Below are positions 1 through 64,000 of a stretch of 64,000 nucleotides of DNA, piece by piece (the first letter of the stretch is position 1; each line of letters starts with the position of its first letter). Position numbers and translations under genes: made by a program. The notes below the pieces were generated by a model. That model was not told the origin of the DNA, did no database searches, and worked only from the letters and a program-made list of their open reading frames with translations. The DNA is taken from positions 5,216,001 through 5,280,000 of the forward strand of contig OZ245006.1 of NCBI GenBank assembly GCA_965223545.1. The letters are read 5' to 3'. The DNA is from Planctomycetota bacterium. GTDB taxonomy: Bacteria > Planctomycetota > UBA1135 > UBA2386.

Positions 1-797
1 GAGGCGCCGGAGGCTCAGCGCGGCCACGGCCGCAACCAAACTCGGATGCCGCTCTTCCCGGAGCGGCTTGGAAGGTCCGACCCATCCGCCGCCGCGCTGA
101 GCCAGGAGGCACTGTCTCTCCGAGCCTCCGGCGCGGCGGCGACGTTGCCATGTCGGCGACGTCGCCTCGAGAATGATGTCGAAGCTCGAAGATTCGAGGC
201 GCCGGAGGCTCAGCGCGGCCACGGCCGCAACCAAACTCGGATGCCGCTCTTCCCGGAGCGGCTTGGAAGGTCCGACCCATCCGCCGCCGCGCTGAGCCAG
301 GAGGCACTGTCTCTCCGAGCCTCCGGCGCGGCGGCGACGTTGCCATGTCGGCGACGTCGCCTCGAGAATGTTGTCGAAGCTCGAAGATTCGAGGCGCCGG
401 AGGCTCAGCGCGGCCACGGCCGCAACCAAACTCGGATGCCGCTCTTCCCGGAGCGGCTTGGAAGGTCCGACCCATCCGCCGCCGCGCTGAGCCAGGAGGC
501 ACTGTCTCTCCGAGCCTCCGGCGCGGCGGCGACGTTGCCATGTCGGCGACGTCGCCTCGAGAATGTTGTCGAAGCTCGAAGATTCGAGGCGCCGGAGGCT
601 CAGCGCGGCCACGGCCGCAACCAAACTCGGATGCCGCTCTTCCCGGAGCGGCTTGGAAGGTCCGACCCATCCGCCGCCGCGCTGAGCCAGGAGGCACTGT
701 CTCTCCGAGCCTCCGGCGCGGCGGCGACGTTGCCATGTCGGCGACGTCGCCTCGAGAATGTTGTCGAAGCTCGAAGATTCGAGGCGCCGGAGGCTCA
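1..797. repeat. Tandem array of a 195-bp GC-rich unit (4 full copies plus 17 bp; may extend left of the window)
   Basis: Unit starts at 1, 196, 391, 586 and 781 (partial). The only difference seen is GAATGATGTC in copy 1 vs GAATGTTGTC in copies 2-4. Internal inverted repeats at unit positions 4-16/122-134 and 12-24/91-103. Confidence 0.97.
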
Positions 798-804
798 ACG
801 GTCC

Positions 805-2595
805 TCAGTCGCTCGCGACGGTGTGGCCGTGCAACGCGCTGAGCAGGTCGGCGAGGGCGAACGGTTTGGTCAGGTAGCCCGTGCACCCGGCCTGACGGCA
901 GCGCAGCTCGTCGTCGCGCATGGCGTGGGCGGTGAGCGCGATGATCGGCACCGCGCAGCCCGCTTTGCGAAGGGCGGCGGTGGTCGCGTAGCCGTCCATT
1001 CGTGGCATCCGCATGTCCATCAGAATCGCGGACAAGTCGGGATTCTCCTGCCACGTCGAAAGCGCCGCCTGGCCGTCGCCGGCGACGCTGACCTCGAACC
1101 CGTTCAGGCGCAGGTAGCGCTGCACGAGGCGCTGGACCTCCGGACTGTCGTCCACGAGCAGGACGTGGCCGGCGCCGCGCTGGTTCGACGGGCCGTTGCC
1201 GCCGCGGCTCGAGTCCTGCTCGTCGCCGCGCAGCGCGACCGTGATGGTGAAGCGCGAGCCACCGTGGTCGCGCGCCTCAACGGTCACATCGCCGCCCAGG
1301 AGGCGGGCCAGGCGCCGCGAGATCGGCAGGCCGAGGCCGGCGCCACCGTCGCGCAGATCGCTGGGCGCGTCCCCTTGCTCGAACTCCTCGAAAATGCGGG
1401 CGACCCTGTGCACCGGGATCCCGGGTCCGCAGTCCTCGACGCGAAGCGCCAGGCGCTGCCTCTGCGGACCCGCCGACTGGATGCTGGCATGGATGTCGAT
1501 GTCACCGCTGTGCGGTGCCGAGAACTTGATCGCGTTGCCGACGACGTTGATGAGGATCTGCTGCAGTCGGGTCGAATCGGTCCGCACGGTCGCGGGAACG
1601 GCGCTGGACACCGACGTGCGCAAGGTCAGTCCGCGGGAGTTTGCCTGGGGTTGTAAGAGGGTGCGAACATCGTCGAGCAACGCCCTGGGGTCGGTTGCCC
1701 GAAGCTCGACCTGCACTTGCCCGGCCTCCATCTTGCTCAGGTCGAGGATGCTGTTGACCAGCGAGAGCAAGTAGCGGCCGCTGCGCGCGATCGTGTCGAC
1801 GGCGTCGCGCTGTTCGGGAGTCGCGACCTCGCCCAGATCGTGGCCGAGCTGTTCGCTGAAACCCAGGATCGACGTCAGCGGGGTGCGGACCTCGTGGCTC
1901 ATGTTGGCCAAGAACATCGTCTTCGCCCGCGAGGCGTGTTCGGCGCGGTCGCGAGCGGCGCGCAGGTCCGCCGCTTGTTGCTCCAGCTTCTCTTCGGCGG
2001 AAGAGAGCCGCCGCACCGCGCCGCGCAGTTGCTCGATGGTCTGTCTGGCCACGATGCACGAGGCCGTCATCGACGCCACGATGCGCAGGATGTCCACGTG
2101 ACCCTGGTCGAAGTAGTGCGGCTGCGAGTGTTCCGAGTCGAGCACGCCGACGACCCGGTCGTCGTAGAGCATCGGCACCGCCAGCTCGGAGCACCGCGCG
2201 GCGTCGTCGACGATGTAGCGCGGATCCTGCCGGACGTCGCCGACGAGCTGGATCTCGCGACTCGCCGCGGCGGCGCCGACGATGCCCTCGCCGACGGGGA
2301 TCTCGATCGGGTTCAACAGCTGATCGGAACGCGGGTTCTTGGGCCCGTGCGCGGCGGCTTGCACCAGTACGTCGCGCCTGGCGTCGAGCAGATAGACGAC
2401 ACAGTCCTCGAACTCCAGCTTGGCGATAGCCTGCCGGACGACCGTCCACACGACGTCGTGCAGCGTCTTCTGTTGCAGCAACGATTGCGCGAAGTCGCCG
2501 ATCACGCGAGCCTGGTGCTCGCGCCGCTGCAGCTCTACCAGCAGCTCCTCGGTGTTCGGAGGCCGCGGCGCGCCCGCGTCGGATGGAGACGGCAC
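805..2595 (-). CDS. Cytoplasmic hybrid sensor histidine kinase (GAF-HisKA-HATPase-REC)
   Basis: GAF-like N-terminus (GEGIVGAAA, SELAVPM), H-box FLANMSHEVRTPL, N-box QILINVVGNAIKF, G-boxes DCGPG and GAGLGL, receiver LLVDD...MDMRMP...KP. GTG start. Confidence 0.93.
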   Translation of the reverse strand: MPSPSDAGAPRPPNTEELLVELQRREHQARVIGDFAQSLLQQKTLHDVVWTVVRQAIAKLEFEDCVVYLLDARRDVLVQAAAHGPKNPRSDQLLNPIEIPVGEGIVGAAAASREIQLVGDVRQDPRYIVDDAARCSELAVPMLYDDRVVGVLDSEHSQPHYFDQGHVDILRIVASMTASCIVARQTIEQLRGAVRRLSSAEEKLEQQAADLRAARDRAEHASRAKTMFLANMSHEVRTPLTSILGFSEQLGHDLGEVATPEQRDAVDTIARSGRYLLSLVNSILDLSKMEAGQVQVELRATDPRALLDDVRTLLQPQANSRGLTLRTSVSSAVPATVRTDSTRLQQILINVVGNAIKFSAPHSGDIDIHASIQSAGPQRQRLALRVEDCGPGIPVHRVARIFEEFEQGDAPSDLRDGGAGLGLPISRRLARLLGGDVTVEARDHGGSRFTITVALRGDEQDSSRGGNGPSNQRGAGHVLLVDDSPEVQRLVQRYLRLNGFEVSVAGDGQAALSTWQENPDLSAILMDMRMPRMDGYATTAALRKAGCAVPIIALTAHAMRDDELRCRQAGCTGYLTKPFALADLLSALHGHTVASD

Positions 2596-2725
2596 TTACC
2601 GGTGATGTTGGCGTCATGCCAGGGTGCTCGCAAGGGGCGACTCGGCGCCACCCAGTGCAGGCGGGCTCAGATCCACCGATGGCATGGACGCACGCGGCGC
2701 CGCGGTCGGCGCGGCTGTCGCGCGC

Positions 2726-4063
2726 TCAGGGCAAGAAGGCCGCGCGCCGTTCGAGCTTGGCGGGCAGGTACTCGTCGATGACGTAGTTGAGGCCCCACTT
2801 TGCCAGCGCCTGCTGCTCGGCGCGGACTCCCATCTCCAGCAGCTGCTCGATGGCGCGGCGCCAGGCTGCGTGCGCGCGAAAGAACGGGTCGTTCTTCAAC
2901 GCGTCCTTGGCGCGCTTGCGGTCGACGTCGGCGAGCGGATGCGTCGCGTCCTCCAGCGAGAAGTCGATGATGTCCTGCGGCGTGACGCCCAAGAAGCACG
3001 CCTTGGGCACGCAGAAGAACTGGCTCAGGTGCGCGGCGTTGCCGGAGCCGACCTTGAGGGTGCGGTAGATGTTCGAGATGCCGTAGGGATCGCAGTCGAC
3101 GAACGCGTACACCGGGATCTTCAGGTCGTCGCTTAGCTTGCGCGTGAAGCGGCGCGTGGCGCGCGTCGGGACGCCGCCCATCTCGATGATGATGCATCGC
3201 CGACTGCGCCAGAAGCGGTGGTGATGCAGGCGGTTCCACATGCCGCCGGTCTCGATCGCCAGCACGAACTCGGCGTCGGTCTCGAACTTCAAGTGCTCGA
3301 CCGAGTTGGGGATGCTCCAGGCGCTGGTGCCGGTGGCCGCGCAGTCGATGCGGGTCGGGGCGCCGGTTTCCGGGTCGCGGTCGATCACCACCAGCTGTCC
3401 GGCGACCCGGCCGCCGTGTTCCTCGGGCACGAAGCGCAGCTGCTCGCGGTTGACACCTTCGAGCGAGAACATCGCCTCGATGTCGTCGAGCACGGTGTCC
3501 GACTCGGGCTGATCCTTGAACTTGGCATCGCCCCAGTTCTTGGATACGTAGTAGGCCTCTCGCTTGGTGGCGTGATCGTCGATGCCCACCATGTACTTGC
3601 TGAACGCCATCAGCTTCAGCGACTGGGCGAAGACCTTGACGGTGTTGACCGTCAGGGTGCGCTCCTTCGATTTGCGCCCCAGTTGGAAGTGGCCGATACG
3701 GCGGTCGTAGCGGACGTTGGAGAGAGTGCGCACCGGAAAGCGCATCATCGGCTTGCCCAGCCGGGCGATCTTGCGGTGTACGCCGGTGGCCGTGTCGTCG
3801 ATGCTGCGGATCGTGACTTTGTCCATCCGCGACAGGGGGACCTTGCGCCGCGCGGCCTTGGCGGTGGCCTTCTTGGTCGGCTGCTTCTTGGTCGCCTTCT
3901 TCTTTGGAGTCTTCTTCCTGGTTGCCTTCTTCGTGGCGGGCTTCTTCGTGGCGGGCTTCTTCTTCGTCGCCTTGCCCCTCTTGGGTTTTGCCTTGGAGGT
4001 CTTCTTCTTCGCCGGTTTCTTCTTGGGTACCGCCTTCTTCTTGCGTGACTTTTTCGCGGCCAT
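2726..4063 (-). CDS. top6A: DNA topoisomerase VI subunit A with Lys-rich N-terminal extension
   Basis: TKREAYY catalytic-Tyr motif, TOPRIM motifs LAIETGG and FVDCDPYG, C-terminal RAEQQAL; directly downstream of top6B. Confidence 0.93.
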   Translation of the reverse strand: MAAKKSRKKKAVPKKKPAKKKTSKAKPKRGKATKKKPATKKPATKKATRKKTPKKKATKKQPTKKATAKAARRKVPLSRMDKVTIRSIDDTATGVHRKIARLGKPMMRFPVRTLSNVRYDRRIGHFQLGRKSKERTLTVNTVKVFAQSLKLMAFSKYMVGIDDHATKREAYYVSKNWGDAKFKDQPESDTVLDDIEAMFSLEGVNREQLRFVPEEHGGRVAGQLVVIDRDPETGAPTRIDCAATGTSAWSIPNSVEHLKFETDAEFVLAIETGGMWNRLHHHRFWRSRRCIIIEMGGVPTRATRRFTRKLSDDLKIPVYAFVDCDPYGISNIYRTLKVGSGNAAHLSQFFCVPKACFLGVTPQDIIDFSLEDATHPLADVDRKRAKDALKNDPFFRAHAAWRRAIEQLLEMGVRAEQQALAKWGLNYVIDEYLPAKLERRAAFLP

Positions 4064-4066
4064 GAG

Positions 4067-5800
4067 TCAGAGCTTCCTGCTGCGCTGGAGAACCTCGGTC
4101 AGCTTCGCCACGGTCTTCGCCGTCTGTGCGTCGCTGAGCGACAAGATCTCGCGGAGTGCTTCGCCGATGTGCGGGATGTAGGTCTCGATGTAGCTGCGCT
4201 TCTTGTGCTCCGCGGCCAGCCGCCGTCCCTTGCGAATGTGGGTGCCGAGCTTGCGGCCGCAGTCCTGCAGTGCCAGCCGGATCTCCTTGAGGATCTCCGG
4301 ATAGCCGGCGATGGCCTCCTTCGACTCGGACGTGAAGGGCACCCACACCGAGGCGATGTGCACCAGGATCACCAGCGGGCCGACGGGGACCGTGCCGCGC
4401 GGCTGCTGCAGCCCGTAGCTGCGCCAGTTGGTCGCGACCACCGACTTGGTGATCGCGCACGCGGCCTGTTGGTACAGGAGAGGGACTCGGTTGGCGTAGC
4501 GGATCAGGCGGGCGGGTTCGTCGGCGTAGCCCATCAAGCCGTCGTCGGGCTTGCGCTTCTTCGCCGCTTTGCTCTCGACGATCCGGCCTTCGTCGGTGAC
4601 CTCGAGCGTGTCCCCTGGCCGGCCGAACGCCAGCCCGACCTCGATGGCGAACGGTCGGCCGCGGTAGACCACCGGGGGGCGCGACTTGGCGATGTAGAAG
4701 TCGGCTTCGACCTCCTTGCGCAGGCCGGCGAGAATCAGCTCTTCGCCGATCGGCGCGATGCACGACGTCGACGGGGCCATGATTTTGGTGGCGTCGATGG
4801 CCTTCTTCAGGCGATCGGCTTCCGCGCGGGCGATCCGCCGGGGATTGGCGCGCTCACTCACGCCGGCGCGGTCGCAGATCTCCTTTGCCACCTTGTTGCC
4901 CACCCGGCTGAACTCCTGGTTGAGGAACGCCGTCAGCCAGCGTTGGCTGCTGTCCTGCAGCATTCGAATCAGGATGCCCAGCTCGACGCCGTGGGGGTGG
5001 GGCTTGATCTCGGCGGTCTCCGGCGGGACTTCGTCGGTCGCCCGCTCGTATACGGTCTCATTGCCGTCCGGGTCGGTGAAGCGGATCTCGGCGTGCGGGT
5101 TGGTGACCGCACACAGCTTCAAGAACTCGTCGACGCTGCGCTGGCCGCGCCGGTACTCGCCTTCCATCGTCAGCTCGACCAGCGTGCCCCGTTTGGCGTC
5201 CCATTTGGTCTTGCGCTCGTCGGAAACCGGCTTGTTGCGGGCGGTGTCGATGCGCACGCGAAACTCGCGGGGCGTCGCCCGCGGCCCGGTGCGGCTGACG
5301 ACGCGCACCGGGATGCCCGTCGTCAGCTGTCCGTACATGCCGGCGGCGGAGATCCCGATCCCCTGTTGGCCGCGGCTCTGGCGCAGCCGATGGAACTTGG
5401 ACCCGTAGAGCAGCTTGCCGAAGATGTTCGGCACCTGCTGGGGCACGATGCCCGGGCCGTTGTCTTCGATCTCGATCGTGTAGGTCTGCTCGCGCTTGGG
5501 GTGGCGCTGGATCGCGATGCGCAGATCCGGCGCGCATCGCGCTTCCTCGCACGCGTCCAGGCTGTTGTCGACGGCTTCCTTGACCGCCGTGAGCAGTGCC
5601 TTGCGCGGGCTGTCGAAGCCGAGCAGATGGCGGTTCTTGGTGAAGAACTCCGAGACCGAGATCTCCCGCTGCTTCTTGGCCATCGCCTCGGCGGTGGACT
5701 TGGACCGCGACGACTCGCGGCCGCGGGCTTTGGCGGCTGGCTTGGGGCGGGCCTTCTTCGGTCGAGTCTTCTTCGGACGAGTCTTCTTTGGACGGGGCAT
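4067..5800 (-). CDS. top6B: DNA topoisomerase VI subunit B (GHKL ATPase)
   Basis: ISVSEFFTKN, EAVDNSLDA, DNGPGI, GKLLYGSKF, QSRGQQGIGIS, RYANRVPL, VPFTSESKEAIA. Start placed at ATG 5800 (MPRPKK); the ORF track extends to 5890. Confidence 0.95.
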   Translation of the reverse strand: MPRPKKTRPKKTRPKKARPKPAAKARGRESSRSKSTAEAMAKKQREISVSEFFTKNRHLLGFDSPRKALLTAVKEAVDNSLDACEEARCAPDLRIAIQRHPKREQTYTIEIEDNGPGIVPQQVPNIFGKLLYGSKFHRLRQSRGQQGIGISAAGMYGQLTTGIPVRVVSRTGPRATPREFRVRIDTARNKPVSDERKTKWDAKRGTLVELTMEGEYRRGQRSVDEFLKLCAVTNPHAEIRFTDPDGNETVYERATDEVPPETAEIKPHPHGVELGILIRMLQDSSQRWLTAFLNQEFSRVGNKVAKEICDRAGVSERANPRRIARAEADRLKKAIDATKIMAPSTSCIAPIGEELILAGLRKEVEADFYIAKSRPPVVYRGRPFAIEVGLAFGRPGDTLEVTDEGRIVESKAAKKRKPDDGLMGYADEPARLIRYANRVPLLYQQAACAITKSVVATNWRSYGLQQPRGTVPVGPLVILVHIASVWVPFTSESKEAIAGYPEILKEIRLALQDCGRKLGTHIRKGRRLAAEHKKRSYIETYIPHIGEALREILSLSDAQTAKTVAKLTEVLQRSRKL

Positions 5801-5888
5801 GCGCGCGTCTGGACCGGTGCGCAGTGTGCTGGCGGCGGAGTGGAAAGTCGAGGATCCGGCGCGGGCTTCGCGCATGATGGGCGGCGTC

Positions 5889-6491
5889 ATGACCAGCGCC
5901 GACCACGACCGATCGGATCGAGTGCCGGCCGCTGCCCCTGCGTCCGGAGTGTCGGTGCGCCGCTTGGCGATGGCGGCGGCGCTCTTGGCAGGCGCGTACC
6001 TGCTCTACCTGGGCGTCATGGCGGGCGTGCGCAGCTACACCTCGGGCCGCATCGCGCGGATGGAGGGCGCCGCTCTGCCGTCTTTCTCGCTGACCAGTCG
6101 TGACGGCGTGCGGTTCGACAACGCGGCCCTGCGGGGCAAGCCCGCGGTGCTCAACTTCTTCCGCTCCAAGTGCCACGGCTGCGACGCCGAGCAGGCCGAC
6201 ATTCGCGCACTGGTCGACGAGGTCCACCCCGCGCGCGCGACCGTGCTGGGGATCATGGTGGACGAGGTGCAGGGGTTTCCGGCCGCGGTGACCGAGCGCA
6301 CTCTGCAGGCCTTTCGCTACCGGCACCCCATCCTGATGGCCGACGCGGCATTCGTCGACGCGTTCCACGGCGCCGGCTGGTCGCACATCACCCCGATCAC
6401 CTACGTGGTCGACGCCGAAGGGACCGTGGTGGCGAGTTTTCGGCACCCCTACGAGCTCGACGCGCTGCGCGCGGCGCTGGCTCTTCCCTGA
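5889..6491 (+). CDS. Membrane-anchored TlpA/redoxin-family thioredoxin-fold protein
   Basis: One TM helix, then LPSFSL..DG, LRGKPAVLNFF, CHGC (CxxC), TPITYVVDAEG. Start uncertain (5889 or 5970). Confidence 0.75.
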   Translation: MTSADHDRSDRVPAAAPASGVSVRRLAMAAALLAGAYLLYLGVMAGVRSYTSGRIARMEGAALPSFSLTSRDGVRFDNAALRGKPAVLNFFRSKCHGCDAEQADIRALVDEVHPARATVLGIMVDEVQGFPAAVTERTLQAFRYRHPILMADAAFVDAFHGAGWSHITPITYVVDAEGTVVASFRHPYELDALRAALALP

Positions 6492-6581
6492 AGCCGGGGG
6501 CGCTTGGCCGGACGTGGGTTCGTCCCATGGCAGTGGGCTGCCCCGCCCCTGATTCCGGTCAATGGTATTCTAGGGGAGAGC

Positions 6582-9500
6582 ATGCGCGCTTCCCTCGCAA
6601 CCGCCACCCTGGCCATGGGTCTGCTTCCGCTGCTGTCTGCGTGCGGTGCGGGTGCGGTCGCCGGCTTCATCGCCGGGACGAGCAGCGGGGATCCGCAGTC
6701 GCCGCGCGCCGCGCCCGCGCTGGTCGTGTCGGTCGCCTCGGGGCCGCTCCGCTTGCCGCTGCAGGCCGTGACCCGCACCGTCGACATCAACAACTACGAG
6801 CTTCCGGTCGGCGCCGGCTTCTCCGTCGAGCTGCGCGCGTTGGGCGTGGTCTCACCGCTCGCCGCGGTCGTGCAGCGGTCGACGGCAGGCCTGACGAAGA
6901 TCCTGTTCCAGGACTCGCACAAGGAGATCGGGGAGGCCGCCCTGAAGCGGCCGGCGGGCGCGAAGGCCGACGTCAACGCCACGCTCTGGGTCTTGGTCGA
7001 TGGCGAGCCGGTGGCGCCGGCGATCCCGTACACGTTGAGGCGGGAGCGTGAGGTGCAGGTGGAGTCGAGCGCTGCCAACGAGTTCGCCTCCGTGATCGGC
7101 AACAGCAGGGTCCGACTGCGGGTCAGCGGCTACCCCGGTGAAGAACAGCTGCAGAATCTGCTGATTCAGCACGCGACCCGGGCAACACCGATCACGCCGA
7201 TTGCCGGCTTCGTGCAGAAGATCTCCGGGGCCGAGGAGTTCTTCGTCGACATCGTGCCGCCGCGCGTGCCCGCGCCCGGCCGGATGTTGCTCGTCGGCGT
7301 GGACGACGACGGCGGCACCTGGCCCGAGGTGACGTCGATCTACTACCGCCCCGAGCTCATCGGCGTCTCACCGGCGTTCGGCTCGGGGGAGGGGGGCGCG
7401 CGGCTGACTCTGGTCGGCCAGGGCATGGTTCCGCTGCAGTACCTCGGCGCAACCCCGGTGCCCAACTTCGCGAAGGTCACCATCCGCTTCCGCAAGGGCG
7501 GGCGGATCATCGAGGTGCCCGGCACTGCGATCCAGGCATCGACCTCATCGAGCTTCGACCTGCTCGCTCCACCGAGTCCGGATGGGCGTCCCGGAGCCGC
7601 GGCCGTGGCGGTCGTGACCGAGCTCGAGGATGGAGTGATCGCCGAGCACGAGCTCAGCGACGTGTTCGTCTATCGGCGGCCGCGGCCGAACTTCGGTCCG
7701 CGGGGCGCGCTGCTGACGGCTGCGCCGGCGGCCGACACACCGATCGGTCAGGGTGGCGGTATCGATGATTGGGCGGTGATCCACGACGTCGGCGGCGTGC
7801 CGCACTACGACCTGTTGTTCTCGGAGGGCAACGGCATGCTCTCGAGCGCCGGTCGGGTCGCGCCGGCCGCGCTCCCGGGAATGGCCTTGGCGCGCGTTCC
7901 GATCGATGTCTGCGCCGGCGACTACGACAATGACGGCGATGAGGACCTGATCGTCATCAACCGCAACGTCAACCGGTCGGCGAGCCACACCATCCTGGAG
8001 AGCCGGTCGCCACCGGAGGTGCCGCTGCACTTGGTGCCGTCGACCATCGACTTCATCGGCGAGGCCGCGCTCGGCCGCGGCGGTGATCTGGACGGGGACG
8101 GGCGCGATGACTTGGTCGTGTTGCAGGCCCTTGGCTCGGGTGGAGCCACTTCGATCTTCTACAGCCGGGTTGCGGCCGGTGTGTGGTCGTTCGAGCCGGC
8201 GCTTCCGGACCCGCGTATCACGGTCCAGGCTCCCTTCGACACGCTCGAGATCGCCGACGTCGATGACGACGGCAACCAGGATCTGGTGATGGCGCGCGGC
8301 GGCGTCGAGATGCGACTCACCGTCGCATATGGCGATGGGCGTGGCGGATTCGAGGAGGTCATCGCGACACCGGTGCGCGTGCCGGGCTACGTCCCGGGTA
8401 CCGCTTCCCGCGCCGTCGGCATCCATCCGCTGACAGGCTCGGGGGCGGCCAAGACACTGGGGTTGGTTCTCGAGGGGATCGATGCCAGCGTCTCGACCCG
8501 GCCGACCATCGTCGTGCTGTCGCCCGACACCGCGCGTTCGTACCGGTCTCCGCTGGTCGAAGAGGTGTTTTCGCTGTTGGGCGCCAAGGAGATCGTCGCC
8601 AGCGATGCCGGTGACTTGGACGGCGACCAGGTCGGGGAGATCGTCGTCGCGACGACCGACGGCTCGATCCCACAGCTGTTGCGCGTGCTGCGTTGGGACG
8701 GGGCGCGGATCAGTGAGGTCTCCGGCGCGGTCGAGCGGACGGCGGAGCCGCTGCGTGGGCTGCGCCAGGTCCGCGTGCGCACCGCGGCGGAGCCGACGCC
8801 GCAGAGCAGCGCACGGGTCATGGGGGTCTTCGTACAGCACCAGCAGATCACGACGGTCGGCCCGGAAGAGCGCGTTTCGGTTTGGGTCGCCGACCCGGGG
8901 CCGCCACTGCTGTTGCGTGCTCCGGACTCGGCCCTCATCGAGCCGACGGCGATCTACGGGCTGGCGCTCGGCAACTTCTCGGGGGACGCCGTCGACCCCA
9001 ACGATCCGAGCCGCACGGCCCTGGAGGTGATGCAGCTGACCGCTGCCGGCTACCGCTGGTCGGGCAACGACGGCGTCGGCGCGCTTTCGCGGCGCGGCGA
9101 GTTCGGCGCGTCGGCGCTGGTCCCGGGGACCATCGTGCGGGTGCCTGCCGATGCCGCGCGCTCCACCGATGCGGTCGCGTGTCTCTTGGAGAACGGGTTC
9201 GTGTCGTTCTTGCTGCCGGACTCGGGTCCGGTGCCGTCGAGCCGGAGCTTGAGAAGCTACGTGCCCGGTGCCGCCAACTGGGAGCTGGATCCGCGCTCGC
9301 GGCTGATGGCGGCGGACGTCGACCGCGATGGGTTGACCGACCTCGTCGTCTTGCTGGCACTGCAAGATCCCGTTTCGGCCTCCAACTCGGCCTTCTGTAT
9401 CGCGCTGCTGCGTGGCAGCGGCGACTCCGGTTTGGCGACGTTCCCCTTTCATCTGCCGGACGCGCTGCAGAGCGCGATTCCCGAGTTCACGGCGGGCGCC

Positions 9501-10190
9501 TTGGGCGACTTCGCGCAGGGAACCAGTGCGCTCGAGCTGGCGGTGGCCGTCCGCGGAGCCCCGCCGGGAACCGGAACCCCGCGGATCGATTTCTATCGGC
9601 ACGAGCCCGGTGGGCCGTCGCCGACGGACGATCTGCTGGTGCCGTCGTTCAGCAGCACGGCGCTGTCGGCGTTGACGACCGGAGACCAGCCCGAAGCCCT
9701 GTCGGCGGGTGACTTCGACCGCAACGGCCAGGACGACTTGGCGGTTGCGTCGACCGATGTCTTGCGCGTGTTCCTCAACGACGGCAGCTTCGACGCTGCC
9801 AAACCACAAGAGGTGCATCTGGCGGCCTTCCAGCCCAACCTCAACACCGCCGTGCTTCCCCCGGGAGTGCCGCGCCACGTCCTGGTCGGCGACGTCAACG
9901 GCGACCGCGCCCTCGACGCCGTCGTCGTCACCGAAGAACCCGGCCCCGACTACGAGGTCGCGGTCCTCGACAACAGCGGCACCGGCGACTTCTCGCTGAT
10001 CGGCGTGCTATCGGAGATTCGCACCGGCAATGAGGTGCAGATCGTCGGCCCACCCCAGCTGCGCGGTGTGCCGCTCTTCCCGGCAATGGGCGACCTCAAC
10101 TTCGACGGCGTGCCCGATCTGGTGTTGGGCTGGGAGTCCGCGGGGGGCGCGGACAGGAACCTGCGGGTGCTGTTCGGCGCGGCGCGGTAG
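6582..10190 (+). CDS. Large lipoprotein with IPT/TIG-like domain and FG-GAP/VCBS repeats
   Basis: GGGGAG RBS before ATG 6582; lipobox LLSAC; VSPAFGSGEGGARLTLVG (TIG-like); many GDxDxDGxxD repeats (e.g. GDYDNDGDEDL, GDLDGDGRDDL, GDLNFDGVPDL). Confidence 0.85.
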   Translation: MRASLATATLAMGLLPLLSACGAGAVAGFIAGTSSGDPQSPRAAPALVVSVASGPLRLPLQAVTRTVDINNYELPVGAGFSVELRALGVVSPLAAVVQRSTAGLTKILFQDSHKEIGEAALKRPAGAKADVNATLWVLVDGEPVAPAIPYTLRREREVQVESSAANEFASVIGNSRVRLRVSGYPGEEQLQNLLIQHATRATPITPIAGFVQKISGAEEFFVDIVPPRVPAPGRMLLVGVDDDGGTWPEVTSIYYRPELIGVSPAFGSGEGGARLTLVGQGMVPLQYLGATPVPNFAKVTIRFRKGGRIIEVPGTAIQASTSSSFDLLAPPSPDGRPGAAAVAVVTELEDGVIAEHELSDVFVYRRPRPNFGPRGALLTAAPAADTPIGQGGGIDDWAVIHDVGGVPHYDLLFSEGNGMLSSAGRVAPAALPGMALARVPIDVCAGDYDNDGDEDLIVINRNVNRSASHTILESRSPPEVPLHLVPSTIDFIGEAALGRGGDLDGDGRDDLVVLQALGSGGATSIFYSRVAAGVWSFEPALPDPRITVQAPFDTLEIADVDDDGNQDLVMARGGVEMRLTVAYGDGRGGFEEVIATPVRVPGYVPGTASRAVGIHPLTGSGAAKTLGLVLEGIDASVSTRPTIVVLSPDTARSYRSPLVEEVFSLLGAKEIVASDAGDLDGDQVGEIVVATTDGSIPQLLRVLRWDGARISEVSGAVERTAEPLRGLRQVRVRTAAEPTPQSSARVMGVFVQHQQITTVGPEERVSVWVADPGPPLLLRAPDSALIEPTAIYGLALGNFSGDAVDPNDPSRTALEVMQLTAAGYRWSGNDGVGALSRRGEFGASALVPGTIVRVPADAARSTDAVACLLENGFVSFLLPDSGPVPSSRSLRSYVPGAANWELDPRSRLMAADVDRDGLTDLVVLLALQDPVSASNSAFCIALLRGSGDSGLATFPFHLPDALQSAIPEFTAGALGDFAQGTSALELAVAVRGAPPGTGTPRIDFYRHEPGGPSPTDDLLVPSFSSTALSALTTGDQPEALSAGDFDRNGQDDLAVASTDVLRVFLNDGSFDAAKPQEVHLAAFQPNLNTAVLPPGVPRHVLVGDVNGDRALDAVVVTEEPGPDYEVAVLDNSGTGDFSLIGVLSEIRTGNEVQIVGPPQLRGVPLFPAMGDLNFDGVPDLVLGWESAGGADRNLRVLFGAAR

Positions 10191-10357
10191 GGGCGGGAGG
10201 CAGGAGCGTGGTTGCGCGCAATCGCGCTCGGAGTCACTGTTTGCGAGCGGTGGAGAGACGAGCGAAAGCGCGCGAGGATCTGGAGGATCGCGTTGTGCTA
10301 TGGGGATTGACGACGGATGAACAGCGCACGAGACTAGTTGCGAACACAGGAGGTGTC

Positions 10358-12199
10358 ATGCGCGAGGAAACTGGTCTCTCTATCTCTCTTCTGACTGCGG
10401 CGCTGTGCACGCCGGCTCACGGACAGTCGGGCAATGGCTCGCCGCCGTGTACGCAGGGGGTTTGGGAGAGTCCTCTCTTGCACGATACGGGCGGAGGGTT
10501 CACGTGTGCCTCGCCGGCGCACTCGCACACGTACAAGACGGTGAATGCGCTTCACCTCTCGGTGATTCCCAAGGGGCCCAAGCGCGGCTGGCTGCTGGTC
10601 TGGGACCATGACCATCCGCCGGGGCCGCCTGCGGGCGCGCGTGTGATGTTCTATGCGTTGGTGGACCCGACCACCAACATCCAGAACTTCGCGATGTACT
10701 CCGAGAACTTCTGCCAACAGCTGACGCCCGACAAAGGGGATTTGTTCTGCGCGGGTCATGCCTGGACGGCGAACGGCAATCTGCTGGTGGTCGGCGGCAC
10801 CGGGTGCCACGAGGGCACGCCGGGCTGCCCTGGTTGGGGTGGATCGAAGCTCGCCTACTTGTGGGAGCCACCGACGTCGCTGAGCCCCACCGACGGGGGC
10901 ACTTGGATTGAGTTGCCCGACCTCGACGAGCCGCGGTGGTACCCGTCGGTCGTCGCGATGGGGCCGCACGCCGTGGACGATAGGGATCGTCTCTTCGTAA
11001 GCGGGGGATTGGATGACCCAAACGGTACCAAGGGTTGGCCCGGGAAGCTGATCAACAGCTATCAGGTCTTCGAGCCGTCCTCGCGAGCTTGGGACCCTGC
11101 TCCTCCCGGATCGGCGTTTCCGAACACGTTTGCCGGACCTCAGGTGTCGTTGCTCTCGGTTTACCCCAGAACTCACCTGCTGACCTCTACCGGCCCCGGC
11201 GAGCTGGGGAGGATCTTCATCGCCGGCATGGAGCGCGTGTCGAACCGGATCAGCCACTACGTCTCCCCGGGCGGGGCGCCTCTGGCGTGGCACAACGACC
11301 TCAGCTCGTGGGGCTCGGGCGGGCGCCAGAGCGCCTACCGGGACTACGGCAGCAGCGTGCTGCTGCCGTTGCTCCTCGGCGGCGACGAATGCCGGATCTT
11401 GAGCTTGGGAGGCAGGAATGGGAGCAACCTGTGGGCCACGGCCGACAACGTGGATGCCAACGCCGCCAACCCGGTGTGGGCGGCGGACGACAGCATGGCC
11501 CACAAGCGGTGGTACCCCAACACCGTCCTCCTGCCGGATACGAGAGTCTTGGCCGTTGGTGGTGAGTCGCAGTCGCTGGTCAGCCAGTGCTCGGAACAGC
11601 CGGCTCTGATTCCCGAGATCTACGACGGTTCGCAACCTGCGGGCAGCCGGTGGTCGCCGCAGCCCGCGGACGCGATCATTCGCGACTATCACTCGACCGC
11701 GGCGTTGTTGCCCAGTGGCAAGGTGATCACCGCGGGAGGGGACTCGCGTGCATACTTGCCCGAGGCGACCGGCGCGTGCGCGGGAACGCCGGTGAAGGCC
11801 CCGAACCCCATCCCGACGGACTATCGCGTCTTCGTCCCCGACTACATCGCGTGCGGAGGCGTGCGGCCGGTCATCGACCCTCCCCCCGGCAGTGCGGCGG
11901 AGTACACGTTCCAGTACGGCGGTACCTACCCGGTCTCGTACGCGATGAACCAGGATGGGGTCAGCATCGCCAAGGTGGTGTTGATGCGGCCGGGTTCGGT
12001 CACCCACCACGCCGACCCGAACCAGCGCTGCGTCGAACTCAACTTCATCCATGCCGATGGCAACGTGATCAATGTCATTTTGCCAACCAAGCAATCCGGA
12101 AGGTTGCCGCGCGGCTACTACATGATGTTCTTCATCTCCAGCCAGACGGTCACGACGCAGGGAATCCCGTCCGAGGCCGCCTGGGTCCACGTGAGCTAG
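10358..12199 (+). CDS. Secreted galactose/glyoxal oxidase-like copper radical oxidase (AA5-like, Kelch + DUF1929-type C-terminus)
   Basis: AGGAGG RBS; signal peptide; motifs LFCAGH, RWYPS, RDYHSTA, GSVTHH, PRGYYMMF. Confidence 0.85.
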   Translation: MREETGLSISLLTAALCTPAHGQSGNGSPPCTQGVWESPLLHDTGGGFTCASPAHSHTYKTVNALHLSVIPKGPKRGWLLVWDHDHPPGPPAGARVMFYALVDPTTNIQNFAMYSENFCQQLTPDKGDLFCAGHAWTANGNLLVVGGTGCHEGTPGCPGWGGSKLAYLWEPPTSLSPTDGGTWIELPDLDEPRWYPSVVAMGPHAVDDRDRLFVSGGLDDPNGTKGWPGKLINSYQVFEPSSRAWDPAPPGSAFPNTFAGPQVSLLSVYPRTHLLTSTGPGELGRIFIAGMERVSNRISHYVSPGGAPLAWHNDLSSWGSGGRQSAYRDYGSSVLLPLLLGGDECRILSLGGRNGSNLWATADNVDANAANPVWAADDSMAHKRWYPNTVLLPDTRVLAVGGESQSLVSQCSEQPALIPEIYDGSQPAGSRWSPQPADAIIRDYHSTAALLPSGKVITAGGDSRAYLPEATGACAGTPVKAPNPIPTDYRVFVPDYIACGGVRPVIDPPPGSAAEYTFQYGGTYPVSYAMNQDGVSIAKVVLMRPGSVTHHADPNQRCVELNFIHADGNVINVILPTKQSGRLPRGYYMMFFISSQTVTTQGIPSEAAWVHVS

Positions 12200-12211
12200 A
12201 GGTCGCCGAGA

Positions 12212-13852
12212 ATGCGAGCGCGCGGAGTCCTGATACTCCTTCTTGCCGTGTCCGTCGGTTCGGCGCAGACCGAGCTGTGGCAGCAGACGGGTGTTCCGGG
12301 AGCCCAGCGGCTCGGTGGCCTGACGACGTTCTTCCTCGACGGCGATCTGGACGGGGACGGCTACGAGGACTTCGCGGTGTCGGGTGAGGGGTATCAGCTG
12401 CCGGTGCTGTTCATCCAGAGTCGGATCTACTTCATGTCCGGCCGGGACGGGTCGGTGATCCGGTACTACGGGTCGGCGCCGGATCCCAGGTTCTTTCGCA
12501 TCGCGGATGCCGGCCACGTGGACCGCGATGGGATCCGCGATTACGTGGTTGCGATCCATCCACCGTCGTCGAACGCCATGCGACTGGAGGTGCGCAGTGG
12601 CCGGACCGATGCTCTTCTGTGGCAGGTGTTGGAGCCGCAGGGTTTTACCAACCAGTTTGGCGACTACCTCGCCGGCGGGTTGGACACGGACGGGGATGGG
12701 TGCTCGGACCTGGTCGTCGGCGCGTCGCGAGAGCCTCCGAACGGACAGGTGCACGTGTACTCCAGCACGGGGCAGCGACGGTATAGCGTGGCGACGCCCC
12801 ACTGGGGGCTTGGAGTGCTTGGCGATCTCGATCGCGACGGGTGCGACGACTTCATCATCGGTGGGACCAACCGCTTGGTGACGAACGCGGGGTGGGGGAG
12901 AGTCTATTCGGGGCGCACCGGCGCGTTTCTGGTCGAAGGCACCGGTGATCTGCTCGATGATGGGATTGGTTCTGGGAAAAACGCGGGTTGCGGCGATGTC
13001 AATGGGGACGGGGTCTTGGACTTCGTCTGCACGAGTCGCGCTAGCCTTGTGCTCAACGGCATGGTGCGGGTGTTCTCCGGCGCCGATGGCACCCCGCTGT
13101 TCACTTGGCGCCGGCCATTGACCACGGGCTTCGGGATCTCGTTAGCGGTCGGTGACCTCGATCTCGACGGTATGCCCGATCTCCTCGTGGGATCGAACGA
13201 GCCGATCCAGAACACCGGCGGCCGTGTGTACTGGCTGTCGCTGCGCGATGGCAGCATCGTGACGCAGCTGTTCCCGCCGGGGTTGCCCGGGGCGACGACC
13301 CGGTTCGGATTCAGCGTTGCGATTGGCGGCCCACAGCCAGGCAGTCCGTTTCCCGTGTTTACGTCCAACGGACAGGACTACAAACCGCCGTTCACCCCGA
13401 CGAACCCCCTGTCCGCGACGGGAAGGGTCACGCTCTACAGCGGCGCGCCCCCCGGAGTGTCGAGCACCGGTCCGGGTTGCGCAGGGCGTACCCCTTCGGC
13501 GCCGGTGATGGGCATCACGGCGCCGAGCAGCGGCTTGGCGCGCTTGCACTTGAGCGCGGCTCCGCCGAGCACCCCGTCGGCGCTGCTGCTCGGCTTGTCG
13601 TCCACGTCGTGGAGCGGAGTGCCGCTGCCGCTGCCACTGGCGACGCTAGGGCTTCCGAGTTGTTCGTTGCGCACGTCGATCGAGGCCGTGGTGCCCGTGG
13701 CCGTCGATGCGACGGGCTATGGGGCGTTCGTCCTGCCGCTGCCGCTGGTCGCGGTGGGCGGCACTCCGATCTTCGGCCAGTGGTTGTTGGCGCTGCAGGG
13801 GAATCCGATCCAGCCCGCGGCGCTGTCCGGTGCCCTGTCCTGGCGCCACTGA
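12212..13852 (+). CDS. Secreted FG-GAP (integrin-alpha-like propeller) protein with C-terminal accessory domain
   Basis: Signal peptide; repeats GDLDGDGYED, GDLDRDGCDD, GDVNGDGVLD, GDLDLDGMPD with GRVYSG-type linkers. Confidence 0.85.
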   Translation: MRARGVLILLLAVSVGSAQTELWQQTGVPGAQRLGGLTTFFLDGDLDGDGYEDFAVSGEGYQLPVLFIQSRIYFMSGRDGSVIRYYGSAPDPRFFRIADAGHVDRDGIRDYVVAIHPPSSNAMRLEVRSGRTDALLWQVLEPQGFTNQFGDYLAGGLDTDGDGCSDLVVGASREPPNGQVHVYSSTGQRRYSVATPHWGLGVLGDLDRDGCDDFIIGGTNRLVTNAGWGRVYSGRTGAFLVEGTGDLLDDGIGSGKNAGCGDVNGDGVLDFVCTSRASLVLNGMVRVFSGADGTPLFTWRRPLTTGFGISLAVGDLDLDGMPDLLVGSNEPIQNTGGRVYWLSLRDGSIVTQLFPPGLPGATTRFGFSVAIGGPQPGSPFPVFTSNGQDYKPPFTPTNPLSATGRVTLYSGAPPGVSSTGPGCAGRTPSAPVMGITAPSSGLARLHLSAAPPSTPSALLLGLSSTSWSGVPLPLPLATLGLPSCSLRTSIEAVVPVAVDATGYGAFVLPLPLVAVGGTPIFGQWLLALQGNPIQPAALSGALSWRH

Positions 13853-13985
13853 GGTCGGGTCGTGATGCTGCTCGAGCGTGCGCACAGGTGTCGAGGGCAC
13901 GAAAGGTTTCTTTCGCAGCCAGAGCCACTAAGAAAGAAGTCTTTGTTTCGAGGGCTGCGGCACGACGATCCTCCCAGTCGTCGCA

Positions 13986-14204
13986 ATGACCCGTCAGACA
14001 GGCAATTATCTCAGAACGACGGTGGCCGGTGAAGAGGTTGCGGCCTTCGTGCCCTTCCCGCTCCCACCCCGGGCCCCCTCGCTCCAGCTCGATCGCGAGG
14101 GCTTGCAGCTGCTGGCAGATGCGCTCGATGCGCTCCGCACACTCGAGTTCGCCGGCGCGATGGTGCCGTCGCTGGACGGGTTTCTCTACGCGCTCGTTCG
14201 CAAG
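13986..14204 (+). pseudogene. Truncated N-terminal fragment of a Fic-family protein
   Basis: MTRQTGNYLRTTVAGEEVAAFVPFPLPP...LEFAGAMVPSLDGFLYALVRK resembles the Fic_N region. Similarity stops just before the expected EAxxSSQIEG motif, and no HPFxxGNGR motif follows. Confidence 0.7.
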
Positions 14205-14313
14205 CCTCAGGGTCCGCAAATCTTCGCGTGGCGACAACCTTTCGGAAGGCTCGATGGCGCTGGAACTTCGACAACGCAGCTCCCGGAGGCTCGAAGACAA
14301 CACTGGCGTCTGC

Positions 14314-14499
14314 GCTCAGCGCGGCCGTCCGGCACCGCTGGATGCGCGGGCTCCGCTACTTCGCCGCGGGCTCGCACGTTTGGCTGCGGCCCTGGCCGCG
14401 CTGAGCGTCCGGGGCCCGAGAATCTTCGCGCGGCGACGACCCGGGTCCGCTACTGGCGCGACGCGCTCGGTCTTTGGCTGCGGCCCCGGCCGTGCTGAG
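14314..14499. repeat. Cluster of REP-like elements related to the 195-bp unit
   Basis: 14378-14406 matches the reverse complement of unit positions 13-41 at 27/29; a second degenerate copy lies at 14473-14499; GCTCAGCGCGGCC (14314-14326) is inverted to 14394-14406. Confidence 0.75.
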
Positions 14500-14504
14500 G
14501 GTCG

Positions 14505-17263
14505 TTACCGCGCAGTCGCTGCCCCGGCCGGCGCTCCCGACTCCACCGGCTCCAGGCGCACGCAGCTGATCTTGACCTCCGGCGTCTTGGTCACCGGGTC
14601 GTAGCCCGACCCCGTGAGAAAGTTCACCGGCACGTCGTTGAAGCTGAAACTGCAGAACACGGTCCCCGGCTGCGCGTTGGCGGCCTCGCGCACGCGGAGG
14701 CGGAGCGAGCCGCGCGGACTCGTCATCTCGCACCAGCCGCCGTCGGTGAGGTCGTAGCGGGCCAGGTCGTCGCGGTGCACTTCGAGGTATTCCTCGGGCA
14801 AGAAGTACTCGATGCCGGCGGACCGTCCGGTCTGCGTGCGCGTGTGGTAGGCCTGCAGCCGGCGGCCGGTCGTCAGCCACACGGGGAACTCCTCGCTGAC
14901 CTGCTCGGCCGGTGGCCGGTAGTCGATCACGCGGAAGATACCGCGGCCGTTCTTGAACGCGTCCTGGTGCAGGATCGGCGTGCCCTCGTGCGCTGCATCC
15001 GGAACCGGCCAGTGGTAGCGGCCCTCGGCGACGCGCTCCCAGTCGAGGCCGGCGTAGATCGGCGACACGCTGCACAGCTCGTCGAAGACCTGCTGTGCCG
15101 ACTCGTGCTCGAAGCCGCGCAGCCCCATGCGCTTGGCGATCTGCGCGATGATCCACCAGTCGGGCATGGCACTGCCTTGCGCCGGCACCGCGGCCCGGAG
15201 CCGCTGCACCCGCCGCTCGGTGTTGGTCACCGTGCCGTCGGTCTCGCCGAAGGCGGATGCCGGCAAGACCACGTCGGCGAGCATCGCGGTCTCGGTGGGA
15301 AAGATGTCGATCACCACGAGGTGGTCGAGGGCGCGCAGGGCGGCCTCGCAGTGTTTGCGATCGGCGTCGGACACCACGGTGTTCTCGCCGGTGATCAGCA
15401 TCGCGCGGATCTTGCCCTCCGGAACCATTTCCAGCGCGTGGATCTTGGTCACGCTCTTGTCGAGGTCGACCTTGGTGCCCCAGAGTTGCTCGAACTTGGC
15501 CTGGTTGGCGGGATCGGTGACCGGCTGGAAGCCCGGGTAGTTCGCGGGAATGGCGCCGGCGTCGCCGGCGCCCTGGATGTTGTTCTGGCCACGCATCGGG
15601 TTGATGCCGCCGCCCTCGACCCCGAGGTTGCCCGTCATCAGCGCCAGGTTGCACAGGCTCTGCACGTTGTCGACGCCACAGATGTGCTCGGTGATGCCCA
15701 GCGTGTAGTAGATCCCCGCGGGCTGGCCCTTGCCGTACAGCATCGCCGCCCGCTCGATGTCGGCGGCCGGCACGCCGCAGATCTCCGCCGCCCACTCCGG
15801 CGTCTTGTCGGCGACGTGTGCCAAGAACTCTTCGCCGCCCGTGGTGCGGTCGGTGATGAAGCTCTCGTCGATCAAGCCCTCGCGCGCGATGACGTGCGCC
15901 ATCGCCAGCAACAGCGCGGTGTCCGAGCCGACGCGGATCGGCAGATACAGCTCCGCCATGTCGGCGAGGCCGATGCGCCGCGGGTCGGCGACCACCATCC
16001 GCGCGCCGCGCGCGATGGCCCGCTTCAAGCGCGTCGCCGCCACCGGGTGGCACTCGGTCATGTTGGTGCCGATGCAGAAGATCACATCGGGCTTCTCCAT
16101 GTCGGCCAGCGGGTTCGACATCGCCCCGCGCCCGATCGTGGCCGCCAGACCGGCGACCGTGGGAGAGTGTCAAGCTCTACTACAGTTGTCGATGTAGTTG
16201 GTGCCGTAGGCGACGCGCACCCATTTCTGCAGCATGAACGCGGCCTCGTTCGGCGCGCGGCCGGAGGCGATCGCGTACACCGAATGCCTGCCGTGCTCGT
16301 CCAGCGCACTGCGGAAGCCTGCGGCGGCGCGGTCCAACGCTTCGTCCCACGAGGTCTCCACCAGGGTGCCATCGCTGGCGCGCACCATCGGCGCGCGCAG
16401 TCGATCGCCATGCTGGACGAAGTCGTAGGCAAACTGGCCCTTCACGCACAGTGCACCCAGGTTGGCCGGACCATCCATCGCGGGTTGCACGCCGACCAGC
16501 TGGTCGCCCTTGGCGAGCAGGTCGACCGAGCAGCCGACGCCGCAATACGGGCACACGGTCCGGGTCTTCTCCACCGCGACGTCGTCGCCGGCGTGGCGCA
16601 GGGCCTTGCGGTCGGCGAGTGCTCCGGTCGGGCACGTCTGCACGCACTGGCCACAGAACGTGCAGCTCGAGTCCTCCAGCGCGCCGTCGAACTCGGTGGT
16701 GATGCGCGTGGCGAAGCCGCGGTTGCGCACGCTGATGGCGTAGTCGCCCTCGCGCTCCGCGCACACCCGCACGCAGCGATAGCACGAGATGCAGAGGTCG
16801 TAGTCGCGCAGGATGAACGGGTTGTGGTCGTCGTCGCGGCTCTGGCCGGACTGGGCGCCGGCAAACCGCCCGCCGCGGGCCTCGTACTGGTCGACCAGCA
16901 TGCCGAGCTCTTGGCTGGCGTAGCCGCGCAGCGGGTCGACGTCGACCTCGCGGTTCTCGGACACGACCAGCTCGAGCAGGGTCTTGCGGTGCTTCTCGAC
17001 CGCGGCGCTCGCGCTGCGCACCACCATGCCGGGTTGGGCCACCGCGGTGCAGGACGCCACCGGGTTGCGCGCGCCTTCGATCTCCACCACGCACATGCGG
17101 CAGCCGCCGAAGGCGTCGAGGCGTTCGTCGTAGCACAGCGTCGGAATGGTGACGCCGTTGCGCCGGGCCACGTCGTACACCGTCTCGCCGGTGGAAAATG
17201 CCACCGTCTTGCCGTCCAGCTGCAGCGTCTGACGGTCGGAGTGGTCGCGCTGTAGGTCGCCGT

Positions 17264-17267
<4 letters not shown>
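14505..17267 (-). CDS. fdhF: Selenocysteine-containing Mo/W formate dehydrogenase alpha subunit (920 aa, Sec at codon 366)
   Basis: Two ORF-track pieces are in frame across TGA 16170-16172, giving DNCSRA-U-HSPTVAGL. N-terminal [2Fe-2S] (CYDERL..GGCRMC) and two [4Fe-4S] motifs, CPYCGVGC, RGQNNIQG, TNTERRVQR. ATG overlaps the upstream stop (ATGA). Confidence 0.92.
16140..16158 (-). promoter_or_regulatory. Bacterial SECIS hairpin
   Basis: Minus strand reads TGA, 11 nt, then GGTCGCC-GGTCT-GGCGGCC (7-bp stem, GGUCU loop), resembling the E. coli fdhF SECIS in spacing and loop. Confidence 0.85.
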
Positions 17268-18946
<1,679 letters not shown>

Positions 18947-19041
18947 ACCGCGAGCTTACCGCCCTGCCGGGCCGAGTCGATTGCCGGCACGCCCTGGCTC
19001 TGCCTTGTGTGGCGGTGGGGGGCGGCGGTAGGTTGCCGGGC

Positions 19042-20262
19042 ATGGCCGGCAAGAAGCGCAAGGCCGCTCCGCGCGAGCGACGTTCTCAGCTGGGTGGGAC
19101 GGCGGCGAAGGCCACCAAGCGCCGCGCCGCGCGCCGCGAGCTGGGCGTGGCGATGGTCGGCCACGCGTTCATGGGGCGGGCGCACGGCAATGCCTACCGG
19201 CAGGTCGACCACTTCTTCGACCTGCCCTACCGGGTCGTGCCGCGCGTCGTCGTCGGCCGGGACGCGTCGCGGGTCGAGGCGGCCCGGGAGAAGCTGGGCT
19301 TTGCCGAGGCGTCGACCGACCTGGACGCGGTGCTGGCCCGGGACGACATCGACCTCGTCGACATCGCCACCCCCAACGACAGCCACTACGAGCTGGCGAT
19401 GGCGGCGATGCGGGCTGGCAAGCACGTGCTCTGCGAGAAGCCGCTGGCGTTGAACTTGACCCAGGCGAAGGCGATGGCGCGCGAGGCGAGGACACGCGGT
19501 GTCGCCGTCGGTCTCTGGCACAACTACCGGCGCAGTCCCTCCGCCAGTCTGGCGCGGCGGTTGATTCAGCGCGGTGAGCTCGGTGCCGTGCGCCACGTCC
19601 GCGCGGTCTACCTCCAGGATTGGCTCTGCGATCCGACGGTGCCGGCGTCGTGGCGCACCGACGCGACGGTGTGTGGCTCCGGCGCGCACGGCGACCTCAA
19701 CGCGCACCTGGTCGACATGACGCGCTTTCTGACCGGGCTGGAGTTCGAGGAGGTCTGCGCGGCGTCCGCCACCTTCACTCCGCGCCGGCCGTCGACCACC
19801 GGCCGCGGCAAGACCGCCGCGGTCACGGTCGACGATGCGCTGCTGTTCATGGCCCGCTTCAAGGGGGGCGCGCTGGGCTCGTTCGAAGCGACGCGGGTCG
19901 CCCCCGGCCGCAAGAACTACAATCGGATCGAGATCAATGGCACCAAGGGCACGCTGGTCTGGAACTTCGAGCGGATGAACGAGCTCTCGCTGTTCTCCTT
20001 CGACGATGCCGGCGACGCCCAGGGGTTTCGCACGATCATGTGCATGGACGGGAGCCACCCCTACGCCGCCAACTGGTGGCCCGACGGGCACATCATCGGC
20101 TACGAGCACACCTTCGTGCACCATCTCGCCGACTTCGTCACCGCGCTGCCCAAGCGGAAGCGCTTCTCACCCGACTTCGACGACGGGGTCGCGGTCCAGG
20201 CGGTGCTCGACGCGGCGCTCAAGTCCGCCGGCAACCGCCGCTGGGTCGCGATCCGGTCGTGA
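19042..20262 (+). CDS. Gfo/Idh/MocA family oxidoreductase
   Basis: VGHAFMGRAH, DIATPNDSH, HVLCEKPLA, GDLNAHLVD, WWPDGHIIGYEHTF. Confidence 0.92.
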   Translation: MAGKKRKAAPRERRSQLGGTAAKATKRRAARRELGVAMVGHAFMGRAHGNAYRQVDHFFDLPYRVVPRVVVGRDASRVEAAREKLGFAEASTDLDAVLARDDIDLVDIATPNDSHYELAMAAMRAGKHVLCEKPLALNLTQAKAMAREARTRGVAVGLWHNYRRSPSASLARRLIQRGELGAVRHVRAVYLQDWLCDPTVPASWRTDATVCGSGAHGDLNAHLVDMTRFLTGLEFEEVCAASATFTPRRPSTTGRGKTAAVTVDDALLFMARFKGGALGSFEATRVAPGRKNYNRIEINGTKGTLVWNFERMNELSLFSFDDAGDAQGFRTIMCMDGSHPYAANWWPDGHIIGYEHTFVHHLADFVTALPKRKRFSPDFDDGVAVQAVLDAALKSAGNRRWVAIRS

Positions 20263-20307
20263 GGCGGGCGAAAACCACAAAGACACCTGCCACCCAAGGC
20301 ACCTGAC

Positions 20308-21357
20308 ATGATGCAAGGCCCCGGCGTTTTTCTGGCCCAGTTCATGGGCGACCAGGCTCCGTTCAACAACTTCGACACGATCTGCGCCTGGGCCAGCGAC
20401 CTCGGCTACGTCGGCGTGCAGCTGCCGTCGTGGGACGGTCGCTGCATGGATCTCGAGCAGGCGGCGGCGAGCCAGGCCTACTGCGACGATTTGCGCGCGA
20501 CGGCGCAGAAGCACGGGCTCGAGATCAGCGAGCTCGCGACCCACCTGCAGGGGCAGCTGGTGGCGGTGCATCCCGCCTACGCGGAGATGTTCAAGGTGTT
20601 CGCGCCCGAGGGGGTCACCACTCCGGCGGCGATGGCGGAGTGGGGGACCGACCAGGTCAAGAAGTGTCTCACCGCGTCGCAGAACCTCGGCTTGTCGGCG
20701 ATGCCGACCTTCCCCGGCGCGCTGATGTGGCACACGGTGTATCCGTGGCCGCAGCGACCGGCCGGGATGGTCGCCGAGGGCTTCGCCGAGCTGGCGCGCC
20801 GCTGGCGGCCGATCCTCGACCACGCCGAGGAGTGCGGCGTCGACTGCGCGTTCGAGGTGCACCCGGGCGAGGACATCCACGACGGCGCGAGCTACGAGGC
20901 GTTCTTGTCCGCGGCGGACGACCACGCGCGGGCGTGTCTGCTCTACGATCCCAGCCACTTCGTGCTGCAGTGCCTCGACTACCTCGAATTCATCGACCTG
21001 TACCACGAGCGCATCCGCTGCTTCCACGTCAAGGACGCCGAGTTCCGGCCCAACGGGCGGGTCGGGGTCTACGGTGGGTATCAGGGCTGGCAGGACCGCG
21101 CCGGCCGATTCCGCAGCCTCGGCGATGGCGAGGTCGACTTCGGGGCGGCGTTCACGCTGCTCAGCAAGTACGGCTACCGCGGGTGGGCGACGCTGGAGTG
21201 GGAGTGCTGCTTCAAGGACGCCGCTCAGGGGGCAGAGGAGGGCGCGCCGTTCATCGCGGCCCACCTGATCACGCCTCCCGAGAAGGCGTTCGACGATTTC
21301 GCCGGGGGCGAGGTCGATCACGACAGCGTGCGCCGGGCGCTCGGTCTGGACGGCTGA
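20308..21357 (+). CDS. Sugar phosphate isomerase/epimerase (xylose isomerase-like TIM barrel)
   Basis: GPGVFLAQF, FEVHPGED, YDPSH, FHVKDAEF, FRSLGDG, LEWECC; adjacent to the Gfo/Idh/MocA gene. Confidence 0.9.
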   Translation: MMQGPGVFLAQFMGDQAPFNNFDTICAWASDLGYVGVQLPSWDGRCMDLEQAAASQAYCDDLRATAQKHGLEISELATHLQGQLVAVHPAYAEMFKVFAPEGVTTPAAMAEWGTDQVKKCLTASQNLGLSAMPTFPGALMWHTVYPWPQRPAGMVAEGFAELARRWRPILDHAEECGVDCAFEVHPGEDIHDGASYEAFLSAADDHARACLLYDPSHFVLQCLDYLEFIDLYHERIRCFHVKDAEFRPNGRVGVYGGYQGWQDRAGRFRSLGDGEVDFGAAFTLLSKYGYRGWATLEWECCFKDAAQGAEEGAPFIAAHLITPPEKAFDDFAGGEVDHDSVRRALGLDG

Positions 21358-21432
21358 TGCGATGCGCGCGCCCGCTCGCGCGCCCGCTGGTCCGCGGCGT
21401 CGTCGTGTCCGGGGGCGCGTGAATGCCCGCGG

Positions 21433-24400
21433 TCATCGGGGGCCGCAGACCACGACCTCGACGCCGTTGCTGCCCGCGATGCCCCCGGTGCTCGCAGCCC
21501 ACGCCTGCAACACCAACGACTGCCCGGCGAGGGCCGGGATCGGCGGTAGGTCCCAGGTGTACTGTGCGACACCCGTCACACCGCCGACCGGTGCCGCGAG
21601 CAGGGCGACGGGCGGCGAGACCAACAGCAGCGAGGTGCTGACCGCGGGCAGCGCGCTCTCGGCCGGAGACGTCGAGAGCAGCAGCCAGTACGGCGCGTTG
21701 GCCAGGCCGCCGGCGGCGATCAGCGACAGGGGTTGTCCGGGAGCGGGCGTGCCGGTGGCGCTGAGCAGCAGCGTCTGGCGCGCGGCGTCGAGGGCCGAGT
21801 AGCGTCGGGTGCCGCAGCCCGCGATCGCGTTGCCGGCATCGGCAGTCGGGTCGGGGAACGTGACCCAGCGGGGATCGCCGTCGACCCAACGGCCGGTGGA
21901 CACGTCGGTCAGCTGTGGGCCGAAGGAGATCGAGTCGAGCAGGGTGATGCCGTCGTCGGCGAACAAGAACAGCTGTTCGCCGGTGGCCGCGAGCTTGAAG
22001 TTGGCGTGCAGTGGGCCCTGGCTGCCGTCTTCGTCGGCCCAGATCAGCAGGGTCTGCCCGGGCGAGACGGTGAAGCCCGGTGGGATCTGCCACTTGGTCG
22101 GTGCGCTCGGGTCGTCGGACAGGTAGAGGCCGCTCGCGGTAACGGTGACCTGCGCCTTGTTGTAGAGCTCGACCCAGTCCTCGTGCTCACCGGCTTCGTC
22201 CACCGCCCCCGTCTGGTTGCTGGCCAGCAGCTCGTTGAGCACCAAGGTCTCGACCACGAACGGCGCGCGCGCCAGCGCGCTCCACTGACCATCGTCGAGG
22301 GCGCGGGCGCTGACCGTCTGGCTCCGAGTGACCGTCAGTGGGCCGCCGTACAGCGTGGCGTTCGGCGAAATCGCGCCGCCTTCCAGCCGGGGATCCGATC
22401 CGTCGGTGGTGAAGTAGATCTCCGCCGCCGGCGCGGTGAGCGTCAGCGAGAAGCCGGCCGCGACGGTGCCGCCGTGCTGCGAGAGCACCGGAGCCTCGAC
22501 GTCGGGGTACAGACCTTGGTTGCGGTACTGCTGCAGGACGATCTCCGTGCGCTGCGGAAAGAAGTCGCGCATCAGCTCGTTGCGATGCGGCACCACGTGC
22601 TCGTACTTGGTGTAGAGCGGATAAGGGCCGAACTGGAACGGGTGTACGTCGCGCCGGTAGTCGCCCCAGCGCGCGGACTCGCCGACGATCGCGTCGTCGA
22701 CCTCGGCGGCGAGCCGGGACCACTGTGCGGCGGTGCGCGCCGGGGTCAGCGCGCCCCCGGCGAAGAAGTGCTTGTGGACCCGGTCGCCGAAGCGAACGCG
22801 AAACTCCTCGATCCCGCGCAGCGTCGGCAGCAGGCCGGCGGGATCGGCCGTCGACGACGGATTGCGCACCGTGACGGACTCGAGGATGTGGTCGATATCC
22901 CACTGGTAGAACCGCCATGGCGCATCGTTGGGCCCGCCACCGGCAGCGCGCCAGTTGTTGCCCGCCGCGATGTCGGTGTTGCCGCCGTAGCGCGTGAAGA
23001 TGATGAAGTCGATGTAGTTGTCCAGTGCCAGCACCTGCTGGATCTGGGACCACTCGCGGTTGCTGACGACCGTTTGCATCCGGTTCCACGAGGCGCGCGT
23101 CCCCTGCCGGACCGAGCCGCCGGACAGCGCGTCGTAGTCGTCTTCGTCGCCGCCGTGCCACGCGGCGTAGTGCGCGTTGTCCTGGCGTTCGTGCAGGTTG
23201 TAGACGCCCCAGAACAGCCCGTTGAGGTAGAGGTTCACCTGCAGGCCCCGGCCGGCATCGGGACTGCCCATCTCGCGCGACAGCTCCTTGCCCCAGAACT
23301 CGCGCAGCAGCGAGGCGCGCTCGCGCCCGCCGGCCCACAGGTTGTTGGGGCCGCAGGTGCGGCAGCTCGTGCCGGCCCAGTGGACGAAGCTGTGCCCCCA
23401 CTGGTGGCGGATCTGCAGGCTGTCGAAGCTGGTCACCGGCGAGCCGGGAAACACCGGGTGGTCGAGCCGGCCGGCGCCGTAGCTGTCGCGGAAACGCAGG
23501 CTGAACGAGTGCTTGGGGTTGTAGATCGGATCGCGGCTGCGGCCGCCCTGGATCCGCAACCCACACGTCACCGAGAAACCGGGCGTGCCGTCGGGATGGA
23601 TCAGCTCGGCGTCGACGACGCGCTCCCAGCTGCGGCCCGAGCGCTGTGGGTTGGAGTAGATGCCGCTGCTGCCGAACAGGTCGCCCGGGTCGAGCACCAG
23701 AGAGAGGCTCGGGATCTCGACCAAGCCGCGGCGCACTTCGGCGCTGTAGAGCGGGTCGTCGACGACTTCGGGATCCATCTCGTAGTCGGCCCCCGGTGCG
23801 GTTCCGCCCCAGGCGGTCGGCCAACCGGCCGGCGTCGCCGGCTGGTGGACGATGTCCTCGACGAAGAGATACGTCTTGGTCGCCGTCAGCGACCCGCCCA
23901 GCCCGACGCCGAACGCCGCCGCGCGCAGACACGTGGTGCGCGCGATGCGGATGGGGCCGCCGTAGAGGCTGCTGGTCGTCGGGCTCGGTGCGCTGCCGTC
24001 CGTGGTGTAGTAGATCGCAGCGCCCGGCGTCGGGCTGCTGATGGTGACATCGAACGGCGCCGACGCGAAGCCGCTGTCCACGCTGAGCGTCGGGTCGGCC
24101 GTGAAGCCCGCCACACCGGGACTGGTGGGGAACCCGTTCGGAGTCGAGGTCGAGAAGTGCGCAAGCGTCGCGCCGTAGCCGGTGCCGGCGACGAGTTCCG
24201 GTCGGATCAGGAAGTCGCTGCTGCCGACGGACACGTTGAGACCGTGGATGGCCAGCAGGTTGCTGCCGGTCTGCAGCAAACCCAAGTGCGCCGAGAGGTC
24301 GAAGTCGACGAACAGAACGGCCTCGGCGTCGGGGTGGCTGGTCGTCGAGATCGAGTTCCAGGCGAGGGCGGCGGGAGCGTTCGCCGCGGCGACGCGCGCG

Positions 24401-25173
24401 CCGTTGAGATAGGCGACGAACCCGTCGTCGTACTGCATGCGCAGCGTCAACGACGTCAGCGCGGCGGGATCGGCGACGTCGAAATCGACCCGGATGTAGG
24501 CGGAGCCGTTGCGCTGGAACATCGTCGACTCGAGGTCGAGGCCGATCAGGGTCTCGTAGCCCGCGGTCGTCTCGTAGCCGACGCCGGTCGTACCCGTGCT
24601 CCAGCCTGCCGGCGTTTCGCCCTCGGTCCAACCGAGGCCGAGCGCGCCGCTGGTGGGCACGTGCGCCGTTGCGGGAGCGCCGGTGGCGATCAGCAGCTGT
24701 GGGTTGGCGGCGGGCGCGCTGCCGTAGCTGGTGTTGGTCCGAAGCGGCGGGAAGGCGGGCGCGAACTCGTTCGCGATGCTGAATCCGTCGGGTTGGACGA
24801 GGGCGAGGTACTCGCCCTGCGCCGCCAGCTTGAAGTTCGTGTGCAGCTCCTCTCCTGCGCGCGCGCGGTTCTTGCCGGAGGCGAACACCACGAGGTGGGC
24901 CCCGGCCGGGACCACGGTCGAGGGAAACCGCCACTTGGCCAGCGCGGTCGGGTCGTCGGTCAGCGACCACCCGGCGAGGTCGACCGCCCCGCTGCCGGGG
25001 TTGTAGATTTCGATCCAGTCGGAGTCGTCCCCGTCCTCGTCCAGCAGCGCGCCCGCGTTGGCGGCCATCAGCTCCGAGACGAACGGCAAGGACGGCTGCG
25101 CCGGCGCGGCCAGTGCGAACAACACGGTGACAACGGCGGCGCCGGCCAGGGAACGACGGAGCGGGGTGGGCAT
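21433..25173 (-). CDS. Secreted CotH-kinase-family protein with lamin-tail domains and chitobiase/FN3-like modules
   Basis: Signal peptide; SELMAAN..DEDGDDSDWIEIYN and NELLASN..DWVELYN (LTD); IYYTTDGS and IYFTTDGSDP; LYLNGLFWGVYNLHER, WDID, ESARWGD. Confidence 0.88.
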   Translation of the reverse strand: MPTPLRRSLAGAAVVTVLFALAAPAQPSLPFVSELMAANAGALLDEDGDDSDWIEIYNPGSGAVDLAGWSLTDDPTALAKWRFPSTVVPAGAHLVVFASGKNRARAGEELHTNFKLAAQGEYLALVQPDGFSIANEFAPAFPPLRTNTSYGSAPAANPQLLIATGAPATAHVPTSGALGLGWTEGETPAGWSTGTTGVGYETTAGYETLIGLDLESTMFQRNGSAYIRVDFDVADPAALTSLTLRMQYDDGFVAYLNGARVAAANAPAALAWNSISTTSHPDAEAVLFVDFDLSAHLGLLQTGSNLLAIHGLNVSVGSSDFLIRPELVAGTGYGATLAHFSTSTPNGFPTSPGVAGFTADPTLSVDSGFASAPFDVTISSPTPGAAIYYTTDGSAPSPTTSSLYGGPIRIARTTCLRAAAFGVGLGGSLTATKTYLFVEDIVHQPATPAGWPTAWGGTAPGADYEMDPEVVDDPLYSAEVRRGLVEIPSLSLVLDPGDLFGSSGIYSNPQRSGRSWERVVDAELIHPDGTPGFSVTCGLRIQGGRSRDPIYNPKHSFSLRFRDSYGAGRLDHPVFPGSPVTSFDSLQIRHQWGHSFVHWAGTSCRTCGPNNLWAGGRERASLLREFWGKELSREMGSPDAGRGLQVNLYLNGLFWGVYNLHERQDNAHYAAWHGGDEDDYDALSGGSVRQGTRASWNRMQTVVSNREWSQIQQVLALDNYIDFIIFTRYGGNTDIAAGNNWRAAGGGPNDAPWRFYQWDIDHILESVTVRNPSSTADPAGLLPTLRGIEEFRVRFGDRVHKHFFAGGALTPARTAAQWSRLAAEVDDAIVGESARWGDYRRDVHPFQFGPYPLYTKYEHVVPHRNELMRDFFPQRTEIVLQQYRNQGLYPDVEAPVLSQHGGTVAAGFSLTLTAPAAEIYFTTDGSDPRLEGGAISPNATLYGGPLTVTRSQTVSARALDDGQWSALARAPFVVETLVLNELLASNQTGAVDEAGEHEDWVELYNKAQVTVTASGLYLSDDPSAPTKWQIPPGFTVSPGQTLLIWADEDGSQGPLHANFKLAATGEQLFLFADDGITLLDSISFGPQLTDVSTGRWVDGDPRWVTFPDPTADAGNAIAGCGTRRYSALDAARQTLLLSATGTPAPGQPLSLIAAGGLANAPYWLLLSTSPAESALPAVSTSLLLVSPPVALLAAPVGGVTGVAQYTWDLPPIPALAGQSLVLQAWAASTGGIAGSNGVEVVVCGPR

Positions 25174-25345
25174 GGGCGGGCCTATCGGGGGACGGGACAT
25201 CGATCCGGTGGCAGTGTAGTTCGTCGCCCGGGGCCCATGTTCGCAGGATCGTTACGTCCAGGCGGATGGCGGGGCCGCAGCGCGCCCGGGGGCGACTGCT
25301 ACACTGGCGCCGCACCGTACGTTGCACAATCGGAGTCGGAAACTG

Positions 25346-27049
25346 ATGGACCGTGTCGCTGTCGCGCTTCTCACCGTTGTCTTCTGCGTCCAGACGGCGT
25401 TCGGCCAGGTGCCGCGCAGCCCGCAGCGGTTGGACCCGACGTCGACCCTGAGTCGCGATCCGGTCATCGCCAGCGCCGGTGATGTGTCGGTGGTCGCCTG
25501 GGCCGAGGCCGGCGCGGTGTACGCCGCGCGCTCCGACGGGCGCGGCACGACCTGGAGTGCGGCGGTGAGAGTGGATGGCGACGGCACCGGCGCCAAGAAG
25601 GATCTCGAGTCGGGCGATCTGTTGGTGGTCGGCGGTTCTGCCTACGTCATCTGGCGGGATGAGCGCCACGGCGCCAACCACCGGGAGATCTACTTCAGTC
25701 GTTCCACCGACGGTGGTGCCACTTGGGCGCCCGAGCAGCGCATCGACAAGTCGGTGCCGGTCGGCATCGGCACCGTGCGCGACCACCGGTTGGCGGTGGG
25801 GGCGACTTCGCCCGCGAGCGTGCACGTCTTGCTGTCGATCGACGCGACCCTGCTCAGCAACGAGATCCTGATTCTGGTCCGTTCCACCGACGGTGGCCAG
25901 ACGTTTGCTCCAGCGACCGTGGTCCCGCAGGGCATCGCCGCCGGTGCGGCGGACGTCGACAACGTCGACGCGGTCGCCGACGGCAGCACGCTGTACGTCG
26001 CCTGGGTCGACGATCGGTTGGGCGAAGACGACGTGTATCTGCAGAAGTCGACCGACGCCGGGGCCACGTGGTTGGCGCAGGACCTGCAGCTGGACAGCTC
26101 GGTGGGCGGCAACGCCGAGGACATCCCCTGCCTGGCGGTCTCCGGCAACATGGTCGCGGTCGCTTGGCTCGAGGAACGCCCCAAGGGCGCGCCCGAATCG
26201 CTGCGCGCCAACGTCTCCGTCGACGGCGCGGCTTCGTTTGGCGGCGACGTGCTGGTGGGCAGCTACATCGTCAACCTCGTCGACGTCGACAATCCGCAGC
26301 TCGTCATCACCGGCAACGGCGACTTGGTCGCCGCCTGGGACGACAATCGCTTCGGTTTCGACGAGGTGTTCGCCGCCGCGTCTTCGGATGGCGGACTCTC
26401 TTGGGCACCCGACGTCCAGCTGTCCAGCTCCAGCGGTGAGTTCCCGCGGCTGGCCACGTCCGGGGCCGATGAGGTCGTCGTCGTGTGGACTGGCGGCGTG
26501 TTTCCGGAGAAGGCGCGGGCCGCGTTGTCGACGGACGGTGGGGCGACCTGGCTGCCGCGGGTCGAGGCGTCGCCCAATCCAGGCGATGCCGACTCGGCCG
26601 AGGTGGCGTACAACGCGCGCTACCACAACTTCGCGATGGCCTACCTGGCCGACGACTTCGGCGTCAACAACGTGTACGCCGGTGGCTTCCGGCCGCAGAC
26701 CGTGCTCGCCAACGGTTGGAACACCAGGACCTCGCCGGCGTGGTTCGACGTCCACCGCGCCGGGGCGGCCAACGTCGCCCTGATCGGCTTGTCGACGGGG
26801 ACGGGGCCGCTGACGATTCCCGGCGACGGGCGGTTGCTCGAGCTGAGCGGAGACCCACTGTTGGCCGCGACGCTCAGCAGTCCGCTGTTCGTGGCGCCCA
26901 TCGTGAATGGTGACGGCAGTACCACCGCGATCCCCAACCCGTTCGCCAATCTGGCGCCCGTCGGGCTGACGATCCACTACGCAGCGATCGCACTGGATGG
27001 CAGCGGCGGGATCACCGCGCTCACCGACCCCTCGTCGTTCCAACTCTGA
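25346..27049 (+). CDS. Secreted BNR/Asp-box (sialidase-like) beta-propeller protein
   Basis: Signal peptide; Asp-boxes RSDGRGTTW, RSTDGGATW, RSTDGGQTF, KSTDAGATW, SSDGGLSW, STDGGATW. Confidence 0.85.
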   Translation: MDRVAVALLTVVFCVQTAFGQVPRSPQRLDPTSTLSRDPVIASAGDVSVVAWAEAGAVYAARSDGRGTTWSAAVRVDGDGTGAKKDLESGDLLVVGGSAYVIWRDERHGANHREIYFSRSTDGGATWAPEQRIDKSVPVGIGTVRDHRLAVGATSPASVHVLLSIDATLLSNEILILVRSTDGGQTFAPATVVPQGIAAGAADVDNVDAVADGSTLYVAWVDDRLGEDDVYLQKSTDAGATWLAQDLQLDSSVGGNAEDIPCLAVSGNMVAVAWLEERPKGAPESLRANVSVDGAASFGGDVLVGSYIVNLVDVDNPQLVITGNGDLVAAWDDNRFGFDEVFAAASSDGGLSWAPDVQLSSSSGEFPRLATSGADEVVVVWTGGVFPEKARAALSTDGGATWLPRVEASPNPGDADSAEVAYNARYHNFAMAYLADDFGVNNVYAGGFRPQTVLANGWNTRTSPAWFDVHRAGAANVALIGLSTGTGPLTIPGDGRLLELSGDPLLAATLSSPLFVAPIVNGDGSTTAIPNPFANLAPVGLTIHYAAIALDGSGGITALTDPSSFQL

Positions 27050-27232
27050 AACGCGAACGGGCACCGGCGCGACGACCGCACGGGAATCTCCGCAGGTGGC
27101 TTCCGCGGGCCGTGCTCAACCCCGGGGCGGCTGACGCTACAGTCGCCGCCGTGACCCAGGCCGTGCCCACTCAGCTGTCGCGCCGGACGACAGAAGCGTC
27201 TTCGGACGCAACACCGGCTGGCCGCGTGTCCT

Positions 27233-27248
27233 CGGCATGTCGGTTGCG
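27233..27248 (+). promoter_or_regulatory. Putative sigma54 (-24/-12) promoter of the kinase-porin-ABC-ligase-ppd operon
   Basis: CGGCATGTCGGTTGCG has exact GG-N10-GC spacing with GGCA and TTGC elements. Confidence 0.6.
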
Positions 27249-27323
27249 TTCGCGACGGTCTTGCTCCGCGATGTGCAGCAGAATCCGCGTGTTGCCGGCC
27301 AACCTCGCTCCGAGCGGGGCGCG

Positions 27324-28625
27324 ATGACGGTCTGCCCGTTGCCCACTGGTGCATCGGCGGCGCTGGCGCGCGCGCTCGATCGCGCGTGGTTGTTGGCGGC
27401 GGTGCGCCAGCACCTCGCACCCGACGCGGAGGTGCAGACCGCCTCCGCCGACTACGTGCGCTACAAGGCGCAGCACGGTTCGTTGGTCGGTTGGCGAGTA
27501 TGCGTGCGCGACGCGAACGGCGAGCATGCGACCTGGGTCACCGCTCGGTGCGCCGACCCGGCGCGGCTCGCCAACGAGGCGCGCCGGCTGCGCGGCCGCA
27601 AGGAGTCGGTGCACGCCGGGCTGCGCGGCACTCCGGCGCTGGTCGATGACGTGCTGCTGATGGCGTTTCCGGTCGATCGCGCGCTGCGCGGTCTGCGTTG
27701 GCTGCTGCGGGCGTCGCGGGCCAAGGCGCTGGTGCAGGAGCACCGCGCCGAGTGGATCGCGCCGGGCTACCGGGTCTCCAAGCGGCGCAGCCACGCCGAG
27801 CTGGTCCGCTACAAGCCCGAGCGGCGGGCGGTGCTGCGGTGGCGGCTGGGGACGGTGGACGAGGCGCGGCGGGGTGGGCCCGAGGTCACCGCTTTCGTGC
27901 GACTGCACGCCGAGCCGATCGCGGCGCGCGCCGTCGCGGCGCTCAACGCGGCCGCTGCCGGCGGTGTGCGCTGTCCGGCCCGGGCCAAGGCCGTGCACGA
28001 GCGGTTGGCGATCGAAGAGGCCATCGACGGTCGACCCGCCGGCCGTCAGGCCGATCTCGGTGAGCGCGTCGGTGCGCTGCTGGCACGTCTGCACCGCGTT
28101 GCCTGCCCTCCGCAGCTGCCGGAGTGCGATGCGGGCGCGGTGCTGGGTGAGGCGCGCGCCGCGGTCGACGGCCTGCAATTGCTCCAGCCGCGTCTCGGCG
28201 AGGCAGCGGCGCGCGTGCTCGACCGCCTCGGTGCCCGTGCGTCGGCGGCGGTCGCGCCGGTGTTCGCGCACGGCGACTTCCACCGCGGCCAGCTGCTGGA
28301 CGCCGCCTGTGACCTGGGAGTGGTCGACTTCGACCGCGCGGCCGCGGCGCCCGCGGCGCGTGATCTCGCGGAGTACTGTGCCCACGAGATCGGGCTGGAT
28401 CCGAGCCAAGGTGATCCCGAGCAGAGGCTCGATGGCCTGGGCGCCGCGCTGCTCGCCGGCTACGAGGCGGGCGGCGGTGCGCCCCCCGCCGCGCTGGCCT
28501 GGCATCTCGCCGCGGCGCTGCTGCGCCAAGCGGTGCGGCCGTTCCGCGAGCTGCGCGCCGACTGGCCGGAGCAGGCGCAGAGTCTCCTGCACCTGGCGGC
28601 GCGCGTGGCGGAGGCGAAGCAGTGA
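27324..28625 (+). CDS. Aminoglycoside-phosphotransferase/choline-kinase-fold protein
   Basis: Twice-repeated VRYK motif, LLMAFPVDRAL, LARLH, Brenner-like HGDFHRGQ and DFD. Start placed at ATG 27324, downstream of the promoter motif. Confidence 0.75.
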   Translation: MTVCPLPTGASAALARALDRAWLLAAVRQHLAPDAEVQTASADYVRYKAQHGSLVGWRVCVRDANGEHATWVTARCADPARLANEARRLRGRKESVHAGLRGTPALVDDVLLMAFPVDRALRGLRWLLRASRAKALVQEHRAEWIAPGYRVSKRRSHAELVRYKPERRAVLRWRLGTVDEARRGGPEVTAFVRLHAEPIAARAVAALNAAAAGGVRCPARAKAVHERLAIEEAIDGRPAGRQADLGERVGALLARLHRVACPPQLPECDAGAVLGEARAAVDGLQLLQPRLGEAAARVLDRLGARASAAVAPVFAHGDFHRGQLLDAACDLGVVDFDRAAAAPAARDLAEYCAHEIGLDPSQGDPEQRLDGLGAALLAGYEAGGGAPPAALAWHLAAALLRQAVRPFRELRADWPEQAQSLLHLAARVAEAKQ

Positions 28626-30388
28626 CCGCGGGGGCGCCCCGCGCAGTGGTCGTTTGCGTGTTGGCCGCCGCCTGCGCCGGCCCACCGCAGCGCAGTGGGG
28701 GCGAGGTCGCGGTCGGCACCTGGGTCGAGGTGCAGGGCGACGTGCAGGACGGCGTGCCGCGGGTGCGCAGTGTCACCGCGCTCGAGCGCTCGGAATCCGA
28801 CAAGGCCGAGAAGATGACGATCACGGCACCGGCGTCCGCCGACGTCGGTCTGCACGACACGCGGCTCGGGGTGCTGGGCCTCGAAGTGGACGTCGAGGCG
28901 GAGACCGAGTTCGAGGACGCCGAGCGCGAGCCCACGCCACGGTTTCCGATCGCGGCCGGCGATTGGGTGCGGGTCAAGACGCGGCAGACCCGCGACCAGC
29001 GCGTTCGCGCACGCGAGGTGCGCCAGCTCGAGCCGCGCAGGCAGTTCGAGATCGAGGGCGAGCTGACGGGGTACGACCGAGCCAGGCAGCGGTTGACCAT
29101 CGGTTCGCTGCAGCTGCCGAATGGCAGCGCTGCCGAGGTGCGCTGGCGCGACGTGGACGACGACGACGAGATCGATCCCAACGATCCGCTGGCGCTGTTC
29201 CGCGCCGACGACCAGAAGGGCGTACCGTTCTCGATTGCGCTCGGCGAGCGGGTCTTGCTCGGCGGCGACCTCGCCCTCAAGGTCGAGCGCCGCGACGAGT
29301 ACGACCTGCGCCGCAGCCGCGATCGGGACCGCACCGACCTCAGCGCCGAGAGCAAGCTGGACCTGCTGTGGAGCTTCGACAAGCGCGGGTCGTTCGTCTT
29401 GTTCGAGGCCAAGGGTGGTGCCAGTCACTCGTTCGAGGAGGGCGATCCCGACCGCGGCACGACGTCCAAGCGGATCTCGCGCGCCTACGCCTATTGGAAT
29501 CCGAGCGACGCGCTGCGCCTGCAGGTCGGGCGGCAGGACTTCGACGGTGATCGCGAGTGGCTGTACGACGAGATCCTCGACGGTGCGCGCGTGCGCTGGC
29601 TGGTCGATGGCTTCGATGTCGAGGCGTTTGCCGCCGCCGGGCGCGAGTTCCTGACCGGTGACAACGGGCTGGAGGACAACTACTTCCTCGGCGCGCTGGC
29701 GCGCTATCACCTCGACGACGACCACCGCGTCACCGCCTACGTCCTGCAGCGCATCGACTCCAATCCGCGCAACTTCGAGCCGTTCCTGGTCGGCCTGCGC
29801 TCGTTCGCCAAGCCGTGGCGCGGGCTCGGTCACTGGCTGGAGTTGGCCCACTCGAGCGGCTACGCCGGATCGACGAAGATCGACGGCTACGGCGTCGACG
29901 TCGGTCTGATGTATCGCTTCGACCTGAGCTGGCGGCCGACGGTCGCCGCGGGCTACGCGCTGGGCACCGGCGAGGACGATCCCGGCCGCATGGGTTTCCG
30001 CCAGTCCGGCATCCAGGACAACAACGGCAAGTTCGGCGGCGTCACCAGCTTCCGCTATTACGGCGAAGTGCTCGAACCCGAGCTCGCCAACCTCGAGGTG
30101 TGGACGATGGCCGTCGGTGTGCGCCCACACCGCCGCTTCTCGGCGGATGTGATCGCGCACGTCTACCGCCAGGACCGCGCCGTGGACCGGTTGATCGACA
30201 CCAAACTGCGGACGCGCCCCAACGGCACTTCGACCGACCTCGGCGTCGGTGTGGATCTGGTGCTCGGCTATCGGCCTTCGCAGTGGGCGCGCATGGAGCT
30301 GATCGCCGGTCGTTTCGATCCGGGTGCGGCCTTTGACAACAACGACGCCGCGCACAAGCTCGAGCTGTCGGCACGGTTCAAGTTCTGA
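28622..30388 (+). CDS. Alginate-export (AlgE-like) outer-membrane barrel with N-terminal DUF5666-like repeats
   Basis: Lipobox-like LAAAC; VGTWVEVQG and GDWVRVK...EIEG repeats; VGRQDF..DREWLYDEILDG, FRQSGIQDN, FRYYGEVLEPELANL; terminal Phe. Confidence 0.75.
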   Translation: MTAGAPRAVVVCVLAAACAGPPQRSGGEVAVGTWVEVQGDVQDGVPRVRSVTALERSESDKAEKMTITAPASADVGLHDTRLGVLGLEVDVEAETEFEDAEREPTPRFPIAAGDWVRVKTRQTRDQRVRAREVRQLEPRRQFEIEGELTGYDRARQRLTIGSLQLPNGSAAEVRWRDVDDDDEIDPNDPLALFRADDQKGVPFSIALGERVLLGGDLALKVERRDEYDLRRSRDRDRTDLSAESKLDLLWSFDKRGSFVLFEAKGGASHSFEEGDPDRGTTSKRISRAYAYWNPSDALRLQVGRQDFDGDREWLYDEILDGARVRWLVDGFDVEAFAAAGREFLTGDNGLEDNYFLGALARYHLDDDHRVTAYVLQRIDSNPRNFEPFLVGLRSFAKPWRGLGHWLELAHSSGYAGSTKIDGYGVDVGLMYRFDLSWRPTVAAGYALGTGEDDPGRMGFRQSGIQDNNGKFGGVTSFRYYGEVLEPELANLEVWTMAVGVRPHRRFSADVIAHVYRQDRAVDRLIDTKLRTRPNGTSTDLGVGVDLVLGYRPSQWARMELIAGRFDPGAAFDNNDAAHKLELSARFKF

Positions 30389-32259
30389 TGGGCAAGAAGC
30401 GCAAGGTCACCGAGTCGCTGCCGGGTCTGTGGCAGACGCTGCGCCACTTCGCCCCGTACGCCGGCCGGGAGAAGCCCCTGGTCGCCGGCGCCATCACCGC
30501 GCTGGTGGCGAGCGTGCTGCTGCGGTTGGCGGAGCCGTGGCCGCTGAAGTTCGTCCTCGACCGCGTGGTTCCCGCGGATGCGCCCGCAGGTCTGCACTCG
30601 CTGCCATGGATCGACGACCTGTCGCCGACGGCGTTGATCGCCATCGCCGCCGTCGCCCTGGTGGCGATGACGCTGCTGCGGGCGATGTGCGACTACTACC
30701 GCAAGGTCGGTTTCTCCAAGATCGGCAACCGTGTGTTGCGACGCGTGCGGGACGAAGTGTTCTTGCACGTGCAGCGACTGTCGGTCGCGTTCCACGCGCG
30801 GTCGCGCCGGGGCGACATGCTGGTCCGCGTGACCCGCGACGTCAGTCTGTTGAGAGACGTCACCGCGACCGCGCTGCTGCCCATGCTGGCCAACGTCCTG
30901 GTGTTGGTCGGCATGGTCACGACGATGCTGTTGCTGCACTGGCAGCTGGCGCTGGTGGCGTTCGCGGCGGTGCCGCTGTTCGCCCTGTCGACGATCCGCA
31001 CGGGCGGCAAGATCCACGAAGTGGCGCGCAAGCAACGGCGGCGAGAGGGCGCGATGGCGTCCACCGCGGCCGAGTCGATCGACGCCATCGAATCGGTGCA
31101 GGCGCTGGGGCTGGAGGACGCGTTTCGCAACGACTTCTCCAATCGCAACGCGCAGAGTCAGAAGGAAGATCTCAAGGGCGCCAAGTTGGCCGCCGGCCTC
31201 AACCGCACGGTCGACGTGCTCACCTCGGTGGCTACCGCGCTGGTGCTCTTCTACGGCAGCCAGCTGATCCTCGACAAGGAGCTGACGCCGGGCGATCTGA
31301 TCGTGTTCTTGGCGTACCTCAAGCGGGCGTTCAATCCGATCAAGGACTTCGCCAAGTACTCGGCGCGCTTGGCCAAAGGCGCTGCGGCCGGCGAACGCGT
31401 GCTGGCCCTGCTCGGCGAAGTGCCCGATGTGCGCGACGCACCCGACGCGCGGCCGGCCCCGGCGCTGCGCGGCGACGTGCGGCTGGACGCGGTCGACTTC
31501 TCGTATCTCGCGGGGCACCCGGTGTTGGCGGGGGTGGACCTGCACATCGCGCCGGGCGAGACGGTGGCGTTCGTCGGCGCGTCGGGCATCGGCAAGTCGA
31601 CGCTGCTCGGCCTCGTGCCGCGGTTGCACGACCCCGACCGCGGCGTCGTGCGGCTCGATGGTCACGATGTGCGGGAGTTCACCTTGCGGTCGCTGCGCGG
31701 CCAGATCAGCGTCGTGCTGCAGGAGACCGTGCTGTTCGCCGCGTCGGTGGCCGACAACATCGCGCTCGGCACCGAGGGCAAGGAGCGCGTCGAGATCGAG
31801 GCGGCGGCGCGCCTGGCCCGCGCCGACGAGTTCATCCGGGCGTTGCCCGAGGGCTACGACACGGTGGTGGGCGAGCGCGGCGCGACCTTGTCGCACGGCC
31901 AGCGGCAGCGCGTCTCGATCGCGCGGGCCGCGTTGCGCGACACGCCGATCCTGCTGCTCGACGAGCCGACCACGGGGCTCGACGAGGAGAACGAACGCGT
32001 CGTGATCGACGCCTTGCTGCGGTTGGCAACAGCGCGCACGACGCTGATCGTCACCCACGACTACGAGCTCGCGCGGCGGGCCGATCGGGTGGTGGTGTTG
32101 GCCGACGGTGGCATCGTCGAGCAGGGGCCGCCGGCCGAGCTCGCCGCGCGCGGCGGCGCGTTCGCGCGGTTGTTCGAGAGTGGCGCCCGCGGCGCCGGGG
32201 CGAGGGCAGTGAGACCGTCCAGCGGCGGCGTGGCGCGCGAGCGCGGAGGCGACGAATGA
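30388..32259 (+). CDS. Fused ABC exporter (TMD + NBD, MsbA-like)
   Basis: TM region, Walker A GASGIGKST, signature LSHGQRQR, Walker B LLLDEPT. Confidence 0.93.
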   Translation: MGKKRKVTESLPGLWQTLRHFAPYAGREKPLVAGAITALVASVLLRLAEPWPLKFVLDRVVPADAPAGLHSLPWIDDLSPTALIAIAAVALVAMTLLRAMCDYYRKVGFSKIGNRVLRRVRDEVFLHVQRLSVAFHARSRRGDMLVRVTRDVSLLRDVTATALLPMLANVLVLVGMVTTMLLLHWQLALVAFAAVPLFALSTIRTGGKIHEVARKQRRREGAMASTAAESIDAIESVQALGLEDAFRNDFSNRNAQSQKEDLKGAKLAAGLNRTVDVLTSVATALVLFYGSQLILDKELTPGDLIVFLAYLKRAFNPIKDFAKYSARLAKGAAAGERVLALLGEVPDVRDAPDARPAPALRGDVRLDAVDFSYLAGHPVLAGVDLHIAPGETVAFVGASGIGKSTLLGLVPRLHDPDRGVVRLDGHDVREFTLRSLRGQISVVLQETVLFAASVADNIALGTEGKERVEIEAAARLARADEFIRALPEGYDTVVGERGATLSHGQRQRVSIARAALRDTPILLLDEPTTGLDEENERVVIDALLRLATARTTLIVTHDYELARRADRVVVLADGGIVEQGPPAELAARGGAFARLFESGARGAGARAVRPSSGGVARERGGDE

Positions 32260-34028
32260 AGATCGTGTTGGTCTGGCGGCGGACGGGTGCGGCGGAGCCC
32301 GCGGCGGCCGTGGGAGAGCGGCTGTGTGCGCACTTCGAGCCGGTGCTCGCCGAGCGTCCGGCGCTGCGGCACTGGTCGGTGGGGGCTACCGAGGTGGTGT
32401 TGGCGCAGCTGCCGGTGCCGACTTGGCGGCGGGCGTTCTGCGACGAAGACGGCGAGCGCTTCGCGGTCGCGCCGGACTACCCGCTCAACCTCGAGGCGGC
32501 GGGCGTGCTGGATCATCGCTGCGAGCGCGCGCCGTTGCTGCAGCTGGCGGATCGGCTGGCGCGGGATCCCGAGCCCGTCCTCGCCGAGCTGGCGCCGCCG
32601 TTCTCGTGTGTCTGGAACGAGCCCGAGACCGGGGGCTTGCGCCTGCAGGTCGACGGCCTGGGGCAGTCCAACTGGTTCGAGCATCGCGGTGAGCACGTAT
32701 GGGCGGTGACCAATCGGATCGGCGCGCTGCGCGCGCTCGGCGTGGAGCTGCGGCCGGTCGCCGAGGAGTGGGCGACGCGGTTCGCGCTGGGCTGGTTTCC
32801 GGCGGACCAATCCGGCTACGCGGGGGTGCGTGTGGTGGCGCCGGGCACCCAGATCTGCGCGGACCGCGACGGCGTGCGGCATCGCCGGCTCGACGTGCTG
32901 TCCGGCTGGGTCCATCCGGACCCAGCCATCGCCGCGGATCATCTCGAGGCCGGCCGGCGTTCGATCGTCGAGCTGCTGGCGGAAGTCGCGCCGCTGTGGG
33001 AGCGGGCGACCGTCGGCCTGTCCGGCGGCCGCGACAGCCGCGCGGTGACCGCGGTGCTGCGCTCACTCGAGGCGCGCTTCGACTTGCGGGTGCGCGGGCA
33101 TCCCGAGCGGTTGGACGTGATCATCGCCCAGCGCCTGGCCGAGATCGCCGGGTTGCCGATTCGGGTCAGCAGCACGAGTGCGCTGCCGCCCGACAGTGCG
33201 GATGGCTGTCGGAGCAGCGTGGAGTCCGCGCTGGTGTGGCAAGACGGCTACATGACCGCGCTCAAGCACAAGACCTTCCTCGCCAAGGGCAAGCTGCTCG
33301 ATGGCGGAGTGGTCAACGTCATGGGGCAGCACGCGGGCATCGGCAAGGGCGACTTCGCCGCGCAGATCCGCGCCGATCAGCTGCCGCCCGAGGCCTACGA
33401 GGACGCGCTGGTCGCCTCGCTGTTGCGCGGCGTGCCGGCGATGTTCCAGCCACACGTGCTGGCGGCGGTCGAGGAGAGGGTGCGCCACGCCTATCGCCAG
33501 GCTGCGCAGTTCGGTGTCGACGAGGGCCTACACCGTCTGCACTTCTTCTTCCTCTACGAGTACACGCGGCGCTGGGGCGCGGCGACCGTGGGCTCGCAGA
33601 CCGGGCTGGTGATCGCGCCGTTCTTGAACCCCGGGTTCATTCGCGCCGCCTACGCCGCGCCGCCCGAGTCGATCACCGCGCGGCCGTTCCACGGCCACAT
33701 CACGGCGCACCACGCGCCCGACTGGGTCGGCGAGCCGATCGAGAGCGAAGTGCCGCCGGAAGACGTCAAGGCCGGCAAGTATCCGCCGCGCGGGCCGATC
33801 CCCGACGAGCTGAACCACCGACCCCGCTGGCACACGCGCGGCGGCTGGCGCAAGTACGACCACGTGCGCTACTGGCGCGCGGTGGGGGCCCCGCTGGTCG
33901 AGGAGGCGCTGGACGAGCAGGGCTGGTGGACCGAGATCTTCGATCCGAACGCGGTCGCGGCGGCGTGGCAGAAGAAGAAGGGGGTCGCCGACGCGGCGGT
34001 CATCGCGCACCGGGTCGGGCGGCGATGA
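32256..34028 (+). CDS. Asparagine-synthetase-like ATP-dependent amide ligase
   Basis: PP-loop VGLSGGRDSR, degenerate Ntn-like N-terminal region (VDGLGQ), APFLNP; ATG overlaps the ABC gene stop; no N-terminal Cys. Confidence 0.7.
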   Translation: MKIVLVWRRTGAAEPAAAVGERLCAHFEPVLAERPALRHWSVGATEVVLAQLPVPTWRRAFCDEDGERFAVAPDYPLNLEAAGVLDHRCERAPLLQLADRLARDPEPVLAELAPPFSCVWNEPETGGLRLQVDGLGQSNWFEHRGEHVWAVTNRIGALRALGVELRPVAEEWATRFALGWFPADQSGYAGVRVVAPGTQICADRDGVRHRRLDVLSGWVHPDPAIAADHLEAGRRSIVELLAEVAPLWERATVGLSGGRDSRAVTAVLRSLEARFDLRVRGHPERLDVIIAQRLAEIAGLPIRVSSTSALPPDSADGCRSSVESALVWQDGYMTALKHKTFLAKGKLLDGGVVNVMGQHAGIGKGDFAAQIRADQLPPEAYEDALVASLLRGVPAMFQPHVLAAVEERVRHAYRQAAQFGVDEGLHRLHFFFLYEYTRRWGAATVGSQTGLVIAPFLNPGFIRAAYAAPPESITARPFHGHITAHHAPDWVGEPIESEVPPEDVKAGKYPPRGPIPDELNHRPRWHTRGGWRKYDHVRYWRAVGAPLVEEALDEQGWWTEIFDPNAVAAAWQKKKGVADAAVIAHRVGRR

Positions 34029-35158
34029 TCGAGCCCCGCGGCTTTCTGCGGCAGGCGCGCGAGGCGGGCTTCGACTTCGCGACCGGCGTGCCCTGCTCGA
34101 TCCTGACCGGCTTGATCAATGCGGCTCTCGGCGAGGCCTCGTTTCGCTACGTCGGCGCCGCCAACGAAGGCGATGCCGTCGCGATCGCCGCCGGTGCCGA
34201 GCTCGGCGGGCGGCGGGCGATCGTGCTGTCGCAGAACTCGGGGTTCGGCAACGCGGTCAACCCGCTCACCTCGCTGTCGATCCCGTTCGCGATTCCGTGC
34301 CTGTTCGTCACCACCTGGCGCGGCGAGCCCGACGGCGCGCCGGACGAGCCGCAACACGAGGTCATGGGCCGGATGACGCCGGCGCTGTTCACGCAGATGG
34401 GGCTGCCGTTCGAGATCTGCAGCGGCGATGCCTCGGAGTTGTCGGCGATGTTCGCACGCGCGCTCGCGCACATGCAGCAGCACGGAACGCCGTACGGGCT
34501 GATCGTGCGCCGCGGCAGCTTCGCCAAGGAGGCGCTCGACGAGACCGCACCGATGAGGCCCCCGACGTTGCGACCCGAGCCGATGCCGGCCACCTGGAGG
34601 CCGCAGTCCGTCGATGACGTGCTCGCTCGCGTTCGCGCCGCCGCCGGCTCGGGGGACGTGCTGCTGGCGACGACTGGCTTCACCGGCAGGGCGCTCTACG
34701 CGCTCGGCGATCGCGCAAGCCAGCTCTACATGGTCGGCTCGATGGGATGTGTCTCGAGCCTCGGGCTCGGCCTGGCGGTGGCCTGCCCCGAGCGCCGGGT
34801 CGTCGTGCTCGACGGCGATGGGGCTGCCCTGCTGCGGTTGGGCGCCCTCGCCACGATCGGCTACGAACGGCCGCCGAATCTGACGCACGTCCTGCTCGAC
34901 AACGGCGTGCACGACTCCACCGGCGGCCAGCAGACGGTGATGCGCTCGGTCGACATCGGCGCGGTCGCTGCCGCATGTGGCTACCCGGAGGTGCACCGCG
35001 CGGTCGAGCTGGATGCAGTTGGGGATGCGGTCGCGGGTGCGCGGCAGCTGACGTTCGTCCACGTGCGCACCGCGCCGCGCGGCGGGCGCGGACTGCCGCG
35101 GCCGGAGATCGCGCCGCGGGAAGTGGCGCGCCGGCTGCGCGGGTGGTTGGCGGGGTAG
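34025..35158 (+). CDS. aepY: Phosphonopyruvate decarboxylase-family TPP enzyme (possibly arsonopyruvate decarboxylase)
   Basis: GVPCS, ANEGDAVAIAAG, QNSGFGNAVNPLTSL, WRGEP..DEPQH, YMVGSMG, DGDGA, DNGVHDSTGGQ. Confidence 0.92.
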   Translation: MIEPRGFLRQAREAGFDFATGVPCSILTGLINAALGEASFRYVGAANEGDAVAIAAGAELGGRRAIVLSQNSGFGNAVNPLTSLSIPFAIPCLFVTTWRGEPDGAPDEPQHEVMGRMTPALFTQMGLPFEICSGDASELSAMFARALAHMQQHGTPYGLIVRRGSFAKEALDETAPMRPPTLRPEPMPATWRPQSVDDVLARVRAAAGSGDVLLATTGFTGRALYALGDRASQLYMVGSMGCVSSLGLGLAVACPERRVVVLDGDGAALLRLGALATIGYERPPNLTHVLLDNGVHDSTGGQQTVMRSVDIGAVAAACGYPEVHRAVELDAVGDAVAGARQLTFVHVRTAPRGGRGLPRPEIAPREVARRLRGWLAG

Positions 35159-35183
35159 CGAGAAAATCGAGTCAGACTCGGTA

Positions 35184-36293
35184 CTACCCGCGCATGGTGT
35201 GGAGTGCGTCGGCGATGGCGGCGAGCAAGCGGCGGACGTCTTGTTGGTCGAGGGCGCCGATCGTGCCGATGCGGAACGAGGGTTCCTTGGAGAGGACTCC
35301 CGGGTAGATGAGCAGTCCTCGGGCCGAGAGGAGTTCGTACAGGGCGGCGAACGAGAACTTCTCGTCGGGGAGGTTGCGGAAGGCGGTGATGACGGGACTC
35401 TGATGGTCGCGGGCGACCAGCTCGTCGAAGCCGAGAGCGCGCATTCCGTCCCGCAACAGTTCTTGGTTGGCTCGGTAGCGGGCGCCTCGGGCGGCGACGC
35501 CGCCCTCGGCTTCGAGCTCGTCGAGGGCTGCCGCGAACGCGAGGATCGCGTGCGTCGGCGGCGTGAAGCGGAACTGGCCGTTGCGCTGCAGGCCCTGCCA
35601 CTGCGCGTGTAGGTCGAGGGTCAAGCTGCGCGGCGCGCGTTCTGCCGAGCGCAGCGCGTCGCGGCGAAAGACGACGAGGGCGAAGCCCGGCACGCCCTGG
35701 ATGCACTTGTTGGACGACGCGATCAGGTAGTCGATGCGATCGCGATCGACGTCGATGGGGACCGCGCCGAACGAGCTCATCGCGTCGACGATGAGGCCGA
35801 CGCCGTGCGTGGCGGCGACCTCGGCGACCTCGGCCAGCGGGTTGAGGATGCCGGTCGTGGTCTCGCAGTGGACCAGGGCGATGTGGCTGCAATCCGGCGA
35901 CGCCGCCAACCGGCGGGCGACGACATCGGGCGCCACCGGCTCGGTCTCGGGCCATTCCTCGATGGCAGTGTCGACGCCGTGGATGCGGGCAATCTCGGCG
36001 AGGCGCCGGCCGTAGACGCCGTTGGCCAACACCAGCAGCCGCGCACCCTCGGGAAGTCCGCTACAGCAGACCGCCTCGACGCCGAACGTGCCGCTGCCCT
36101 GCACCAGCACCGCGTCGTGGGCATCGCCGCCGCCGGCGAGCCGCACCAGGCGGCGCCGGACTCCGGCGACGAGATCGATGAACTCGCGATCCCGGGAGCC
36201 GACGTCGCGCAGCATCGCGCGCTTGACGGTGCCACTCGTCGTCAGCGGGCCGGGGGTGAAGAGCAGCTTGTCGGGCTCGGGTTCGGTGGTCAC
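35184..36293 (-). CDS. phnW: 2-aminoethylphosphonate-pyruvate transaminase family (PhnW/AepZ)
   Basis: LFTPGPLTTS, QGSGTFGVEA, VHCETTTGILNP, DAMSSFG, SSNKCIQGVPG, QFRFTPPTH. GTG start at 36293 after GAGG. Confidence 0.92.
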   Translation of the reverse strand: MTTEPEPDKLLFTPGPLTTSGTVKRAMLRDVGSRDREFIDLVAGVRRRLVRLAGGGDAHDAVLVQGSGTFGVEAVCCSGLPEGARLLVLANGVYGRRLAEIARIHGVDTAIEEWPETEPVAPDVVARRLAASPDCSHIALVHCETTTGILNPLAEVAEVAATHGVGLIVDAMSSFGAVPIDVDRDRIDYLIASSNKCIQGVPGFALVVFRRDALRSAERAPRSLTLDLHAQWQGLQRNGQFRFTPPTHAILAFAAALDELEAEGGVAARGARYRANQELLRDGMRALGFDELVARDHQSPVITAFRNLPDEKFSFAALYELLSARGLLIYPGVLSKEPSFRIGTIGALDQQDVRRLLAAIADALHTMRG

Positions 36294-36320
36294 GGTACGC
36301 CTCTTGATCGGACCGACAGC

Positions 36321-36336
36321 TGCAACTCGTGGTCCG
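36321..36336 (-). promoter_or_regulatory. Weaker sigma54-like motif upstream of phnW
   Basis: Minus strand CGGACCACGAGTTGCA (GG-N10-GC, TTGCA) placed so that +1 falls just before the RBS; the -24 box deviates from consensus. Confidence 0.35.
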
Positions 36337-36409
36337 CTATGTTGGCACGCGCGGCGGCGTCCGTCTTCCGGGCCCGGTGGGCTGCGCGGCACGCACCGGG
36401 AGCAACACC

Positions 36410-36790
36410 ATGAACAACCGACTGCACATCGCCCTCAACGTTCGTGATCTGGAGACTTCGACCGCCTTCTACGAGGCCGTGTTCGCGCTGGCGCCCGACA
36501 AGGTCCGTGATGGCTACGCGCGCTTTACTCTCGATGATCCACCCCTGGTGCTGGCGCTCAACGCGAAAGACGAGGTCCGCGACGGCAATCGCGTCGGCCA
36601 CCTAGGGGTGCGCCTCGGTGCCGATGGCGATCTTTCGGTCATGCGCAGTCGCTTGGCGGCCCGCGACCTGATCCACAAGGAGCAGACCCGCACCAAGTGC
36701 TGCCACTCGGTGCAGAACAAGCTCTGGGTGGTGGATCCGGACGGCAACTACTGGGAATTCTACGAACTGGTTGCCGACCACGTGTCGTAG
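36410..36790 (+). CDS. arsI: ArsI/CadI-family VOC metalloenzyme (C-As lyase-like)
   Basis: RLHIALNV, KVRDGYARF..DDPPLVLAL, HLG, vicinal CC in TKCCHSVQNKLWVVDPDGNYWEFY; GGGAG RBS. Confidence 0.85.
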   Translation: MNNRLHIALNVRDLETSTAFYEAVFALAPDKVRDGYARFTLDDPPLVLALNAKDEVRDGNRVGHLGVRLGADGDLSVMRSRLAARDLIHKEQTRTKCCHSVQNKLWVVDPDGNYWEFYELVADHVS

Positions 36791-36895
36791 CACCGTGGTT
36801 CGCCGTGGCCTTGGTTCCGAGGCCCCGCGTTTGAGAACGCTACGGCCGCGTCCGGCGTCCGGACGCGCCCGGGTCCCGCCGCGGCCGAGTTCCCG

Positions 36896-36911
36896 TGGCA
36901 TGTGGGTTGCC
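36896..36911 (+). promoter_or_regulatory. Putative sigma54 (-24/-12) promoter of the pstSCAB-aroA-gpmI operon
   Basis: TGGCATGTGGGTTGCC has exact GG-N10-GC spacing; 13/14 identical to the core of the motif at 27234-27247. Confidence 0.65.
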
Positions 36912-36924
36912 GCGTGGTGCTGCG

Positions 36925-37743
36925 ATGAGATACGTGTTCCTGGCCGTTGCCGCGCTCGCCCTGGCGGCGATCTCGTCGGTCTCGTTCGGTGCCGAGAAGC
37001 GCTTCTTGGTCACCGGCTCGAGCACGGTGGCGCCGATCCTGCAGGCAGTGGCCGACCGCCTGGCCGAGGCGCAGCCCGCGCTTCTGCTCGACGTGCAGAC
37101 CGGGGGCAGCAGCCGCGGGATTCGCGACGTCCGCGATGGTCTGAGCGACGGCGGGATGGCGTCGCGTGACCTGGACCCGGAAGAGGCGGTGGGCATCCAG
37201 GTCCGGCCGGTCGCCTACGACGGCATCGCCCTGATCGCGCACCGGGACAACCCCGTGCGTGGCCTGACGACCGAGCAAGTGCGGCAGCTGTTCACCGGCG
37301 CTGCGCAGAGCTGGGCTGTGGTCGGCGGTGCGGACTCTCCGGTCCACGTCGTGAGCAAGGCCGAGGGCCGTGCGACGCTGGCGGTGTTCTTGGACTATTT
37401 CGACCTCGACAGCCGGGCGGTGGACGCCGACGCGGTCGTCGGCGACAACGCGCAAGGCGTGCGTCTGGTCGCCGGCAACCCGGACGCGTTGGGCTACGTC
37501 AGCGTGGGCGAGGCGCTGACCGCCGTCACCATGGGCGAGCCGATTCGGCTGCTGGAGCTCGACGGCGTCGCGCCGACTCTGGAGTCGGTCGCCAGCGGGA
37601 GCTACTCGGTGCGGCGCACGCTCTACGTGCTGTTCCCGCCGGAGTCGCCGATCGCCGATCGCATCTGCGGCTTCCTGGCCGGTGCGGAGGGTGCGCGCCT
37701 GATCGAGTCGCTGTCCTTCGTGCCCTGCGCGAAGCCCGAGTGA
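36925..37743 (+). CDS. pstS: PstS-like oxyanion-binding protein
   Basis: Signal peptide, VTGSSTV, GGSSRG, GMASR, VAYDGIA, ALGYVS, RTLY. Confidence 0.85.
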   Translation: MRYVFLAVAALALAAISSVSFGAEKRFLVTGSSTVAPILQAVADRLAEAQPALLLDVQTGGSSRGIRDVRDGLSDGGMASRDLDPEEAVGIQVRPVAYDGIALIAHRDNPVRGLTTEQVRQLFTGAAQSWAVVGGADSPVHVVSKAEGRATLAVFLDYFDLDSRAVDADAVVGDNAQGVRLVAGNPDALGYVSVGEALTAVTMGEPIRLLELDGVAPTLESVASGSYSVRRTLYVLFPPESPIADRICGFLAGAEGARLIESLSFVPCAKPE

Positions 37744-37767
37744 AGGCGAGGAATTGGGCGTACTATC

Positions 37768-38619
37768 ATGGCTCAGCTGACCGTGCTGCACCGCGCCGGC
37801 GGCGAGCCGCGCACCGGCTGGGCCGCGATCGGCGGGCTGGGACTGCTCGCAGCTTGTGCGCTGCCGGCGGTGGTGGTCTTCCTGGCCGCCGTCGGTTGGG
37901 ACCTGCTGGCCAGCGGCCGCGCCGGCAGTCTGCTCGGAGCGGAGTGGTTTCCCACGCACGGCGCCTTCGGCTTGGCACCGTTGGTCGCCGGCACGTTGTG
38001 CACATCGGTCTTGGCGCTGGCGGTGACGGTGCCGGTCGGGCTCGGCGCCATCATCTACCTGCACTTCTTCGCCGGCCGTCGCGTGCAGCGGCTTGGCGAC
38101 GCCACGCTCGGTGTGCTCGGCGGCACGCCTTCGGTGGTGTTCGGCCTGTTCGGTACCGTCTGGCTGGTGCCGCTGGTCGGGCCGAGCCTGCTCGCCGCGG
38201 TGTTGGTGTTGTCGGTGATGGTGTTGCCGACGTTCGCCCTCTTGGGGCTGGCGGCGTTGCGGCAGGTTCCGCCGACGCTGTTGTCGGCGGGGGCCGCCCT
38301 CGGACTGCGGCGCGAGCAGGTGATTGCGCGGTTGGCGTTGCGCGTCGCGCGCCCTCACCTGGCGGCGGCGGCGACCGTTGCCCTGGCGCGCTGTCTCGGC
38401 GAGGCGTTGGCGGTGGAGATGGTGTGCGGCAACGTGGCGGCGCTGCCGTCGGGGTTGACGGCGCCGGTGCGCACGCTGACCACGACGCTGGTGCAGGAGT
38501 TCGACTACGCGCGTGCCGAGCACAACCAGGCGCTGCACCTCGTCGCGCTGACCGTGGTCTCCCTGGCGGCGATCGCCAGCTTGGCGGCGGTGCGCTGGCA
38601 GGCGCGGAGGATGTCGTGA
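37768..38619 (+). CDS. pstC: PstC-like ABC permease
   Basis: W.PTHGAFGLAPLVAGTL, PSVVFGLFG, ALG, LARCLGEALAV, RTLTT. Confidence 0.85.
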   Translation: MAQLTVLHRAGGEPRTGWAAIGGLGLLAACALPAVVVFLAAVGWDLLASGRAGSLLGAEWFPTHGAFGLAPLVAGTLCTSVLALAVTVPVGLGAIIYLHFFAGRRVQRLGDATLGVLGGTPSVVFGLFGTVWLVPLVGPSLLAAVLVLSVMVLPTFALLGLAALRQVPPTLLSAGAALGLRREQVIARLALRVARPHLAAAATVALARCLGEALAVEMVCGNVAALPSGLTAPVRTLTTTLVQEFDYARAEHNQALHLVALTVVSLAAIASLAAVRWQARRMS

Positions 38620-39413
38620 AGTGGCTCGGCGCGGGTTGCCTGGCGTTGGTCGGCCTGCTGTGCGCGGCCATGGTCGTCGACCTGGTGGCCGGCGGTTTCG
38701 GCGAGCTCTCGCTCGACTTCGCCGTCGCCGCCGCGCGCGACAGCGGTCGGGCCGGCGGCATCGGTGCCGTCGTGTTGTCCACCGTCCTGGTTGCGGTGCT
38801 GGCCATCTCGATCGCCGCGCCGCTGGCGCTGGCGGCGGCGGTGTTGTGCGCGGAGGGGTTGCGGCGTCGCCCGCGCGCCGCGCGCTGCTTGCGCGGTGGG
38901 TTCGAGGTGATGGTCAGCGTGCCGTCGGTGGCGATCGGCTTGGTCGGCTGGACCCTGTTCGGGCGCGGCCTGGGGCTGGGGTTCTCGCTGCTCGGCGGGG
39001 CGTTGACGCTGGCGCTGATGCTGGCGCCGGTGATGACGGTGGCCTTCACCGCCGGGCTCGAGCGGGTGCCGACGGCGTTGCGCCGCGCCAGTCTGGCGCT
39101 CGGCGTGTCGCGCTGGGACACGCTGTGGCGGCAGGTCGTTCCGGCGGCGCGGCCGGCCTTGTTGGCGGGCGTCGCGCTGGCGTTGGGACGGGCGACGGCG
39201 GAGACCGCGGCCCTGGTCCTGACCTCCGGAGTGTCCCTGAGAGTGCCGGGTTCGATCCTCGACCCTGGTGCGACGCTCGCGGTCCACGTCTACAACATGG
39301 CGCGCAACGTGCCCGGCGGCGAACCGCGCGCGTACTCCGCGGCGCTGGTCTTGCTGGCCATCAACGTCGCGGTGTTCGCCACGATCTCGCGACTGCAGCA
39401 CGGAGTTCGGTGA
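38616..39413 (+). CDS. pstA: PstA-like ABC permease
   Basis: SGRAGGIG, VPSVAIGLVG, ASLALG.SRW, GRATAETAAL, TLAVHVY; GTG overlaps the pstC stop. Confidence 0.85.
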   Translation: MKWLGAGCLALVGLLCAAMVVDLVAGGFGELSLDFAVAAARDSGRAGGIGAVVLSTVLVAVLAISIAAPLALAAAVLCAEGLRRRPRAARCLRGGFEVMVSVPSVAIGLVGWTLFGRGLGLGFSLLGGALTLALMLAPVMTVAFTAGLERVPTALRRASLALGVSRWDTLWRQVVPAARPALLAGVALALGRATAETAALVLTSGVSLRVPGSILDPGATLAVHVYNMARNVPGGEPRAYSAALVLLAINVAVFATISRLQHGVR

Positions 39414-40297
39414 TGCTGACGTTCGAACGAGTCTCGGTGGTCGGCTGTGGCGTGCGGATCGTCGACGGCCTCGATCTGGCGCTGCCGGAGCGCGGCACCG
39501 CGGTCATCCTCGGCCCGTCGGGATGTGGCAAGACCACGCTGCTGCGCTGTGCGATTCGCGAGGACGAAGACGATCCCGACCTCAGCTTCTCCGGCGTCGT
39601 CCGGCTGCGCGGCCGCGACGTGCGCGAGCGCGGTCTCTCCGTGCACCACCTGCGCCAGCAGGTCGGGCTGGTGCTGCAGACGCCGGTGGCGTTTCCGGGG
39701 ACCGCGTTCGACAACGTCACCTTCGCCCTGCAGTGCACCACGTCGTTGGCCAAGGCCGAGATCGACGAGCGAGCGGCGCGCGCGCTGGCCGAGGTCGGGC
39801 TCGAGCCCGAGCACCACGCGACGCGGGCGGTCAGCCTGTCCGGAGGCCAGCTGCGGCGGCTGTCGATCGCGCGCACGGTGGCCCTGGACCCCGCCGTGCT
39901 GTTGATGGACGAGCCGTCGGCCGGCCTCGATCCGCTGGCGGTGGCGCGACTCGAGCATTTGGTGCGCACTCTCTCCCGGCGCCGTTTGGTCGTCATCGTC
40001 ACCCACGACGTCGAGCTGGCGCGGCGCATCGCCGACGAAGTCCACTTCCTGTGGCCCTTCCCGGATGGTTGCCGGCTGGTCGAATCCGGCAGCGCGGCGC
40101 AGCTCTTGGATGCGCCGCAGCGGTCCGAGACGCGGCTGTTCATCGACGCGGCGACGCGTGGCGCGGCCGCGCTCGCCGAGCTCGGCGGTCGCATCGAAGA
40201 CTCCGACGCAGAAGAGTGTCTACCGCGCCGCATTCGCTTGAAGGGACCGGTGACCGCGCCGTCGAGCCGGCCCGCTGGTTCCGCCAAACTCCCCTGA
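39413..40297 (+). CDS. pstB: PstB-like ABC ATPase
   Basis: GPSGCGKTT, LSGGQ, LLMDEPSAGLDP, IVTHD. Confidence 0.85.
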   Translation: MLTFERVSVVGCGVRIVDGLDLALPERGTAVILGPSGCGKTTLLRCAIREDEDDPDLSFSGVVRLRGRDVRERGLSVHHLRQQVGLVLQTPVAFPGTAFDNVTFALQCTTSLAKAEIDERAARALAEVGLEPEHHATRAVSLSGGQLRRLSIARTVALDPAVLLMDEPSAGLDPLAVARLEHLVRTLSRRRLVVIVTHDVELARRIADEVHFLWPFPDGCRLVESGSAAQLLDAPQRSETRLFIDAATRGAAALAELGGRIEDSDAEECLPRRIRLKGPVTAPSSRPAGSAKLP

Positions 40298-40306
40298 CCG
40301 ATCACC

Positions 40307-41605
40307 ATGCAAGTCCTCTCCACTCTCTCGCCGTTGCGCCACAAGAGCGCGCGTCCGTTCGTCGCCCGCATCCCGGGATCCAAGTCGTTCACCAACCGGG
40401 CGCTTCTGCTGGCCGCCTCGCGGGTCGGCGAGACCCGAGTCGTCGGCGGTCTGCACTGCGATGACACCGATCGGCTGAGCGAGGCGCTGGACTCCTTCGC
40501 CGGGCTCGAGGTCGCCAAAGTCGACGATGGGTTCTCGGTGCGTCGCGAGGCGGACCGAGTCGGAGCACCGGCGGAGCCGTGCTTCATGGGCGGGGCCGGC
40601 ACGCCGGCGCGGTTCATGCTGGGGTTTGCTGTCAGCGCCGAGGGCGAGACGGTGGTGACCGGTGTGCCGCGGCTGTGTGAGCGGCCGATGCAGGACATTC
40701 TCGACGCGCTGACCGGAATGGGAGTCGAGCACACGCCGCTCGGGGAGCCCGGACACTTGCCGACGCGGGTCCGCGGTGGGGTCGTGGGTGCGCGCGAGTG
40801 GACCATCGACGGTGGCATCTCGTCGCAGTTCACCAGCTCGCTCTGCCTGCTGGCCGCGCAGCAGCCGGACGGACCGGTGCGCATTCGCATCCGGGGCAAC
40901 CAGGTGTCGCAGCCTTACGTCGAGATGACGTTGGCGATGATGCGCGACTGCGGCATCCGCGCGCAGCGCGTCGAGCCCACCTTGATCGAGGTGCACCCGG
41001 GTCGTCCTACCGGCGACACGATTCCGGTGGAGTGCGACGCCAGTGGCATGTCCTACTACCTCGCGGCTGCGGCAGTGACCGGCACCACCGTCGAGATCCC
41101 CGGCATCGGCGAGGGCTCCGCGCAGGGAGATGTCGGGCTGGCGCGCGCCTTCGAGCGCATGGGGTGCACGGTGCAGATGAGCGGCGATCGCATCGTGATC
41201 ACCGGTGGGCCTTTGCGCGGCATCGACATCGACATGGAGGAGATGCCGGACGTGGTGCTGACCTTGGCGGCGGTGGCGGCCGTCGCGACCGGAAGCACGC
41301 GCATCACCAACATCGCCAACTTGCGGGTCAAGGAGTGCGATCGCATCAATGCCGCCGCGCGCGAGCTCGAGCGATTGGGGGTCGGGGTCGAGGAGGGCGA
41401 CGACTTCTTGGTCATCCACCCCGCGCCGCTGCGGCCTGCCCGGATCAACACTTATGACGACCACCGCGTGGCGATGGCGTTCTCGGTGCTCTCGCTGGTG
41501 TCTGCCGGGATCGAGATCGAGGACCCGGGGTGCGTGGCCAAGTCGTTCCCCGACTACTGGGCGGAGTTCGATCGCTTTACCCGGCATCACAACGAGGACC
41601 GCTGA
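40307..41605 (+). CDS. aroA: EPSP synthase (AroA) family enolpyruvyl transferase
   Basis: PGSKSFTNR, AGT, SSQF, SQPYVEMT, MPD, LRVKECDR, DDHRVAM, CVAKSFP. Confidence 0.92.
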   Translation: MQVLSTLSPLRHKSARPFVARIPGSKSFTNRALLLAASRVGETRVVGGLHCDDTDRLSEALDSFAGLEVAKVDDGFSVRREADRVGAPAEPCFMGGAGTPARFMLGFAVSAEGETVVTGVPRLCERPMQDILDALTGMGVEHTPLGEPGHLPTRVRGGVVGAREWTIDGGISSQFTSSLCLLAAQQPDGPVRIRIRGNQVSQPYVEMTLAMMRDCGIRAQRVEPTLIEVHPGRPTGDTIPVECDASGMSYYLAAAAVTGTTVEIPGIGEGSAQGDVGLARAFERMGCTVQMSGDRIVITGGPLRGIDIDMEEMPDVVLTLAAVAAVATGSTRITNIANLRVKECDRINAAARELERLGVGVEEGDDFLVIHPAPLRPARINTYDDHRVAMAFSVLSLVSAGIEIEDPGCVAKSFPDYWAEFDRFTRHHNEDR

Positions 41606-41614
41606 GGCAACGTG

Positions 41615-43087
41615 ATGATGCAGCACAAGGCCTGTCTGTTGGTGCTCGATGGCGCCGGCTACACCAGTGAGAGTGCTGGCAACGCGGTGCGTCCCGACAC
41701 TCTGCCGACGGTGTTCGCGGCGATGCGCGAGCATGGATTTGCCGTGCTCGAGGCCTCGGGAACCGCGGTGGGGCTCGAGGAAGGGCAGGTCGGCAACTCC
41801 GAGTCCGGCCACATGACCTTGGGTGCGGGGCGTGTCGTGCCCTGCATGACGCGGCGCATCGATGAAGCTTTTCGCGGCGGCACCTGGGCGGCGGATCCGG
41901 GATGGGCGCCTGCGGTCGAAGCCGGTGTGCTGCACGTCGTCGGTCTGTTGTCGGACGCGGGCGTGCACGGTCTGGTCCGGTCGATCGAGCAGGCGGTGCA
42001 TACCGCGGCGGCCGCGGGGGTGGCCGAGATCTTGGTGCATCCGATCCTGGACGGAGTCGACTCCGTGGCCGGCAGTGCGCCGGAGCTGTTGGCCGGGTTG
42101 CTGGATCGGCTTGCCGGGGTCGAACGCTGTCGGCCCGGAATCGTCATCGGTCGCAAGTGGTGCTGCGATCGCAGCGGTGACCTGAGCGTGACGCGGGTCG
42201 CGACCGCGGCGTTGGCGAGCTCTGCGGATCTGCCGATCGGCGATCTCGACACCGTCCGCGACCACGTCGCGCGCACCGGCGGAGAGGCCGACTTCCCGGC
42301 CCACGCATTCGCCGGCGGCCGCGGCATCGGTGCCGGTGAGCCGGTGCTGATCACCAGCCACCGCGCCGACCGCGCGCGGCAGCTGGCGGGTGTGCTCGCC
42401 GAGACCCAACCGCTGCTGATGCTGGTCGACCCCGGCGAGGGCGTCGATGTGCAGCACGTGTTCTTCCCCACGGAGACGGTTGGCGCGGGCGTGGCGAGCG
42501 TCCTGCAGGACGCTGGCGTGCGCTCGGTGCGGGTCGCGGAGAAGTGCAAGTTCCCGCACGTGACGTTCTTCTTCAACGGCTTCACCAAAGGCGGCGAAGG
42601 CGAGCGCGTCTGCGTGCCGACGATCGCCGAGGCCGAGATCCCGGGTCAGCCCGAGATGGGGGCCGCCGCGGTGACCGCGCAGGTCACCGCGGCGATGGCC
42701 GACCCGTCGCGCCAGGCGATCGTCGCCAACCTCGCCAACCTCGACCAGGTCGGGCACCTCGGCCGCATCGACCTGGCGGAACGCGCGGCGGCCGCGGTGG
42801 ACGCCGCGTTCGCCCAGATCGTGGCCAGCGCGCGCCAGCACGGCTGGACCGTGCTGGTCACCGCCGACCACGGCAACGCCGACTGCGTCGAAAAAGACGG
42901 CCGGCCCTTCGGCTCACACACGCACTGCCCGGTCCCGTTCTTCATCGTCCCGCCCACCAAGCACCGCGTCCTCTGGAACGAGCAGCGCGGATCCCTCGCC
43001 AACGTCGCCGCGTCCTTCCTCCAAGCCCTCGGCCTACGACCCACCCCCGCCATGCACCCCCCCCTGGCCGAAGTCCACGCCCACTGA
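41615..43087 (+). CDS. gpmI: 2,3-BPG-independent phosphoglycerate mutase homologue with divergent substrate site
   Basis: LLVLDG, GNSESGH, LSDAGVH, RADRARQL, HVTFFFNG, DQVGH, TADHGNA, SHT. Confidence 0.85.
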   Translation: MMQHKACLLVLDGAGYTSESAGNAVRPDTLPTVFAAMREHGFAVLEASGTAVGLEEGQVGNSESGHMTLGAGRVVPCMTRRIDEAFRGGTWAADPGWAPAVEAGVLHVVGLLSDAGVHGLVRSIEQAVHTAAAAGVAEILVHPILDGVDSVAGSAPELLAGLLDRLAGVERCRPGIVIGRKWCCDRSGDLSVTRVATAALASSADLPIGDLDTVRDHVARTGGEADFPAHAFAGGRGIGAGEPVLITSHRADRARQLAGVLAETQPLLMLVDPGEGVDVQHVFFPTETVGAGVASVLQDAGVRSVRVAEKCKFPHVTFFFNGFTKGGEGERVCVPTIAEAEIPGQPEMGAAAVTAQVTAAMADPSRQAIVANLANLDQVGHLGRIDLAERAAAAVDAAFAQIVASARQHGWTVLVTADHGNADCVEKDGRPFGSHTHCPVPFFIVPPTKHRVLWNEQRGSLANVAASFLQALGLRPTPAMHPPLAEVHAH

Positions 43088-43129
43088 ACGCATGGCATCG
43101 CGCGGGTGGTACGGAGTCAGGCTCGATCT

Positions 43130-44401
43130 TCACGGCACGGGCTGGCGGGGTGCGTCGTGGCGCCGGAGGGCGGCGCGGGCTGGTTTGAGACCGCCGGTGT
43201 CCGGCAGATGCCAGAAGGCGACCGGGACTTTGAAGCGGGCGAGGCGCCGCTGGAGTCGCCGGCGCAGATCGGCGGCGGTTGGCGGCGCGTCGGGGCGCAG
43301 CGCGAGGTAGGCGGCGGGGCGGTGGCCGAACTCGGCGTCTTCGACCGGGACGACGACGGCGTCGACGACGGCGTCGAGCTCGAGGAGCGCGGCCTCGATC
43401 TCGGCGGGGTGGACGTTCTCGCCGCCGGAGATGAAGACCTCGTCCATGCGGCCGTCGACGTAGAGGCGCCCGTCGGCATCCAGCCGGCCGACATCGCCGG
43501 TGGAGTAGCTGCCGTCGTCGTTCACGCCGCGCTGCAGTCGGTCGCCTTCGAGATAGCCGGCGAACAGCGCGTCGCCGCTCGCGATGATCTGGCCCCGGCC
43601 GTCGAGCGCGACGCGCCAGCCCGGAATCGGTCGGCCCGCGCATCCGGCGCGCAGCAGGTGCTCCGGCTCGCGTTCGGCGGCGAGCATGCCGCAGGTCTCG
43701 GTGGCGCCGTAGCTGACGATCGGGGCGAGTTCCGCTTCGATCGCCCGGCGCCGGAGTGCGGGCGGCACCGGCCCGCCGCCCAGCAGGATCGTGCGCACCG
43801 GCCGCAACGCGTCGACCGCGTCCTCGTCGAGCAGCCGCTGCAGTTGGGTGGCGACCAGTGAGACGTGGGTCGGCCGCGCGCGGCGCAGCGCTGCGGCAAG
43901 CCCTTCGCGATCTCGCATGAGTGCGCACTGCGCGCCGCGCACCAGCGTGCGGAACAGCACCGCCAACCCACTCACGTGGTGCAGTGGAAGGGTCAGCAGC
44001 CAGCGGTCTCCCGTTTCCAAGCCGAGCCAAGTGCCGGATCGATCGGCCGCGCGGAAGTGTTGCGCCAGCGAGTGCGCCGCGAGCCGCGGAGTGCCGCTGC
44101 TCCCCGACGTGGCGATCACCGTCGCGATCCCCGGCGGTGCCACACACTTTGTCAACCGGCGCGCGATCGCCCCTTCCCGTGGCTCGCTGGGGGGGACCAG
44201 CGCGGTGGTGCCGCCGCCGTCCCAGGTGGACAACAGGTCCGCGATCCCGCGCGCATCGGCGCGCGCTCGCAGCACCGCGGTCGAAGGCCGCCGCTGCGTC
44301 AAGAGATCGCGGACCGCGTAGCACCGCTCGCCGTCGTCCAGCCAGGTCGCGTCCGTCCGGCCGGCGAGCGCCTCGGCCAAGTGGGACCGCGGAGCGCTCA
44401 A
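43130..44401 (-). CDS. menE: o-succinylbenzoate-CoA ligase
   Basis: TSGSSGTPR, LPLHHVSGL, SLVATQL, SYGATET, TGDVG, FISGGENVHP; TTG start overlaps the menC stop. Confidence 0.88.
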   Translation of the reverse strand: MSAPRSHLAEALAGRTDATWLDDGERCYAVRDLLTQRRPSTAVLRARADARGIADLLSTWDGGGTTALVPPSEPREGAIARRLTKCVAPPGIATVIATSGSSGTPRLAAHSLAQHFRAADRSGTWLGLETGDRWLLTLPLHHVSGLAVLFRTLVRGAQCALMRDREGLAAALRRARPTHVSLVATQLQRLLDEDAVDALRPVRTILLGGGPVPPALRRRAIEAELAPIVSYGATETCGMLAAEREPEHLLRAGCAGRPIPGWRVALDGRGQIIASGDALFAGYLEGDRLQRGVNDDGSYSTGDVGRLDADGRLYVDGRMDEVFISGGENVHPAEIEAALLELDAVVDAVVVPVEDAEFGHRPAAYLALRPDAPPTAADLRRRLQRRLARFKVPVAFWHLPDTGGLKPARAALRRHDAPRQPVP

Positions 44402-45477
44402 CGCTGCAGGCCGTTGGCGTCGGCCGGAGCCATGACCGCATCGGACAGCCGCAGCGTTCCCCCGGCCGAGGAGAAGCGCGGCGCGATCACATCGGCTGCC
44501 AGCCATCGGTCGGTCGCCAGGCCGGCGGCGCGCTGCTCGACCATCGACGCGGCGAGGTGGGTCAGGGTCCACAGGCCGAGGCCGCTCTCGAAACACGAGG
44601 ACACCACGCAACCGATGCCGCGCTCCACGGCGCGCGCGCCGATCTTCATCGACTCGAGCAGCGCGCCGTGGCGGGACGGTTTGAGCACCCAAGTCGTGAT
44701 TCCCGGGCCGTGCCGCCAGTCCTCTTCGCCCTCTGCCAGCGGAATGTCCAGACTCTCGTCCAGCGCGATGCGCACGCCGGCGCGGCGGTGGAGGGTGCGC
44801 AGCTCGGCGGGGTCGCGCAGCGGCTCTTCGAAGTACTCGATCCGATCGACATCGATGCCGTCGACCAACGCGCACGCATCACCGAGCTGCATGGCGCGGT
44901 TGGCGTCGAGTCGCAGCAGCACTCCCTCGGGCAGCTCGGTCAGCAGCAGCGACAGCAGCAGGCGCTCTTCGTCCGGCGGCCGCCGGCCGACCTTGACCTT
45001 GACCGCCGCGTAGCCGCGCAGCTCACCGGCGTCGAGAGCGCCGCGCGCCGCCGCCAAGTCGCCGTCGAGCAGCGCGTTGACCGGCACTTCGGCGGCGGGC
45101 GCCGGGCTCAACTGGTGCGCCAGATCCGTGCCGCGCTGCGCCGCCCGCAGGTTCAGCCAGGCCGATTCCAAGCCGAAGCGCACCGATGGCATGAGACCGG
45201 GGGTACCCGTCATCTTGTCCAGCGCGCTGGAGTCCGCGCTGTCGGTCCCCGGCAAGCCACGGCTCAGCGCGTCCGCCGCCGCCCGTGCCTCGGCGAAGGT
45301 CTCGCCGTGGATCCCCGGCAAGGGAGCGATGTCGCCGTGGCCTCGGGTTCCGTCGCTGTCGGTCAGCGTCAGCACGACGCCAGCGCGCTCGCGCAGCTCG
45401 TGGTCGCCGATGCTCAGACGGCGGCGCAGGGGCAAGGTGTAGTCCGACAACGAGACCGCGGCGATGTCCGTACTCAT
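44398..45477 (-). CDS. menC: o-succinylbenzoate synthase
   Basis: GDIAPLPG, KVKVGR, RLDANR, YFEEP, ALDESL, VLKP, SSCFESGLG. Confidence 0.88.
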   Translation of the reverse strand: MSTDIAAVSLSDYTLPLRRRLSIGDHELRERAGVVLTLTDSDGTRGHGDIAPLPGIHGETFAEARAAADALSRGLPGTDSADSSALDKMTGTPGLMPSVRFGLESAWLNLRAAQRGTDLAHQLSPAPAAEVPVNALLDGDLAAARGALDAGELRGYAAVKVKVGRRPPDEERLLLSLLLTELPEGVLLRLDANRAMQLGDACALVDGIDVDRIEYFEEPLRDPAELRTLHRRAGVRIALDESLDIPLAEGEEDWRHGPGITTWVLKPSRHGALLESMKIGARAVERGIGCVVSSCFESGLGLWTLTHLAASMVEQRAAGLATDRWLAADVIAPRFSSAGGTLRLSDAVMAPADANGLQR

Positions 45478-46247
45478 GCAGGCGGGGCGAGATGCAGGCT
45501 GAGGAACTCGTCTACCATAGCGGCCAGTGGTCCGGGTGCCTCGGCTGGCACAGCGTGTCCCGCATCGCCAATCGCGGCGAACCGCGCCGAGGGCAGCTCG
45601 CTGGCGAGCGCGCGGCCGATCGCCGAAAACTTGTCATCCAGCGCACCGGCGATCAGCAGCAGAGGGCGTCGGGCGGCGTGCAGCCCGGGGCGCAGATCGG
45701 GCTGCATGCCCGTGCCGAACACCTCGAGGGCGCGCGCCAGCTGCTCGCCGTCGCCGCCGCGCCGCCGGGCCCGCACCGCGTCGAAGCCGGCCGCGTTCGC
45801 CAGCGATGTGAACAGCGGCTGCGCGTACCATTGATCGAGGAACGCGTCGAGGCCGCCGCGCAGCGCGGCGGCGTGCCGGGCATCGGCCCGGCGGCGGGCA
45901 TCGCGCGCGGCCGGCGAGCGCAGGCCCGGGTGTGCGCCGATGGCGACCACGGCGCGGACCAGGTCGGGATCGGCGGCCGCCAGTGCCAGCGCGAGACGGC
46001 CGCCCATCGAGTAGCCCACCAGCGCGCATCGATCGATCGCGCGATCGCGCAGCATGCGGCGGACCTGCTCCACGCCGCCGGCGAAGTCGGTGTCGAGCAC
46101 CGGATCGGGCGAACGACCGTGGCCGGGGAGGTCGATGGCGATGCCGGCCAGTCGGGGGCGCAGAGCACGGCGGACCTCGGCGAAGTCCTCGGCACAGCCG
46201 AGAAAGCCGTGCAACCAGACCACCTGCACGCCGGCAGGCTGCGTCAT
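45474..46247 (-). CDS. menH: SHCHC synthase (alpha/beta hydrolase)
   Basis: LHGFLG, DLPGHG, GYSMGGR, WYAQPLF, GALDDKF, AGH; position within men operon. Confidence 0.88.
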   Translation of the reverse strand: MTQPAGVQVVWLHGFLGCAEDFAEVRRALRPRLAGIAIDLPGHGRSPDPVLDTDFAGGVEQVRRMLRDRAIDRCALVGYSMGGRLALALAAADPDLVRAVVAIGAHPGLRSPAARDARRRADARHAAALRGGLDAFLDQWYAQPLFTSLANAAGFDAVRARRRGGDGEQLARALEVFGTGMQPDLRPGLHAARRPLLLIAGALDDKFSAIGRALASELPSARFAAIGDAGHAVPAEAPGPLAAMVDEFLSLHLAPPA

Positions 46248-48007
46248 CGCCGCGCGCCGGTGGCCGCGTCGGCCGCCAGCCGCTGGAGGGACTGCTGCAA
46301 TGCAGCGCTGCTGCCTGCGTCGATCCGCGCTTCGATCACTGCGGGCGAGTCGGATTTCAGGGCGGCCCGGACCGCCTCCCCGAACGCGGCGCGATCGTCG
46401 ACCGCTCGGTAGGCCAGATCGAAGTCCGCGCAGACCCCACCGAAGCCGAAGCCGTGACCGCCGTCGAAGTACGGCGTCAACACCCCGTCGCAGGCGGCGA
46501 TCGGCAGCTGGTGGAAGATGCCGCCGCCGAAGTTGTTGAGCAGGACGACGAGCATCTTTGGGGCGAGCTCGCGCAGCAGAACGAGGCTGTTGAGGTCGTG
46601 GATCAACGCCTGGTCGCCGATCAGCAGCGTGGTGCGCTCGCCGGTGGCGTGGGCGAAGCCGACCGCGGTCGCCAGCAATCCGTCGATGCCGCTGACGCCG
46701 CGATTGCTGGCAATGCGCAGCTCCGGGCCGCCGCGGACGCCGTACTGATCGAGGACGCGGATCGCCAAGCTGTTGGCGGCGAACAGGCACGACCGCGGCG
46801 GGAGGTGCGCGCTGAGCCAGCGCGCGATCCACGGTTCTGCCAGCGGCGAGCGCTCCAGAGTGTCATCGAGCGCCGCGCCGACCGCCGCGTCGGCCTGGCG
46901 CCACGTCGCGGGCACGTGGTCCGCACGCGGCGCGCCGCCGCCCAGCAGTGCCGCGGCGGTCGCCTCGGCCCAAGGCCCCGGTTCGGCGCGCACCCACGCC
47001 CGCGCCCGATGGCCCGGATCGACCCTCACGGGTTGCTCGCCGACGACGACCAGCGCCGCGCCGGAGGACTCGAGCAGGCGGCCGAGTGCGGTCGCGGTCG
47101 GTCGATCGCCGAGCAGCAGGACGATCTCCGGCGGCTGCGCGCAGTCCGCGCCGAAGCAGAGTTCGGCGTGCGGCAGCAGAAGGGGGTCGCTGGGGCCCAG
47201 TCGCAGCCCACTGCGAATGTCGGCGCGGACCGGCCAGCCGAGCGCGCGGGCGAGGTCGAGCACCGCGTCCCGCGGCCCGGCGCCGCCGCCGGCGACCACG
47301 AGTCCGCGGCGACGCGGGTTCAACAGGTCGGCGAGCGTGTCGTCGATCGGCAGGGCCGCCGGGCGGTCGGTGGGGTAGCACGCCGTCAGCGGTTGTCGGT
47401 CGGTCAGCCAATCCTCGAGGCCGGCCAGGCAGTCCTGGTTCCAGGCCTCTTGCACCGGCGCCAGCGGCTCGCGCAGTCGGCAGTTGAGCTGCACGGGTCC
47501 GCGCTGCTCGCGTGCCCGGCCGAGCGCCGTGGCGGCGGCGCTGACCACGTAGCGCGCGGCGACGGTGTCGCTCGGCGCCGGCAGGTCGAGCGACCAGCGC
47601 AGGTGGTCGCCGAACAAGCCGGTCTGGCGGGTGGTCTGGTTGGCGCCGCAATCGTGCAGCTCGGGCGGCCGGTCTGCAGTCAGCAGCAGCAGGGGGGTCG
47701 GGTCGGCGGCGGCTTCCACCACCGCGGGCGCCAGATTGGCGACCGCCGTCCCCGACGTCGTGATCACGGCCGCCGGGACGCCGGTCGCACGCGCCACTCC
47801 GAGCGCCGCGAATGCCGCACCGCGTTCGTCACGGCAAACGAACACGCGCGCCTCGGGATTGCGGACCGCCGCGATCACCAGTGGAGTCGAGCGCGAGCCA
47901 GGCGCCACCACGAAATGACGCACGCCGCCGCGCACGAGCTCGTCGACCAACAGCCAGCACCACAGTGCGTTGATGTTGGGCAGTGCGCGCGGATCGACGG
48001 TGGTCAT
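46244..48007 (-). CDS. menD: SEPHCHC synthase
   Basis: APGSRSTPL, DERGAAF, TTSGTAVAN, TADRPPEL, NRGVSGIDG, GDQALIHDLNSL, NNFGGGIF. Confidence 0.93.
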   Translation of the reverse strand: MTTVDPRALPNINALWCWLLVDELVRGGVRHFVVAPGSRSTPLVIAAVRNPEARVFVCRDERGAAFAALGVARATGVPAAVITTSGTAVANLAPAVVEAAADPTPLLLLTADRPPELHDCGANQTTRQTGLFGDHLRWSLDLPAPSDTVAARYVVSAAATALGRAREQRGPVQLNCRLREPLAPVQEAWNQDCLAGLEDWLTDRQPLTACYPTDRPAALPIDDTLADLLNPRRRGLVVAGGGAGPRDAVLDLARALGWPVRADIRSGLRLGPSDPLLLPHAELCFGADCAQPPEIVLLLGDRPTATALGRLLESSGAALVVVGEQPVRVDPGHRARAWVRAEPGPWAEATAAALLGGGAPRADHVPATWRQADAAVGAALDDTLERSPLAEPWIARWLSAHLPPRSCLFAANSLAIRVLDQYGVRGGPELRIASNRGVSGIDGLLATAVGFAHATGERTTLLIGDQALIHDLNSLVLLRELAPKMLVVLLNNFGGGIFHQLPIAACDGVLTPYFDGGHGFGFGGVCADFDLAYRAVDDRAAFGEAVRAALKSDSPAVIEARIDAGSSAALQQSLQRLAADAATGARR

Positions 48008-49401
48008 GGTGCCCGGTGCAGCAGCGGGGCAAAAGCACGCAGCTTGCTCTCGGTCTCGCGCCATTCGCTGGCGGCGCGCGAGCCGGCGACGATGCCCGCG
48101 CCCGCGTACAAGCGCACATCGCGATCTCGCAACAAGGCGCTGCGGATGGCGACCGCCCACTCGGCGCCAGTCGGACCGAGGCAGCCGATCGGGCCACAGT
48201 ACAGGCCGCGGTCGAACCGCTCGCGGCGCTCGATCTGCTCGAAGGCGGCGCCGGTGGGGAGGCCGCACACCGCCGGAGTCGGATGCAACGCGCCGATCAA
48301 GGTCGCGTCTTCCACCGGGCCGGACAGGCGCGCGCGGAACTCGGTGCGCAGGTGTTGCACGTTGGTCAGCGGTACGACGTCGGCGCCCAACCGCTGCACG
48401 CGCTCGGCCCAGTGCTCCAGGACCGAACAGACGTGCTCGCCGACCAGCGCGTGCTCGAGGCCGTCCTTCGTGCTGTTGCGCAGTTGGTCGGCCAGCTCGC
48501 GGTCGGCCTCGGGTGATGCGCCGCGCGGCCGGGTCCCGGCCATCGCCTCGCTCCAGACGTCACGATCGACGCGCAGATACAGGCGCTCGGGCGACGCGCC
48601 GAAGAACGCGTGCGACCCGTCGACCTGCACACAGAACCGGTAGGTCGCCGGGTGCTCCGCCGCCAGCGCGCGCAGCAGGTCGACGGCGCACGGCGCGGCG
48701 TCGGCGCGCAGGCGCCGGGTGCGCGCCAGGACGACCTTGGCCACGCGAGCCCGGTCGATCTCGGCGAGGGTCGCGTCGACCGCTGGGGACCACCACGATT
48801 CGGGTTCCTCTTGCTCCACCCAGATCGGGTGGGGCGTCGGCGCGGTGATCGGCAGCCGGAGCCGCTCGATCGCCCGCAGGGCGGAGTCGATCTCGCTGTG
48901 CCAAGAACGCGCGCCGACCCGGAGGTGCACGGCGAGATGGCAGGCGTGTTTGGCGCGGCGCATCTCGATGCGCGGCAAGTACGCGCGGACCACTCCGAAC
49001 GGCCGCCACTCGTCGCTGGCTTCGCGATCGGTGCGGAACCGGGCGGTGGCCAGGTAGCGCAGATCGGCGTGGCTACCGGCGGTGCCGCCGCGTGGCAGCC
49101 GCCGCAGGCAGTCGAAATCCGCGCCTTCCACCGTCAACGCCGTGCCGCAGCCGGCCAGCTGCAGCTCACCGCTGCGGTTGCACCACGCCAGCCGCACGGG
49201 CTCCGGCTGCGCGGCGAGCCAAGCCAGGGGGTCGGTTGCGCTCAGCGCCCGCTCGACCCGGAGAATCGACGTGCTGGTCGCCGGTGGCGCATCGCGCTGC
49301 GCGGCGACGGCGGCGTGCAACGCGGCCGCGGCGTGTCGCAGAGGCAGCCGCGCGCGGCCCTCGATCGTACTGGTCTTGCTGGCTGCGGCGCTGTCGAACA
49401 C
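48004..49401 (-). CDS. menF: Isochorismate synthase
   Basis: KVVLAR, FFGASPERL, EAMAGT, VQHL, LHPTPAVCG, RGLYCG, VAIRSA, YAGAGIV. Confidence 0.92.
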   Translation of the reverse strand: MFDSAAASKTSTIEGRARLPLRHAAAALHAAVAAQRDAPPATSTSILRVERALSATDPLAWLAAQPEPVRLAWCNRSGELQLAGCGTALTVEGADFDCLRRLPRGGTAGSHADLRYLATARFRTDREASDEWRPFGVVRAYLPRIEMRRAKHACHLAVHLRVGARSWHSEIDSALRAIERLRLPITAPTPHPIWVEQEEPESWWSPAVDATLAEIDRARVAKVVLARTRRLRADAAPCAVDLLRALAAEHPATYRFCVQVDGSHAFFGASPERLYLRVDRDVWSEAMAGTRPRGASPEADRELADQLRNSTKDGLEHALVGEHVCSVLEHWAERVQRLGADVVPLTNVQHLRTEFRARLSGPVEDATLIGALHPTPAVCGLPTGAAFEQIERRERFDRGLYCGPIGCLGPTGAEWAVAIRSALLRDRDVRLYAGAGIVAGSRAASEWRETESKLRAFAPLLHRAP

Positions 49402-49477
49402 CGCGCTAGAGCATAGCCCGTCGGCACCGACTACCGGGGGCCGGTTTCCGTTGCTCTGCCGCGGTACGCGCGGCTGG

Positions 49478-50779
49478 CTACTTGCGCATCTTCTTCAGCT
49501 TGGCGATCGCGCCCTGCACGTTCTTGCCGGCGTTGCCGCCGGAGGCGGCCTGGTCGGCGTCGCCATGGCCTTCACCATCGGCGGCGGCACGAAGGCGCAG
49601 GTTGGCGATCGACTCGGTCAGCGCGCCGATCTCCGTGCGAATGCTCTGCAGCACGCCGGCGGCAACCGGATCGCTGCCGCTGCCGCTGGCGGTCGCGTGC
49701 TGGTCGAGTGCCTGGCCGAGCTCGTGCAGCTCGTTGACGATGGCATCCCGAGTCTGCGCGACGCTCTGGTCGACCTGGGCGACCGTGGCCGACAACTTGG
49801 CGGTCTCCTTGCCGATTTCGGCGGGCAGCTCCTCGCGCAGCTCTTCGACGGCCTTCAGCGAGCGGCGCATCGATTCGCGGATCTCGGCGCTCATCTCGTC
49901 GCCGTTGCTGACCAGTCGCTGGGCGAGGTCGCGCAGCATCGCCTCGATGTGGCGCAACCCCTCGTCCGGCATCGCCGACGCCTGGCCACCCGCCGGCCGC
50001 GACCCCGACTCGCGCACTGCTCCTTCGAGTCGGCTGCTGGATTGTTCGACGATCGTCTTGAGAGCGACCAGCTTGCTCTCGATGTCACCGATCTGCCGGC
50101 CGGACTCGGTCAGCTGGTTGGTGATCTCGAGCAGCGGTTTGCCGTACATCTTGGTCGCCTTCGACAGGTTGGAGATCTTCTCCTCCTGGCGCTGGATGAA
50201 GTGCAAGGCCTGCTGGAGTTCGTCGCCGGAGGCGCTGCCGTTGGCGCGTTGGTGTTCGGCTTCGAGCAGCGTGTCCAGCGCTTCCTGCGCGTGGGACGCG
50301 GTGTTCTCGACGGCGTCGAACAGAGCCGCCACGGTGCGCTGCTGGTGTTCGACGCGGCGCGCCAGCTTGCCGACCATCAGCAGGACGACGCCGAGCACGA
50401 CGATCGACAGCGGCTGGACGCCGGTGTTCTGCAGGACCTGGCGGACTTCCGCGTTTGCTGCGCAGGCAGCCACGGCGACCACGCCGGCAACCGCGATCAG
50501 CGAGCCGAAGATCACCAGTGGGCCGTTGCTCGACACGGAGCGCGGCGGCGTGGTGGCCCGCCGTGTCCGGCGCGGCGGCGGACTGTAGCTCTCTTCCTCG
50601 TAGGTGTCGCCCTCGTAGCCCTCGTCGTCGTCGTGCAGGGCTTCGAGCTCCTCGGCATCGGCTTCGGCGTCATCGAGGTGCCCGTCGTTCGGTCGGCTCA
50701 ACGCGCCGAGTGGGCTGGAAGATTCCCCGTTGGGGTGGTTGCTGCTCTGTTCGCCCTTGATGTGCATTGCCGGCGCCAT
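49478..50779 (-). CDS. Hypothetical membrane protein: acidic disordered N-terminus, two TM helices, long coiled coil
   Basis: D/E-rich stretch, two hydrophobic segments, heptad-like helical C-terminus. Start uncertain (50779 or 50767). Confidence 0.65.
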   Translation of the reverse strand: MAPAMHIKGEQSSNHPNGESSSPLGALSRPNDGHLDDAEADAEELEALHDDDEGYEGDTYEEESYSPPPRRTRRATTPPRSVSSNGPLVIFGSLIAVAGVVAVAACAANAEVRQVLQNTGVQPLSIVVLGVVLLMVGKLARRVEHQQRTVAALFDAVENTASHAQEALDTLLEAEHQRANGSASGDELQQALHFIQRQEEKISNLSKATKMYGKPLLEITNQLTESGRQIGDIESKLVALKTIVEQSSSRLEGAVRESGSRPAGGQASAMPDEGLRHIEAMLRDLAQRLVSNGDEMSAEIRESMRRSLKAVEELREELPAEIGKETAKLSATVAQVDQSVAQTRDAIVNELHELGQALDQHATASGSGSDPVAAGVLQSIRTEIGALTESIANLRLRAAADGEGHGDADQAASGGNAGKNVQGAIAKLKKMRK

Positions 50780-50879
50780 TCGAAAGTCAAGGCTCGTCCC
50801 GTCCCTCATCGGCACGGCGTGGGGCGGCGATGAAGCCCTGTTGCATTCGGCGGCCGGCTCCGGGAAAACCGTCCCCGCG

Positions 50880-52643
50880 ATGTCTCGCAAGATCAAAGGA
50901 GTCGCCGCGGCGCCGGGGATCGCGATCGCTCCGATCGTGCAGTTCCACGCCGATCTCGACTTCATCCCGTCCTACTCGGTGTTGGAAGATCAGACACGGA
51001 GTGAGGTCAAGCGGCTGGAGGACGCGATCACCGCGGCCTCCAAGTCGATCCTGTACCTGCGCCACGAGCTGGCGGCGAGCTTGTCCGACCACGACGCCAA
51101 GATCTACGACGCTCAGCTCGCCTTGCTGCACGACGCCACCCTCAAGGCCGACTGGGTGCGGGCCATCGAGGCCGAGAAGATCAACGTCGAGGCCGCGGTC
51201 CGCCAGGTGATCGGGCGCTATGAGAAGGTGTTCGAGAGCATGGAGGACATCGCCATGCGCGAGCGCGGGGCCGACCTGCGGGACGTCGGCCGGCAGGTGC
51301 TCAGCGCGCTGCTGCGGCGCGACCGGGACGTCTATACCAGCGAGGATCGCGACTACATCTTCGCCGCCGACGAGTTCTTGCCCTCGGACGCCGGCGTGCT
51401 CGACCGCGCCCACGTCAAGGGCATCGTCACCGCGCGCGGCGGCAAGTACTCGCACGGCGCGATCTTGGCCCGCTCGCTCGGCATCCCCGCCCTGCTCGGT
51501 GTGGGCGACGCGCTGAGCAGCACGCACAGCGGTGAGGTCGTCGTGCTCGACGGCGAGTCCGGCCACCTGATCCTCGACCCCGATGACGAGGAGGTCCAGT
51601 CCTACCGGCAGTTGCAGGCCGAGCGGGCGGAGGGCGAGCGCCGGGTCTTCGAGGTTCGGTTCCTCAGCTCCATCACCCCCGACGGAGCCGAGGTGTCGCT
51701 GATGGTCAACGTCGAGAGCGCGCGTGACTTGGATCACGTCGAGCTCAACGCGGTGGCCGGCATCGGCTTGTTCCGCACCGAGTACGCGTTCATGGAGCGC
51801 CGCCAGTTCCCCGGCGAGGAGGAGCAGGCGGAGATGTACCGCGTCATCCTGGAGCGGGCCGAGGGCAAGGCGGTGACCTTTCGCACGCTGGATGTCGGTG
51901 GCGACAAGCCACTCAACTACTTCCGCACACCCGACGAGCGCAACCCGGTGCTCGGGTGGCGGGGGTTGCGCATCAGCATGGATTGGCCGGACATCTTCTA
52001 CACGCAGATCCATGCCATCCTGCGCGCCAGCGCCAGCGGCCGTGCGCGCATCTTGCTGCCGATGGTGACCAATCTGTCCGAGGTCGAGAAGTGCCGTGCG
52101 GTCGTCGAGAACGTGTGCCGCGACCTGGATGACGAGGGCATCGCGTACGACCCGAACATCGAGATCGGCGTGATGGTCGAGGTGCCGGCGTTGGTCTCGA
52201 TCCTCGATCAGGTGCTGCCCCACGTCGATTTCCTGTCGGTGGGGACCAACGATCTGGTGCAGTACCTGCTGGCGGTGGATCGCGACAACCCTCGCGTGGC
52301 GGCGCTCTACGATCCCTACCACCCCGCGGTGCTGCGCGTGTTGGCGAAGATCGCCGAAGGCGCCGCCGCGGCGGACAAGCCGGTGTCGATCTGTGGCGAG
52401 ATCGCGGGCGACCACTACTTCACGCCTTATCTGCTCGGCTTGGGCTTTCGCGAGCTGTCGATGGCGCCGGTGTTCTTGCCAAGAGTGAAGTTGATGGTGC
52501 GGTCGTTCCCGGTGCAGGAGTGCCAGGAGATGGTGCAGGAGGCGCTGTCGCTCAGCAGTGCAGCGAAGGTCCGCGCCCTCGGGCGCGACCGCGCGCGGGA
52601 GCGTTGGAGTCGATTCTTGCAGCGCGACGGCGGCGAGGGTTGA
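50880..52643 (+). CDS. ptsI: Phosphoenolpyruvate-protein phosphotransferase (PTS enzyme I)
   Basis: SHGAILARSLGIP (phospho-His), GLFRTEY, RTLDVGGDK, NPVLGWRGLR, MVEVP, GTNDL, ICGE. Confidence 0.95.
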   Translation: MSRKIKGVAAAPGIAIAPIVQFHADLDFIPSYSVLEDQTRSEVKRLEDAITAASKSILYLRHELAASLSDHDAKIYDAQLALLHDATLKADWVRAIEAEKINVEAAVRQVIGRYEKVFESMEDIAMRERGADLRDVGRQVLSALLRRDRDVYTSEDRDYIFAADEFLPSDAGVLDRAHVKGIVTARGGKYSHGAILARSLGIPALLGVGDALSSTHSGEVVVLDGESGHLILDPDDEEVQSYRQLQAERAEGERRVFEVRFLSSITPDGAEVSLMVNVESARDLDHVELNAVAGIGLFRTEYAFMERRQFPGEEEQAEMYRVILERAEGKAVTFRTLDVGGDKPLNYFRTPDERNPVLGWRGLRISMDWPDIFYTQIHAILRASASGRARILLPMVTNLSEVEKCRAVVENVCRDLDDEGIAYDPNIEIGVMVEVPALVSILDQVLPHVDFLSVGTNDLVQYLLAVDRDNPRVAALYDPYHPAVLRVLAKIAEGAAAADKPVSICGEIAGDHYFTPYLLGLGFRELSMAPVFLPRVKLMVRSFPVQECQEMVQEALSLSSAAKVRALGRDRARERWSRFLQRDGGEG

Positions 52644-52658
52644 GCGGAAGGGGTTGAT

Positions 52659-53357
52659 GTGGCTGCTGGCAAGCGCGGCAACTGGTCGACCGAAGAGCTC
52701 GAACGGTTGGCCGTGCTCTACCCGCGTTGCGCCGAAGACCGGGTCGCGGAGTTGTTGCGGCGATCGGTGGCCAGCGTCCGACGGCGTGCGGTGGCGCTGT
52801 TCGGTGGTCACCGGCGCCGGGGCCCGTGGACCGGGGACGACGACGCGCGACTGCGGCTCGCGTACGGTGTCCACGACCTGGACACCATCGCGCTGATCAC
52901 CGGCCGCACCGAGCGCGAGATCGGCGAGCGTGTGCGGCGGCTGCGTGCCGACCTGCGCCGCGACGAGTGGACCCCGACCGACCTCGCCCGGCTCAAGCAG
53001 CTATACGGATCGAGAACGAACCGCGACCTGGAGGTCTGTCTGTCTCGGCCGGAGGCCGCGATCGAGCGCAAGGCGCGGCAGCTGTGCCTGTCGAAGGACA
53101 AGCGCTTCTTGGCGGCACGAGACGAGAAGCCGGCGGACGGACGCAGTCGAATGCCGCGCTGGTCGGACGCCGACATCGAGACCCTGGTTCAGCTGTACCC
53201 GCGGCTGGACAACCTGGAGCTCGCGCGACGCTTGGGGCGGTCGGTGACGTCGGTCGCCAACAAGGCGAGCCAGCTCCGCTTGAAGAAGAGTCCGGAGCTC
53301 CTCGAGGAGATGGGGCGTCGCAACGTCGCGGTTCGTTATCGGCGACGCAACCGCTGA
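52659..53357 (+). CDS. Basic protein with four Myb/SANT-like W(S/T)xx(E/D)xxxL repeats, putative DNA-binding
   Basis: WSTEELERLAVLY, WTGDDDARLRLAY, WTPTDLARLKQLY, WSDADIETLVQLY, each followed by a helix-turn-helix-like segment. Confidence 0.7.
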   Translation: MAAGKRGNWSTEELERLAVLYPRCAEDRVAELLRRSVASVRRRAVALFGGHRRRGPWTGDDDARLRLAYGVHDLDTIALITGRTEREIGERVRRLRADLRRDEWTPTDLARLKQLYGSRTNRDLEVCLSRPEAAIERKARQLCLSKDKRFLAARDEKPADGRSRMPRWSDADIETLVQLYPRLDNLELARRLGRSVTSVANKASQLRLKKSPELLEEMGRRNVAVRYRRRNR

Positions 53358-53505
53358 ACCGTCGTTGGCAAGGGCGCGAGTGTAGGGCGCCGGTTGCGAA
53401 AGTCGGCACACGGCTCAATTCACGAAGCACCTCTGGCCGACAGAGGGGACATGCCGCCCCGCGCTTGCAGGGTCGGAACACGCAACCTCGCCGCAAGGGG
53501 ATCTG

Positions 53506-53898
53506 ATGGAAATCGTTGGCAAGAAGAGCCAAGGCCTGTCCGTCACCGCGCTCAAGGAAGACAAGACCGTCATCATCTCGTTCAACGACCGGAGTCTGAA
53601 CTTCTACGTGACAGACTCGCTCAAGGAGTCGTTGAAGGAGACGATCAAGGGCAAGATCGAAGAGGGTTACCAGCACTTCGTGCTGAACCTGGAGAGCGTC
53701 AAGATCATCGACTCCTGTGGAGTCGGTCTGATCATCGTCGCCAACAACGTGACTTCCTCGCACAGTGCGAAGCTGTACCTCTGTCACATCAAGCCGTTCA
53801 TCATCAAGATCTTCGACATCATGCGCATCTCGAAGCACTTGGCGATCTTCGAGACCGAAGAGGACGCGCTGGCCGAGGTGAAGAACAACCTCGCCTGA
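53506..53898 (+). CDS. STAS-domain anti-sigma factor antagonist
   Basis: FVLNLESVKIIDSCGVG (phosphorylatable Ser), IFETEEDAL. Confidence 0.9.
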   Translation: MEIVGKKSQGLSVTALKEDKTVIISFNDRSLNFYVTDSLKESLKETIKGKIEEGYQHFVLNLESVKIIDSCGVGLIIVANNVTSSHSAKLYLCHIKPFIIKIFDIMRISKHLAIFETEEDALAEVKNNLA

Positions 53899-53926
53899 CT
53901 CGGAGGCGTTCTCGCGTGGGCCAGGG

Positions 53927-55024
53927 ATGAGCGGCGAGAGCGCGATCCTCGATGGCGTGTTGTGCGTGGACCGCCGGTCGCAGGTCACTCTGATCAATCC
54001 ACCCGCGCAGGCTCTGCTCGGGATCAACGCGCTGGCAGCGTTGGGCCATTCCCTGGCGGATCTGTCCGGTCACCCCGAGCTGATCGGACCGCTGCGCACC
54101 GATCACGACGGTGTCGCGGTGACCAGGGATGAAGTCGCCCGCACTCTCGAGGTGCACCACACCGAGCGGGATCTGCTCTACATCCGGGCGATCTCGACGC
54201 CGATGCGCGACCACGAAGGTGAGTTCGCAGGTGTGATCACCTACCTGCACGACATCACCACCGGCTTCAAGTCGAACCAGCTCAAGAACCAGTACTTGTC
54301 GATCGTCGCGCACGAGCTGCGCACGCCGCTGACCGGGATCAAGACCTTCGCCACCATGCTCGGCAAGAGCTCGCTCGGCGATCTCAACGAGCGGCAAGCC
54401 GAGGCGGCGTCGGCGATTCGAGAGCAGAGTCTCCGGTTGGAGCAGCAGATCGACAAGCTGATCAACCTGGGCTACTTGGACGACAACGACTACGGCCAAG
54501 ATCTGCAGGTGATCGCGGTGCCCGATCTGATCCGCAACGCCGTCGCTCCGTTCGAGGCTCTGGCCGCCGAGGGCGGTGTGCGGCTTGCGGTCGGCGCGGA
54601 CGCGGATGTCGAGATTCGCGCCGATCGGGCCGACCTACGGCGTGCGATCCAGGCGTTCGTCGAGAATGCCCTCAAGTTCACGCCGGACGGCGGCCTGGTG
54701 GAAGTCACCACGACATCGGAGGGCGACGAGGTCCGGATCTCGATTCGGGACGACGGCATCGGCGTCGACCCTCGCTACCAGCGCCGGATCTTCGAGAAGT
54801 TCTTCCAGGTCGAAGACCCGCTGACAAGGCATCACGGTGGCGCCGGCCTGGGGCTGTTCGTCGCGAGCGAGATCATCGCGGCGCACGGCAGCCGCATCGA
54901 GTTGGCCAGCGAGCTCGGGAAAGGCGCAGATTTCTGCTTCCGTCTGCCGACATACAAGGAAGACGCATCAGCGGATGCGGGCGACGCCGCACCGGGCGCC
55001 GCGCCGGAGCAAGTGAGGACCTGA
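53927..55024 (+). CDS. PAS-domain sensor histidine kinase
   Basis: DGVLCVD...INPPAQALLG, AHELRTPLT, ENALKFT, DDGIG, GGAGLGL. Confidence 0.92.
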   Translation: MSGESAILDGVLCVDRRSQVTLINPPAQALLGINALAALGHSLADLSGHPELIGPLRTDHDGVAVTRDEVARTLEVHHTERDLLYIRAISTPMRDHEGEFAGVITYLHDITTGFKSNQLKNQYLSIVAHELRTPLTGIKTFATMLGKSSLGDLNERQAEAASAIREQSLRLEQQIDKLINLGYLDDNDYGQDLQVIAVPDLIRNAVAPFEALAAEGGVRLAVGADADVEIRADRADLRRAIQAFVENALKFTPDGGLVEVTTTSEGDEVRISIRDDGIGVDPRYQRRIFEKFFQVEDPLTRHHGGAGLGLFVASEIIAAHGSRIELASELGKGADFCFRLPTYKEDASADAGDAAPGAAPEQVRT

Positions 55025-55395
55025 TGGAGCGAACGGTACTGATCGTCGAGGACGAGAAGCTGATCATCGTCTCGACCCAGATGGTGCTGGAGGCCGCCGG
55101 CTATCGGGTCGAGTCCGCGACCAATGGCGAAGAAGGGATCGCCAAGGCGCGTGAGCTGAGCCCGGACCTGATTCTGCTCGACATCATGATGCCGGGCATC
55201 GATGGCTGGGAGACGTTGACTCGCCTGAAGAGGGACGGCGAGACCCTGTCGATTCCGGTCATCATCTTCACCGCGCGCGAGCACTCGCGGGGCAACCAGA
55301 AGAGCTCCGAGATGGGGGCGGCGGACTACTTTCGCAAGCCGTTCGAGCCGGACGAGCTGATCGAGCTCGTCGAGAAGCACATCGGCCAGCGCTGA
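55024..55395 (+). CDS. Single-domain response regulator
   Basis: [21 protein letters not shown]. Confidence 0.93.
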
Positions 55396-55537
55396 GGCGG
55401 GCGCCCTCGCCGGACCCTTCAATCCGCGCTCCGAGACGCGCGCGCCAGCGCGGGCATCGGGAATCGAGGAGCCGGCGGGCGGAGCGTTCGCCATCGGCCT
55501 GCTAGAATCGCGCGCCCCCAGTCGCCCGATTTCTCCG

Positions 55538-58435
<2,898 letters not shown>

Positions 58436-58447
58436 CAGAGCGCACGC

Positions 58448-58538
58448 AGCCCGGCGCACGTACGGAGCCAGGCTCCGATTCATCACCCGGCGTCGCCGGG
58501 TGATGAATCGGAGCCTGGCTCCGTACGTGCGCCGGGCT
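58448..58538. repeat. Perfect 91-bp palindrome (45-bp arms, 1-nt centre) between convergent genes
   Basis: 58448-58492 is the exact reverse complement of 58494-58538; each arm holds a GGAGC-C(A/T)G-GCTCC mini-hairpin. Confidence 0.95.
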
Positions 58539-59154
58539 TGGAGATGCGGTGCAGGTGGGCGTCGGCGAGGTGGGGAGGGGCGCCGCCGCCGAGCATGGCT
58601 TCGCGGACCTCGTGCTCGTCGGCGCCGCAGTGTAGCGCGCCGCGGGCGTGGGCGATCAGCTGCGGGACCTGGTCGGTCGCCTGCAGGGCGGTGACCGCCA
58701 GGAGTTCGCGTTGGCGGGAGGTGAGACCGGGGCGGGTCAGGATCCTGCCGTAGGCGGCGGTGAGCACGAAGTCGTGCAGCTCGGGGTGGTGCGAGCGCAG
58801 CATTGCGCGCACTGCGGCGCTGCGGTCGCCGTAGATCCGGTCGAAGAGCGCGCGTCCCGCGGTGGGCTGCTGTTCTGCCGGCAGTGCCTCGTTGTCGGCC
58901 GTGCCGGCGCGCGGCCATTCGCGGTCGAGCTCACCGAACGCGGTGACGGCTCTGGGGAAGCCGAAGAACAGCACGGCTTGCAGCAAGGTCTCTTCGAGCA
59001 ACCGGCGCTCGAGCCGTTCCCTGCGGCCGGCGTGGATGCAGTGGGCCAGCAGTTGCCAGTCGGCGGCGGCGATGCTGGCCATCGCCGCCAACAGCACGCG
59101 CTCGGCACGCGACAGGCCGCGTCGCTCCAGCCAGCCGTCGAGGTCGAGCCCCAC
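58483..59154 (-). CDS. Carboxymuconolactone decarboxylase/AhpD-like family protein (two CMD-like halves)
   Basis: EETLLQAVLFFGFPRA; YGRILTRPGLTSRQRELL; HARGALHCGA. Confidence 0.8.
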   Translation of the reverse strand: MGLDLDGWLERRGLSRAERVLLAAMASIAAADWQLLAHCIHAGRRERLERRLLEETLLQAVLFFGFPRAVTAFGELDREWPRAGTADNEALPAEQQPTAGRALFDRIYGDRSAAVRAMLRSHHPELHDFVLTAAYGRILTRPGLTSRQRELLAVTALQATDQVPQLIAHARGALHCGADEHEVREAMLGGGAPPHLADAHLHRISKPGARTEPGSDSSPGDAG

Positions 59155-59156
59155 GG

Positions 59157-59543
59157 TCAGAGGTCGTCCGGCACGGTGTCCGGCACCGCGGTCTCGCGGA
59201 CCAGGACGAGGATCGCGCTGTGCGGCACCACGAGGTATCGCGTGTCTTCGAAGGTGATCTCGATGGCTGCCTTGCGGAAGAACAGCGCGTAGTCACCGGA
59301 CTCCACCTGCATGGGCAAGTAGCGCGCAGTGCTCTGCGCGGTCTTCCACGGCTCGGCGTCGTCTTGCGGCGGCGGCAACGGTTGGCCCGGCCCCATCGCC
59401 ACCACTCTGCCGCCACGGACGTCCTCCTTCTCGACGACCGTTGCCGGCAGCAGCAGCCCGACCTTGGTGCGACCTTCGTCCTCACCGGGTTCGATCAGGA
59501 CACGGTCGCCGACGACCAGGAGCTCTTTGCGGCCTTTTCTCAT
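59157..59543 (-). CDS. GroES-like co-chaperonin (no adjacent groEL)
   Basis: GDRVLI, TKVGLLLP, GRVVAMGPG, VESGDYALF, YLVVPHSAIL. Confidence 0.8.
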   Translation of the reverse strand: MRKGRKELLVVGDRVLIEPGEDEGRTKVGLLLPATVVEKEDVRGGRVVAMGPGQPLPPPQDDAEPWKTAQSTARYLPMQVESGDYALFFRKAAIEITFEDTRYLVVPHSAILVLVRETAVPDTVPDDL

Positions 59544-59600
59544 GTGAGCAGTCGGACAGGAGTTTCACACAATCGGCGGTTGGCTGCCAGCGGGCCCCAC

Positions 59601-60341
59601 TCAGCGCCGGCAGACGAACGCTGTGTCGGTGTACCGGGTCACCTCGAGTTGATCGGCGCAGCGGAGCTCGCGCTCGGTCCATTGATCAACGCGCGGGGTC
59701 AACCGCAGCGCCCGTGCCAGCTGGTCCACCAGCGCGTCCCGCAGTGGCGCGAGTGCGGTGTCCGGCTCGACGCAATCGGCGATGGCGCCGCACGCGGGGG
59801 CCGGTGGAGTGCGCAGAGGGATCGAGCCGTGGTGCAGCACCCGGGGTCGGGGGTGCCGCAGCCGTCGCTGGGCCGAGCCCACGATCTTGGCCCCCGTCGT
59901 GGTCACCAAGTCGAGGCCACCGGGCTGCGCAAAGCACCAGCACTCGGCCGGGCGGGCCCGCGCGGTGCAGGTTCCGCCGTGCGGCAGCATGCGCGTGTCG
60001 ACTCCGATCTCGGCCAGCGCACGAACGACCGCGCCGTGCACGCGCTCGTACGATTCCACCACGGAAGAGCCCAGCAGCTCGGCGTCGGCGGTCAGCGAGA
60101 ACGTCAGCTCCTGATCGTGGTAGATCGCACCGCCGCCGGTGAGGCGGCGCACGATCACGTGGTCGCCGGGCAGCTCGAGGAACGGCGCGGCGGCCTGGAA
60201 GTAGCCCAGCGACAGACCGGCCGGTGCCCAGGAGTACAGGCGCAACGTGGCCGGTGGACCGCACAACAACGCGGCCTCGTCGATCGCCATGTTGCGCGGG
60301 GGCGGCAGCGCCCCATCGCGAACCACCCGCAGTTTGGGCAC
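59601..60341 (-). CDS. Lipoate-protein ligase A / octanoyltransferase (LipM-like) family
   Basis: NMAIDEA, LRLYSW, SLGYFQ, RRLTGGGAIYH, KIVGSAQ, HHGSI. Confidence 0.88.
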   Translation of the reverse strand: MPKLRVVRDGALPPPRNMAIDEAALLCGPPATLRLYSWAPAGLSLGYFQAAAPFLELPGDHVIVRRLTGGGAIYHDQELTFSLTADAELLGSSVVESYERVHGAVVRALAEIGVDTRMLPHGGTCTARARPAECWCFAQPGGLDLVTTTGAKIVGSAQRRLRHPRPRVLHHGSIPLRTPPAPACGAIADCVEPDTALAPLRDALVDQLARALRLTPRVDQWTERELRCADQLEVTRYTDTAFVCRR

Positions 60342-60353
60342 CGCTCGCCGCGG

Positions 60354-60734
60354 CTAGGAGTCTTCTTGCTGGCAGTGTTCCTCGTAGGCCGCCGCGTCCA
60401 CCAACTCCGGCGAGGCCGAGGACACCTTGACCTTGACCATCCACGCCGCATCGAATGGGTCGCTGCCGAGCAGCTCCAGGTTGTCGGTGAGTGCGTCGTT
60501 GGTTTCGACGATCTCGCCGCTGACCGGAGAGATCAGGTCGGACACCGCTTTGACGGACTCGATCTCGCCGAACGGCTCACCGGCGGTGACGGCCGTGCCC
60601 GTGCTCGGCAGGTCCAAGAACACTAGATCGGACAAATGGGCGACGGCGAAGTCGGTGATGCCGAGCGTGGCGAGGTCACCCTCGGTCTTGCACCATTCGT
60701 GACTCTTGAGGTACTGGCGATCGTTCGGACGCAT
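60354..60734 (-). CDS. gcvH: Glycine cleavage H protein
   Basis: SHEW, GITDFA, EIESVKAVSD (lipoyl-Lys), SPVSG. Confidence 0.96.
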   Translation of the reverse strand: MRPNDRQYLKSHEWCKTEGDLATLGITDFAVAHLSDLVFLDLPSTGTAVTAGEPFGEIESVKAVSDLISPVSGEIVETNDALTDNLELLGSDPFDAAWMVKVKVSSASPELVDAAAYEEHCQQEDS

Positions 60735-60871
60735 CGTGGTTGCGGGACCCGCGAGCGGGAGGGTTGGGGTGGCGAGGGGTTTGGGCCGGTCTGTGGAGAC
60801 CGGCCCGCAACACTAGGAGGGAGGTCGCCGCCAGGCAAGCGGCGCGTGCTTGGGCCGCGTCTGCGTGGGCG

Positions 60872-61966
60872 TCACTTCGCGCGCTTGTAGAACGGCAGGG
60901 AGCACACCGTCGCGGGCTCGGCCTTGTCGCGCACGACGAACTCCAACCGGGTGCCCGGTTCGGCCTGCGCGGTGGGCACGTAGCCGGTGGCGATGTTGGT
61001 TCCCAGGGTCGGCGATGCCGCGCCGGAACAGACCGTGCCGACCGTCTCGCCGCCGCTCGCGATCGCGTATCCCTGGCGCGGCACTCGGCGGCTGTCGGTG
61101 GTCAGACCGACCAGCGTGCGCTGCGGGCCGCCGGCGTCGCGGATGCGCTCCAGCGCCGCGCGCCCGACGAAGTCGTGGGTGAACTTCACCGACCACCCCA
61201 ACCCGGCCTCCAGCGGATTGGTCGTGCGGTCGATCTCGTGGCCGTAGAGCGACATCCCCGCCTCGAGGCGGAGGATATCGCGCGCCGCCAGCCCGATCGG
61301 TGCGAGCCGGTGTGCCTCTCCGGCGGCGAGAAAGGCGAGGAACAGCCGTTCGGTCTCGGCCTGAGGCGCGTAGACCTCGAAGCCGTCCTCACCGGTGTAG
61401 CCGGTGCGCGACAGGCCGACCTCGACGCCATCGACCGAACCGCGCGTCCACCGGTAGTACTTCAGTGCGCCGAGATCCAAGTCGGTCAGGGTCTGCGTGA
61501 TGTCCTGCGACCGCGGCCCCTGGATGGCGAACATGCCGAGGCCGTCGGTCTGATCGATCACCCGAACATCGCCGAACTCGGCGGCGAGCGCTTGCATGAT
61601 CGCCAGGTCGTGGTCGGTGTTGGCGGCATTGACGACCATGAAGAACGCGTCTTCGCTCGGCTCGCGATAGACCAGGATGTCGTCCTGCGTGAGACCGTCG
61701 TCGTCGAGAATGGTGGCGTAGCGGATGCCACCGCTCGGAATCGCGCTGACGTCGTTGGTCTGCAGGCGCTGCAGGAAGGCCTCGGCGTCGCTGCCCTCGA
61801 TGCGCACGCGCCCCATGTGACCGAGGTCGAACAGCCCGCCGGAGCCACGCACCAACGCGACCTCCTCCAGCACGCTGCCATACTGCACCGGCATTTGCCA
61901 ACCGGCAAACGGCACCAGTCGGGCACCGAGGGATTCGTGCAGAGCACGGAGCGCAGTCTCACGCAT
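60872..61966 (-). CDS. gcvT: Glycine cleavage aminomethyltransferase T
   Basis: VPFAGWQMPVQY, GLFDLGHMG, SRTGYTGEDGFE, GLAARDILRLEAG, PFYK. Start placed at ATG 61966. Confidence 0.96.
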   Translation of the reverse strand: MRETALRALHESLGARLVPFAGWQMPVQYGSVLEEVALVRGSGGLFDLGHMGRVRIEGSDAEAFLQRLQTNDVSAIPSGGIRYATILDDDGLTQDDILVYREPSEDAFFMVVNAANTDHDLAIMQALAAEFGDVRVIDQTDGLGMFAIQGPRSQDITQTLTDLDLGALKYYRWTRGSVDGVEVGLSRTGYTGEDGFEVYAPQAETERLFLAFLAAGEAHRLAPIGLAARDILRLEAGMSLYGHEIDRTTNPLEAGLGWSVKFTHDFVGRAALERIRDAGGPQRTLVGLTTDSRRVPRQGYAIASGGETVGTVCSGAASPTLGTNIATGYVPTAQAEPGTRLEFVVRDKAEPATVCSLPFYKRAK

Positions 61967-62109
61967 GTGGAGATCTCGGGGTCGTGGGGGCGAGTGTCGA
62001 GGTTCTTGCCGCTCCTCGCGGGGCTCGTCCGCGCGCGAGGTCACACGATTGTCCCCGTTGCGTGGCGATTGTGCGAGAGGATTTGGCGCGCCGGGATCTG
62101 TCGGATTTC

Positions 62110-62156
62110 GCAACGGCGCCGCCGCGCCGGAGGCTCGGCGAGACGGTGCCTCGTGG
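62110..62156 (-). repeat. Dispersed partial copy of the 195-bp repeat unit
   Basis: 43/47 match to the reverse complement of unit positions 102-148; intergenic. Confidence 0.85.
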
Positions 62157-62270
62157 CCGCGCCCCCGCCGACTGACCTCAACACGTCGGGAGTGCTGTGC
62201 CGATATCGAAGGCGGAGTCTCGCACCGACCGGTGGGGGCCCGCACCGAGGACACAGCTCGCGAACGAACT

Positions 62271-64000
62271 ATGGCGCTCAAAGGAGATCTGGCAAGCGTA
62301 GACCTGGCTCAGGTCTTCCAGATGCTGGCGCTCAACCAGAAGGTTGGCATGCTCAGCATTCAGGCGCCCGGGACGTGGAAGGCCCTGTACTTCGATCAGC
62401 GCGGCGTCACCCTCTACTTCAACGAGCACCTGGTCTTGGACCGCGTGCTCGGCACGATGACGCGCAGCGGCCAGCTGCAGCAGGAGGTCGTGCAGGAGAG
62501 CCGCGACCACGCGGCGAGCCAGGGTGTCTCGGTGGTCGACAGTCTGCTCGCCGGCGGCTACGTGTCGGAAGAGGACTTCGAGGAGTCGTTCCGCCAGGAG
62601 CTCGAGGAGGAGATCTACGACCTCTTCTTCTGGCGCGAGGCCAAGTTCGAGTTCTTCGAGGGAGCGACCGGCTTCGAGGGCCGGGAGGGCTCGGTCAACG
62701 AGCGCTTCTTCTTCAGTACCGACAGCCTCATCATGGAGGCCGCCCGCCGCATCGACGAGTGGGCGTTCATCCAAGAGCGCGTCCCCGGTCCGGAGGAGAT
62801 CTTCCGGCCGACCGACGAGAGTCCCAACATCCTCAAGCTCGAGGACGTGGCCCTGTCGGTGCACGAGCTGGTGGACGGCAAGCGCAACGTCGAGCGCCTG
62901 ATCGAGATCACCGGGCTGTCGTCGTTCCACGTCTACAAGAGCCTGGCGCAGCTGCTCGACGAGCAGATGATCAAGCGGCTCGATTCCAGCGACCTGGTCG
63001 ATGCCGCCAAGGAGTGCGTCGCCGAGGGCCGTCTGCAAGACGCGATCAATCTGTACGAGCGCGCGATCTCGCTCGACGTCGGTCTGCCGGAGACCCACGC
63101 TCTCGCCGCGCACGCCTACGAGTCGACCCAGGAGTTCGAGCTCGCCGGCTACCACCTCAAGTGTGTGGCCGAGTACTACGCCTCGGCGGGCAACGTGGTC
63201 GAGGCGGTCGACCTGCTGCGGCGCGTCAACGAGATGCTGCCGACGGACCTGGCGACGCGCGAGCGCATCGTCGAGCTCACCGTCGGCTCGTCCGAGTTCA
63301 AGGGCGACGACGCGCAGACCGTCGCCGAGGCCAAGGCGCTGGTCGATCTGTACCTCGAGATCGAGCAGGTCGAGCGCGTGCGCGGCATCCTCGAGCGGCT
63401 GCTGCACGACAACCCCAGCGATGTCGAGCTGAAGAAGAGCCTGGTCAACGTCTACGCCAAGACCGGCGACCAGCGGCGCGTGATGGAGCTGTACGAGTCC
63501 ATCGCCGACGATCTCGTCGCCAAGGCCAACCCGATCGAAGCCGTCAAGTATCTGCAGAAGATCTTGATGATCGATCGGTCGCGCAAGGACATCTCCGACC
63601 GCATCCGCTCGCTCTACGAGCTGGACGAGCGACGCCGTTCGCGGCGGCGCAGCATCGCGTTGGTCGGCGTCGGCATCTGCATCGTCCTCGGGCTGATCGG
63701 CGCCTGGTTCCTGTACGAACAGAACGCGCGCGAGAAGTTCAACGCCATCGACGTCGACGTCTTGGTGCGCGAGCGGAACTACAACGCTGCGGTCGCGGTC
63801 TACCAGGAGTTCATGGACTCGCACCCGTGGACTCTGGTCTCCAAGGACGTGCGCTCGGCAATCACCCGCCTGGAGAGCATGCGGTTGGCGCACGAAGAGC
63901 AGTTGCGTGCCGACCGGCGCCAGCGCGAGGAGGAGCAGAACAAGCTGCGCCTGCGCTACAAGCTGGCGTGGGACCGCTACTTGACCGAGTTTCGCGCCGA
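62271..64000 (+). CDS. DUF4388-domain/TPR membrane protein, 3' partial (absent from the ORF track because it has no stop in the window)
   Basis: MALKGDLASVDLAQVFQMLALNQKVGML...EEEIYDLFFWREAKFEFFEG...LIMEAARRIDEW, then TPR-like helices and a TM segment near 63650-63715. Confidence 0.85.
   Translation, partial: MALKGDLASVDLAQVFQMLALNQKVGMLSIQAPGTWKALYFDQRGVTLYFNEHLVLDRVLGTMTRSGQLQQEVVQESRDHAASQGVSVVDSLLAGGYVSEEDFEESFRQELEEEIYDLFFWREAKFEFFEGATGFEGREGSVNERFFFSTDSLIMEAARRIDEWAFIQERVPGPEEIFRPTDESPNILKLEDVALSVHELVDGKRNVERLIEITGLSSFHVYKSLAQLLDEQMIKRLDSSDLVDAAKECVAEGRLQDAINLYERAISLDVGLPETHALAAHAYESTQEFELAGYHLKCVAEYYASAGNVVEAVDLLRRVNEMLPTDLATRERIVELTVGSSEFKGDDAQTVAEAKALVDLYLEIEQVERVRGILERLLHDNPSDVELKKSLVNVYAKTGDQRRVMELYESIADDLVAKANPIEAVKYLQKILMIDRSRKDISDRIRSLYELDERRRSRRRSIALVGVGICIVLGLIGAWFLYEQNAREKFNAIDVDVLVRERNYNAAVAVYQEFMDSHPWTLVSKDVRSAITRLESMRLAHEEQLRADRRQREEEQNKLRLRYKLAWDRYLTEFRA

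Follow-up and report, generated by a model that had tools for sequence, protein, structure and literature searches.

A planctomycete gene cluster, lying in a window of 64,000 nucleotides (the whole stretch of DNA that was analysed), probably makes C-As bonds, starting from arsenate as in the Streptomyces route to bisenarsan. The balance of the evidence tilts towards its core (lig, ppd, phnW, arsI, pstSCAB, aroA and gpmI-like) encoding an arseno-organic biosynthesis pathway that would lead, by the logic of the Streptomyces bsn cluster (SLI1077-1103, MIBiG BGC0001283; PMC4943196, PMC12159101), from arsenate to amide-linked 2-aminoethylarsonate. From gene content, protein families, trees and co-occurrence we infer every reaction of this pathway, whose predicted amine-linked end product has probably not yet been described. 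Of the arsenic pathway put forward in the original prediction, the arsenic-linked AroA-mutase pair accompanied by Ppd, PhnW, ArsI and a second Pst stood, while the product is a predicted one.

All 13 genes named in the original prediction are present within positions 27237-43087 (Table 1). The "one block" left unstated that phnW lies on the minus strand (an alternative start at 36392 is possible), so that there are at least three transcription units, kin-algE-abc-lig-ppd, phnW and arsI-pstSCAB-aroA-gpmI. Contigs from public sequencing runs, the best-matching of which may come from the source sample itself, tile the whole stretch with zero differing letters in the long pieces listed, and span three junctions, namely kin-algE-abc, abc-lig-ppd and phnW-to-gpmI; no RNA run is among those listed as containing the sequence. 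The core is found in 11 genomes besides this one (91% complete, 2 contigs), which argues that the arrangement is not due to chance; the 12 planctomycete genomes carrying the cluster belong to three families.

Table 1. Features of the cluster, in positions of the window
Feature	Position	Strand	Basis
APH-family phosphotransferase (kin), accessory	27237..28625	+	PF01636, E 1e-14
AlgE-like outer-membrane porin (algE)	28622..30388	+	PF13372, E 3e-29
ABC exporter, MsbA/HepA-like (abc)	30388..32259	+	PF00664 + PF00005
AsnB-fold ATP-dependent amide ligase (lig), core	32256..34028	+	fold match
Ppd family, proposed arsonopyruvate decarboxylase	34025..35158	+	TIGR03297
PhnW/AepZ aminotransferase, proposed arsonoacetaldehyde transaminase	35184..36293	-	TIGR03301, TIGR02326, NF010006
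ArsI/CadI VOC enzyme, vicinal Cys-Cys pair	36410..36790	+	NF041414
Second PstSCAB, variant PstS, proposed arsenate/oxyanion importer	36925..40297	+	PF12849, PF00528 x2, PF00005
BsnM-clade EPSP synthase (aroA)	40307..41605	+	TIGR01356
Divergent iPGM-family mutase (gpmI-like), proposed C-As bond former	41612..43087	+	

The likeness of AroA to the bsn enzyme, proposed from the sequence alone, was supported by phylogeny: in a careful tree the protein (score 376 against an NCBIfam cut-off of 287) grouped with five Streptomycetaceae bsnM-type proteins (100/98), with which it has motifs in common and 47-49% identity, apart from the housekeeping AroA of its lineage. It keeps K22, S23, R27, G96, T97, R100, R124, S169, S170, Q171, D313, K340, E341, R344, H385, R386 and K411 (E. 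coli AroA numbering), which we take to be catalytic or substrate-binding residues, and carries the changes N94G, A98P and P101F. The bsnM-type references are Streptomycetaceae proteins that stand in for the bsn enzymes and were identified from synteny, lengths and published primers, and their clusters match the published SLI1088-1098 table in gene order and lengths. Being the sole aroA copy in the genome, the gene probably also serves housekeeping, and its product is a putative bifunctional EPSPS/arsenoenolpyruvate synthase. The original prediction had named a single copy grouping with housekeeping orthologues as evidence against itself; the copy is single, but the grouping is with the bsnM type. 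The BsnM-clade protein is the only AroA in five of the 12 cluster genomes and occurs without any mutase in three genomes (G021, G022 and G050), so that its presence needs no arsenic role.

The mutase gene lies directly 3' of aroA, an order that recurs in 33 of the 46 metagenome loci that were informative. Its product scored 286 with the GpmI profile, below the cut-off of 331, and is a paralogue in a distinct clade, a search for further copies having returned an intact second gpmI at C1:7526705-7528225. The catalytic Ser and metal ligands are kept, a substrate-binding Arg is lost, and LDGRD and ETEKY read LDGVD and EKCKF. The mutase joined BsnN-type proteins at only 93/93 on two long stems (80-92 in quick trees) with 32-35% identity, and two conserved columns are shared-derived while 11 and 14 others are not; the bsn likeness proposed for GpmI holds as far as a paralogue beside a BsnM-clade aroA, and orthology to BsnN is no more than possible. 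Independently of AroA, the mutase clade is tied to arsenic: an arsenic gene was present in 12 of 26 mutase-clade metagenome loci with a length of 6 kb or more, some of them near-duplicates, against none of 60 control aroA loci (the queries were drawn partly from tested loci, and the count is 8 of 22 once four source loci are removed). Neighbours passing NCBIfam cut-offs were ArsI, aioAB, ArsH, ArsM and the ArsJ-associated GAPDH.

Ppd, present in single copy in all 12 cluster genomes, scored 375 bits against a cut-off of 312.5, in agreement with the family named in the original prediction; however, its nearest affinity is to PepM-linked enzymes and not to the BsnJ type, since it groups with PepM-linked planctomycete Ppds (96 SH-aLRT), outside the BsnJ branch, with 42-44% identity to bsnJ-type proteins. 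PhnW/AepZ scored 441 with TIGR03301 (cut-off 361), was also above the cut-offs of TIGR02326 and NF010006, and had 1m32 as its best solved structure match (E 5e-98); the gene is inside the cluster in nine of the 12 genomes and elsewhere in the genome in three. The absence of pepM, first noted for the window, holds genome-wide: no PepM was found above cut-off (best 36 bits against 319.55, in a genome 91% complete), and a six-frame search for the EDKxxxxxNS motif found none. PepM was not found in eight of the 12 cluster genomes and lies elsewhere in the genome in the other four, where the cluster supplies the sole Ppd, which therefore probably also handles phosphonopyruvate. Among 278 genomes of the class, Ppd is accompanied in all 16 that bear it by at least one of PepM and the AroA-mutase pair. 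Compared with 2-aminoethylphosphonate biosynthesis, the cluster has the same Ppd and PhnW/AepZ families, both above cut-offs and with Ppd close to same-class PepM-linked Ppds, but no PepM was found in the genome and the cluster has no nucleotidyltransferase; instead of these it has the AroA-mutase pair, ArsI, Pst and the ligase.

This context bears on two alternatives involving phosphorus. An improbable one is that Ppd, PhnW and the ligase serve both elements, accepting arsonopyruvate or, in genomes with PepM, phosphonopyruvate, so that the arsonate would take the place of aminoethylphosphonate in a conjugate with a peptide or at the cell surface and spare phosphorus; the one Ppd shared in the four genomes with both PepM and mutase, a Ppd tree in which the two contexts are not separated, and a dedicated importer, which suits arsenate use rather than exclusion, all favour it, but no PepM was found in this and seven other cluster genomes and the ligase is missing from all seven PepM-only genomes. 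Lower still we place a PepM-independent phosphonate pathway, in which the mutase would yield phosphonopyruvate from which Ppd and AepZ make 2-aminoethylphosphonate, with Pst supplying phosphate and the product decorating a glycan processed by the GT-ABC-APH-AlgE module. Across the class, Ppd is indeed mostly partnered by either the mutase pair or PepM, its closest relatives in the tree are PepM-linked, the GT module adjoins PepM in G798, G799 and G800, and an APH gene adjoins ppd in the PepM-only genome G797. However, this explains neither the BsnM-clade aroA directly upstream of the mutase gene nor ArsI in eight of 12 clusters and the arsenic genes that surround mutase-clade loci, both systems are retained in four genomes, and we know of no iPGM-type enzyme that forms C-P bonds.

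The sole arsenic resistance gene in the cluster is arsI. Its protein scored 129 against a cut-off of 116, has the His, His, Cys-Cys and Glu of the VOC metal ligands and vicinal Cys pair in alignment, and is structurally similar to 5c4p/5dfg (E 1e-23), presumably ArsI structures. ArsI is a C-As lyase, and the cluster protein shares its family profile, metal ligands and Cys-Cys pair, the activity being predicted, but is encoded in a biosynthetic operon and not in an ars operon. The gene occurs in eight of the 12 clusters, is missing from four, and lies near four of the five Streptomycetaceae bsn-like loci fetched. Neither ArsR nor an arsenite pump was found in the cluster; ArsM-like and ArsC-like genes lie elsewhere in the genome, in which an Acr3 query had no match. 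All four Pst subunits are below their NCBIfam cut-offs, another pst, with phoU, is at C1:5655-5667 kb, and the variant PstS motif KxEGRxT is common to the cluster PstS of other lineages and to one Streptomycetaceae bsn-like locus. Least probable is a catabolic or detoxifying cluster in which an organoarsonate or aminoethylphosphonate enters through Pst and is deaminated by PhnW, the C-As bond is cleaved by ArsI, and aroA and gpmI are parked housekeeping genes, since, despite the lyase activity of ArsI, PhnW models that also take in catabolic enzymes, and an only AroA adjoined by chorismate-requiring menaquinone (men) genes, Ppd, a committing biosynthetic step, is in all 12 clusters, the mutase has lost a substrate-binding Arg and an intact second gpmI exists, men genes are not cluster neighbours in the fetched regions of other genomes, and PhnX is above cut-off in none of the 12 genomes (nor in control genomes). 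A PhnA search had no match anywhere, control genomes included.

The ligase had zero Pfam or NCBIfam matches. Its structure model (pLDDT 93.7) matches the fold of AsnB, TsnB9, carbapenam synthetase and beta-lactam synthetase (E 1e-14 to 1e-12), and PF00733 occurs in 17-97% of the members of the nearest Atlas clusters. It shares the two-domain Ntn and ATP-pyrophosphatase fold and the SGGxDS loop with TsnB9 and the two lactam synthetases, at 12-15% identity in the structural matches, but unlike the named AsnB-fold synthetases belongs to a discrete, nameless family, of which the search gave about 56 close members. SGGxDS was found in 49 of 54 aligned relatives, and a Cys among the first five residues in two of 54. 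As the N terminus is MKIVL, without the glutaminase Cys1, the amine must be externally supplied, and the enzyme is predicted to work like a beta-lactam-synthetase-type ligase. Identity as glutamine-dependent asparagine synthetase B (AsnB) was ruled out by the missing catalytic Cys1. Mutase and ligase occur in the identical nine of 278 genomes of the class, all with Ppd, and the ligase is in none of the 269 mutase-free genomes; the amide ligase of the original prediction thus gains a fold and a partner tracked in 9/9 genomes, its acceptor being a conjecture. Genome G015 has a ligase paralogue in an unrelated ATP-grasp/GCS2 operon.

In the arsenic pathway that we favour, the extra Pst would import arsenate, to which the BsnM-clade AroA, acting in reverse, would transfer the enolpyruvyl of EPSP while also being the cell's EPSP synthase. 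The divergent mutase would create the C-As bond by rearranging arsenoenolpyruvate into arsonopyruvate, Ppd would give arsonoacetaldehyde, and PhnW/AepZ would aminate this to 2-aminoethylarsonate; the ligase may adenylate some carboxylate and couple the amine to it as an amide, and ArsI may clear trivalent organoarsenic by-products. As a rough guide, we hold the arsonopyruvate step to be quite likely and the aminoethylarsonate step fairly likely, while the amide conjugate could go either way.

The bsn and planctomycete clusters have in common an iPGM-like gene immediately after the AroA gene, together with a decarboxylase of the Ppd family and an ABC system of the Pst type; the published cluster also has PstS and ABC subunits, with an arsenate-induced binding-protein gene (PMC4943196). 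Unlike bsn, the planctomycete cluster has a diderm host, a Ppd of planctomycete phosphonate type, an AroA that is the only copy, and mutase active-site changes that differ from those of BsnN-type proteins. It has PhnW/AepZ and the AsnB-fold ligase where bsn has reduction to 2-hydroxyethylarsonate and PKS acylation, and is without the Mo oxidoreductase, ArsR, Acr3 and CTP-synthase-like gene of bsn. Profile searches of the cluster found neither the latter gene, conserved in the published set, nor a PKS, the acyl donor of the S. lividans subclass. A 29% GATase-like match lies about 33 kb beyond the mutase.

Related clusters were described as "only found in actinomycetes", and the reports known to us of the SAM-independent C-As route are from actinomycetes only (PMC4943196); with 12 planctomycete genomes here and numerous metagenome loci in which the AroA-mutase module is accompanied by varied tailoring genes, this rare chemistry would, if the reading is true, extend well beyond them. 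2-Aminoethylarsonate would then be a natural product, and an unrecognised organoarsenical pool would enter the arsenic cycle. The finding also bears on the unproven BsnM mechanism, under which an enzyme with EPSP as enolpyruvyl donor should remain an EPSP synthase; the BsnM-clade AroA is the only one in 5/12 genomes. A four-gene core is small enough for direct testing. More tentatively, as a joint proposition, a second C-As mutase family, separately derived from iPGM and with an invariant active-site Cys, may occur across diderms and feed an arsonate counterpart of phosphonate metabolism, in which planctomycetes would make a 2-aminoethylarsonate amide with an AroA acting as housekeeping EPSP synthase and as arsenate-enolpyruvyl transferase, and other lineages would make arsonoacetate (by a PhnY-like dehydrogenase) or acylated products, with an AroA-free branch via ArsJ-type GAPDH and a divergent enolase.

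Export of the product by the ABC protein and porin, as the original prediction had it, found no support and is doubtful. An ABC gene adjoins the cluster in three of the 12 genomes, the other two being only 34-36% identical, and the AlgE-like porin in this one alone; both probably belong to a separate GT28-GT4-ABC-APH-AlgE glycosyltransferase module, which occurs elsewhere without the mutase and includes the porin in G050, G056 and G800. The ABC exporter is above none of the NCBIfam cut-offs shown. An APH gene adjoins the cluster in eight of the 12 genomes, and the GT module at C1:5650091 contains a paralogue of kin (42%). Locus L177 has a 54% ABC homologue upstream of aroA-gpmI.

The block of 13 named genes is real and conserved. 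All the genes that the original prediction had listed were found, with phnW on the minus strand; Ppd, PhnW/AepZ, ArsI/CadI and AroA scored above their NCBIfam cut-offs, those for the GpmI-like protein and for each of the four Pst subunits were not reached, and Pfam matches were clear for the kinase, the porin and the ABC exporter. Contigs from public runs tile the region and span its main junctions, the close relatives of the encoded proteins, where named, are from Planctomycetota, and the idea of a horizontal island marked by composition was rejected, given that GC and GC3 of the cluster match those of the other window genes. A plasmid search returned only matches at the level of ordinary gpmI (46 records, all <60% identity), a promoter and terminator scan gave no signal above shuffled sequence, and no RNA data are listed among the public runs holding the stretch. 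The mutase was detected in nine of the 278 genomes of the class, and three further genomes from a 401-genome sample of the phylum brought the cluster genomes to 12, which are not independent kin and belong to nine genera in three families. The ligase and a single-copy Ppd are present in all 12, PhnW lies inside the cluster in nine and elsewhere in three, and ArsI, the full Pst system and an adjacent APH kinase each occur in 8/12 (the cluster of G798 is split over contigs). The adjacent menaquinone genes were rejected as the reason for the presence of aroA, since this neighbourhood is not kept beside the cluster in other genomes.

As references for the Streptomyces bisenarsan (bsn) cluster, five stand-in loci were used, not the named bsn proteins; aligning the mutase gave five strong matches among 301 genomes of one streptomycete family. 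The locus in genome G310 encodes a PKS, KAS III, DedA, Ppd (367 aa), ArsR, an MFS protein, a GATase, a Mo oxidoreductase, AroA (440 aa) and the mutase, in a gene order and with near-equal lengths that agree with the published SLI1088-1098 table. The Ppd-AroA-mutase layout is the same in G100 and G171, and three of the four published primers tested on these three genomes match with 0-2 mismatches, the fourth with 5.

The cluster AroA shares 47-49% identity with the five stand-ins and mostly 28-42% with the ordinary AroA of the lineage, carries motifs common to the stand-ins with all catalytic residues intact, and forms a clade sister to them (support 100/98) in a mixture-model tree of 42 sequences subsampled from 125 distinct ones. 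The genome (8.1 Mb, 2 contigs, 91% complete) has a second intact gpmI besides the cluster mutase, and a second pst operon, with phoU, but the cluster AroA is its only AroA. A profile built from 93 non-cluster AroA sequences was searched against all six frames and matched nothing besides the cluster AroA and the genome's other PF00275 protein, which is MurA and was rejected as a second AroA. AroB, AroK and AroC are encoded at scattered loci, and relatives have them beside their own aroA; the E. coli AroE query found no match in the genome, though the AroB, AroK and AroC queries did, so that completeness of the shikimate pathway is only partly demonstrated. AroA of this clade is the sole AroA in 5/12 cluster genomes and also, standing alone, in G021, G022 and G050; from this sole-copy status it very likely has EPSP synthase activity, and AroA alone is for this reason no proof of arsenic chemistry. 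Such a role fits the reaction proposed for BsnM in the accessible part of PMC12159101, in which the enolpyruvyl group of EPSP is transferred to arsenate, that is, the reverse reaction with arsenate replacing phosphate. The view that a sole AroA refutes the arsenic reading was rejected, because 7/12 cluster genomes have a second AroA-like gene of full or nearly full length (above the cut-off in one genome and below it in six, with one of the six partial) and the tree places AroA with bsnM.

The mutase retains the catalytic Ser and the metal ligands; a substrate Arg is replaced by Val and a Glu beside the substrate Lys by an invariant Cys. It is only 32-35% identical to BsnN-type proteins, and a tree of 34 sequences unites the two groups, both on long stems, with support of 93/93. 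Of the states in conserved columns, 2 are shared-derived, compared with 11 and 14 that are not shared. The arsenic link of the mutase comes from gene context. Among 71 metagenome loci, aroA lies directly upstream of the mutase in 33 of the 46 with enough flank, and arsenic genes were detected in 12/26 mutase loci of >=6 kb, a count biased by query origin (8/22 without source loci) and near-duplicate loci, compared with 0/60 control aroA loci. In the mutase loci, aioAB, ArsH, ArsM and ArsI are over their cut-offs. A contig scan with AroA alone gave 63 loci (31-43% identity), used only as controls; none carried the mutase or Ppd. In an AroA-free branch of the mutase clade, the ArsJ-associated GAPDH is over its own cut-off, and a parallel lower glycolysis may be the route of this branch to arsenoenolpyruvate.

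The original prediction reported no PEP mutase (PepM) in the window, and the search of the genome likewise found none. In a quick tree of 28 sequences, the cluster Ppd falls among PepM-linked planctomycete Ppds and apart from the BsnJ type. The 16 Ppd-bearing genomes of the class divide into seven with PepM only, five with the aroA-mutase pair only and four with both; in four cluster genomes PepM is encoded outside the cluster, whose Ppd is the only one. The Ppd grouping and these four genomes do not fit the arsenic reading well, and neither does a ligase paralogue in G015, which is part of an ATP-grasp / GCS2 operon. Strong ligase orthologues occur in the same nine genomes of the class as the mutase, and the ligase was never found in its seven PepM-only genomes. 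A PhnA search gave no match, but neither did its controls.

The most likely route, each step of which we infer, would begin with import of arsenate by Pst; AroA would form arsenoenolpyruvate, the mutase would convert it to arsonopyruvate, Ppd would yield arsonoacetaldehyde and PhnW/AepZ 2-aminoethylarsonate, which the ligase would couple to a carboxylate as an amide, with ArsI removing trivalent by-products. In work of Lacoste from 1992, PhnW reportedly accepted aminoethylarsonate. The cluster PstS has the motif KxEGRxT where solved homologues have REDGSGT, and on this motif the KxxGRxT proteins are a candidate arsenate-accepting subfamily; S-type PstS proteins discriminate arsenate poorly, according to the accessible part of PMC13614923. 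The ligase has no Pfam match, falls among Asn_synthase-bearing clusters in the Atlas, and its confidently predicted structure matches TsnB9, carbapenam synthetase, AsnB and beta-lactam synthetase. Because its SGGxDS loop is retained (present in 49/54 relatives) and Cys1 is missing, it should use an external amine. The context of a paralogue in G015 hints at a peptide or glutamyl acceptor.

Export of the product by the ABC exporter and the porin, as originally proposed, was rejected: they adjoin the cluster in only 3/12 and 1/12 genomes, and with the kinase they are parts of a GT28-GT4-ABC-APH-AlgE module. This module lies beside PepM in G798, G799 and G800 and, with no mutase there, beside clade AroA in G050 (G056 shows part of this arrangement), and since it recurs near both PepM and the cluster, a link between module and cluster is possible; arsenical export by its genes is not supported. 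In the window's genome, the GT and APH genes of the module lie 400 kb from the cluster, without ABC and AlgE.

The planctomycete cluster would work like bsn at its first steps; its host, the lineage of its mutase and its downstream branch are different. In the accessible parts of the sources, 26 related clusters are all actinomycete (PMC4943196), bsnMN is widespread among actinobacteria (PMC12159101), and PMC13728944 and the bioRxiv preprints 10.64898/2026.06.06.730586 and 10.64898/2026.04.29.721666 add no non-actinobacterial case. The literature matches listed include neither a natural pathway to aminoethylarsonate nor a planctomycete cluster, most subscription literature being outside the search.

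Coordinates of the cluster, of other window features and of related loci (G000, the window's genome; other G and L numbers, compared genomes and individual loci)
Feature	Location	Strand	Observation
Topoisomerase VI A and B	window 2726-5890	-	Lys-rich N-terminal extensions
NAD-linked formate dehydrogenase	window 14508-18946	-	alpha subunit with in-frame TGA where selenocysteine usually lies; ORFs on either side 16173-17267 and 14508-16121
13-gene block	window 27237-43087
Ligase	window 32256-34028		590 residues
PstS	window 36925-37743		KxxGRxT replaces RxxxSGT, common to cluster PstS of several lineages, a Streptomycetaceae bsn-like locus among them
menF, menD-like, menH-like, menC, menE-like	window 43130-49401	-	menaquinone genes directly after mutase
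GT28-GT4-GT4-ABC-APH-AlgE module	G000:C1:5646575-5652600 (L119); also L111, L366, L367, L369		split in G000; beside PepM in one genus, beside clade AroA in another
Two ligase copies	G799:C110, G854:C145		flank or precede ppd
Ligase paralogue	G015:C6 (L337)		after peptidase C39, RimK-like ATP-grasp and GCS2 genes
AroA-free branch	L161-L192 (e.g. L166:2465-10875, L192, L162)		same mutase clade; divergent enolase, ArsJ-associated GAPDH, histidine phosphatase, pstSCAB, mutase, dual-specificity phosphatase-like gene
Aldehyde dehydrogenase loci	L139:6334-11309, L145:9989-16492		aroA-mutase-transglutaminase-like-ppd, then aldehyde dehydrogenase
Arsenite oxidase loci	L141:4402-14571, L143, L144		pair directly adjoins arsenite oxidase genes; ArsR, ArsP-like and ArsM genes also present
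Ketosynthase loci	L155:8603-14892, L160:975-4656, L157		after pair, adenylation-ACP-ketosynthase protein or ACP, ketosynthase and FabA-like genes
ATP-grasp loci	L142:1892-8306; also L193, L195, L196		ArsM upstream; ppd-aroA-mutase, then distant PhnW-like aminotransferase (25%) and TupA-like ATP-grasp ligase

Metagenome loci with the aroA-mutase pair vary downstream. The aldehyde dehydrogenase loci suggest an arsonoacetate branch; in L139 the enzyme (a partial ORF) scores 592 bits against phosphonoacetaldehyde dehydrogenase TIGR03250 (cut-off 636). Where arsenite oxidase genes lie beside the pair, arsenite oxidation could supply arsenate. For the ketosynthase loci, which lie outside the planctomycete clade, the products are possibly acyl or polyketide arsonates, and the ATP-grasp loci are an independent aminotransferase and ligase version of the logic of the cluster.
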